Positions 1-34,662 of a stretch of DNA of 34,662 nt are shown here, piece after piece. Positions within the stretch are counted from its first letter, which is position 1, and each line of letters starts with the position of its first letter. This stretch comes from a virus (taxonomy: Duplodnaviria; Caudoviricetes): the IMG/VR virus record IMGVR_UViG_3300031974_000499, positions 1 to 34,662 of that record. One strand, given 5' to 3'. The notes below the pieces were generated by a model. The model was not told the origin of the DNA, did not search any database, and saw nothing but the letters and a program-made list of their open reading frames with translations. The position numbers and the translations under genes were made by a program.

Positions 1-129
1 GATAAGCCTATGGAGATGGTTGTTACAGACAAAGAAGCTAAAGACCTCAAAGACGAAGAACTACAGAACGAGCTGTTAGCTATCCTTAACAAGAACCCTG
101 TAATTGATGCGGAAGTAGAAGAAGAGTGA
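1..129 (+). CDS. 3' end of probable terminase small subunit (partial)
   Basis: Frame 1 reads DKPMEMVVTDKEAKDLKDEELQNELLAILNKNPVIDAEVEEE*. Its TGA overlaps the GTG start of terL (GTGA). Function is inferred from position only. Confidence 0.6.
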   Translation, partial: DKPMEMVVTDKEAKDLKDEELQNELLAILNKNPVIDAEVEEE

Positions 130-1616
130 ACTTAGACCTTTCTCCAGAACAGCTAGCACAGATTCCAAAGGATCAGCAGAAGAGACTTCTAGAACTACTC
201 AAAGAACAGAAAGAAAGAGTGAAGTTCAACAAGAAGGATCACTTCAACCTATACGATTGGCAGAAGGGACTAGCTAACGCTACGAAAGAAGCTAATCAGG
301 TGTTGGCAATGTGTGCTAACCAGATTGGTAAGTCTACAAGCGGTGCGTACATTACAGCATGTCACTTGACAGGTATCTATCCTGATTGGTGGAAGGGTAA
401 GAGATTTGATAAGCCCATCTACTGTTGGGCGGCAGGTGTATCTAACGACACCACCAGAGACATCCTACAGACAGAATTGTTTGGTCTTGCTGAGAGTGAA
501 GACATGTGGGGTACAGGTATGGTTAACCTGTCTATGATTGGTGAGAAGACCAGACGTAGAGGTGCAACAGGTAACACATACGATAGTGTCATGGTTCAAC
601 ACCACGATAAGAATGGAAACCCTGACGGATGGTCTCGTATTGGTTTTAAGTCTTACGAGATGGGTGAAGAGAAGTTTTACGGCAGACCAGTAGATTGGAT
701 TTGGCTCGATGAGCAACCACCATCTAATATCTACACCCAGTGTATTACGCGGACGGTAGCTACAAATGGATTCGTAATGATGACGTTTACTCCAGAGGAC
801 GGTATGACTCCTGTTGTAAACCAATTTATGAATGACATTAAAGAGGGGCAGAAACTAATTCAGGCTACGTGGGACGATGCTCCTCATCTAGACGAAGATA
901 CCAAAGAACAGCTACTCGCTCAGTATCCTCCACACGAACGTAAGTTACGAAGTCAAGGTATTCCTGTATTTGGTTCTGGTCTTGTGTTCCCTGTATCAGA
1001 AGACAAGCTGATCGTTGATCCTTTTGAAATACCAGACCATTGGAAAAGAATTGCAGGTCTTGACTTTGGTTATGATCACCCCACAGCAGTAGCTTGGATT
1101 GCTATTGACGAGGAAAGCGATACGTATTATGTCTATGACGTATATGCAAACCGTCAGGAGACAGCTATAATCCATTCTGCGGCGATTAAGCAACGACCTC
1201 AATGGATACCAGTGGCGTGGCCTAAAGATGGCTTACAGAGCGATAAGGGAAGCGGAGTGAGTCTTGCTGAACAGTATCGAGAGCAAGGTGTCAACATGTT
1301 GCATGACTGGGCGCGTAACCCTAAAGCCGCAGGTGACACAGGGAAAGGTAACAACTTTATAGAACCTTCTATTATGGAAATGTTACAGCGCATGGAGACA
1401 GGAAGGTTTAAAGTGTTTGGACATCTTGAAGAATGGTTTAAAGAGTTCCGAGCATATCACAGAAAGGACGGTAAGATAGTACCAATAAAAGATGATATAC
1501 TATGTGCTACAAGATACGCAGTAATGTGCGCTCAGTTTGCAGTAGCAGGTAAATCACAGAACTGGACTGATTATGATAATCGGTCTCTCCCAATTAAGAA
1601 CTGGAGTAATGTATAA
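126..1616 (+). CDS. terL: Terminase large subunit
   Basis: Walker A-like CANQIGKS, Walker B WIWLDEQ, motif III MTFTPEDG, nuclease GLDFGYDHP and C-terminal DDILCATRYA. Lies directly upstream of the portal. Confidence 0.95.
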   Translation: MNLDLSPEQLAQIPKDQQKRLLELLKEQKERVKFNKKDHFNLYDWQKGLANATKEANQVLAMCANQIGKSTSGAYITACHLTGIYPDWWKGKRFDKPIYCWAAGVSNDTTRDILQTELFGLAESEDMWGTGMVNLSMIGEKTRRRGATGNTYDSVMVQHHDKNGNPDGWSRIGFKSYEMGEEKFYGRPVDWIWLDEQPPSNIYTQCITRTVATNGFVMMTFTPEDGMTPVVNQFMNDIKEGQKLIQATWDDAPHLDEDTKEQLLAQYPPHERKLRSQGIPVFGSGLVFPVSEDKLIVDPFEIPDHWKRIAGLDFGYDHPTAVAWIAIDEESDTYYVYDVYANRQETAIIHSAAIKQRPQWIPVAWPKDGLQSDKGSGVSLAEQYREQGVNMLHDWARNPKAAGDTGKGNNFIEPSIMEMLQRMETGRFKVFGHLEEWFKEFRAYHRKDGKIVPIKDDILCATRYAVMCAQFAVAGKSQNWTDYDNRSLPIKNWSNV

Positions 1617-3602
1617 ATGGAAAAAGGTATAACTGATGAAGTATTAGCTCAGTTGATTGGGCAGGAGCTTGACTCTGCTGACTCATGGGCAAACAACGAT
1701 TTGGCTGAGCAACAATCAGAAGCTTTAGACTATTACTATGGTAAGCCTTTTGGAGATGAAGAGGATGGCTTTTCTTCCGTAGTAACTAGAGATACACTAA
1801 AGACAGTGGAGGGTATCATGCCTTCGCTAATGAAGGTGTTTGCTTCTGGTGATACTTTTGTTGAGTTTGAACCTGTAGGAGCTGAGGATGAAGAAGCGGC
1901 TCAACAGGCTACCGATTACTTAAACTATGTATTTGATAAACGGTGTGATGGATTTAACGTATTATATACATGGTTTAAAGATGCACTACTAATGAAGAAT
2001 GGATTAGTAGAAGTAAATTGGGAAGAAGACGAACTATGTGATATTGAGAACTTTGAAGGTATCGAGGACAGTGAAGTCCAAGCTTTAGAAGATGATGAGA
2101 ACCTAGAGATTGTTGAAAAGGAAATTAATGAAGAAGACCCGAATCTCTATAATGTTACTGTACGCCGTGACTATAATCGTGGTAGGCCAGTCGTTGACAA
2201 CATCCCATCCTCTGAGTTTAGGATTAAGGCGAGAAGTAAGAGCATTAAGGATGCCGACTTCGTTGCAAGAGTTCAAGAGGTCAGCATCGGATCGCTTGTT
2301 GATGCAGGATATAATAAAGATGATATTAGCACAGGACACAGTTCAAACCTTGCTAAAACAGAAGTAGAAGACTCTCGTTTTGGAGACGTAGAAGAAACAA
2401 GAGAATACAGTAACGAAACCTTAGCTGAATATGTCAAGTCATGGATTAAAGTATTTGACGAAGAAGACGAGAAGATGAAGCTGTTTGAAGTACACAGCGT
2501 AGGTAATGTTGTACTTGAAAAGCAAGAAGTAGGTACTGTACCTGTAATCAATCTCTCTCCAATTATGATGCCTCACAAGTTTACAGGTGTTAGTGTTGCT
2601 GATCTTGTTAAAGATATCCAAGAGATTAGAAGTAAGATGTGGAGACACACTCTCGATAACTTAGCACTATCTAACGCAGGTAGATATGCGGCTGTAGAAA
2701 ACCAAGTAAACCTGCAAGACCTTATCGACAACCGTATTGGTGGTATTGTCCGTGAGAAAGTACAGGGCGCTGTTAGACAGCTTCCAGTACCACAGCTAGG
2801 TCAAGCTACCTTCCCCTTCTTAAACGAGCTAGATAAAGAAAGAGAAGACCGTGCAGGTGTTTCTAGAATGACTCAAGGCTTAGACCCATCAGCCTTAACA
2901 TCTAACACAGCGGCTACAGCAGTTAATCAGGTAATGACTGCGGCTCAAGAAAAGATACAACTAATTGCTCGTATCTTTGCTGAGACAGGTGTTAAAGAAT
3001 TATTCCTACAGCTTTACAGATTGATTAGAACAAACAACTCGGAAGTAGATATTGTTAAGCTACGTGGTAGGTTTGTCCCTGTTGCTCCGTACGATTGGAA
3101 AGATAGATTTGATATGGCAGTGACGGTTGGCTTAGGTAATCAAAACAAAGACCAACAACTAATGCACTTAAACAACATTGCAACAATGCTTCGAGGTGTA
3201 GGCGAGACTCAAGGCGGATACTTGATACAGCCACAGCACATTCATGCATTAGCTAGTGAGTTTATTAAGAATGCAGGTTACCGCAATCCTGCTAAGTTTA
3301 TTGGTGATCCTAGTCAAGTTAAACCGCCAGAGCCACAGCCAAGCCCAGATATGATTGCGGCACAGGGTGAATCACAGAAAGATATTGCTGACGCACAGTT
3401 AAAGCAAGTACAAGCGGCGGCACAGCAAGCAGAGGCTCAACTAAAACAAACAGAACTCCAGATCAAACTAGAGAACATGAAGTTCGAGCGTGAGAAGTTT
3501 GAATGGATGAAGAAGAAAGAAGCCGCAGAACTTGGACTTGAGGCTGTACAGAAACGACCAGTAGGGATTGGAGACAGCAAGTTAAAGATGAGTGGTGAAT
3601 AA
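1617..3602 (+). CDS. Portal protein (P22-like, with long C-terminal Gln/Ala-rich coiled coil)
   Basis: 661 aa, follows terL. Contains ALDYYYG, WFKDALLMKNG and TATAVNQ...IARIFAETG, plus a helical Q/A-rich C-terminus. Confidence 0.9.
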   Translation: MEKGITDEVLAQLIGQELDSADSWANNDLAEQQSEALDYYYGKPFGDEEDGFSSVVTRDTLKTVEGIMPSLMKVFASGDTFVEFEPVGAEDEEAAQQATDYLNYVFDKRCDGFNVLYTWFKDALLMKNGLVEVNWEEDELCDIENFEGIEDSEVQALEDDENLEIVEKEINEEDPNLYNVTVRRDYNRGRPVVDNIPSSEFRIKARSKSIKDADFVARVQEVSIGSLVDAGYNKDDISTGHSSNLAKTEVEDSRFGDVEETREYSNETLAEYVKSWIKVFDEEDEKMKLFEVHSVGNVVLEKQEVGTVPVINLSPIMMPHKFTGVSVADLVKDIQEIRSKMWRHTLDNLALSNAGRYAAVENQVNLQDLIDNRIGGIVREKVQGAVRQLPVPQLGQATFPFLNELDKEREDRAGVSRMTQGLDPSALTSNTAATAVNQVMTAAQEKIQLIARIFAETGVKELFLQLYRLIRTNNSEVDIVKLRGRFVPVAPYDWKDRFDMAVTVGLGNQNKDQQLMHLNNIATMLRGVGETQGGYLIQPQHIHALASEFIKNAGYRNPAKFIGDPSQVKPPEPQPSPDMIAAQGESQKDIADAQLKQVQAAAQQAEAQLKQTELQIKLENMKFEREKFEWMKKKEAAELGLEAVQKRPVGIGDSKLKMSGE

Positions 3603-3826
3603 TGAACCCAGAACAAAAAGCAAACATGGCTCGTGAGTTGCTTAGAGGAGGAATCTTGGAAGAGGTTTTCTCTGACATACAACAAAACATTGCAATAGCA
3701 TGGGCTAAGTCAACAGAAATTGATGAGCGTGATGACTTTTGGCATTTACAAAAAGCAGTAGGTATGGTTGAAGATGTCATAGTTGGTTACGTATCAAACT
3801 ACGAATATCAACAAAAAGTAAAATAA
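3602..3826 (+). CDS. Small hypothetical protein between portal and scaffold
   Basis: 74 aa helical ORF, coupled to the portal by a TAATG overlap. Confidence 0.75.
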   Translation: MNPEQKANMARELLRGGILEEVFSDIQQNIAIAWAKSTEIDERDDFWHLQKAVGMVEDVIVGYVSNYEYQQKVK

Positions 3827-3829
3827 AGC

Positions 3830-3858
3830 TTTACTTTTACTTTAAAGTATGGTATAAT
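3830..3858 (+). promoter_or_regulatory. Sigma70-type promoter with extended -10, upstream of the scaffold/capsid genes
   Basis: TTTACT (3830-3835), a 17-nt spacer ending TGG, then TATAAT (3853-3858), in an AT-rich intergenic gap. Confidence 0.75.
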
Positions 3859-3893
3859 ATACATATATAGAACTACATAGGAGACTACCCCAA

Positions 3894-4916
3894 GTGGATG
3901 TCAATGAAACTCTTACAATGAATGAAGCCGTAGCTAAACTTCTTAATCCCTCCGAAGAGGAGCAAGTGAAGGAAGAGGAGCTAGAGCAAGAAACCCTCGA
4001 AGAGGAAACTCAAGAGGTCACTGCTGAAGATGGAGACGAGGAAGTTGAAACTGAAGCAGAGGAAGATACCGAAGTCGAAACGGAAGAAGATGACGGTGAC
4101 GCTGAAGTGGGGGATTCTGACGAAGATGAAGAAGAGTCTGATACTCAAGAGGCGACTACAGAAGGTGAGCTGTACACTGTTAAAGTGGATGGTGAAGAGT
4201 ATGAAGTCAACCTCGAAGAGTTAAAGAAAGGATATCAACTCGAACAGAATTACACGAAGCGTGTCCAGAAGCTACAAGATGAGTCTAAAGAACTTGATAC
4301 TCTAAAGACTAATCTTAACGCTGAGAGACAGCAGTATCTGCAACTTATGGAACTAGCCGCTACTAATCAAATGGCGGAGGTTAATAAGGCTAAAGAACTG
4401 TTAGGAGCTATCGATAAAGAAGCTGACCCTGTTGCTTATGTTAAACAGCAGTTACGTGTTCAAGAGATTGAAGATAACTTACGACAAAGTGTTGCAGGTT
4501 TTCAACAAGCTAAAGCACAAGCTGATCAACAAAGGCAAGAGCAACGCGCTAAGATAGTTCACCAAGAGCAAGAGAAACTTTCAAGTTTAATACCTGAATG
4601 GGTTTCTCCTGACTTTCAAAAAGCTGTTGTTGACTATGCTAAGGCACAGGGTTATTCAGACGCTGACCTAAGCAATGTAATATCAGCTCGTGATGTGTCG
4701 GTAATTAATAAGGCAAGACTATACGATGAACTTGTTAGCAAGAAGGCAACCGTCAAAAAGAAAAGACAACCTGTTGTTAAGAAGAAAGTAAAGTCGAAAA
4801 CACCTGCATCGGCTCAAACACGAAAAGCTCGCGCCGTTAAGGAACAACGACAAAAGCTAAAAAGCTCTGGCAAAGTGACAGATGCGGCAAACGCCATTCT
4901 GTCTTTAACCTCTTAA
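3894..4916 (+). CDS. Capsid scaffolding protein
   Basis: Very acidic N-terminus, YTVKVDGEEYEVNLEELKKGYQ...YTK motif, coiled coil and basic C-terminus. Lies between portal and capsid. The start could also be the ATG at 3918. Confidence 0.88.
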   Translation: MDVNETLTMNEAVAKLLNPSEEEQVKEEELEQETLEEETQEVTAEDGDEEVETEAEEDTEVETEEDDGDAEVGDSDEDEEESDTQEATTEGELYTVKVDGEEYEVNLEELKKGYQLEQNYTKRVQKLQDESKELDTLKTNLNAERQQYLQLMELAATNQMAEVNKAKELLGAIDKEADPVAYVKQQLRVQEIEDNLRQSVAGFQQAKAQADQQRQEQRAKIVHQEQEKLSSLIPEWVSPDFQKAVVDYAKAQGYSDADLSNVISARDVSVINKARLYDELVSKKATVKKKRQPVVKKKVKSKTPASAQTRKARAVKEQRQKLKSSGKVTDAANAILSLTS

Positions 4917-4941
4917 CTTTATTTAATAAGGAAATTTAATC

Positions 4942-5907
4942 ATGGCAAATCCAGTATTTACTACATACGGAACTACAGGTATCCGTGAAGACCTTTCAGA
5001 TATTATTTACAATATCTCACCAACAGACACTCCTTTCATCTCTAACGTAGGTAAAGGAACAACTAAAGGTACTTACACCGAGTGGCAAGTTGATTCACTA
5101 ACAGCCGCCGCAGACACTCCAGTAGTTGAAGGTGCAGATGCTCCTGCCGCCGCTAGTGCCGCTACAACTCGCGTAGGTAACTACACTCAAATCGCTTCTA
5201 AAACTGTAAAAGTTTCAGGCTCTAACGAAGCTTCTGATTCAGCAGGTCGTGCGTCAGAAATGGCATATCAGCTTGCTAAGAAAGGTATGGAAATGAAGCG
5301 TGACATGGAGAAAACTTTAGTTGGTACTGACAAGGCTCAAGTTGCAGGTGATGCAACTACTGCTCGTCAACTAGCTTCTGTTACTTCTTGGCTTGGTACT
5401 AACTGCTCGCAAGGTGCGGCGGCAGGTACTGACCCTGACACAGCTCCTCCTTCAGGTGACGGTACTGATATCGCAGTAGCAGGTACAGAACGCGCTCTTA
5501 CTGATACTATTCTAAACGGTCTTATTGAAGACGTATGGGAATCAGGTGGTGATCCTTCTATCATTATGTGTGGCGCTTTCCAAAAAGCGGCTATCACTGG
5601 CTTTACTGGTAACACTTCTGTTGCTCGTAAGTTTACCGATGCTGAGTCTAAGAAGTACATCAACGCGGTAGATGTGTATGTTTCTGATTATGGCGAGTTA
5701 AATGTTGTACCTAACCGTCTAATGCAGAACGACATTGTATTGGTTCTTCAACCTGACATGTGGTCTGTAGACTACTATCGTGACTTCCAGACTAAAGACC
5801 TAGCTGTAACAGGTGACTTTGAGTCTAAGCAACTACTAGCAGAATACACTTTGTGTTCTAAGAACGAAGCCGCTTCTGGTGTAGTTCGTGATCTTTCTAC
5901 TTCATAG
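4942..5907 (+). CDS. Major capsid protein (HK97 fold, DUF5309/SU10-like)
   Basis: GIREDLSDIIYNISPTDTPF, EWQVDSL, VGNYTQI, MKRDME and VDVYVSDYG motifs. Has an AAGGA RBS and is followed by a terminator. Confidence 0.92.
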   Translation: MANPVFTTYGTTGIREDLSDIIYNISPTDTPFISNVGKGTTKGTYTEWQVDSLTAAADTPVVEGADAPAAASAATTRVGNYTQIASKTVKVSGSNEASDSAGRASEMAYQLAKKGMEMKRDMEKTLVGTDKAQVAGDATTARQLASVTSWLGTNCSQGAAAGTDPDTAPPSGDGTDIAVAGTERALTDTILNGLIEDVWESGGDPSIIMCGAFQKAAITGFTGNTSVARKFTDAESKKYINAVDVYVSDYGELNVVPNRLMQNDIVLVLQPDMWSVDYYRDFQTKDLAVTGDFESKQLLAEYTLCSKNEAASGVVRDLSTS

Positions 5908-5920
5908 TAGTTGATCTTTT

Positions 5921-5957
5921 GTCGGGCTATCCTTCGGGGTAGCTCGGCTTATTCTTT
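5921..5957 (+). terminator. Intrinsic terminator after the major capsid gene
   Basis: GTCGGGCTATCC-TTCG-GGGTAGCTCGGC forms a 12-bp stem with G-U pairs and a cUUCGg tetraloop, followed by TTATTCTTT. Confidence 0.85.
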
Positions 5958-5969
5958 ATAGGAGTATCT

Positions 5970-6281
5970 ATGTCTGACGTTAAAACCCATATCATTCAAA
6001 ACAATGATGACACAATCAGTATTGGTACTACACAAGATTATACCGATATCTTTGAACAAAACAAACTAGAAGCTGATAATAACCTCAACCGTAAAACTGG
6101 TGATAACACATGGGGACGTAAAGTAGCTTCTATTCCTCTTAATATTATTAATGCATGGTGCAAAGAATGGAACTGCACACTGCAACAACTTTTCCGAGAC
6201 CCTGACTTAAAAGCAAAGATGATGCTACGACTACGTAGTAGAGACTACTTAAAACTTAGAACAGATAATGGAAATATATAA
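5970..6281 (+). CDS. Hypothetical protein downstream of capsid
   Basis: 103 aa, GGAG RBS, RKVASIP...YLKLRT motif, TAATG-coupled to the next gene. Confidence 0.8.
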   Translation: MSDVKTHIIQNNDDTISIGTTQDYTDIFEQNKLEADNNLNRKTGDNTWGRKVASIPLNIINAWCKEWNCTLQQLFRDPDLKAKMMLRLRSRDYLKLRTDNGNI

Positions 6282-6892
6282 TGGCAGTAAGTAACTTTGG
6301 AGAACTAAGAGCGCTTGTAAAAGACTGGGGAAACCGTACTGATATTCCAGACGCTACCGTTAATTCTTTTATTAATCTAGCACAAGACAGAGCTAATCGT
6401 GTCTTGCGTATTCCTGTTCTTGAAAAGGTATCTGCTAGCCTTCCTATAGTAGATGGAGCTGTTGTTATTCCTTCTGATTACTTAGAAGCTAAAGCTCTTA
6501 CTGTTGATGTAAGTGGTACTATTATAGACTTACAACGTAAAGACCTCCCCTACGTTTTAAGCAAAGGTAAGCAAGCAGGTAATCCAAGATACTTTGCACG
6601 AGAAGCTAATAAGTTTATACTTGGCCCTAAAGGTAATCTAACTACAGCTAAGCTTGCATATTATTATGTAGCCCCTGATCTTGTAAACGACACAGATACT
6701 AATTGGTTTGTTGAGTATGGTACTGACCTTTTACTTTATGGTGCATTAGCAGAGCAAGCTTTATATACAAAGAATACAGAAGAAGCCGCACAGTTTGAAG
6801 CTAAGTTTAGAGGAGCGGCGGCAGAAATTGAAAACATGGCACAGCAAGCAGAGGCTTCAGGTTCAACATTAGGTATAGTACCTTCGAGGTAA
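6281..6892 (+). CDS. Head-tail adaptor / tail tubular protein A-like
   Basis: FINLAQDRANRVLR, IPSDYLE, GNPRYF and TNWF...DLLLYGAL motifs typical of podovirus adaptors, plus its position. Confidence 0.8.
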   Translation: MAVSNFGELRALVKDWGNRTDIPDATVNSFINLAQDRANRVLRIPVLEKVSASLPIVDGAVVIPSDYLEAKALTVDVSGTIIDLQRKDLPYVLSKGKQAGNPRYFAREANKFILGPKGNLTTAKLAYYYVAPDLVNDTDTNWFVEYGTDLLLYGALAEQALYTKNTEEAAQFEAKFRGAAAEIENMAQQAEASGSTLGIVPSR

Positions 6893-6895
6893 CCC

Positions 6896-7111
6896 ATGTC
6901 AGGTTTTTATAAAGATTATGATGATTCAGATCAAACATATTTAGATACTGCTGAGCAAGCCGCTAATGCCGCTATATCAGCGCAACAACAAGCTCAAGCA
7001 ATACTAGATACAATATATGACATTGTTCCTGTAGAAGACGTTACAGGATTAACAGATGCTTTAGCGTTAAAGCTAAGTAAAACAGAAACTATAAATGGTG
7101 GTAGCTATTAA
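6896..7111 (+). CDS. Short fibre-stalk/adaptor protein A
   Basis: MSGFYKDY N-terminus, Ala/Gln coiled coil, fibre-repeat-like VEDVTGLTDALALK, C-terminal INGGSY. Confidence 0.7.
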   Translation: MSGFYKDYDDSDQTYLDTAEQAANAAISAQQQAQAILDTIYDIVPVEDVTGLTDALALKLSKTETINGGSY

Positions 7112-7133
7112 AGGAAAATAAAAGGGTACGATA

Positions 7134-7466
7134 ATGACAGGATTCTACAAAGACTATCAAGACCCTGAAGGTCAGTTTAAAAGCTCAGCGGAACTTGCCG
7201 CACAGCAAGCACAACAAGCGGCACAGCAAGCACAGCAAGCGGCGCAGACAGCACAATCAGCTAGAGATGATATTAACGATCCTGATATAGATGACATAGA
7301 CGGATTGCAAGTAGCATTAGATGGTAAGGTAGACGATCCTCAAGTACTGACTGACGTACCTCTTAATGCTTTATTTACGGATACTACATATACTAATGTA
7401 TCTGAACTTACAAACGATGAAAACTATATAAGTATTGATGATGAACTTTCAGGCGGTACGTTTTAG
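7134..7466 (+). CDS. Short fibre-stalk/adaptor protein B (paralogue of A)
   Basis: MTGFYKDY N-terminus, AQQ coiled coil, IDDIDGLQVALDGK, VSELTNDENYI, C-terminal LSGGTF. Confidence 0.7.
   Translation: MTGFYKDYQDPEGQFKSSAELAAQQAQQAAQQAQQAAQTAQSARDDINDPDIDDIDGLQVALDGKVDDPQVLTDVPLNALFTDTTYTNVSELTNDENYISIDDELSGGTF
7200..7241 (+). repeat. 21-bp tandem repeat x2 (AQQAQQA heptad)
   Basis: gcacagcaagcacaacaagcg followed by gcacagcaagcacagcaagcg, one mismatch. Confidence 0.8.
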
Positions 7467-7487
7467 AATTTAACAGGGAAGCAAACA

Positions 7488-9557
7488 ATGGCTCAAAGAA
7501 TAAAGATCAAAAGAAGTAGTAGTGCAGAAAACCCTTCTAATTTAAAAGAAGGGGAACTAGCATATATCCACAGTAACAACACTGCGGGTAACCTTTACAT
7601 TGGTAGACCAGGGACAGGGGATGCTCAAACAGGTATTGCTAGTAATATTGACATTATTGGCGGGTTAATTGACCATGATAAGCTAAGTGGTATTTCCGCA
7701 GGTGCTGAAGTAAACCCAGATCAAGTATCTGCGGCTGAAAGAACAGCAGGTACAGAAACTGCTGAGCGTTCTTTCTCCCCTGCTGACGTTAAAAGTATGG
7801 TTGATACTCATGCTTTAACTGGCCTAAGCGCGGCTACTTCTTCTGCTCTTGGAGCGATTAAGCTTCACGATGATACAGCTCAAGGTACTGCTCCTGAAAA
7901 TGTCAGCTCTACTGCTAATAGATCATACGCTGTACAATTAAACGCTAGCAGTCAAGCATCTGTAAATGTACCGTGGACAGATACTGTCTATACTCTTCCT
8001 ACAGCAACTAGCAGTGCTATCGGTGGTATTAAAGTAAGTGCTACTGCGGCTAGTGTTACTCCTGAAACTATTAGTACTACAGCAAACCGTAGTTATGCTG
8101 TTCAAGTAGACAATAACGGCGTAGCTTCTGTAAACGTACCGTGGGCTACTTTAAATATAAGCTCTACTCCTACCAATGGTGCAGTTACTACAGCGATTAG
8201 CTCAGATTGGGCTTTTGATAATGTTAAAACTGCTGTACCTTCTGGTGCTTTATTTACTGATACTACATACACTGGTGGTACAGGTGTAACGGTAAGTGCA
8301 GGTGACGAAATTAGCATTGGTCAGGCAGTAGGTACAACTGATGACGTAACCTTTGACGATTTAACTTTAACAGGTAACATACAGTTAGATGACTCAGGTG
8401 AGATTAAGTTTACAAGTGAAGGCTTAGCTTATGATGAGTCTACAAATACTATTACTAGTACTAGAATAATATTTGATGAATGGGCTTATGATGATTATAC
8501 AGCTAATGAATTAGCTGATATTGCTAGAGCTATCCTGCGAATTGCAGGGCAGTTCGAAACAATGCCTGCTAAATATACGCATTTATTTGATTTTAATGAT
8601 AGTAATACTATTACCTCAGTTGATGTCCAACGCTTTCTAGATAGAGTAGAAGAGGCAGTTAGCGAGAGTAAGTTTACCGCAGTCGACAGTGCAATAAATA
8701 ATGCCACTGGTTATTATACTACTTTAATTGATGACCTTAAAGACGGAGACTATGACGTTGCTTCTACGAGTGATGGTAGTATTAGTCTAGGTTCTTCTTC
8801 TTCTCGTTTTAAAGATATTAACTTATCTGGTGACGCTACTATAGGCGGTGATCTTGATGTTGCAGGTACTGTTTCAATAGCTAATATTGTTACACAAACT
8901 AGCACAGCACCTGTTATTAAATTAAAAGATAGCACTAGCGGCGGTGACGATTTTAAAATAGCTGTTGATGGTGATGAGTTTGAACTTACTCAGCATACTG
9001 ATTTAGACGAGGCAGGTGACACCTCTATAAGTTTAATTAAAGCTAAGTCAAACGCCGCAGGTGACGGCGTTCTTATGGCTATCGGTGGAAACTATGATGG
9101 CAGTACAGCTTTAACTGTAACAGGAGCTGTAGGCTGTACAGGTAATTTAAGCGCTTTAGGTACAGTAATCTTAGGTGCGGCGGCAGTAATAGGTACTGGG
9201 TCTGCTGAAAGCCCAGAGTTCCCTGCTAAAGATACTACAGTAAGAGGAAGTCTAACAGTTGATGGTGACTTAACTGTAAGCGGTACAACCACTACAGTAA
9301 ACACTGAAACTATTAATCTTGCTGATAATATTATTGAGCTTAATAGTAATATAGGCGCTACCGATGCAACACAAAATGCAGGTATAGAAATAAACAGAGG
9401 TAACTATACAAACGTACAGTTATTCTGGGATGAGGATAATCACGATTGGAGAGTAGATACTGTAGGAGACGTAGCTACTGGTGCTACTACAAGTCCTCTT
9501 CTAACTGCTGAAAACTTTGAAACTAAGGTTACCGAACTAGACGGCGGTTCTTTCTAA
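7488..9557 (+). CDS. Tail fibre protein 1 (shaft-like, mosaic)
   Basis: MAQRIKIKRSS...LKEGELA N-terminal domain; T/S/G/D-rich; LTVDGDLTVSGTTTTVNTETINLADNIIELN...AGIEINRG fibre motif; C-terminal LDGGSF. Confidence 0.85.
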   Translation: MAQRIKIKRSSSAENPSNLKEGELAYIHSNNTAGNLYIGRPGTGDAQTGIASNIDIIGGLIDHDKLSGISAGAEVNPDQVSAAERTAGTETAERSFSPADVKSMVDTHALTGLSAATSSALGAIKLHDDTAQGTAPENVSSTANRSYAVQLNASSQASVNVPWTDTVYTLPTATSSAIGGIKVSATAASVTPETISTTANRSYAVQVDNNGVASVNVPWATLNISSTPTNGAVTTAISSDWAFDNVKTAVPSGALFTDTTYTGGTGVTVSAGDEISIGQAVGTTDDVTFDDLTLTGNIQLDDSGEIKFTSEGLAYDESTNTITSTRIIFDEWAYDDYTANELADIARAILRIAGQFETMPAKYTHLFDFNDSNTITSVDVQRFLDRVEEAVSESKFTAVDSAINNATGYYTTLIDDLKDGDYDVASTSDGSISLGSSSSRFKDINLSGDATIGGDLDVAGTVSIANIVTQTSTAPVIKLKDSTSGGDDFKIAVDGDEFELTQHTDLDEAGDTSISLIKAKSNAAGDGVLMAIGGNYDGSTALTVTGAVGCTGNLSALGTVILGAAAVIGTGSAESPEFPAKDTTVRGSLTVDGDLTVSGTTTTVNTETINLADNIIELNSNIGATDATQNAGIEINRGNYTNVQLFWDEDNHDWRVDTVGDVATGATTSPLLTAENFETKVTELDGGSF
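7833..8144 (+). repeat. Internal ~56-57 aa duplication in fibre 1
   Basis: ATSSALGAIKL...STANRSYAVQLNASSQASVNVPW and ATSSAIGGIKV...TTANRSYAVQVDNNGVASVNVPW. Confidence 0.85.
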
Positions 9558-9569
9558 TAAACTAAGACC

Positions 9570-9612
9570 ACTCCGCGTATATACGCAATGTAATAGGAGT
9601 CCATATATATGG
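9570..9612 (+). promoter_or_regulatory. Twin 12-bp palindromes and an anti-SD sequence around the RBS/start of fibre 2
   Basis: GCGTATATACGC (9575-9586) and CCATATATATGG (9601-9612, covering the ATG). ACTCC (9570-9574) is complementary to the SD GGAGT (9596-9600). Confidence 0.55.
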
Positions 9613-11195
9613 CACAAACAATTAAATTAAAAAGGTCTTCTACAGAAGGACAAGCGCCTTCCGAAGGAGACTTAGCTTTAGGTGAAGTAGCCATCAATAC
9701 TTATGATGGTAAGATGTATATTAAGAAAGATACAGGTACGGTTCAAACACCTGTAGAGTCTATTGTAGAAATTACTGAAACAAATATTGTAGATGATACT
9801 ACACCTGAGCTAGGCGGTAACTTAGATTTAAACAGTAAGAAAATAGTAGGTGACGGTGGGCTACAGCTAGGCTACGGTACTTCACATACAGACAGTTTAG
9901 GGATAACATCAGGCGTTAACAGTTTTAACTATGGTTGGAATCAGATTCAAAGCGCACAAAACACTTTAAGCACTGGTGATAGAAATCTTATTGGCGGTTA
10001 TGCAAATTTAATAGGTACGTACGAACAGCATGATACCGCTCCTGAGTATGGTACTGCAACAGGGCAGGTAGGTATTACCGCTACTTCTTTTACTTTGTCT
10101 ACTACAGGAACTACTACTGACTTACCTACTGTATTCCCTACTCCTGCCATTTTGGTAAAAGGAGCTTCTAGAGAATTAGTTGTTATAACAGGAACAACAG
10201 AAGACAGTACAGATACTTACACTGTTGAAGTAATACGTGGTTCTACGTTTGGTGATACTAGTTATGGGCTTACAAATCCTACTTTAGAAGTTGTGGGCGA
10301 TAAACTAGTTGCAAATGATAATATTGTTTCAGGAAGTACTAACAAAGTAGGGCAATATGGTACTCTTTTAAACTCTAACAGAAACATAGTACAGGGTTGG
10401 AACAATAAAGCTTCTAACGTACAGGATAGTTTAGTTGTAGGAAGAGAACACTTTGTTAGCAGGGTGAGTCACTCTTTAATAGCAGGTCTGGGTATAAGAA
10501 CTACTTCAGACGAAAACTACAATAACATTAGTGAAGCCTGTCTTGCAGTAACTCGGTGGGATGACTCTTTTGGATATCCTAAGATTCAAGGGGTAGCTCA
10601 AGTTAACTTAGGCTCTGGTAATCAAAACTATAGAAACTCCCACAACTCTCAGACTATGGGTAGAGGATGTATAGTAGGCTCTAGTAATAATAATGAGTCA
10701 GCCCATAACGCAATGGCTGTAGGTTACGCTAACAGAACCTGGTTAGACAATGGTTTCTCTGGCGGTAACAACTCAGATTGTTTTAGTAATAGTGGTATGG
10801 CGTTTGGTCATGGTGCTGTAGCTAGTAAAGCTGATTCTAACTTTGCGTTTGGTAAAGGTGTTACTACTCCTATTAGCGGAAGCGCGGCAGAGTCTGATGG
10901 TCAGGTTGCGGTAGGTAGGTATAACAAGTACGACAACGGTGAAGATGAGTTCTTTAGTGTTGGTACAGGAACTTCAAATGCTAATCGATATACCTCCTTT
11001 GCTATTCAAGATAGAACTGCTGATTCTAAAACAGACACTACAGGGTTTTGTGGGATTGTTATGAAGGCTCTTGCAGAGTCTCCAATATACGCTAGTGATT
11101 CGGCGGCGGCTACAGGTGGTGTTCCTATAGGTGGTTTATATAGATATGGAGCAAGCGCATCAACAGCAAACAACATTAGAATACGAGTAGTGTGA
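9609..11195 (+). CDS. Tail fibre / receptor-binding protein 2
   Basis: MAQTIKLKRSS...LALGEVAINTYDGKMY N-terminal domain, DTTPELGGNLDLNS, G/N/S-rich beta-roll-like repeats (AMAVGY, GMAFGHGAVA, FAFGKG) and FSVGTGTS. Confidence 0.85.
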   Translation: MAQTIKLKRSSTEGQAPSEGDLALGEVAINTYDGKMYIKKDTGTVQTPVESIVEITETNIVDDTTPELGGNLDLNSKKIVGDGGLQLGYGTSHTDSLGITSGVNSFNYGWNQIQSAQNTLSTGDRNLIGGYANLIGTYEQHDTAPEYGTATGQVGITATSFTLSTTGTTTDLPTVFPTPAILVKGASRELVVITGTTEDSTDTYTVEVIRGSTFGDTSYGLTNPTLEVVGDKLVANDNIVSGSTNKVGQYGTLLNSNRNIVQGWNNKASNVQDSLVVGREHFVSRVSHSLIAGLGIRTTSDENYNNISEACLAVTRWDDSFGYPKIQGVAQVNLGSGNQNYRNSHNSQTMGRGCIVGSSNNNESAHNAMAVGYANRTWLDNGFSGGNNSDCFSNSGMAFGHGAVASKADSNFAFGKGVTTPISGSAAESDGQVAVGRYNKYDNGEDEFFSVGTGTSNANRYTSFAIQDRTADSKTDTTGFCGIVMKALAESPIYASDSAAATGGVPIGGLYRYGASASTANNIRIRVV

Positions 11196-11205
11196 GGAGA
11201 ATATT

Positions 11206-11568
11206 ATGATAACATTTAAAGTTACTGGTATTAAGCACGATGAAAACGGTGGTATTACTAAAGTAGAATGGACAGCTAGAAAAGACACTACCATACCTGC
11301 TCGTCAATATGGAACAGTAGAATTTACACCTAACTCTGAAAGCAATAGCTTTGTTTCTTTTGAGTCTCTTACAGAAGAACAAGTATCAGGTTGGATAGAA
11401 AGTAGCTTAGGAGAAGAAGCTATAGCTCAGCTCGAAGCTAACATAGATGCTGTTGTAGCTCAACACGAAGCAAAACAAAGTGAGCCTACACAGCAAAACA
11501 CACCGTGGCATGTAGACCCTGTAATGGCAATGATGGGTGACGCAGATGATAGAAGAAAGGAAGCATAA
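11206..11568 (+). CDS. Probable tail fibre-associated/assembly protein
   Basis: Directly follows fibre 2 with a GAGGAG RBS. The FVSFESLTEEQVSGWI...LG motif and C-terminal PW are typical of small genes following fibres. Confidence 0.6.
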   Translation: MITFKVTGIKHDENGGITKVEWTARKDTTIPARQYGTVEFTPNSESNSFVSFESLTEEQVSGWIESSLGEEAIAQLEANIDAVVAQHEAKQSEPTQQNTPWHVDPVMAMMGDADDRRKEA

Positions 11569-11569
11569 A

Positions 11570-11734
11570 ATGACTAATGAAGCTAAACAAGCCGTAGATT
11601 TAGCCGCGGCTTCAACAGGTCTTGCCTCATTAGCGGCGTGGCTACCTCCATTGGCTAGCCTGTTTACTATTATATGGCTAGGTCTTCGTATTTATGAATC
11701 ACCTACAGTACAGAAGATTATCCATAAAAAGTGA
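11570..11734 (+). CDS. Small membrane protein, holin-like
   Basis: 54 aa from ATG 11570 (AAGGA upstream). Hydrophobic LAAWLPPLASLFTIIWLGLRIYE and a basic C-terminus. Confidence 0.6.
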   Translation: MTNEAKQAVDLAAASTGLASLAAWLPPLASLFTIIWLGLRIYESPTVQKIIHKK

Positions 11735-12357
11735 AAAGACTATTCTGTTTGCTAATGATGTTGTCGTGGGTAACTTTGGCTGACAATACACAAGAGGGTT
11801 CTCTGAATACGTTTCATGGGGACAATAGTACAACAAACAGTAATAACGTAACAACAGATACATCAACTAGTAACACATACAATGGTGCAGGAAGCAGTAG
11901 TGAAATACCAGTAGGCTCTGCTATTACACCAAGCTATATGTCCAACGGTATGGATACTTGTCTTAAAGGAACAGGTGGTTCTTTACAGACAGTAGGTTTA
12001 GGGATAAGCACAGGTAGTTACGATGTAGACCCTAACTGTGACCGTAGACGCGATGCTAAGCTGTTGTCAGATTTAGGCATGAAGGTAGCCGCAGTAGCTA
12101 GGTTATGTGAATCAGTAGAAGTATGGAGAAGCATGTTTCTGTCAGGTACGCCTTGTCCCATACTAAGCAATGGTAAGTTAGTTGTAGGTAAAAGAGCTAT
12201 ACTAACTATGAAAAGACAGCCAGAGATTTACATACCTGATTACAATGAAGATACTAAGGAATGGTATAACACTCTACTAAACATTGGAGGAGAGGACACG
12301 GATGAAGAAGATGATACTATCTCTGTTAGTGCTAAGTTCCGTAGCACAAAGCAGTGA
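11731..12357 (+). CDS. Exported Cys-containing protein of unknown function
   Basis: Signal-peptide-like MKRLFCLLMMLSWVTLA, T/N/S-rich linker, and four Cys in the mature part (DTC, NCDRRR, GMKVAAVARLC, GTPCP). Confidence 0.8.
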   Translation: MKRLFCLLMMLSWVTLADNTQEGSLNTFHGDNSTTNSNNVTTDTSTSNTYNGAGSSSEIPVGSAITPSYMSNGMDTCLKGTGGSLQTVGLGISTGSYDVDPNCDRRRDAKLLSDLGMKVAAVARLCESVEVWRSMFLSGTPCPILSNGKLVVGKRAILTMKRQPEIYIPDYNEDTKEWYNTLLNIGGEDTDEEDDTISVSAKFRSTKQ

Positions 12358-13135
12358 GTTAGACAACCTAATTAATGCTTCTAGTGCTATGGTAGATCAA
12401 ATAGATAAAGGTATTAAGTTAGTCGGAGCGGCTACAGAATATTCATATCAAGGTAGTGGGTTATCTGACGGTACGTTGTCTAGCACAGCGCATATTAGTT
12501 CTGAGCAGTTGCAAGCATATAATGATGCGTTGTCAGGTATGTCTACTTATCAGCCGTTTGGTGATATAAAGAAAGTGCTAGAAAACAAAGCTGTTACAGA
12601 ACTTGGACTAATGGATGAAGCTATCGATACGTTTACAGAAGTAGTTGTAGACATGATTGCTGTTCAAGAAGTAGCAGAGATGGCAGAGTCAGCATCTAGC
12701 CCACAAGAAGAAGCAGACCTACAATCATTTGTAGCAGAGAATCAAGAAGTGTTAACCATTACGCAAGAAGAGGTTGATACTTATAACACAAGCATGGATG
12801 ACATTGAAACACACGCTAACAACGCTAGCGCATACACAGCCGTAGCAAACAATGAACAAGCTGTAGAGTTTCTAGAGCAAGGGATTGAGAACGCAAATAC
12901 CACAGCGGAGCAGACTAATATATTCTATGATGCAAACGCACAGTGGGTAGCTATGGGGTATAACACTACTAGAAACCTAACAGCAGTATACTTAAACAAT
13001 CAAAGCTTTAACTTAGATTTGTATATGTCAGAAGCAGACGTACTGTTAGCAGGGGCTGAGTCAGAGTATTATTTAACTGGGCCAACTAGTAAAGGTTATA
13101 ATTGTTTCATGTACGAAATGGAGTGTGAGCTTTGA
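12302..13135 (+). CDS. Exported acidic helical protein of unknown function
   Basis: Start moved to ATG 12302 (GAGGA upstream), which gives the signal peptide MKKMILSLLVLSSVAQS. The mature part is very acidic and ends CFMYEMECEL. Confidence 0.8.
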   Translation: MKKMILSLLVLSSVAQSSELDNLINASSAMVDQIDKGIKLVGAATEYSYQGSGLSDGTLSSTAHISSEQLQAYNDALSGMSTYQPFGDIKKVLENKAVTELGLMDEAIDTFTEVVVDMIAVQEVAEMAESASSPQEEADLQSFVAENQEVLTITQEEVDTYNTSMDDIETHANNASAYTAVANNEQAVEFLEQGIENANTTAEQTNIFYDANAQWVAMGYNTTRNLTAVYLNNQSFNLDLYMSEADVLLAGAESEYYLTGPTSKGYNCFMYEMECEL

Positions 13136-13605
13136 GTTTAGATACAACAGAATTAAAGATTGGTAAGACTACGTTTAAAGGTGCTTGGATTGCAGTAGTG
13201 TTTGCATTAGCGTCAACTATTGGTGGTGGTGTATGGACAGCTTCAAGTCTGTATTCTAGATTAGAAATTGTAGAAAAGAAATCTTCTAATGTCAAGCCTC
13301 TTGTAGAAAAGGTAACTCTAATAGAGCAAAGATTAGAAGACAACGATGTGAGCCAATTAAAGGGCAAATTAGCCACTTTAGGTACACGCCTAGATACCCT
13401 ACTAAGTCAGCAGAAAAACCTCTTAGAATTGAAGGACGAGGTTGCTGAGCTATCTAAGGACATTGAGAGTATACGTGGTATAGTTACAGCCGCTGAAGTT
13501 CTTACTAAAGATTTAGGTGATACTCAGAAAGAACTAAAGAAGATAAATAAAGAAATTGATGACGTATGGGATGGGATGGACTACCTGTCTAATCCTTTAA
13601 AGTAG
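13132..13605 (+). CDS. Membrane-anchored coiled-coil protein
   Basis: N-terminal TM segment AWIAVVFALASTIGGGVW, long heptad region, ends LSNPLK. Confidence 0.75.
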   Translation: MSLDTTELKIGKTTFKGAWIAVVFALASTIGGGVWTASSLYSRLEIVEKKSSNVKPLVEKVTLIEQRLEDNDVSQLKGKLATLGTRLDTLLSQQKNLLELKDEVAELSKDIESIRGIVTAAEVLTKDLGDTQKELKKINKEIDDVWDGMDYLSNPLK

Positions 13606-13613
13606 GAGATAAC

Positions 13614-13898
13614 ATGGCTAAGAAGAAAGACCCAAGACTAGCAAGAGCAGGTGTATCAGGATACAACAAACCTAAGCGTACACCTAATCATCCTAAGAAG
13701 TCACATGTTGTTGTAGCTAAAGAAGGTGATAAAGTAAAGACTATACGCTATGGGCAACAAGGAGTTAAAGGTGCAGGTAAGAATCCTAAGACTGCATCAG
13801 AGAAAGCAAGACGTAAGTCCTTTAAAGCTAGACACGCTAAGAACATTGCAAAGGGTAAAATGTCTGCGGCATATTGGGCAAATAAATCCAAGTGGTAG
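13614..13898 (+). CDS. Small highly basic protein
   Basis: 94 aa K/R-rich, AGGAG RBS, RRKSFKARH...SAAYWANKSKW. Confidence 0.85.
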   Translation: MAKKKDPRLARAGVSGYNKPKRTPNHPKKSHVVVAKEGDKVKTIRYGQQGVKGAGKNPKTASEKARRKSFKARHAKNIAKGKMSAAYWANKSKW

Positions 13899-13907
13899 GG
13901 GGTCGGA

Positions 13908-13988
13908 ATGTACAGGTATAGCAAGCCAAAGAAGACTAAGAAAAAGAAAGTAACTGTCAAGAGAAAAGGAAAGAAACGTGCCTACTAA
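13908..13988 (+). CDS. 26-aa Lys-rich peptide (not in ORF track)
   Basis: MYRYSKPKKTKKKKVTVKRKGKKRAY*. AGGGGGT lies upstream, and the ORF fills the gap between two basic genes. Confidence 0.55.
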   Translation: MYRYSKPKKTKKKKVTVKRKGKKRAY

Positions 13989-14175
13989 AAGAAAACCTGC
14001 TAAGAAGAAGTCTACAGTAAACTCAGCAGGTAACTACACTAAACCAACCATGCGTAAGAATCTGTTTAATAAGATTAAGGCAGGTAGTAAAGGTGGTAAG
14101 GCAGGTCAATGGTCAGCTCGTAAGGCACAGATACTAGCTAAAGAGTACAAAGCTAAAGGTGGAGGATATAGATAA
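13978..14175 (+). CDS. Small basic protein (DUF5872-like N-terminal half)
   Basis: NYTKPTMRK...KGGKAGQWSARKAQILAKEYKAKGGGY. Confidence 0.8.
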   Translation: MPTKRKPAKKKSTVNSAGNYTKPTMRKNLFNKIKAGSKGGKAGQWSARKAQILAKEYKAKGGGYR

Positions 14176-14432
14176 TGCCTCTAAAGAAATCACAGAAAAG
14201 TTTAAAGAAGTGGACAAAAGAAAAGTGGGGTACTAAGTCAGGTAAGAATAGTACTCAAGGTAAGAAAGCTACAGGTGAACGATACTTACCAAAGAAAGCT
14301 AGAGACGCTTTGTCTAAAAAGGAATATGCCGCTACCTCTCGAAAGAAGAGAGCAGATACCAAGAAAGGTAAACAGCATAGTAAACAACCAAAAAGAATAG
14401 CTAAGAAAACAGCTAGATATAGAAGAGGTTAA
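14175..14432 (+). CDS. Small basic protein (DUF5872-like C-terminal half)
   Basis: SQKSLKKWTKEKWGTKSG...GERYLPKKA, TAATG-coupled to the previous gene. Confidence 0.8.
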   Translation: MPLKKSQKSLKKWTKEKWGTKSGKNSTQGKKATGERYLPKKARDALSKKEYAATSRKKRADTKKGKQHSKQPKRIAKKTARYRRG

Positions 14433-14434
14433 TA

Positions 14435-15187
14435 ATGGGACTTGAAACAGTAAGCGTTGGTACTAACGCGGCAAAGATAGGGGAGTTAAATCCCGCTAAC
14501 CCTACAGCGGCTGATGCAGTTAATAAAGGTGACGATCACCTTCGTAATATTAAGAAAGTAATTAAAGATACTTTTTCTGGTATTAATGCTGAAGGTGATA
14601 ATGCAGTAACTGTTACGGCTGAAAGTGCTGAGCTAAATATCTTAGACGGCGCTACTCTTACTACAGCTCAACTAAACATTCTTGATGGCGCTACTCTAGA
14701 TACGGATGAGCTAAACATTCTTGATGGCGCTACTATAGATACTGACGCTCTTAACTTGCTTGGCGATCTTAAATCTGGCGTAGGTATTGTTAATATATTT
14801 GACACAATATATCCTACAGGTTCTATTTACATGTCAACTGCTAGTACCGACCCTAGTACGTTGTTTCCAAATACTACGTGGGCTGTGTTTGGAGAAGGTA
14901 AAGTTTTAGTAGGCTTTGATGACGATGATTCTGATTTCTCGGCAGGTGCTACAGGTGGTTCTAAAACGCATACGCTTACTATTGACGAGATGCCTTCGCA
15001 CCGCCACGGTGGTATTTACCCTACAGGGTCAGCAGGAGCATTAACGGAATCGCATTTTGATGTAGATAATCCAGGAAGCGGTAACGATGAAGAAGATGAA
15101 AAAGTTACAGGATACACTGGCGGAGGCGGCGCTCATAACAACTTGCAACCTTACGTTACTGTTTACATGTGGACAAGGACTGCTTAA
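14435..15187 (+). CDS. Short tail fibre/spike with collar-like (T4 gp10 C-terminal-like) domain
   Basis: N-terminal LNPANP...GDDHLRNIK anchor; IYPTGSIYMS, GKVLVG, GGSKTHTLTIDEMPSHRH and AHNNLQPYVTVYMWTRTA. Confidence 0.8.
   Translation: MGLETVSVGTNAAKIGELNPANPTAADAVNKGDDHLRNIKKVIKDTFSGINAEGDNAVTVTAESAELNILDGATLTTAQLNILDGATLDTDELNILDGATIDTDALNLLGDLKSGVGIVNIFDTIYPTGSIYMSTASTDPSTLFPNTTWAVFGEGKVLVGFDDDDSDFSAGATGGSKTHTLTIDEMPSHRHGGIYPTGSAGALTESHFDVDNPGSGNDEEDEKVTGYTGGGGAHNNLQPYVTVYMWTRTA
14627..14764 (+). repeat. 39-bp (13-aa) tandem repeat x3.5
   Basis: AELNILDGATLTT / AQLNILDGATLDT / DELNILDGATIDT / DALNLLG. Confidence 0.9.
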
Positions 15188-16810
15188 ATGCCTTTTAAGA
15201 AGATAGAAGTAACCCGACCTCGTGGAATTAACGCAGACCTATCTCCTTACGAAATGCCTAATGAATTGTGGAGTAATGGTAATAATGTTGACTTTAACGG
15301 TGCTAGGGTTAATGTAGCTTTAGGATATCAAAGAGTACTATCAACTCAACAGCTATCTATTATACCTAAACACGCTATTGCTTTTAAAGATGGTTCTACA
15401 GATTACTGGTATTATGCAGGTGATACTAAGATTTATAGAACTGATGGTACTAACCACGATAATGTAACTCGTCAAACTAATACAGTAGATGTAGACTACA
15501 CTCCTGAGTTTCATAGCGTTACAGGAGCTAGGCAACATACTGGTTGGACTTCAAACGTATTTAACGGTGCTTTACTATTAAACAATGGTTATGATGCTCC
15601 GCAGGTTTACGACACTACTGGGAGTAAACTGGAAGACCTTACCGCTTGGCCTTCTGCGGATAGATGTGGTGTACTGCGTCCGTTTAAGAACTATCTAATT
15701 GCGTTAGATATTAATGATGGTGGTACTAGAAGACCTACGATGGTTAGATGGAGTGATACAGCTCCCTTAGGTGGAGTACCTGCGTCATGGGATTCAACAG
15801 ACCCTGCGTCTCAAGCAGGTTATAATATTCTTCCAGATACTCAAGGTCAAGTTGTAGAAGGTATGGCACTAGGTGATACGTTCTTTATCTATAAGAATGA
15901 CGCAGTATGGGCTATGCAGTTTATTGGAGGTAACTTTGTATTCTCGTTTAGAAAAGTATTTAGTGATGTGGGTATCTTGGCTAAAGACTGTGTTGCTGAA
16001 TATGACAATAAACACTTTGTTGTTGGTGTTGATGATGTTTATGTTCACGATGGTACAACTAAGAAGTCTGTCATCTCAAATAAAATGCATGACTTTTTCT
16101 ATAACGACATCAATACAGAACATGTTTCCAAAGTAAGGTGCGTTGTTAACAACTCTAGAAAAGAAATGATAATCTATTATCCTAATTCTAACAGTGAAGA
16201 CGGTATAGCTAATACAGCCCTTACTTGGAACTGGGAATCAGACTCTTGGAGTAAGCGAGACATTGGAGAAGTAAGTCACATTACTACAGGTCTTGTTGCT
16301 TTAGATGGTACAGATACTCGTCAGTGGTCTTCTTCTGGAGATACTGCTACATGGGAAGGTAGTACAGGTGTGTGGGATAGTCAGACATACAACCCTGCCG
16401 TAGATTCTTTAGTTTATATTACTCAAGGAGATACGGCCGCTTCTTCTTACTTTAATTTAGGAAACACTGGCGTTAACATGTTATTAGATGACGCAACTCA
16501 TTCTTCTTATCAGTCCTTTGTAGAAAGAGAAGGCATAGACTTTGGAGACGATAAAGGATACAAGTATGTACATGCTATCTATCCTCACATGGTTGGTGAA
16601 GGGACTATAAAGATATATGTAGGTTCTGAAGAGTTTCAAGGTGGTGGTATATCGTGGTCTCAGCCTCAAGAGTTTGTTGTTGGTCAGGATTACAAGGTTA
16701 ACTTTAGAAAAAGCGGTAGGTATATTGCTGTTAGGTTTGAGAGTGAAGGCGGTACGTTGTGGGGACTAACAGGGTACTCTCTGGAATATAGCTTTGAGGG
16801 TAGACAGTGA
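15188..16810 (+). CDS. Tail nozzle / DNA stabilisation protein (P22 gp10 / tail tubular B-like)
   Basis: 540 aa, beta-rich and W/Y/D-rich, with VRWSD and C-terminal SGRYIAVRF. Lies before the ejection genes. Confidence 0.8.
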   Translation: MPFKKIEVTRPRGINADLSPYEMPNELWSNGNNVDFNGARVNVALGYQRVLSTQQLSIIPKHAIAFKDGSTDYWYYAGDTKIYRTDGTNHDNVTRQTNTVDVDYTPEFHSVTGARQHTGWTSNVFNGALLLNNGYDAPQVYDTTGSKLEDLTAWPSADRCGVLRPFKNYLIALDINDGGTRRPTMVRWSDTAPLGGVPASWDSTDPASQAGYNILPDTQGQVVEGMALGDTFFIYKNDAVWAMQFIGGNFVFSFRKVFSDVGILAKDCVAEYDNKHFVVGVDDVYVHDGTTKKSVISNKMHDFFYNDINTEHVSKVRCVVNNSRKEMIIYYPNSNSEDGIANTALTWNWESDSWSKRDIGEVSHITTGLVALDGTDTRQWSSSGDTATWEGSTGVWDSQTYNPAVDSLVYITQGDTAASSYFNLGNTGVNMLLDDATHSSYQSFVEREGIDFGDDKGYKYVHAIYPHMVGEGTIKIYVGSEEFQGGGISWSQPQEFVVGQDYKVNFRKSGRYIAVRFESEGGTLWGLTGYSLEYSFEGRQ

Positions 16811-17349
16811 GAAGAGAATACGTTCCAATGCCTCCTCCGCAGACTATTGAGGGCATACCTGTATACTTACAGAACGAGCTACAGCGTATCTCTAGATTCT
16901 TAGGCGGTATTAGTGAAATACATGATTCAGGTATGTTTCTATCTACAGAGGGAGCTACAATGGATCTTACAACTACACCCACTACTGTTACAGCTTACGA
17001 CACTGTTAGAGCAGATCAAGAAGGTTTAGTAGCTGACAAAGACGATGGTACGTTTACTTTCTTATCAGCAAGTAGATATCGTTTAAACTTTAGTGCAAAC
17101 ATGAGTCATCAGGCAGGAGGCTCAACAGACACTACGATTGGTGTATATATAAACGATGTATTGCAGGGCGGTACAGAGCATACACTAAACTTTAATGGCT
17201 CTCATTACCTCCCTGTGTCCTTCACTGCTAAAGGAACAGCAGAGCAGGGCGATGTAGTAAAGATAAAGATGGCTATGGATAGCGGAACTTCAACAGTAAC
17301 ATTTAACATACTAGACGTAGACATTGAAGGTAAGTCGATAGATGTATAG
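16807..17349 (+). CDS. Virion protein, possible tail needle/knob
   Basis: N-terminal helix YLQNELQRIS followed by a beta-sandwich-like domain. GTGA overlap with the nozzle gene. Confidence 0.55.
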   Translation: MRREYVPMPPPQTIEGIPVYLQNELQRISRFLGGISEIHDSGMFLSTEGATMDLTTTPTTVTAYDTVRADQEGLVADKDDGTFTFLSASRYRLNFSANMSHQAGGSTDTTIGVYINDVLQGGTEHTLNFNGSHYLPVSFTAKGTAEQGDVVKIKMAMDSGTSTVTFNILDVDIEGKSIDV

Positions 17350-17749
17350 ATTTAGCAGAGTAACAGACGTAGCTGAGATTCACAAGAACCAAGACACAAT
17401 CGTTGAATACTTAATGAAGGTGATTAACAAAACACCTGAAGTTACTTTTAAGCATGTCATGAAAGACATAGAGAAAGGCAACAGTCAGCTATGGCTTTCA
17501 TACAGAGGTAAGGAAGTATTAGGAGCGGTGGTTACAAAGGGTGTTACATATCCTGCAAGGTTTAGGTTGTTAATACATCTATGTGGCGGTAAGGATATTG
17601 AAGAATGGGTAGACTCAGCTATAAGCAATATAGAGAAGTTTGCTAAAGAGAAAGGCTTAGATGGCGTAGAAATATATGGAAGAAAAGGTTGGACAAAGTT
17701 AATACCTTCTTATTCTTCTGACATTGTATACATGGTAAAGGAGTTTTAA
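17342..17749 (+). CDS. GNAT-like fold protein of the tail/ejection module
   Basis: LIHLCGG...IEKFAKEKGLDGVEIYGRKGW. Occupies the same position as P22 gp14 and T7 gp13. Confidence 0.65.
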   Translation: MYRFSRVTDVAEIHKNQDTIVEYLMKVINKTPEVTFKHVMKDIEKGNSQLWLSYRGKEVLGAVVTKGVTYPARFRLLIHLCGGKDIEEWVDSAISNIEKFAKEKGLDGVEIYGRKGWTKLIPSYSSDIVYMVKEF

Positions 17750-18688
17750 ATGAGCAAGGGCGGAAGTTCAGAAACTACAGACAGCACAACTAGACTCAGT
17801 GATGAGCTACGAGGCAGTGCTGTTGGTGCATTACAAGATGCAGAAAATCTATATAATTTAGGTACTGAAGGTATCTATAAAGGGTCAAGACTTGCTGAAG
17901 AAAACCCGCTAGTCGCTCAGTCTCAAGCAGAAAGGCTAGCGCAGTTTGGAGAAGACGGTAGGTTGTCAGGCTTGATTGACTCTGGATTAAGTAACTTTCA
18001 AAACTATCTAAATGCAGGTGACTTAGCTAATAACCCTGTGTTCCAACAGCAGATGGAAAACATACTAGGAGAAGCTAGTACTCAGTTTTCTAGAGGTTCT
18101 GTGCCTATCTTGCAGAAAGCATCTGCGGCAGGGCAATATGGCGGTAGTGAAGGTGGTGAAGCTTTAGCGTTACTAGGTGGTGAGATAGATAGAAGTACTC
18201 AGAATGCTCTAGCGAAGTATGCACTAGGACAGCAACAGCTAGGACTACAGGCTCAAGGTATGCTTCCTCAAGTGTTACGTACAGGTATGATGGGTCAAGA
18301 CGTTGCTGAATCTGTAGGTAAGCAAAGAAGCTTACGAGAGCAGGCAGAGTTGATGGACGAGATTCAAATGTATGAAGGAGATAGGAACGCAAAGCTTCGT
18401 AATTTGTCTGAGTTCTATCAGTTCTTACAGTCTAGTCCTCTTGTTGCGGAAGCCGATCAATATAGTAAAGTAACTCAACAGACAGCTAGTGATCCATTCA
18501 GTGCATTGCTAGGTACTGCTATGACTGTTATGGGTATGCCTACAGCAGGTGGCGGTAGTATTGGTGGTGATTGGCTTGGTGGTTTATTTGGCGGCGGTGA
18601 AACAGTAGGAACTAATCTTTCTCCTTCTACATCAGCATTAGGTGGCGGTGCAGATGATGTTGTAGCTCGTGACTTTAGTTGGAACTAG
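17750..18688 (+). CDS. DNA ejection / pilot protein
   Basis: MSKGGS start, Q/A/L helical body, AGQYGGS and a Gly-rich hydrophobic C-terminus. Confidence 0.7.
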   Translation: MSKGGSSETTDSTTRLSDELRGSAVGALQDAENLYNLGTEGIYKGSRLAEENPLVAQSQAERLAQFGEDGRLSGLIDSGLSNFQNYLNAGDLANNPVFQQQMENILGEASTQFSRGSVPILQKASAAGQYGGSEGGEALALLGGEIDRSTQNALAKYALGQQQLGLQAQGMLPQVLRTGMMGQDVAESVGKQRSLREQAELMDEIQMYEGDRNAKLRNLSEFYQFLQSSPLVAEADQYSKVTQQTASDPFSALLGTAMTVMGMPTAGGGSIGGDWLGGLFGGGETVGTNLSPSTSALGGGADDVVARDFSWN

Positions 18689-18697
18689 GAGACTAAA

Positions 18698-18970
18698 ATG
18701 GATCCAGCAACTATTATAGCAGGTATCTCAGCAGTTAGTGGTTTGATGAATGCCGCTAAGCCACAGCAAAGTCAGAACAACTCTGCTGATTTATTGTTGC
18801 AACAGTTTCTAGCACAACAGCAAGCACGGAAACAAGAGATGATGAACGCACAGCCTGTACAAGTTCCACAAGCTATGCCTCCGATGTTTCAACCACAGCA
18901 ACAGTTTATGATTCCTAATCAAGTAACAGGCGAAGTAATGCCAATATTCGGAAACAAGGTGATAATGTAA
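18698..18970 (+). CDS. Small Q/M/P-rich probable internal virion protein
   Basis: MDPATIIAGISAVSGL start resembles small ejection proteins; AGGAG RBS. Confidence 0.6.
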   Translation: MDPATIIAGISAVSGLMNAAKPQQSQNNSADLLLQQFLAQQQARKQEMMNAQPVQVPQAMPPMFQPQQQFMIPNQVTGEVMPIFGNKVIM

Positions 18971-19278
18971 TGATGGGTATATTCTCAGCGTTAAAGGAAA
19001 ACAATCCTATAGGCGGTATAGCAGATTTATTAGGTGGAGGTACAGGCTTAACAGGTATGCTTGATAAAGCTTTGTATGCTCAAATGGCTAAGGCACAAGG
19101 TAAGAATAACTTACTCGGTCAGTTGTTATCAGGAGGCGGTACAGGAATACAATCGTTAATGCCTATATTTGGACAGCCTACAGGTATTATTCCTACGCAG
19201 TCTTCAGGACTTACCGAAGACATGTTAATGCCTAACGGTGACGTTGTACCTGTATATAATCAAGGAACAATGCTATGA
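18970..19278 (+). CDS. Small Gly-rich probable internal virion protein
   Basis: TAATG-coupled, with LLGGGTG / LSGGGTG repeats. Confidence 0.6.
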   Translation: MMGIFSALKENNPIGGIADLLGGGTGLTGMLDKALYAQMAKAQGKNNLLGQLLSGGGTGIQSLMPIFGQPTGIIPTQSSGLTEDMLMPNGDVVPVYNQGTML

Positions 19279-19862
19279 CAAAAGATGATGCAGTCTTACG
19301 ATTCTTAATACAGGAAGAAGGGTTTAAGCCTAGAACTTATATCCCTAAGAAAGACGGCAAAGCTATTGGTAACTCTGGACTAACCTTTGGTGTTGGTATT
19401 GACATTGGTCAAATGAATACTAAAGAGTTCTTGAACATGGGATTACCTAAAGAGTTTCAAGAGTCTCTACTACCTTATGTAGGTAAGAAAGGTGCAGAAG
19501 CTTTAGCTGTCGAGAAGGAACTAGGACACTTTACTCTTCCTACTGATGTTGCTATGAACATTAGCCGACAGAAGATTAGTAAATCTACAGATAAAATGAG
19601 AAGTAAATATAAGAACTATGATGAGCTACCGTATCAGCAACAAGCTGTAGGGTTATCATTGCTACACAACTTTGGCGATAGCTCGCTAGACTTTGGAACT
19701 ATGAAGTCTGTTATGGGTGGTGATCTAAAGGGTGGCATATCTAGACTAAGAAACGCAGACGAGTGGAAGAATCCAGAGTTGTTTGCAAGACGAAACAGAG
19801 AAGCTGATTTATTGCAATCGCTTATTCAGCCTCTACAACAGCAGAGAGGTTTAATGCGATGA
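19275..19862 (+). CDS. Pesticin-like (T4 lysozyme fold) muramidase
   Basis: FLIQEEGF...YIPK...NSGLTFGVGIDIGQ and C-terminal RRNREADLL. Confidence 0.85.
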   Translation: MTKDDAVLRFLIQEEGFKPRTYIPKKDGKAIGNSGLTFGVGIDIGQMNTKEFLNMGLPKEFQESLLPYVGKKGAEALAVEKELGHFTLPTDVAMNISRQKISKSTDKMRSKYKNYDELPYQQQAVGLSLLHNFGDSSLDFGTMKSVMGGDLKGGISRLRNADEWKNPELFARRNREADLLQSLIQPLQQQRGLMR

Positions 19863-20887
19863 AGAATCAAGATTTAATAGCACTTTTCGGAGGGTTAGGT
19901 GGAGATCAATCTGACTTTTCTAATCCCTATAGCACGAAAAGTTTCATTGAAAACAGCTTCTCGAATACTCCTATTTACTCAGGGCAAGTTCTTTCACCTC
20001 TAGATAATAAGCCTACTCCTTATGAAGTAGAGCAAGAAAAGAGGCGCTTTGAAAGACAAGGAAAAGTAGGCAATGCTTACGATGACTTTATGCGTACCTT
20101 TGGCCCTAGTACTTATGAAGCTAGGAAGAAATCAGAGTTTAAGAAAGAAGACGAAGCCGCTACAGACATGACTGTAGAAGATTTACAAAAGCAAAGACTA
20201 CAACAACAGCTTGAAAAGAATAAGCAAATGGGCGGTGGTTCTGTAAATAGACCTGAGCTTTCTACAGAGGCGTTACAGAAAGAGTTAGATATTACTCCTA
20301 CTACAGACCTTAAAGAGAAAAGAAAAGAAGATGCTGAGATAAACAAGCAGTCAGGTGTTACAGGTGGAGACACTGCTGACAACACTAACTGGTTTGATCG
20401 TCTAAATGAAAAGGTAGACTTGATGGCTATGGGTGCGGCTATGCTTGCAGGTTCTAGTAGCGGTAGAGGTACTGCGGCTAACATAGGTCAAGCGTTGCAG
20501 GTTGGTATTGCTTCTAGAAATAAAGAACAGCTACAAGAAGAAGCTAAGAAAAGAGCAGATGCTCAGTTGGCTCTTCAGCTATTAGCCGCTCAGAATAAAG
20601 GCGGTATGTATACTAACTATGGCTCTAAGGTTCAGGGTTTATCTTCTGAGTTGCAAGGTGCAGGTGTTGGTGGTGAAAAGTCAGAGCTAGATGCCTTAGC
20701 TAGACTAATATATGGCGTAGACCCTCGAATCATTAATGCTCCTGAAGCCGCTAGAAATAAAGTATTTAAATATATGGCTAAAGAGTTAGGCGATGATTGG
20801 TTTGGTGATGGTGGAGAAATATCAATTGACGAAGCCAGAGAAGGATATCAAGACGCTATTAAACAGCTTAACGCAGGAAACTTATAA
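19859..20887 (+). CDS. Probable DNA ejection protein
   Basis: 342 aa; LMAMGAAMLAG...NIGQALQVG segment followed by a coiled coil; lies before the large internal virion protein. Confidence 0.6.
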   Translation: MKNQDLIALFGGLGGDQSDFSNPYSTKSFIENSFSNTPIYSGQVLSPLDNKPTPYEVEQEKRRFERQGKVGNAYDDFMRTFGPSTYEARKKSEFKKEDEAATDMTVEDLQKQRLQQQLEKNKQMGGGSVNRPELSTEALQKELDITPTTDLKEKRKEDAEINKQSGVTGGDTADNTNWFDRLNEKVDLMAMGAAMLAGSSSGRGTAANIGQALQVGIASRNKEQLQEEAKKRADAQLALQLLAAQNKGGMYTNYGSKVQGLSSELQGAGVGGEKSELDALARLIYGVDPRIINAPEAARNKVFKYMAKELGDDWFGDGGEISIDEAREGYQDAIKQLNAGNL

Positions 20888-23800
20888 TGACTCAATCTAT
20901 AGCAGATGTTGATTTCAACTCTCTATGGGACATGGCTGATGCTCAATACGATGAAAGAGTAGCCCGCAAGCCTGACGGAATAGGCGATCAAATAGGAGCA
21001 GGTGTCGATCTAGGACAGGCTCTCTTGTACCGTGGAGGTCAATCCTTAGCAGAAGCTTTCGGCTTTGCTGACAGTGCGTTTGGTCAGGCAATGGTTGAAG
21101 GTAAAGAAGAGAACATGCGCGATGTACAGAAAGTTACAGCGCATCCTTTGTATGACGAAGAGGGTGAGTTCTCTTTTAGAGGCTTAGCAGATCAAGTAGC
21201 TAGAGGTGCAGGTACAGTTGGTGTAGCCTTGCCTTCATTGTTAGCCGCACCTGCGGCAGTAGCTATTGGGGCTAAAGGCTCAGCAGGAGCTTTGGTTGCA
21301 GGTGGTGTTACCTCTGGGCTTATGAACGTAGGCGACATTGGTCTTAAAGCTGAAGACATGGACGAGGCTTACACAGCATCGCTAGCAGACATTGGTACTG
21401 GTCTTGCTCTAGGTGCGTTAGAGCCTCTAGCGGCGGCTAAGTTTGTTAAAGCTATGACACCTGCTATTAAGAATATGTCTCCTGAAGTTCTTAAATCACT
21501 TGAAGCAGGTAAAACAGACTTAGCAGTTAAGTATCTTAGAGAAGGTGCAGGTAGAGGTGCAGGTCTTGGACGTAACGTAGGTACTGCTATGGTAACGTCT
21601 GGTCTTACTGAAGCTGTGCAGGATTTCAGTACAACACTAGCCGCTAGTAATGCTACTAGTTATTGGGATGAGCTTGACGTTCAAGAGGCTATGAAAGAGT
21701 CTGCTATTGAAGGTCTTGTCGGTGGTATCTTAGGCTTACCTTTTGGGGTAGGTGGTAGCATTATGACTAAGGCACAGAACAATGCTGACTTAGCTGTAGC
21801 AAAGCAACTTGAAGAAGGTATCTTAGAATATAACCCTGACGCATCTGATAAGTGGGTTAAGAATTATGAAAAGATTCCAGTAACTGAAACTAAAGCGGCT
21901 CACTTATATAATAGATTGCTAGCGCCTGTACTTGGAGATAAACCTGCACAGTTTGTAGGTAGAGTTAATACACCTAAGGCTAGAAAGCTAGCGGCTAAGT
22001 TTCAACAGACTACTGGTGACTTTGGACGTAGGGTAGGTGTAGTTCCTGTTCACTTTAATGCTATGCAGTACAAGGCGGCTTACAATAAAGGCATTAGAGA
22101 GTTTATGCAGTTGAGCAGGGAAGAGGCTCAAGCTGTACATGACCATCGTGTTATGCCTGAAGATAGTAAAGAAAACAAAGCCTTGAAGAACGAGGCGTAC
22201 GCTAACCTAAATAAGCAACAGAAGAAAGCATCTAATGAGTTAGCTACATTCTTAGACTTGACAATTAAGAACGACTTGAAAGCTGTGGAGATTGACACTA
22301 CTCTTTATGAGGGTGGTACTTACTTCCCACTACTTGGAAGACTTGACTACAAGAAGATAAGAAACAACAGAACAGAGTTTATTGAACAAGCTGTCGCTGA
22401 AGCTGAAGCCAATGGTCTAGACCTTAGTCGCGATAAGATTGAAGCCTATGTAGGTAGGATTGAGGAACAAGGCTACGAGCATTTTGGTAACGAAACTAAT
22501 GTTAATGTTGTTGATAACTTCAAAGAGAATGTAGAGGCTAGAGCTAAAGAGATACAAAAGAAAGAAGAGCTGTCTGAAGAAGACGCTTACAAGAAAGCTA
22601 TGAAGGAAGTAGCTAAAAGCAAGGACGGTCAGGTAGGGTTTAGCTTTGAGAAAGGAGCTAAGGTTAACAAGCAGAATGCTGTTGAAACCCATCGTGCGTT
22701 AGCCGAGTTACCTCAAGACTTCTGGAACAACTGGCTTGATCCTAAGACTAGCGTTCAGGAAGCTATCTACTCTTACTATGAGATGATGGCGGAAAGACTT
22801 GGACATGCTAAGACCTTTGGCTCAGAGAACGAGTTGTTTTATGCAGAGCTTTACGATGTTATTGCAGATGCTAAAAGACAAGGTAAGAAGTTTGATACTA
22901 GACTAGCTCTCAATAACATGGCAGATGCTATGAATTTATCTCAGCGTATCCCTAAGCGTAACTTAGATACATCTAGAGGGACTGCCGTTAGAACCGCACA
23001 GAATGCTATTAGAGCGGGTTTATCTGTAACCTTACTACCCCTATCTATTCTTCCTTCTTTGGCTGAGGTGTTCGTTGTGGCCTCTAAAACAGGACAGACA
23101 GGTAAGACTATAACTACAGCAGGTAAACTAGCAGGTAGGATAATTAAGCAACAGTTTAAGCATGGTCGTGGGTTATCCTTTAAAGAAGCTAGTACTTTAG
23201 TAGATCAAGGTATCTTAGAAGACATGGGTATTAGTCTTTATGAGCTAAAGAATACTGCGGCGGCTCGGATTGGTGACAATGAGATTGGTGGTAGGATTAC
23301 TAATATAGAAAACTTCTTCTATAACCTAACGCTAACGCCACAATGGACTGAGGCTTTGAGAATGACTGCGGCTATCATGGCAGAGCAAGCATTCAGATCA
23401 GACCTTGTACTGTACTCGGAAGCTGTAGCTACAGGTAATCTAGAAGAACAGCTACGCATCAGTGACAAGTTTGCTGAGGCAGGTCTTAACATGACTGAAG
23501 CTTACAACTGGCATCGAAGAGGCGGTAAGAAAGATAAGTTCTATAGAGATCAGTTTAGAATGGGTATTCTTAACGTCATTGAAGACACTGTCATGCGTCC
23601 GCGTATGGTACAGAAACCTGCATGGATGGCTGATGAAAGGTTTAAGCTATTGGCTCAGTTGAAGTCGTTTGCTATCGTGTTCAACAACGTGGTTATGAAA
23701 GGTTGGTATAACCAGATGGTTGCTAATGGTACAGCACAGGACAAGATGAAGCAAGCGGCAGTTATAGCACCTTACATAGGTATGATGGTAGCTACTCAAA

Positions 23801-24120
23801 TAATGGCATCTGCTCTGCGTGAGTTTGCTAAGACAGGTGACATCGAAAAGTGGGAAGATAGAGACGCGATGGAACATGCTCTGTCTGCGATCACTTACAT
23901 TGGTGGTTTGTCATTTGCTGTTGATCCGCTAAGAGCTAGTAACTGGGGTGTTGACCCAACAAGCGTACTACTTGGCCCTGCGGCATCGAAGTTCAACGAT
24001 ACAATGGGTGGTATTAGTGCGATAATGTCAGGTAGTATAGCACCTGAAGATGTGATTATGGAAGTGCTTAGAGATGTGGGTAAATCATTCCCAATAATCC
24101 CTGCACTATTGGAGGAATAA
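20887..24120 (+). CDS. Large internal virion / DNA ejection protein
   Basis: 1077 aa with an Ala/Gly-rich hydrophobic N-terminal third, GLTEAVQ, and a C-terminal QLKSF...LLGPA region. Last large gene of the structural arm. Confidence 0.75.
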   Translation: MTQSIADVDFNSLWDMADAQYDERVARKPDGIGDQIGAGVDLGQALLYRGGQSLAEAFGFADSAFGQAMVEGKEENMRDVQKVTAHPLYDEEGEFSFRGLADQVARGAGTVGVALPSLLAAPAAVAIGAKGSAGALVAGGVTSGLMNVGDIGLKAEDMDEAYTASLADIGTGLALGALEPLAAAKFVKAMTPAIKNMSPEVLKSLEAGKTDLAVKYLREGAGRGAGLGRNVGTAMVTSGLTEAVQDFSTTLAASNATSYWDELDVQEAMKESAIEGLVGGILGLPFGVGGSIMTKAQNNADLAVAKQLEEGILEYNPDASDKWVKNYEKIPVTETKAAHLYNRLLAPVLGDKPAQFVGRVNTPKARKLAAKFQQTTGDFGRRVGVVPVHFNAMQYKAAYNKGIREFMQLSREEAQAVHDHRVMPEDSKENKALKNEAYANLNKQQKKASNELATFLDLTIKNDLKAVEIDTTLYEGGTYFPLLGRLDYKKIRNNRTEFIEQAVAEAEANGLDLSRDKIEAYVGRIEEQGYEHFGNETNVNVVDNFKENVEARAKEIQKKEELSEEDAYKKAMKEVAKSKDGQVGFSFEKGAKVNKQNAVETHRALAELPQDFWNNWLDPKTSVQEAIYSYYEMMAERLGHAKTFGSENELFYAELYDVIADAKRQGKKFDTRLALNNMADAMNLSQRIPKRNLDTSRGTAVRTAQNAIRAGLSVTLLPLSILPSLAEVFVVASKTGQTGKTITTAGKLAGRIIKQQFKHGRGLSFKEASTLVDQGILEDMGISLYELKNTAAARIGDNEIGGRITNIENFFYNLTLTPQWTEALRMTAAIMAEQAFRSDLVLYSEAVATGNLEEQLRISDKFAEAGLNMTEAYNWHRRGGKKDKFYRDQFRMGILNVIEDTVMRPRMVQKPAWMADERFKLLAQLKSFAIVFNNVVMKGWYNQMVANGTAQDKMKQAAVIAPYIGMMVATQIMASALREFAKTGDIEKWEDRDAMEHALSAITYIGGLSFAVDPLRASNWGVDPTSVLLGPAASKFNDTMGGISAIMSGSIAPEDVIMEVLRDVGKSFPIIPALLEE

Positions 24121-24512
24121 TGATAGGCGTAACAGATTTAATTGCAAACATATTCAAACCTGCGGCAAAGCTTGTTGATGATTTACATACGTCAGATGAA
24201 GAACGACTGACTGCTAAGAGTAAGATGCTAGAAGTACAGGCGGCGGCGATGCAACAGGTGTTTGATTACGAGACACAAGCGTTAACTGCTCGTGCTAATA
24301 TAGTAAACAGTGAGGCTAGTTCAAGTAACTTGTTAGCATCTTCTTGGAGACCACTAACGATGTTGACTTTCTTGGTACTTGCTGTAGGTGATTCGCTAGG
24401 TTTACTAGCAACCCCTCTCAGGGATGAAGCATGGATGCTTTTACAATTAGGTCTCGGCGGTTATGTCGTAGGTCGAAGTGGTGAGAAGATAGCACAGACT
24501 ATTAAGAAGTAA
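24120..24512 (+). CDS. Holin-like membrane protein (3TM holin type)
   Basis: LVDDLHTSDEER, EASS...SWRP, hydrophobic segments and LGGYVVGRSGEK. Confidence 0.7.
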   Translation: MIGVTDLIANIFKPAAKLVDDLHTSDEERLTAKSKMLEVQAAAMQQVFDYETQALTARANIVNSEASSSNLLASSWRPLTMLTFLVLAVGDSLGLLATPLRDEAWMLLQLGLGGYVVGRSGEKIAQTIKK

Positions 24513-24521
24513 GGATACACT

Positions 24522-24560
24522 AAAAAGCCCCTACACCGTTTGGTATAGGGGCTTTCTTTT
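24522..24560. terminator. Bidirectional intrinsic terminator between the two genome arms
   Basis: AAAAAGCCCCTACACC-GTTT-GGTATAGGGGCTTTCTTTT: a GC stem flanked by an A-run and a T-run, between convergent genes. Confidence 0.9.
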
Positions 24561-24566
24561 GTCTAG

Positions 24567-26432
24567 TTAAATCTCACATGCTCCTCCAACACACGCTAAT
24601 GTTTGTGATCCTTCTGTTTGGTCACTCTGTTCTGTGATGTCCCACTCGATGGCTTTAGGCATCTTCTTAGCAAGTTCCTCATATTGCTCTTTGGTAATCT
24701 GTTCGTAAGGTGCTTGTTCATAAGAATGCTCGCTGAAAGGCAGGAACGAGACACCACTACAACTATCGAAATGATTGTACAGCCAACTACCAATATCAAG
24801 AAACTCAGAGTCGCGGTAATAGACTGTAACTGAGGGTTTGTGTTCACACCAGTGTTTTTGATATACATCCCATAACTCCAGTTGTTCCATTCCTGTTTGC
24901 GAGGCAGACATCACTGCTCCTCTCGGTGCTTTCTGAGGGAAGCTGAACACCAAAGTAGAAGGTGATCTGTTGTCTACCTCAGACTCTATTCCCGCATTGT
25001 TAAGTACACTACATAAAGGGTCATTGACATCAGCACGAACGCGCCTAATGTAGTAAGGAGCGAATCTGCCGTGAATACCGCTAGCAGAGTTAACAAGCTG
25101 AGACACAGTGCCACTAGGTTTAACACAAGTGATGGCGGTTGACTGATTGATACCAAGCTTTTGTGACCAAGCTTTATTAGTGACCACAGCTTCCGCCCGA
25201 AGTCCTTCAAGTAATTCAGGTAATCCATTCTTTCCTCCGTTGGTTAGTTTACAATCTTGAATGCCTGTCATGGATACGCCAAGCAAGGCTTCCTCTTCAG
25301 TGTTCTGCTTCCACTTACTCCGCAGATATCTAAAGTCTGTTAGGGTAGCTTGCAGAGTACCTAATATAGTTGCAAGTCGTACCTTTCTCTTGAGTGATTC
25401 TTCTGTGTCGTTAGCCCTGACAACAACTTCTGACAGGTTACAGAACTGATTAGGACGCAGTATGATTTCACTACAAGGGTTTGTCCCAAAGTCATGGTTA
25501 GGGTCTCGTCTTCCGTTTCTCTCGGCTTGACGCTGACTGGCTACTCTACTGAAGAACCCACGCTCACCGCTTCTGCTTTCATACAAGCTTGACCATTCGT
25601 TTAAGAATGCTTCAAAGTCAGGCTTCTCTGTGTAACATGCGCTGTTGTTAGCTAGTCCTCGTTGTGGATTCTCTACCCACCATTGTCCTGATTTGGCTCT
25701 TCTAATGCGATCATCGGTGAGGTTACTGAGACTGATAAGAGCTGATCTTCTGACTCCGCCAACGATGACGATTTGTGCAATCTTACAGCAGAGATCGTGA
25801 CATTCGATGGAAGAGAGCTTTCTACCTGCGGCAGACCGAAAGACTTCAACAGTGAACTTGAAGAGGTCTTCGAGAGGCTCTGGGCCAGATGCTCTACCAC
25901 CGAAGGTTTTAAGGGGTTCGCCCGAAGCTCGAACTCTAGATAAGTCCCACTTAGGAACTTGACCACTATAGAGCATTGTGATAAGTTCACGGTAGGCTTT
26001 AGCCCATCCAATCTTAGAGTCGGCAACGTGGATGATTGTTTCTGTTGCATGGAAGTCCTCCGATACTTCGGGTAGTTTGTTTATGTATTGTCGCTCGACA
26101 CTGAATCCTGCACCTGTACCACACATCAAGATGTACATCATCTCATCGAATGCTTTAGGGTGGTCGATAGGTAGATAGCTACAGTTGAACCCTGCTACGT
26201 TGTCTCTGTCTAACGCCTCTCCTGCTGTCATTAACGCTCGCATAGATGGCATAACTTCTAGGTTGATGATAGCTTCTCTTAGCTCCTCAGCCGTCCTATC
26301 ATCAAGGCTACCTCTGTTCTTAAAGAATGAGATGTACCTGTCTACTGTTTCATCCCATGTTTCTCTGCGTTGTTCATCAGGAAGATAACGTGCGTATCTA
26401 CTCTTGTGAATATAACTTTGATATACGTCCAT
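24567..26432 (-). CDS. nrdJ: Class II (adenosylcobalamin-dependent) ribonucleotide reductase
   Basis: SRYARY...RETW, MPSMRAL, FNCSY, GGVRRSA, catalytic TNPCSEI, VKPSGTVS and C-terminal Cys pair ACVGGACEI. No beta-subunit gene nearby. Confidence 0.93.
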   Translation of the reverse strand: MDVYQSYIHKSRYARYLPDEQRRETWDETVDRYISFFKNRGSLDDRTAEELREAIINLEVMPSMRALMTAGEALDRDNVAGFNCSYLPIDHPKAFDEMMYILMCGTGAGFSVERQYINKLPEVSEDFHATETIIHVADSKIGWAKAYRELITMLYSGQVPKWDLSRVRASGEPLKTFGGRASGPEPLEDLFKFTVEVFRSAAGRKLSSIECHDLCCKIAQIVIVGGVRRSALISLSNLTDDRIRRAKSGQWWVENPQRGLANNSACYTEKPDFEAFLNEWSSLYESRSGERGFFSRVASQRQAERNGRRDPNHDFGTNPCSEIILRPNQFCNLSEVVVRANDTEESLKRKVRLATILGTLQATLTDFRYLRSKWKQNTEEEALLGVSMTGIQDCKLTNGGKNGLPELLEGLRAEAVVTNKAWSQKLGINQSTAITCVKPSGTVSQLVNSASGIHGRFAPYYIRRVRADVNDPLCSVLNNAGIESEVDNRSPSTLVFSFPQKAPRGAVMSASQTGMEQLELWDVYQKHWCEHKPSVTVYYRDSEFLDIGSWLYNHFDSCSGVSFLPFSEHSYEQAPYEQITKEQYEELAKKMPKAIEWDITEQSDQTEGSQTLACVGGACEI

Positions 26433-26560
26433 TACTTCTTTACCTCTTTGTCTTTTGATTTGTCTTTTGGTTTATCTTTCTTGCCGAAGATAGCGTCCCA
26501 ATTAGACTCGAATGTTTCTGGGTTTGGTATAGGTCTTGGGCTACTGCCTTTACCTGACAT
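26432..26560 (-). CDS. 42-aa hypothetical protein (not in ORF track)
   Basis: MSGKGSSPRPIPNPETFESNWDAIFGKKDKPKDKSKDKEVKK*, with an AGGAGG RBS and a TAATG overlap with nrdJ. Confidence 0.8.
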   Translation of the reverse strand: MSGKGSSPRPIPNPETFESNWDAIFGKKDKPKDKSKDKEVKK

Positions 26561-26569
26561 AATATCCTC

Positions 26570-26818
26570 CTATTGTAGAGTGTCTGATATGGTAGGCTCG
26601 CCTGATAACAATCCTATCTTAGCCGACTCTAGTAGGAAGATAGCCTCAGCAATACTAAGACTAGTCCCTACTGTCGTGTATCCTATCCTGTCATATACAA
26701 CCAATGCAAACTCTGTTTCCGTATCGTCCTCATCTAGTTGTAAGCTATCTATAGCGGCTGTTAGTTTCTCAAGCGTGGTCATTGCTTCCTTGTTAAATTT
26801 ACCATCAATCACTTTCAT
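26570..26818 (-). CDS. Hypothetical protein
   Basis: Start moved to MKVIDGKF (ATG 26818), just after the upstream stop. Confidence 0.75.
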   Translation of the reverse strand: MKVIDGKFNKEAMTTLEKLTAAIDSLQLDEDDTETEFALVVYDRIGYTTVGTSLSIAEAIFLLESAKIGLLSGEPTISDTLQ

Positions 26819-26820
26819 AT

Positions 26821-27135
26821 TTATACCTGTTGTTCTATGAGTCTCTCTAAGTACCACTTGGCTTTCTCAAGGTCTTCCTTTGGTTTATCCTTGTAGGTGT
26901 ATCGCCATAAGTATTTCATTGCGTTACCTTTAAGGTATCCTTTGAACTCTTGTAGAGACATAGATTCTTTGATAGCTTCTATGCATTCAATACTACCTTT
27001 GTTGTAGTGTGGTGGTTCTTCTACCATTTGTTTCGATTCTTCTTCAGCCATTTGAGCTAATCGTTTATGGTTGAAGTATCCCGCTGAGTGTGTAACTTTG
27101 TCCCACTCTTCTGGAGTAGCGTCATCGATACTCAT
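26821..27135 (-). CDS. DUF3310 (SaV / T7 gp1.7-like) protein
   Basis: VEEPPHY...IECIEAI...GNAMKYLWRY..K...EDLEKAKWYL. Confidence 0.88.
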   Translation of the reverse strand: MSIDDATPEEWDKVTHSAGYFNHKRLAQMAEEESKQMVEEPPHYNKGSIECIEAIKESMSLQEFKGYLKGNAMKYLWRYTYKDKPKEDLEKAKWYLERLIEQQV

Positions 27136-27287
27136 TCTAATTCCTCCTCAAGTTCTTCATAGCGTTCTTCAATCTTGTCTTTAAACTTAGAAACGATATC
27201 TTCACTAGCTATATCTAATACCTCTAGTAGTGTTATCTCGTCTAGATATGAAAGACGTTCGCATAGATCATCAAATGTTAGTGCCAT
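27132..27287 (-). CDS. Small acidic hypothetical protein
   Basis: MALTFDDLCERLSYLDEITLLEVLDI..., with GGAG upstream of ATG 27287. Confidence 0.75.
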   Translation of the reverse strand: MALTFDDLCERLSYLDEITLLEVLDIASEDIVSKFKDKIEERYEELEEELE

Positions 27288-28044
27288 ACTTCTTCTCCAA
27301 GTAGGACATTGATACTGGCATCTCATCAAACTGTCCTTTGTTTACTTCGTGTAACATCCATATCCCACTCCAACTGCCATTGGTTTGGTGGTTGAGATAG
27401 TCCTCATCGTGAGCGTAGTAGATACCTGCAAACAGTCCAGTGATTCTAGAACCATCTGCTCTTCTTGAATAGGCACACTCTCTATCTTGAACGTGACCCA
27501 TAATACAACTCTGATGTTTCTTGGTTAGCATTGATCGTGCGCTACTTACTGGTCTGCCCATGACACCACTAGTGAAGTAGTGGCAGTAGGCTATGTCATC
27601 AATGATGGCAGGTTCTAGGAAATCATACACCTCCCAACCATACTCATCAAGCTTGAAGTCACGATAACCTATGAGACCATCTAGCTTTGCATCGTTCTCA
27701 ATAGCACGTTCGATGCGTTGTTCGTGGTTGCCTATCAGAAATACTAATCTAGGATTCCACACTTTCTTACGGTTCTGACGTAGCCTTTGTTGCTCTGCCC
27801 TGATGGGGCGAAGGAAGGCTTCCATCCCTCTGTGTCCTGCCTCGATGTCATTGGTGTAGCGTCTACCCTCGAAGGACTTCTTACCTACATCATACATCGA
27901 TAAAGACGGCATGTCCCAGTGGTCTCCCAGATGAACAATAACGTCAGGCTTCTTATTGGCGGCGTACTTACCTGCCCACTCAAGATGCTCGACAGACTGG
28001 TCTGGCTTGACTTGGGTGTCTGGTATTACTAAGTGTCTAGTCAT
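27271..28044 (-). CDS. Calcineurin-like metallophosphoesterase
   Basis: IPDTQ, HLGDHWD, IGNHE, YCH and MGHVQ motifs. Start moved to ATG 28044 (GAGGAG upstream). Confidence 0.88.
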   Translation of the reverse strand: MTRHLVIPDTQVKPDQSVEHLEWAGKYAANKKPDVIVHLGDHWDMPSLSMYDVGKKSFEGRRYTNDIEAGHRGMEAFLRPIRAEQQRLRQNRKKVWNPRLVFLIGNHEQRIERAIENDAKLDGLIGYRDFKLDEYGWEVYDFLEPAIIDDIAYCHYFTSGVMGRPVSSARSMLTKKHQSCIMGHVQDRECAYSRRADGSRITGLFAGIYYAHDEDYLNHQTNGSWSGIWMLHEVNKGQFDEMPVSMSYLEKKYGTNI

Positions 28045-28420
28045 TTGCTTTACGCTCCTCACGCTCTGCGTTGGTCTTCTTCTGATGGCAGGGTTTACAT
28101 AACACCTGTAATCCATCAACCTCACAGAACATATTCTTTACGAATTTAGGTAGGTCTTCGTACTTGCGTAGTGTACCCGCAGGTACGATGTGATCTACTT
28201 GTACTTCTTTATCCTTGAACCACTCTTCACAACAAGCACATTGGAACTCGAAGCGATGACGCTTACCAACAACTGCTTTCTTTGCTTTAGCTTTGGCGGC
28301 GTATCTTGGTGGGAATCTACGGTTCGCTTCTCTTAGTGCTGAACGTATGAATCCCCAATACCTTGCTTCTGTCCACTTACCTCCTGCTCTGGTTCTAGGT
28401 ACTCTAGGTTTCTTAGCCAT
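28037..28420 (-). CDS. HNH endonuclease
   Basis: CACC...VQVDHIVP...LQVLCKPCHQKKT. Confidence 0.88.
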   Translation of the reverse strand: MAKKPRVPRTRAGGKWTEARYWGFIRSALREANRRFPPRYAAKAKAKKAVVGKRHRFEFQCACCEEWFKDKEVQVDHIVPAGTLRKYEDLPKFVKNMFCEVDGLQVLCKPCHQKKTNAEREERKAND

Positions 28421-29201
28421 TACCTACCCTTACTTGAAGTTTCTCTTTAGTATCGATGTCTGCTGAAGAGGGAGGAGGCGGGGGTCTTACACCAATAGGG
28501 TTCTTAGAGTTGTACTCAGCCTTTCGTGTTTCAGGGTCTACCCACCATTCATCTTCATACCTGCGTAGGTAAAGCAGTCTAGCGTTCTCATACAACGAGT
28601 CTACATCACCTTTGTAGCAGGTCAAGACAGCTTGATATAAATCTTCTTCTGTCTCACACCATTCTAAAGCGGCGGTTGCTTTTACTTCGCCTATCCCTAC
28701 ACAACCTTGTATGTTATCTACTCGGTCACCTGTCAGCATCTGCTTGTATAGGAAGTTCATGCCGTCCCATTCACCTACCTCCATCCATTCATCCTTGACG
28801 AAGTTATAGTGTCTACATGGTACTTGAAGAAAGTCTTTATCTATACTTGCAATTACTGAGTGAGTGCCTTGAGTGGTAGCTTCGATAGCGATAGCATCAT
28901 CAGCTTCCTGCCCCTCGATAACTATAGCATCCCATTCGGATACCATGTAATCACGCAACAAGTAAAAATGCGAGGGCTTCTCAGAGGTTCGTGTTCCTTT
29001 GTAGGGTTTGATTGTGGCGAGGTCGTTTCTAAAGTTACCTTTGCCTGTTAGGTAAAGTTGATAGGGGACTGCATCATCACAGCCCCTTACCAAGATATCC
29101 AACACCAAGTTATTCAACTGAGAGAACGCTGTTTCCGCTGTCTCATCTTGACAGGCAAAGCCTATTCTATAACTTAGGATGTCGGCATCGATGAGTAACA
29201 T
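28413..29201 (-). CDS. 5'-3' exonuclease / RNase H (T7 gp6-like)
   Basis: LIDAD, NFR...YKGTR, EADDAI, SIDKDFLQ and GDRVDNIQGCVGIG. Confidence 0.92.
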   Translation of the reverse strand: MLLIDADILSYRIGFACQDETAETAFSQLNNLVLDILVRGCDDAVPYQLYLTGKGNFRNDLATIKPYKGTRTSEKPSHFYLLRDYMVSEWDAIVIEGQEADDAIAIEATTQGTHSVIASIDKDFLQVPCRHYNFVKDEWMEVGEWDGMNFLYKQMLTGDRVDNIQGCVGIGEVKATAALEWCETEEDLYQAVLTCYKGDVDSLYENARLLYLRRYEDEWWVDPETRKAEYNSKNPIGVRPPPPPSSADIDTKEKLQVRVGNG

Positions 29202-29611
29202 TAGATTACATCATCCATGTCGATAGCACCGCCGTCTCCATCCTTATCATACACAGCTACCTCAGTGATTAGTAGCTTGGACAGGCTAGCTGATGTACCC
29301 TGCTTGCCTTTGAAGTCCCAATGGTATGGTTTGATTGCGGCGTTAGCCTTACTACCGTTACCAATGAGAGAAGAGTCTACTTCATCTGTAGCAGAGAAAG
29401 CAGGTTTGATTGGATTCTGTGACTTAACAGTAATATAGTTACCGCGATCGTCACCCTTGTTGCGAACAGCAATGCCCATATCGGACAGCACCTGTACTGC
29501 CTTTGAGGATAGCTTACTGATGTCCACCTGATACTTACCTGACATGTCGTTAGGTTTGTTCAAGAATGGCCAATGAAGTTCACATGATACTACAACTGGT
29601 TTATCGTTCAT
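29201..29611 (-). CDS. Single-stranded DNA-binding protein (T7 gp2.5-like)
   Basis: WPFLNKPN..SGKYQVD, IGNGSKA and an acidic C-terminal tail. Lies between the polymerase and the exonuclease. Confidence 0.8.
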   Translation of the reverse strand: MNDKPVVVSCELHWPFLNKPNDMSGKYQVDISKLSSKAVQVLSDMGIAVRNKGDDRGNYITVKSQNPIKPAFSATDEVDSSLIGNGSKANAAIKPYHWDFKGKQGTSASLSKLLITEVAVYDKDGDGGAIDMDDVI

Positions 29612-29683
29612 ATTAATTTACCTTTGTATTTAACTATTAAGATTATGTTACATTCTTTAGATTACATTAAACGTAATTCATTG

Positions 29684-29707
29684 AAAGTTAATTAATTATT
29701 TAACTTT
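29684..29707. repeat. 24-bp near-perfect palindrome in AT-rich intergenic region
   Basis: AAAGTTAATTAATTATTTAACTTT, 22 of 24 positions self-complementary. Confidence 0.7.
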
Positions 29708-29715
29708 ATAGTAAT

Positions 29716-29744
29716 ATTATAGCATGGATTTAACCTCCTGTAAA
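29716..29744 (-). promoter_or_regulatory. Sigma70-type promoter with extended -10, upstream of ssb
   Basis: Minus strand reads TTTACA, a 17-nt spacer ending TGC, then TATAAT. Confidence 0.8.
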
Positions 29745-29761
29745 GTCTTATTGTAAAATAA

Positions 29762-31405
29762 TTAATGAGTAGCACTCCAGTTAGAACCAACACGATACTC
29801 TGCGTCCATAGGACAGCGCATGTTAAGCTCGACACCTGCGTCTATGATTGCTTGTCGTGCAACCTGACCCACAACATCAGCATCTTCAGGTTTAGCTTCT
29901 ATCTGGAACTCATCGTGTACCTGAGCAACAAGCTTGTAGAATACACCAAGCTCATCGAGTTTGTTACAACAGTTACGCACAGCAACTTTCATAACGATAG
30001 CACCACAACTCTGTAGCAATCTGTTGAGTGCCTTGTAGTCCTCATCAACTTTAATCATACGTCCATCGATACCATTGATGCGTTTGGTACGTTGCGCTAC
30101 GCCTTTAGCTTTATTGATTAGGTTGCGTAGTGATGGTAGCTTTGTCAAGAAAGTATCGCGTATCTTCTTACCCTCTTTAGCACCACCACCTACAATCTGA
30201 CCAAGCTTAGCGTCACCTGCACCATAGATGAGACCATAGATCATAGTCTTAGCCATACTACGTTCAGGCAACCCTGCCGCGTTCTGATTGAACGAGTGTA
30301 TGTCACCCTCAAGTATCTGCTTAGTGTACTCATCATCATTCATATAGTGAGCCAAGCATCGTAACTCCAGACCACTAGCGTCACAACCTACCAGAACATT
30401 ACCGTCCTCCACAGTGAAGCATTCCCTAGCAATCTTGAGGCTAGGTATCTGTGCAAGGTTAGGTTTGTTATGTGTCATCCTACCTGTCACAGCACCACAA
30501 CTATTGACATAACCATGAATGCGGTGAGTCTCAGGGTCTACATACTTGAGCCAACTGTCTACCATACCCTTGAGTTTAACCAAGCCTAGATACTCAGCAC
30601 ATAACTTAGCTTCAGGCAAGTCAATCTCTGCCAATGTACTCTCGTCAACAACAGGCGATCCATTCGGTGTTTTCTTTTTCCACTTGACTCCAAGCTTAGA
30701 TAACCTCTTTGCGATCTGCTGTCGTGAGCCTACATTGAAGTGTTCAACGTGGTCTTTAAGTCTCTTACCTGTCTTCTCACTAACCCTGATGGTAATGATG
30801 GGAGGGAATCTATCTTGCAGTTCCCTAGTTATCTCATCGATGCGAGTAGCCATATCACTCTGCCACTTAGTAGCTACGTTCATATCTAGCTTGAAGCCAT
30901 TACGAACCTGCTGTGCTGTGACCTGTGCAACGTCATGCTCTAACTGAATAGACATATCACTGAAGCCTTTCTGTTTCAGCTTGCTCATTAGGTAGTAGTA
31001 CAGCTTTGTAGTTACCTCAACATCACGCTTACAGTACTCACCCATCTCATCGGTGTAGCCACTCTCGAAGTCTTCAACATCGAAGTCCATCTTAGCGTAG
31101 CCTATGCGCTTGCCCCACTCGCTCAAGCTGTGACCACCTACAGGCGTAGGGTCGAGCAGTCTAGCTAGCACCAGTGTATCCCATACAGGTACTCTAGCAT
31201 CAATCCCCCAACAACTTTTCAAGACTGCCTGATCGAAGAACACTATGTTGTGTCCTACTAAGCCACTTGCAGTAGATAACATCATCTCTAAGTGTCGCTT
31301 CTCGAACAGAACGGAAGCGTTTGTTTGCTTGTGATCCTGCACTCCTGCACACCATATCGTATCGTGTGAAAGATTTGTTTCCAAGTCTAGTGTAATCATA
31401 CCCAT
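29762..31405 (-). CDS. polA: Family A DNA polymerase with 3'-5' exonuclease domain
   Basis: ExoI LDLET, GHNIVFFD, YCKRDV, TGRM...PNLAQIP, motif A DASGLELR, motif B AKTMIYGLIYG, motif C VHDE. The start may be 31399. Confidence 0.95.
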   Translation of the reverse strand: MGMITLDLETNLSHDTIWCAGVQDHKQTNASVLFEKRHLEMMLSTASGLVGHNIVFFDQAVLKSCWGIDARVPVWDTLVLARLLDPTPVGGHSLSEWGKRIGYAKMDFDVEDFESGYTDEMGEYCKRDVEVTTKLYYYLMSKLKQKGFSDMSIQLEHDVAQVTAQQVRNGFKLDMNVATKWQSDMATRIDEITRELQDRFPPIITIRVSEKTGKRLKDHVEHFNVGSRQQIAKRLSKLGVKWKKKTPNGSPVVDESTLAEIDLPEAKLCAEYLGLVKLKGMVDSWLKYVDPETHRIHGYVNSCGAVTGRMTHNKPNLAQIPSLKIARECFTVEDGNVLVGCDASGLELRCLAHYMNDDEYTKQILEGDIHSFNQNAAGLPERSMAKTMIYGLIYGAGDAKLGQIVGGGAKEGKKIRDTFLTKLPSLRNLINKAKGVAQRTKRINGIDGRMIKVDEDYKALNRLLQSCGAIVMKVAVRNCCNKLDELGVFYKLVAQVHDEFQIEAKPEDADVVGQVARQAIIDAGVELNMRCPMDAEYRVGSNWSATH

Positions 31406-31445
31406 GATCCTCTAACGTAATTATAACATCACCAATCTTGCTCAT
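31200..31445 (-). CDS. Possible 81-aa gene overlapping the start of polA
   Basis: AGGAG RBS 8 nt before ATG 31445, but about 200 nt overlap polA in another frame. Confidence 0.35.
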   Translation of the reverse strand: MSKIGDVIITLEDHGYDYTRLGNKSFTRYDMVCRSAGSQANKRFRSVREATLRDDVIYCKWLSRTQHSVLRSGSLEKLLGD

Positions 31446-31608
31446 TAGTTACATCTCCTATTATCTCTTCAATGGATTCTTCTTTCTCTTCCAAATCAAA
31501 GGCTATATTGTAGCAGACACCACAGAGATCAGCAAACTCTCCTGTCTCAGGCGTTCTCATAACCAACTCCAAGTCACTCATCTTTTTGTTACACGCCGCG
31601 CATCTCAT
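31429..31608 (-). CDS. 59-aa zinc-finger protein (not in ORF track)
   Basis: MRCAACNKKMSDLELVMRTPETGEFADLCGVCYNIAFDLEEKEESIEEIIGDVTNEQDW*: two CxxC motifs, AGGAG RBS, ATGA overlap with the helicase stop. Confidence 0.8.
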   Translation of the reverse strand: MRCAACNKKMSDLELVMRTPETGEFADLCGVCYNIAFDLEEKEESIEEIIGDVTNEQDW

Positions 31609-33200
31609 AACACTTCTCCTTCAAGTAATACTTCTGACATCCTTCCAGTTGCTTGGTCATACTGAACCGCAGTAGCTAAGCCTGTCTCACCGCTGAACCT
31701 GTTCTTCAGTACCCTGATGTAGGTAGTGTTGCGCTCATCGATATCATCAGCCTGACCATTACGCTCAAAGCCTAGTACAATATCAGATAGCTGTGCAATA
31801 CTAGCAGAACCACGCAGATCAGCTAGGCTAGTAGCCGCGCCCTCTTCGTGACCCTTACCTGATGGTCTACGCAGGTGTGACACTAGGAACAAAGCAATGC
31901 CTGTCTCTTGTACTAACATACGCAACCTTGTCATCACCTCATCGATAGCCTTGCGCTCATCGCCATTGTCCTGAGCAGACACGATGATAGACAGGTGATC
32001 TAGGAACACATACTTACAGTCGTGAGCCTTAGATAGATACCTGACCTGACCTACGATATTCTCGACACTAGTAGAGCCGAAGTGGTCGTAGAAGAACAGC
32101 CTATCTGTACCTAGCGTAGCCTCGAAAGCATCACGCCGCTCATCCTCAGTCGATTCTACTGTGGGTAGGTGCAACCTCTTGTTAGCATGTAAAGACATCA
32201 GGGACTTGCCTGTCTTGGACACTGACTCTTCAAGGAAGATACAGCCTATGTTGCTGTCGCTATTCTGTAGCACATGATACAGTATCTCACGCATCACCTG
32301 ACTCTTACCGACACCGCTACCTGCTGTCAGCGTTACAAGTTCATAGCCCCTGATACCATACGTCATATCATTGAGACCCTGCCATGCATACTGAACAGAG
32401 GCTTTCTCTACAGGTTGGTTGACAGCATTCCATAGACTCTTACCTGCAATGATACCATCAGGTGTATGTATCTCAGCCGCCCACCATGCAGACTTGAAGT
32501 CATCAGCCCTACCATGCTCAAGATAATCGTTAGCATCCTTGTAATCAGGATGATGCTTGACAATCCTAGCTTTACCTGCGAATAGGGAGGCTACCTCTTT
32601 GGCGGCAGTCTGACCTGCCTCATCAGAGTCGAAGCAGACAATCACATTGTCAAAGCTATCGATCCATTCATACTGTGCCTTACAATCCTTGAGTGCTGAC
32701 TGCGCTCCATTCTTGATAGACACTGCCGCGTACTTACTACCGCTCATTTGGTACACGCTCGCCGCATCATACTCACCCTCAGTGATGGTTAAATATCGAC
32801 CACCTTTAGGGAACAGATGCTGACCAAACAAGACACCATCGCCCCATACACCGAAGCTACGTTGGTTCTCTTTACTACCCATCCTTACCTTTTGAGCGCA
32901 GACCATTGAGTCTTTGTCTCTGTACTCAAATATAATATCATCACCATCAACACTGATACCGTATCGCTCGCAAGTATTCTGCGTAATACTGCGTATCATT
33001 TGATGCCTACCTCTACCTACTTCCATACTGGATACTCCTATATCTCTACTTATATCTATAACATTACTGCGGTCAGCACCTGACTTATACCGCTCACCGC
33101 AACTGAAGCATGTAGTCCACCCATCGTGGTTAGTTGACGCACCGTCACTGCTACTACACAGTTCACATGCATGATGCGTCAGCGCCCATCCACTATTCAT
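31605..33200 (-). CDS. DNA primase-helicase (T7 gp4-like)
   Basis: Zn ribbon CELC...CFSC, TOPRIM ITEGEYDA / FDSDEAG / KDAND, Walker A AGSGVGKS, FLDHLS, LRGSASIAQLSD and LKNRFSG. The ATG at 33200 is preferred to the GTG at 33215. Confidence 0.95.
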   Translation of the reverse strand: MNSGWALTHHACELCSSSDGASTNHDGWTTCFSCGERYKSGADRSNVIDISRDIGVSSMEVGRGRHQMIRSITQNTCERYGISVDGDDIIFEYRDKDSMVCAQKVRMGSKENQRSFGVWGDGVLFGQHLFPKGGRYLTITEGEYDAASVYQMSGSKYAAVSIKNGAQSALKDCKAQYEWIDSFDNVIVCFDSDEAGQTAAKEVASLFAGKARIVKHHPDYKDANDYLEHGRADDFKSAWWAAEIHTPDGIIAGKSLWNAVNQPVEKASVQYAWQGLNDMTYGIRGYELVTLTAGSGVGKSQVMREILYHVLQNSDSNIGCIFLEESVSKTGKSLMSLHANKRLHLPTVESTEDERRDAFEATLGTDRLFFYDHFGSTSVENIVGQVRYLSKAHDCKYVFLDHLSIIVSAQDNGDERKAIDEVMTRLRMLVQETGIALFLVSHLRRPSGKGHEEGAATSLADLRGSASIAQLSDIVLGFERNGQADDIDERNTTYIRVLKNRFSGETGLATAVQYDQATGRMSEVLLEGEVL

Positions 33201-33348
33201 CAAACGCCTCGCCACTTAGCAGGGGATAGGCTTGAGTCAACTCGCAAGCTAGATTGAACAGAGTCATCTCATCAGAGGCATTACTAGCGGTATCCATTGA
33301 TGACTTGATTGTCTCCATCAGCTTATCAAACATATCTTTATTCATCAT
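33193..33348 (-). CDS. 51-aa hypothetical protein (not in ORF track)
   Basis: MMNKDMFDKLMETIKSSMDTASNASDEMTLFNLACELTQAYPLLSGEAFDE*, with a GAGGT RBS and short overlaps with both neighbours. Confidence 0.7.
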   Translation of the reverse strand: MMNKDMFDKLMETIKSSMDTASNASDEMTLFNLACELTQAYPLLSGEAFDE

Positions 33349-33556
33349 TCACCACCTCGTTATGATATACTCTACCGTATGTGAGCAGGAAGAAAGGGAG
33401 CATGATGACGATACCCTCAAAGGACATTGCTTCGACTGTTCCATCGTCTTCAAAGAGTACCCACACTGCTCTGCTATCTGTAAACTCCAGATCAAAACCA
33501 ACACCGTTACGAAATTCAAGGGATAACCTCCTATTAAATAACCAAGTACCAAACAT
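33338..33556 (-). CDS. Hypothetical protein
   Basis: 72 aa, AAGGAG RBS, packed between neighbours. Confidence 0.7.
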   Translation of the reverse strand: MFGTWLFNRRLSLEFRNGVGFDLEFTDSRAVWVLFEDDGTVEAMSFEGIVIMLPFFLLTYGRVYHNEVVNDE

Positions 33557-33557
33557 A

Positions 33558-33899
33558 TTATTCTCCTTTCAAGTATTCAATATGCTCTTCGATATAGTCT
33601 GCAACTCTACGAGTCAGACCGCCTACTGCATCTTCTACAAGCTGACCCATGCGGACATAGTTATCATCAGACAATGCTTGTATAACTTCACCATGATAAT
33701 CACGCATGGCATCGAGTGTATCTAGATACTCACCAATGAATGCATCGCTGAGTATCTCAGGGTCTCTGTTCATCAGATCGAGAGCATGCATCCATGCATA
33801 ACTCATCACATCTTGGTGGGTTGAATGCTCGTCAATCATTGGGAACATTGCGTCAGCCCTTGCGGGTTCATAAGGTTCAAACACCATCGGTAGCTTCAT
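33558..33899 (-). CDS. Acidic hypothetical protein
   Basis: Start moved to MKLPMV (ATG 33899, GGAGGA upstream). Confidence 0.75.
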   Translation of the reverse strand: MKLPMVFEPYEPARADAMFPMIDEHSTHQDVMSYAWMHALDLMNRDPEILSDAFIGEYLDTLDAMRDYHGEVIQALSDDNYVRMGQLVEDAVGGLTRRVADYIEEHIEYLKGE

Positions 33900-34113
33900 T
33901 GTCTTCCTCCTCTGGTTGTGGTTGGACAGGTTGCTCGATGTTGATACCATACACATGTGCGCTGATTTCGTAAAGTATTCCTGAGAATTGTTTACATAAT
34001 TGCGCTTGTTGGTTACGACTTTTTGACCGTCTTCCTACAATTAATTGCATGGCTTGGTCATCATATTGACGAGCGATTCGATTTATTTCGTTGAATAGAT
34101 TTAAATTATTCAC
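33877..34113 (-). CDS. Hypothetical protein
   Basis: 78 aa, GTG start with AAGGTG upstream. Confidence 0.65.
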   Translation of the reverse strand: MNNLNLFNEINRIARQYDDQAMQLIVGRRSKSRNQQAQLCKQFSGILYEISAHVYGINIEQPVQPQPEEEDNEATDGV

Positions 34114-34115
34114 TG

Positions 34116-34322
34116 TTACTTCACCTTTTTAATCAAGTTATTTTCCATTAATACCTCAGCAAAGAACTCTCTGCCGAGACCTGTAATGTGTGGACGGTTA
34201 GCACCTACTAGCAGACCATCACTCACATACTCTTCACCAAACAAGCTAGTCTCTATATACTTCAACGGCTTGCCGATGTTCTCTTTCAGCTCTTTCTTAC
34301 TTGCATATCTGAATACTATCAT
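34116..34322 (-). CDS. Hypothetical protein
   Basis: YASKKELKENIGKPLKYIETSLFGEEY, GAGGTG RBS, TAATG overlap. Confidence 0.8.
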   Translation of the reverse strand: MIVFRYASKKELKENIGKPLKYIETSLFGEEYVSDGLLVGANRPHITGLGREFFAEVLMENNLIKKVK

Positions 34323-34660
34323 TATATCACCTCTTTGTCAATCATTACTTTTATACGAGCCGAGTCAAAATACTCTCGGATATACCTACGAACCTTAGCT
34401 TGAGCATCGCTATCAACTTCTTCCACTTCAGTTATACGATCCTCCAGAGTGGACACCAGATACTCCATCTCATCTACCCTGCACTCAAGATCACCATTGT
34501 GTCCATCGACACCCATCAGATCGGTGTCAATCTGCGACAGCCTACGCTCCAGTGTAGCTATGCGCTCAGCATCACGCTCGTGTATCTTAGCTTGCTCCTC
34601 GATAGCCTTAGCTACCCTCTCGTTTATCCACTTGTCAAACATATTAATAAACTCCATCAC
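34322..34660 (-). CDS. Coiled-coil hypothetical protein (start at window edge, uncertain)
   Basis: Heptad pattern IATLERRLSQI...LECRVDEMEYLVSTLEDRI. Confidence 0.7.
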   Translation of the reverse strand: MMEFINMFDKWINERVAKAIEEQAKIHERDAERIATLERRLSQIDTDLMGVDGHNGDLECRVDEMEYLVSTLEDRITEVEEVDSDAQAKVRRYIREYFDSARIKVMIDKEVI

Positions 34661-34662
34661 TA

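What the first reader, a model, noticed from the sequence alone, without database searches (positions are those of the whole stretch)
1..34662. Window-wide depletion of GCWGC, CCWGG and CCAGC/GCTGG, with abundant C-to-T derivatives
Seen by eye, not computed: although Ala is mostly GCT/GCA, Ala-Ala pairs are consistently written GCGGCN or GCCGCN (for example near 3414, 5104, 5146, 5416, 6815, 28669). I found no GCAGC or GCTGC. Of dozens of CCAG tetramers on the + strand I found only three followed by G or C (7608, 15071, 18704). Ala-Gly is almost always GCAGGT rather than GCTGGT, so GCAGG/CCTGC is spared. I also noticed no CCGG or GGWCC. GTAGC/GCTAC, CTAGC/GCTAG and CTAGG/CCTAG are common; these are the products expected from deamination of a methylated second C, and CTAG is rare in many bacteria. 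Inference: this is either avoidance of several host restriction systems or the mutational footprint of a broad or multispecific C5 methyltransferase. Losing CCAGC while keeping GCAGG would be an unusual asymmetric specificity. No methyltransferase is encoded in this window.
Basis: partly seen in the sequence, partly recalled or inferred. Interest (0 to 1): 0.7.

Follow-up and report, generated by a model that had tools for sequence, protein, structure and literature searches.

The report
Marine phage purges host restriction sites
This uncultured seawater phage has removed more than a dozen short DNA words from its genome, even giving up Pro-Gly and Gly-Pro pairs in its proteins, most likely to escape host restriction enzymes, and one purged word (CCAGC) likely marks a marine defence enzyme not yet identified.

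Summary
Observation confirmed and wider than reported. Coding counts against codon-shuffled means: GCWGC 0/82, CCAGC 1/54, CCWGG 3/20, CCGG 0/26, GGWCC 0/16, CGWCG 0/31. About ten more words are also gone, such as GDGCHC, GGNNCC, CCWWGG, RGATCY, ACGGG and CTGCAG. The deamination reading fails. All 82 Ala-Ala pairs escape by A/T-to-G/C changes. At orthologous sites C-to-T is no commoner at the would-be methylated C (18) than at the mirror C (13). The 'derivative' words are equally common in relatives that keep GCWGC. No methyltransferase was found in the genome or in close relatives spanning its missing arc. Selection reaches the proteins: Pro-Gly 2 and Gly-Pro 5, against 27 expected each. Relatives lose the words one by one, so there are many separate specificities, which is restriction-site avoidance, a known strategy, in an extreme form. 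The open part is CCAGC/GCTGG. It is lost on both strands, independently of GCWGC and CCWGG, in several lineages and in Cellulophaga phage phi38:1. In the 2018 REBASE-derived list it appears only as a Neisseria type III site, a class phages rarely avoid. The host is unknown.

The parts
1..34662 (.). Genome-wide, two-strand loss of GCWGC, CCAGC/GCTGG, CCWGG, CCGG, GGWCC, CGWCG, GDGCHC, GGNNCC, CCWWGG, RGATCY, ACGGG/CCCGT, GRCGYC, CYCGRG, CTGCAG, CAGCTG, AACGTT, CTTAAG, CATATG; near loss of GCAGGC; partial loss of GATC and GGCC
126..24512 (+). Morphogenesis arm of a podophage-like genome: terminase 126-1616, portal 1617-3602, scaffold 3894-4916, major capsid 4942-5907, tail and virion proteins, holin 24120-24512
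24567..34660 (-). Replication arm: class II (B12) ribonucleotide reductase 24567-26432, phosphoesterase, HNH, exonuclease, SSB, family A polymerase 29762-31405, primase/helicase 31605-33215, small early genes; no methyltransferase
3414..3422 (+). Example Ala-Ala-Ala written GCG GCG GCA; all 82 Ala-Ala pairs begin with GCG (51) or GCC (31)
7608..7612 (+). Residual CCAGG at one of only two Pro-Gly pairs; every Pro codon before Gly creates CCWGG or CCGG
15071..15075 (+). Residual CCAGG at the second Pro-Gly pair
10738..10742 (+). Residual CCTGG (Thr-Trp junction), the third CCWGG
18698..18708 (+). Met-Asp-Pro-Ala gene start holding the only CCAGC (18704), the only GGNNCC and one of two RGATCY (18700); Met-Asp-Pro forces either GGATCC or GGACC

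Best explanation
The phage has lost these words by single-base changes fixed across its genome, most likely because each word is cut by a separate host restriction-modification system. Shown: the words are absent on both strands; escape uses whichever synonymous change breaks the word, even a disfavoured codon; where no synonymous escape exists (Pro-Gly, largely Gly-Pro) the dipeptide itself is depleted; relatives lose or regain the words one at a time. Inferred: the agents are mostly orthodox type II enzymes spread over the strains or species that this lineage infects, and the phage, with no recognisable methyltransferase of its own, survives by having no sites. For CCAGC/GCTGG the agent is predicted to be a single-site-cutting type II (IIA/IIS-like) system not in the 2018 list (about 0.55), against type III like ModD1 (about 0.2) or another methylation-linked or sequence-specific defence (about 0.25).
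For: Counts against three nulls. Ala-Ala: 82 of 82 use GCS, although Ala codons are 758 of 958 GCW overall. Pro-Gly 2 and Gly-Pro 5 against about 27, never below 12 and 9 in 2000 residue shuffles; they are the two most depleted dipeptides. Escape spectrum centred on the middle base. 9 of 37 six-base palindromes are absent, against 29 of 1795 non-palindromes. GCWGC, CGWCG, ACGGG, GGWCC, GDGCHC, GGNNCC, RGATCY, CCWWGG, GRCGYC and CCGG are all listed as type II sites in the supplement of PMC6286503. Modular loss on the polymerase tree: at least 4 changes for CCAGC against 1 for GCWGC, and 3 independent pairs differ in CCAGC but not GCWGC. G002 and L121 lose CCAGC but keep many CCWGG. L003, nested in the window's clade, carries ACGGG, GWGCWC, GGNNCC and CCWWGG. 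Both orientations of CCAGC are gone (+ strand 1 vs 22.7 and 0 vs 32.8).
Against: The host is unidentified, so no cognate enzyme was shown. No cultured relative exceeds about 50% identity in polymerase, primase, capsid or portal. Fifteen or more systems is a lot for one host, which requires a pan-genome or host-range argument that I could not test. GTWGC is still in excess under the constrained null (199 vs 161, z 5.4), though relatives that keep GCWGC also show an excess of GTAGC. Pro-Gly is also absent in sister clades that retain some CCGG, so its loss is older than the window's lineage. Single 6-mer zeros with about 6-9 expected are individually marginal. Trees were FastTree only; the careful search timed out.
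Confidence: 0.84

Rival explanations
1. Methylation trap. Host orphan methyltransferases mark these words on progeny DNA and modification-dependent (type IV/IIM) nucleases in other hosts cut it, so the words are purged by selection without cognate type II endonucleases.
For: It predicts the same selection signature. GCWGC is also listed as a type IIM site. Marine genomes show modification at GCWGC, GGWCC and CCWGG (supplement of PMC8919816).
Against: PMC6286503 reports only weak avoidance for type IIM sites and attributes it to type II systems. The near-total loss of many 6-bp palindromes fits orthodox type II enzymes.
Confidence: 0.07
2. For CCAGC only: the word is avoided because it is recognised by something other than classic restriction, such as a Chi-like signal (GCTGG begins the E. 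coli Chi site, recalled) or a BREX/Mza-like methylation-linked defence.
For: In the 2018 list CCAGC occurs only as a type III site, and type III sites are very rarely avoided. A Listeria lineage carries an unexplained both-strand modification at GCTGG/CCAGC; all five low-quality isolates there lacked a recognised R-M system, and the four with GCAGC carried Mza. The word is also avoided by phages of unrelated hosts.
Against: The target is exactly five bases with no flank preference; of the 15 single-base neighbours only words independently avoided are low. It switches on and off between close relatives like the other restriction words. 13 of 15 cultured marine phages sampled do not avoid it.
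Confidence: 0.06
3. Mutational footprint of a broad or multispecific C5 methyltransferase: methylated inner cytosines deaminate to T and erase the words.
For: GTAGC, CTAGC and GTWGC are 1.3-1.5-fold above the simple and constrained nulls.
Against: Deamination cannot turn GCW GC into GCS GC, yet that is 82 of 82 Ala-Ala pairs. C2>T/G4>A 18 against mirror 13 of 104, and for CCAGC the CTAGC-type product accounts for 2 of 52. The same GTAGC and CTAGC excess occurs in relatives that keep the words. No methyltransferase was found in the window or in relatives covering the missing arc. The one relative with a methyltransferase-family gene (G002) keeps GCWGC 154/91 and CCWGG 21/51. A mutational bias would not remove Pro-Gly and Gly-Pro or AT-rich words such as AACGTT and CTTAAG.
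Confidence: 0.02
4. A by-product of codon-pair or amino-acid preference, unrelated to DNA recognition.
For: Most of the signal lies in codon pairs, because about 95% of the window is coding.
Against: The words are lost in both orientations and in all frames. Sister phages with about 75% identical DNA use GCT/GCA in Ala-Ala freely (61 of 76).
Confidence: 0.01

Closest known systems
Restriction-site avoidance in non-temperate dsDNA phages (Rusinov et al. 2018, PMC6286503; abstract, passages and supplementary site list read)
   Same: Near-complete elimination (observed/expected below 0.1 with more than 15 expected) of orthodox type II sites in a dsDNA phage with no integrase detected.
   Different: About fifteen words at once; cost paid at the protein level (no 'amino acid' occurrence in that paper's main text); one eliminated word has no type II entry in their list; host unknown.
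ModD1 / M.Nme579I type III methyltransferase, 5'-CCm6AGC-3' (Seib et al. 2015, PMC4417156; passages read)
   Same: Identical asymmetric 5-base word.
   Different: Known from Neisseria meningitidis only in the list searched. Type III cleavage mostly needs head-to-head sites, so one strand could be kept, yet both are gone here. No cognate gene was found in a marine host.
Unexplained GCTGG/CCAGC modification in Listeria monocytogenes ST1081 (bioRxiv 10.1101/2022.05.20.492776 and PMC10687267; passages read)
   Same: Same word; the preprint infers modification on both strands, as expected of a system that protects both strands.
   Different: Host-side nanopore error signal in one lineage; enzyme unidentified; no link to marine phages shown.
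Cellulophaga phage phi38:1 (KC821614) and Prochlorococcus phage P-SSM4 (AY940168)
   Same: CCAGC 0/51 in 70 of 72.5 kb of phi38:1, with CCWGG and GGWCC also lost; 20/83 in 100 of 178 kb of P-SSM4.
   Different: Unrelated phages with different hosts. phi38:1 lacks Shine-Dalgarno motifs (3 of 56 genes, against 17 of 23 here), so the window's host is probably not a flavobacterium.
Two-armed podoviruses: LUZ24/phiEco32-like head module; SIO1/Cobavirus- and HTVC103P-like replication module
   Same: Portal 35-37% identical to Pseudomonas podophages, primase 45-50% to HTVC103P-type and SIO1, class II reductase 61-63% to roseophages.
   Different: No cultured close relative; the family is represented by IMG/VR contigs.

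Membership tests
Restriction-site avoidance (type II) | Observed/expected below 0.1 with more than 15 expected, on both strands | tested here: met
   GCWGC, CCAGC, CCGG, GGWCC, CGWCG, GDGCHC, GGNNCC, RGATCY and ACGGG meet it; CCWWGG (0, about 15 expected) is at the threshold; CCWGG is 3/20 by codon shuffle and 3/46 by Markov
Restriction-site avoidance (type II) | Avoided words are recognised type II sites | tested here: met
   Ten words found as type II rows in PMC6286503 supplement 4; CCWGG as EcoRII/Dcm is recalled; CCAGC and GCAGGC have no type II row
Restriction-site avoidance (type II) | Loss driven by selection, not by mutation bias | tested here: met
   Ala-Ala codons, dipeptide loss, escape spectrum
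Restriction-site avoidance (type II) | Host encodes the cognate endonucleases | not testable with these tools
   Host not identified
Restriction-site avoidance (type II) | Non-temperate dsDNA phage | tested here: inconclusive
   No integrase among 36 window proteins or the early proteins of relatives; lifestyle not shown directly
Type III target (ModD1-like) | Asymmetric 5-6 base site | tested here: met
   Exactly CCAGC/GCTGG; matches PMC4417156
Type III target (ModD1-like) | Escape possible by clearing one orientation only | tested here: not met
   Both orientations cleared; residual sites in G002 include both orientations, 4 and 1. This lowers but does not exclude type III.
Type III target (ModD1-like) | mod-res pair with a ModD1-like recognition domain in the host | not testable with these tools
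   Host unknown; ModD1 sequence not fetched
m5C deamination footprint | C-to-T excess at the methylated position | tested here: not met
   18 against 13 mirror changes of 104; 2 of 52 for the CTAGC product
m5C deamination footprint | Product words enriched only where the parent word is lost | tested here: not met
   GTAGC 1.40-fold in a sister group that keeps GCWGC against 1.48 here; CTAGG not enriched here
m5C deamination footprint | A C5 methyltransferase acting on the phage DNA | tested here: inconclusive
   None phage-encoded: PF00145, PF01555 and phrog_757 all negative for G000 and close relatives; a host enzyme could not be tested
Zobellviridae or other named podovirus family | Genome-wide protein-sharing or tree placement within the family | not tested
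   Only single-gene best hits

The most novel reading that the evidence does not exclude
CCAGC/GCTGG is the target of an undescribed defence system that is widespread across marine bacterial phyla. It would be a new type II prototype or a methylation-linked system of another kind, strong enough that at least five podophage lineages, a flavobacterial phage and, partly, a Prochlorococcus myovirus have independently erased the word from both strands. Word loss in uncultured phage families would then be a readout of unknown host defences, a barcode for host assignment, and a force that removes dipeptides from phage proteomes.
Probability: 0.45. Interest if true: 0.65.

Novelty: new variant of a known kind. 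Interest (0 to 1): 0.46.

Why it matters
Restriction avoidance is textbook, so most of the finding is explained. Three things lift it. (1) The family is a natural experiment: close relatives differ in which words they purge, and one nested lineage carries four words the others lack, which dates host or defence shifts. (2) The cost reaches the proteome: Pro-Gly and Gly-Pro are nearly gone, which my searches did not find described. (3) CCAGC points to a recurrent marine specificity with no type II entry in the list I could search. phi38:1 and Cellulophaga baltica give a cultured, harmless pair in which to look for it.

Tried and rejected
Deamination footprint, and one degenerate specificity (SCWGS, SCAGC or CCAGS): rejected, because relatives separate the words.

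Host from cultured relatives: none close. Host from phage contigs inside prokaryote assemblies: the best were L116 (52% polymerase identity, record titled Pseudomonadales) and L118 (46%, record titled Ca. Kapaibacterium). L116 keeps CCAGC (38/30). Its assembly gave no PF00145, PF01555 or PF02086 match. L118 lacks CCAGC (0/28), and its assembly G009 has four C5 methyltransferases, two beside genes with Pfam endonuclease matches. But L118 uses Shine-Dalgarno motifs (10 of 12, against 9 of 60 in G009 DNA) and G009 DNA does not avoid CCAGC (80/81), so I do not treat it as the host.

Marine methylome supplements: CCAGC has 0 hits in PMC8919816 and only a column header in PMC9516812, whose values I did not read. 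Paper searches for CCAGC or GCTGG with phage or methylome terms found only the Neisseria and Listeria papers. REBASE itself was not available. The IQ-TREE run timed out, so FastTree was used. Supplements of the bioRxiv preprint were closed and may bear on the Listeria comparison. Four of the 24 runs listed held almost none of the words and were ignored.
Full report
What the window is. The window is a whole 34,662-base linear virus record, estimated 92% complete. It has a + strand morphogenesis arm (terminase, portal, scaffold, capsid, tail and virion proteins, holin) and a - strand replication arm (class II ribonucleotide reductase, exonuclease, SSB, family A polymerase, primase/helicase). Best cultured hits are distant: polymerase 43-44%, primase 50%, capsid 47%, portal 37%. 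Twenty of 24 listed runs hold half or more of the sampled words, all seawater or marine metagenomes from 8 studies, one possibly the source. 115 related IMG/VR loci were fetched. L008 and L038 run from the terminase through the early region into the window's right end, and L001 (97% DNA identity) extends 3.75 kb beyond it, so the missing arc is covered by close relatives.

The observation. It holds and survives Markov, synonymous-shuffle and stricter junction-preserving nulls. Coding counts against shuffled means: GCWGC 0/82, CCAGC 1/55, CCWGG 3/20, CCGG 0/26, GGWCC 0/16, CGWCG 0/31. With those six words forbidden in the null, more words remain missing: GDGCHC 0/26, GGNNCC 1/32, CCWWGG 0/16, RGATCY 2/34, ACGGG 0/17.5, GCAGGC 2/20, CTGCAG 0/10, AACGTT 0/9, GRCGYC 0/8, CTTAAG 0/8, CYCGRG 0/7, CATATG 0/7, CAGCTG 0/6. 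GATC (61/103) and GGCC (12/44) are only reduced (25 replicates per null). After dropping words that contain a core word or an A-tract, 9 of 37 six-base palindromes with at least 4 expected are absent, against 29 of 1795 non-palindromes, many of which are parts of the degenerate words above. Independent seawater contigs reproduce the stretches around three of the residual sites.

Selection, not deamination. (a) Ala codons are 758 of 958 GCT/GCA, but all 82 Ala-Ala pairs start with GCG or GCC. That is an A/T-to-G/C change, which cytosine deamination cannot make. Ala-Gly is GCA 65, GCG 5, GCT 0, GCC 0; Pro-Ala is CCT 22, CCC 2, CCA 1.

(b) At 210 aligned positions where any of 34 GCWGC-keeping relatives has the word, the window never has it. 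Of 104 single-base differences, 52 are at the central base, 18 are C2>T or G4>A (the deamination products), 13 are the mirror changes C5>T or G1>A, and 21 are others. For CCAGC (99 positions, 27 relatives), 27 of 52 single differences are at the centre and 2 give the CTAGC-type product. Neighbouring non-avoided words are kept at 39 of 154, 31 of 176 and 45 of 127 positions. Polarity is assumed from the tree, on which GCWGC loss is one nested change.

(c) The supposed products: GTAGC 120/81 and CTAGC 98/70 here, but 74/53 and 49/32 in sister groups that keep the parent words; CTAGG is 41/47. Against my reading, GTWGC remains high under the constrained null (199/161) and is higher here (199/153) than in the sisters (114/103, 84/77, 99/86), so a small C-to-T contribution is not excluded.

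(d) The enriched words GCSGC (86/24) and GCAGG (111/56) are reproduced by simply forbidding the core words (89 and 99).

(e) Every Pro codon before Gly makes CCWGG or CCGG. Pro-Gly occurs 2 times against 27.3 expected and Gly-Pro 5 times; in 2000 residue shuffles the minima were 12 and 9. Both Pro-Gly pairs are the residual CCAGG sites at 7608 and 15071. Positions that are Pro-Gly in distant relatives read Val-Gly, Ala-Gly or Asn-Gly here.

(f) No methyltransferase was found: PHROGs on 36 window proteins, Pfam on 30 and PHROGs on 18 early proteins of relatives, and six-frame searches with PF00145, PF01555 and phrog_757 in G000 and close relatives. The exception is G002 (62% polymerase identity), which has a phrog_757 gene and keeps GCWGC and many CCWGG.

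Many specificities, not one. On a FastTree polymerase tree of 62 rows, the 20-row clade holding the window lacks GCWGC, CCAGC and CCWGG. Its sisters lack CCWGG and GGWCC but keep GCWGC. One sister group (L022, L023, L026) also lacks CCAGC. Minimum changes are GCWGC 1, CCAGC 4, CCWGG 6, CCGG 4. Three independent pairs differ in CCAGC and none of them in GCWGC, which is too few for a sign test. On the capsid tree the two traits mostly co-vary (2 changes each). L003 and L004, nested beside the window, carry ACGGG, GWGCWC, GGNNCC and CCWWGG. Ten of the words were found as type II sites in supplement 4 of Rusinov et al. 2018. That paper reports elimination mainly for orthodox type II sites in non-temperate phages, and in 0.3% of proven sites of other types.

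The CCAGC word. The target is exactly five bases: in eight CCAGC-lacking groups the single-base neighbours are normal unless they are themselves avoided words (L139 is an exception with broad CCAG loss). It is lost with CCWGG largely kept in the complete genome G002 (5/74; CCWGG 21/51) and in L121 (2/31; 20/28). It is lost with GCWGC kept in the complete genome G003 (1/69), L022+L108 (3/58) and L118 (0/28). Both orientations are cleared in the window (+ strand CCAGC 1 vs 22.7, GCTGG 0 vs 32.8). Among 15 cultured marine phages, sampled over 20-100 kb each, Cellulophaga phi38:1 has 0/51, P-SSM4 20/83, and 13 show no strong avoidance, including P-SSM2 (87/47).

CCAGC in print. It is the type III ModD1 site of Neisseria meningitidis, and that is its only row in the 2018 list. 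A Listeria lineage shows an unexplained modification at GCTGG/CCAGC, inferred on both strands in the preprint. Since type III sites are rarely avoided and could be escaped on one strand, I infer a single-site-cutting system as most likely. This step is inference only. An earlier AI note in this scan (e1-6159296) reports the same word purged in Prochlorococcus T4-like phages. My sample of two such phages partly agrees (P-SSM4 depleted, P-SSM2 not).

Host. Unknown. Shine-Dalgarno-like motifs precede 17 of 23 long genes, against 3 of 56 in phi38:1, which points away from Flavobacteria and towards Proteobacteria (inference). The two single-cell assemblies holding distant relatives did not survive checks as host evidence.

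Verdict. The pattern is real, genome-wide and caused by selection. It is best read as extreme multi-system restriction avoidance (0.84), a known strategy. The deamination idea is refuted as the main cause. What remains new is the protein-level cost and the recurrent, two-strand loss of CCAGC, whose agent is unidentified. Interest 0.46.

Noticed in passing
window 1-34662 and most related loci: A-tract words are strongly depleted: AAAA/TTTT 186 vs 442, AAAT/ATTT 176 vs 344, AATT 65 vs 180 in coding DNA, while TAAA is normal. The same holds in sister clades and in RIO-1, SIO1, CRP-2 and Slicky01, but not or only weakly in SAR11, OM43, P-SSP7 or phi38:1. Unexplained; not a restriction pattern.
   Followed up: partly
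L003, L004 (G013): Lineage nested in the window's clade (93% polymerase identity) that carries ACGGG 11/8, GWGCWC 6/13, GGNNCC 10/26 and CCWWGG 6/14 while still lacking GCWGC, CCWGG and CCGG; suggests recent relaxation or a host shift.
   Followed up: partly
L036:7163-7879 (G002): phrog_757 DNA methyltransferase-family gene, missed by Pfam PF00145, in the only complete relative that keeps CCWGG; specificity unknown.
   Followed up: partly
window 6896-11195: Two small paralogous genes (6896-7111, 7134-7466) share a start motif and end in GGSY/GGTF; the 689-aa protein after them ends in GGSF, and it and the next 528-aa protein start with similar 'IKxKRSS' segments; looks like a modular tail-fibre cassette, variable among relatives.
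   Followed up: no
window 13614-14432: Two very basic small proteins (phrog_7595, phrog_14910); this stretch draws 10-20 times more metagenomic contig depth than the rest, so it is shared by many other marine genomes.
   Followed up: no
L192:7225-8962, L194:1646-3676, L195:7710-9870, L193:30-776 (G009): A partial 1.8 Mb marine assembly holds four C5 methyltransferases, one beside a HinP1I-family and one beside a BglII-family endonuclease gene.
   Followed up: partly
L139: Another phage-like contig with extreme avoidance (GATC, CCGC, GGCC, GCGC, CACTG, AGCTC, most CCAG and many 6-bp palindromes).
   Followed up: no
window 8564, 18340 and several relatives: GCAGGC/GCCTGC is nearly absent (2 vs 20) here and in G002, G003 and P-SSM4, although GCTAGC is kept in the window; it has no row in the 2018 site list and may be a second orphan asymmetric word.
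   Followed up: partly

What the first reader, a model, noticed from the sequence alone, without database searches (positions are those of the whole stretch)
6896..11195. Plug-and-socket grammar in the fibre genes: a candidate daisy-chained, mix-and-match receptor-binding system
Seen: four consecutive genes reuse three terminal motifs. Proteins A (6896) and B (7134) start M[ST]GFYKDY and end INGGSY / LSGGTF. Fibre 1 (7488) starts MAQRIKIKRSS..L.EGELA and ends LDGGSF. Fibre 2 (9609) starts MAQTIKLKRSS..L.LGEVA and has no GG[ST][FY] end. So there are two 'anchor + plug' proteins, one 'socket + plug' protein and one 'socket + tip' protein. Inference: the C-terminal GG[ST][FY] peptide docks into the N-terminal IKxKRSS domain of the next protein, and MxGFYKDY attaches the stalk to the virion (the adaptor gene is directly upstream). 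One locus could then build fibres of several lengths (A or B, with or without fibre 1, capped by fibre 2), and modules could be swapped between phages through a standard connector. Both motifs recur in marine phage fibres, but I do not know of a demonstrated interaction between them.
Basis: partly seen in the sequence, partly recalled or inferred. Interest (0 to 1): 0.85.

Follow-up and report, generated by a model that had tools for sequence, protein, structure and literature searches.

The report
Plug-and-socket joints chaining phage fibres
Four neighbouring fibre genes of an uncultured marine short-tailed phage carry matching end motifs; a short tail peptide is predicted to clip into a cap domain related to the start of phage T4's gp37, so the proteins likely join end to end into one long fibre whose parts can likely be exchanged between phages.

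Summary
The motifs are there as described. The locus belongs to an SU10-like marine podophage. The "socket" is homologous to the N-terminus of T4 gp37 (HH probability 97.5%), and T4 gp36, its known partner, ends in a similar peptide. In loci picked only by the plug, 85 of 121 are followed by a socket gene (scrambled control 0 of 53). A 3+3 model puts fibre 1's last 12 residues on fibre 2's IKLKRS strand (ipSAE 0.76, best control 0.04). Close relatives have either this split cassette or one long fibre lacking both motifs. The plug-socket DNA survives as a homology island between swapped modules.

Free choice of length is less supported: 84 of 94 three-gene chains run anchor > socket 1 > socket 2. 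A short A-fibre 2 form beside a long B-fibre 1-fibre 2 form is possible but untested. Anchor-adaptor binding rests on gene position only. End-to-end joining is known for T4, SU10 and BPP-1; I found no paper giving the motif-level connector (limited searches). This scan noted the same joint on other DNA at least eight times. New variant of a known kind.

The parts
6281..6892 (+). SU10-type adaptor; likely attachment site of the fibres
   Evidence: PF24175 E 1.4e-30. In SU10 the N-termini of the next gene's product bind the adaptor (PMC9509320 passages).
6896..7111 (+). Protein A, 71 aa: MxGFYKDY anchor, Ala/Gln-rich stalk, plug INGGSY at 7091-7108
   Evidence: Present in all 5 distinct two-anchor loci, with the first 25 aa identical; length 71, 84 or 97 aa in 13-aa steps. 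Synonymous excess.
7134..7466 (+). Protein B, 110 aa: MxGFYKDY anchor, stalk, plug LSGGTF at 7446-7463; likely carries fibre 1
   Evidence: Its C-terminal half changes together with fibre 1 between the window and L001/L003. Weak PHROG tail-fibre match, E 3e-8.
7488..9557 (+). Fibre 1, 689 aa: class-1 socket (residues about 1-59), shaft, plug LDGGSF at 9537-9554
   Evidence: Socket profile E 1e-15. Residues 278-638 match a one-piece fibre of relative L011 (26%, E 2e-9, small database). The plug forms the modelled interface.
9540..9730 (+). DNA homology island covering the plug codons, the spacer and the start of the fibre-2 socket, flanked by non-homologous DNA in relatives
   Evidence: blastn against L001 (9540-9728, 78%), L003 (9540-9637, 79%) and L012 (9540-9737, 76%).
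9609..11195 (+). Fibre 2, 528 aa: class-2 socket (residues about 1-56), then a likely YadA-head-like beta-roll tip; no plug
   Evidence: HH probability 97.5% to T4 gp37 N-terminus. Four-strand model with pLDDT 89.6. Atlas neighbours carry YadA_head (a lead only).
11206..11568 (+). DUF7936 protein after fibre 2; role not tested
   Evidence: PF25590 E 1.6e-13.

Best explanation
The four genes encode a tail fibre split into segments that likely join end to end: the C-terminal D/N-x-G-x-aromatic peptides of one predicted trimer would dock onto the N-terminal cap of the next, as inferred for T4 gp36-gp37. Steps: (1) A and B attach by MxGFYKDY to the adaptor ring (inferred from gene position and SU10). 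(2) B's plug binds fibre 1's cap (inferred from gene order and co-variation). (3) Fibre 1's plug binds fibre 2's cap: each peptide lies along the IKLKRS strand across two subunits, with the last Phe against K8, R9, S10, P17, D21 and A28 (predicted). (4) Fibre 2's C-terminal beta-roll is the tip (inferred). (5) A is a second anchor, most likely carrying fibre 2 directly as a short fibre (weakly inferred). Between phages, segment bodies are exchanged while plug and socket stay linked (shown as DNA mosaicism; the recombination mechanism is inferred).
For: Model: fibre 2 (1-62) x3 with fibre 1 (590-689) x3 scores ipSAE 0.76, best of 3 controls 0.04. The three runs agree in 100% of contacts and partner pLDDT is at least 79. 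The mark was reached by 116 of 157 solved and 2 of 215 mismatched pairs; these counts hold only roughly for this job. The interface is confined to socket residues 1-11, 15, 17-18, 21-23, 28 and fibre-1 residues 678-689. No sequence relative of the socket or of T4 gp36/gp37-N was found in the PDB copy, so recall of a close solved complex is less likely.

Homology: socket alignment against T4 gp37 N-terminus gives probability 97.5%, E 5e-12. T4 gp36 ends DFGYY. That gp36's C-end binds gp37's N-end is stated in PMC9603124 and PMC3004832 (passages).

Co-distribution: in plug-selected loci 85 of 121 are followed by a socket gene, against 0 of 53 for the control. In socket- or adaptor-selected loci, 187 of 194 plug-ended genes precede a socket gene, against 17 of 914 others (biased by selection). 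Class-1 socket proteins end in a plug in 87 of 87 complete cases, class-2 in 2 of 67.

Same clade: of 24 adaptor-selected loci, 7 have a short plug-ended anchor followed by a socket gene, 15 have one long fibre, and 2 are cut short. Nine long fibres tested have neither socket nor plug. The split form is not one clade on the adaptor tree (p-AU 0.0005).

Cultured phages: the same cassette occurs in Vibrio phage 1.208.B (also two anchors), S-CBS2, Ralstonia PY059 and Pelagibacter Mosig.
Against: No binding was measured. Only one of the three junctions was modelled, and the job is unlike the tool's calibration (pairs of single chains).

36 of 121 plug-ended ORFs are not followed by a recognised socket. 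Some belong to unrelated families that end DGGTF, and some have sockets elsewhere or too diverged. S-SCSM1 gp026 has a socket but is preceded by terS. Many surveyed loci are related, so the counts overstate independence.

The anchor has no match to SU10 gp12 (HH probability 0.2%) and only a 6-residue match to Lyrsu01 (3%). SU10's own gp12-gp13 joint lacks both motifs. 15 of 94 chains have same-class plugs at both joints, so what fixes the order is unexplained. Fold-search matches for the monomer were weak (Foldseek E 0.4 or worse; VIA Z 4.6 or less).
Confidence: 0.8

Rival explanations
1. Promiscuous connector: any plug fits any socket, so one locus builds A or B with zero, one or several fibre-1 trimers capped by fibre 2, like the bead chain of A-1(L).
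For: 15 of 94 chains carry DGG[ST][FY] at both joints, 14 of them from loci selected by that motif. A window-like fibre-1 socket (93% DNA identity) follows a DAGSF plug in L167. Motura has one plug protein before two socket-tip proteins. A-1(L) gp81 chains about 14 trimers head to tail (PMC10966104 section 8).
Against: The order anchor > class 1 > class 2 holds in 84 of 94 chains. A socket-bearing plug protein precedes a class-1 socket in only 4 junctions, against 99 for class 2. In socket-selected loci plugs differ by tier: before class 2, GG in 58 of 58 and T/S in 53 of 58; before class 1, AG in 19 of 37 and A/N in 25 of 37. No joint removing fibre 1 was seen in 4 runs (contigs show presence only).
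Confidence: 0.2
2. A and B form one heteromeric anchor, or A is a capped stub, and there is a single fibre type B-F1-F2.
For: In SU10 the three N-termini of one fibre make unequal contacts with the adaptor. One-anchor relatives (L012/L013, L019/L020, L043) have no A.
Against: A keeps a conserved plug across five loci regardless of the B/F1 type. It scores +5.4 bits towards class-2 plugs in the socket-selected set but 0 in the full set.
Confidence: 0.35
3. The terminal peptide is a folding or trimerisation motif, or the chain is a head or neck fibre. The gene pairing would then reflect inheritance of a cassette, not binding.
For: Surveyed loci are related. S-CBS2 gp051 is annotated 'head decoration protein'. 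The socket fold resembles collagen XVIII/XV trimerisation domains weakly.
Against: The pairing holds across phages with different tail types and many unrelated anchors. Both motifs are absent together in one-piece fibres. The model interface is motif on motif. Here the genes sit in the SU10 long-tail-fibre slot.
Confidence: 0.1

Closest known systems
Phage T4 long tail fibre, gp36-gp37 joint
   Same: The socket is homologous to gp37 residues 7-53. gp36 ends in D-x-G-x-aromatic (DFGYY) and lies directly upstream. Trimer-to-trimer, C-end to N-end attachment is described.
   Different: Here the joint is used two or three times in series, with two socket classes, tiny anchors and no gp34/gp35 knee, in a podophage. 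The passages I read name no motif and give no atomic joint; the 2026 T4 preprint fits the distal rod at low resolution.
Kuravirus SU10 long tail fibre (gp12 proximal + gp13 distal on adaptor gp11)
   Same: Same portal, capsid and adaptor families, and the same gene slot after the adaptor. It is also a segmented fibre.
   Different: gp12 is 786 aa. Neither gp12 nor gp13 has the plug, the socket or the anchor motif.
Bordetella phage BPP-1 Mtd on fibre Bbp9 (Pfam Mtd_N, PF18454)
   Same: Mtd's N-terminal beta-prism is presumed to attach to the fibre (PMC10743442 passage). Bbp9, directly upstream, ends DLGGIA. 3 of 12 sockets match PF18454 weakly (best E 3e-4).
   Different: The window's own sockets do not match PF18454, and direct profile comparison with Mtd gives 0.1%. 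There is no diversity-generating element among the window genes I scanned (29 and 31 proteins).
A-1(L) bead-chain neck fibre (gp82-gp81-gp80); rope-and-dimer fibres of GP4, VP1 and A1002
   Same: Fibres built from several proteins in series (sections read).
   Different: A-1(L) repeats one subunit about 14 times. A1002 hangs dimers on a rope protein. The sections read describe no such peptide and cap, and I did not compare their sequences.
Branched receptor-binding systems of Klebsiella phages (KP32 type; recalled, not read)
   Same: A modular anchor plus a swappable receptor-binding protein joined by a conserved peptide.
   Different: As recalled, there the peptide is N-terminal and docks on a T4-gp10-like domain, giving branches. 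Here the peptide is C-terminal and the chain is linear.

Membership tests
T4 gp36-gp37-type joint | N-terminal domain homologous to T4 gp37 N-terminus | tested here: met
   hhalign probability 97.5%, E 5.4e-12, 47 columns; tblastn hits include 259 Escherichia phage records.
T4 gp36-gp37-type joint | Upstream gene product ends in a D-x-G-x-aromatic peptide like gp36 | tested here: met
   gp36 ends DFGYY, fibre 1 ends DGGSF. This is motif likeness only; it is too short for a homology test.
T4 gp36-gp37-type joint | Trimer binds trimer, C-end to N-end | tested here: inconclusive
   Predicted for F1-F2, not measured.
T4 long tail fibre as a whole | gp34, gp35 and gp36 homologues on a gp9 baseplate | tested here: not met
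   No blastp match of A, B, F1 or F2 to gp34 or gp36 at E 1e-4; the window has a podophage adaptor and no baseplate genes among those scanned. gp35 itself was not compared.
Pfam Mtd_N (PF18454) | Score at the family cut-off | tested here: not met
   No match for window F1 or F2; 3 of 12 relatives match weakly, best E 3e-4.
Pfam Mtd_N (PF18454) | Trimeric beta-prism fold as in Mtd and HylP | tested here: inconclusive
   Foldseek lists HylP (6x3m, E 0.4) first and Mtd (1yu1, E 1.7) lower, with none at E 0.001 or better. A widened profile hits Mtd at E 2e-4 in a small database.
SU10-type long tail fibre | First gene after an SU10 adaptor | tested here: met
   All 24 of 24 adaptor-selected loci have an M[STA]GFY[KE][DN]Y gene next; SU10 gp12 holds this slot.
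SU10-type long tail fibre | N-terminus homologous to gp12 and bound to the adaptor | tested here: inconclusive
   No sequence match; binding was not modelled because the single complex job went to the F1-F2 joint.
Bead-chain fibre (A-1(L) type) | One subunit repeated many times head to tail | not testable with these tools
   Needs stoichiometry or EM; gene order argues against it.

The most novel reading that the evidence does not exclude
A standard connector with a tier code is used across podo-, sipho- and myophages, T4 included. This phage uses two anchors to display two reaches of the same tip on one virion (short A-F2, long B-F1-F2), and tips are exchanged between unrelated phages at the conserved joint.
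Probability: 0.3. Interest if true: 0.8.

Novelty: new variant of a known kind. Interest (0 to 1): 0.6.

Why it matters
It gives a residue-level, testable proposal for how T4 gp36 holds gp37 and how Mtd-type heads attach to fibres. Both are old observations for which I found no motif-level account. It also gives a simple rule for reading assembly order from gene ends in thousands of uncharacterised phage fibre loci. One clade here switches between one-piece and split fibres, which shows how the connector separates virion attachment from the host-binding tip. A 6-12 residue tag with a 55-residue trimeric cap could also serve as a protein-joining tool.

Tried and rejected
Families and structures: Pfam gave no family for A, B, F1 or F2. 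A phage-tail-repeat likeness in A and B (recalled) was not confirmed. PDB sequence searches with the socket, F1, the anchor, T4 gp36 and gp37-N found nothing relevant. Fold searches of the socket monomer gave only weak rows.

Locus scans: alignment A1 was too loose for a scan, so it was split into A2 and A3. The metagenome scan with B gave one locus.

Literature, 9 of 10 searches: searches returned nothing, and one search was swamped by 'mtDNA'. One search (MtdN, DGGxF, DFGYY, PF18454, DxGxF, IPR041352) listed 30 of 76 papers, all by 'MtdN' alone; the two phage ones were PMC9206674 (listing only) and PMC12379486 (passages: annotation only). Searches gave the papers cited. Passages of PMC12143355 and bioRxiv 2026.05.12.724579 did not describe the joint. 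No supplements were read; those of the T4 preprint are closed and may show the gp36-gp37 model. Subscription journals are not searched, so 'not in print' is weak.

Rejected: the A1002 chain fibre as a precedent (dimers on a rope), and a strict universal code by tier (DGGTF precedes class-1 sockets in 21 of 100 anchor junctions). No promoter or terminator signal stood above chance. Read laying showed no variant lacking fibre 1, which proves nothing about absence.

Full report
Context. The window encodes a terminase, SU10-type portal, capsid and adaptor, a nozzle-like protein and ejection-like proteins, so it is a Kuravirus/SU10-like podophage by gene content. Twenty runs of 8 studies hold over half of the fibre locus, 19 of them labelled seawater or marine (two may be the source). 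The terminase is 57-59% identical to Vibrio and Photobacterium phages. The host is unknown.

Observation. All coordinates and motifs are correct. Three consecutive genes of 39 called end in GG[ST][FY], against about 6e-5 per gene. An independent assembly holds the stretch in one contig, and gene A shows mainly synonymous change.

The socket. A profile of 68 fibre-2-type N-termini matches T4 gp37 residues 7-53 at 97.5% probability. T4 gp36, the gene upstream, ends DFGYY. Reviews state that gp36's C-end binds gp37's N-end (PMC9603124 and PMC3004832, passages). A link to Mtd_N is weaker. 3 of 12 sockets hit PF18454 (best E 3e-4), a widened profile hits Mtd at E 2e-4, and the direct comparison fails. 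The monomer model has four strands (pLDDT 89.6); its fold matches to HylP, Mtd and collagen trimerisation domains are below significance. BPP-1 Bbp9, directly before mtd, ends DLGGIA.

Co-distribution. In loci fetched by socket or adaptor, 210 unique socket genes were found. 192 of the 208 with an upstream gene have a plug-ended one, 87 of 87 complete class-1 proteins end in a plug, and 2 of 67 class-2 proteins do. With independent gene calling, 187 of 194 plug-ended genes precede a socket gene, against 17 of 914 others. These sets are biased by selection, so I also fetched loci by the plug alone. DGGTF-stop occurs in about 2000 IMG/VR stretches against 77 for the scrambled control. Of 131 matches in 126 loci, I dropped 4 duplicates, 2 without downstream room and 4 in frames under 50 aa; 85 of the remaining 121 have a socket gene starting within 420 bases. 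Of 77 control matches, 53 were distinct with room and none has one. The 36 misses include unrelated families and T4-like loci with other layouts. Loci are related, so these are not independent counts. The cassette also occurs in cultured phages of other kinds: Vibrio 1.208.B, S-CBS2, PY059 and Mosig (three tiers), and RsoM2USA and Motura (one joint). S-SCSM1 gp026 has a socket with no plug gene directly before it.

Natural contrast within the clade. All 24 of 24 adaptor-selected loci have an M[STA]GFY[KE][DN]Y gene next. Fifteen have one long fibre (9 complete, 625-1257 aa), 7 have a short plug-ended anchor followed by a socket gene, and 2 are cut. Nine long fibres (8 complete, 1 open) have neither motif, yet parts of F1 and F2 align with such fibres. 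On an adaptor tree of 23 rows (near-duplicates left out, two distant outgroups) the split forms are rejected as one clade (p-AU 0.0005), and the five two-anchor loci group together (94/100). So the connector appears where the fibre is in pieces, and the architecture has changed more than once or moved laterally.

Model. Three copies of F2 1-62 with three of F1 590-689 scored ipSAE 0.76 against a best control of 0.04. The runs agreed fully and partner pLDDT was at least 79 (the mark was reached by 116 of 157 solved and 2 of 215 mismatched pairs, only roughly applicable here). Only the last 12 residues of F1 touch, on socket residues 1-11, 15, 17-18, 21-23 and 28: K6 with D685, K8 and R9 with G686-F689, and F689 also with P17, D21 and A28. 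Each peptide contacts two socket chains. K8, R9, S10 and P17 are among the most conserved columns. This supports binding but does not show it.

Exchange between phages. The window and L001 share a 97% identical adaptor and gene A. DNA likeness ends inside B at 7193, returns at 9540-9728 over plug, spacer and socket, and resumes at 11570; L003 and L012 show the same island. L108 and L109 join an L001-type plug and socket to a different anchor, and L167 joins a window-type socket to another anchor and adaptor. Bodies are swapped while plug and socket stay linked.

Order and the second anchor. 84 of 94 unique three-gene chains read anchor > class 1 > class 2. Plugs differ by tier in socket-selected loci, but not universally: 15 of 94 chains have the same class at both joints. 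B scores as a tier-1 plug (last ten residues) and F1 as tier 2. A scores as tier 2 in one training set (+5.4 bits) and neutral in the other. A is constant while B and F1 change. My best reading is a long B-F1-F2 fibre, with A a second anchor that may carry F2 directly. Free length variation is possible but not favoured. Anchor-adaptor binding follows SU10, where the N-termini of the protein encoded after the adaptor bind it (PMC9509320 passages), but there is no sequence match.

What is known. End-to-end joining of fibre trimers is known for T4 and SU10 and presumed for BPP-1. Bead-chain (A-1(L), sections 8 and 13) and rope (A1002, sections 11 and 12) fibres are other designs. My nine searches found no paper naming this peptide-cap pair, within the limits given under Tried and rejected. 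Eight earlier notes of this scan describe the same joint on other DNA. They are not independent support; I had reached the T4 and BPP-1 links before reading them. Special to this locus are the split-versus-one-piece contrast in one clade, the junction homology island and the duplicated anchor.

Verdict. Real feature. The F1-F2 joint is likely (0.8); free mix-and-match is about 0.2; the two-length reading is about 0.3. New variant of a known kind; interest 0.6.

Noticed in passing
L034:2567, L072:8001, L087:8001, L102:121, L046:8001: Some class-2 proteins end in a different tail (INGG[SD]ANG, INGGGAGG, LDGGNA) and are followed by genes starting IQ[IL]RRD, the classical Mtd_N type: a possible third plug-socket class.
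   Followed up: partly
L406:5479-6492 (S-SCSM1 gp024): The annotated tail-sheath stabilisation protein ends FGFDGGFI, two genes before a socket-bearing fibre; it might be a plug that anchors a fibre at the neck.
   Followed up: no
L405:3375-8527 (Achromobacter phage Motura): One socket+plug protein is followed by two socket+tip proteins, a natural test case for alternative tips.
   Followed up: no
L184:7441-7782, L183:3942-4280: In Mosig and PY059 the short anchor is preceded by a 112-113 aa gene that resembles a BppU-type N-terminal domain (recalled, untested), so the chain may start one module earlier.
   Followed up: no
window 11080-11195: Fibre 2 ends in a GGVPIGGLY...IRIRVV motif also seen at the end of the L007 one-piece fibre and of Motura's last fibre; each is followed by a small gene.
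   Followed up: no
window 13614-14432: Three small, very basic proteins (94, 65 and 85 aa; PHROGs of unknown function) lie between the fibre block and the short-fibre gene and are conserved in relatives.
   Followed up: no
window 19275-19862: A pesticin-type lysozyme-fold protein lies among the ejection-like genes (PF16754).
   Followed up: no
L197, L213, L226, L233, L238: An unrelated family of 70-82 aa proteins also ends in DGGTF without a socket gene downstream, a source of false plugs.
   Followed up: partly
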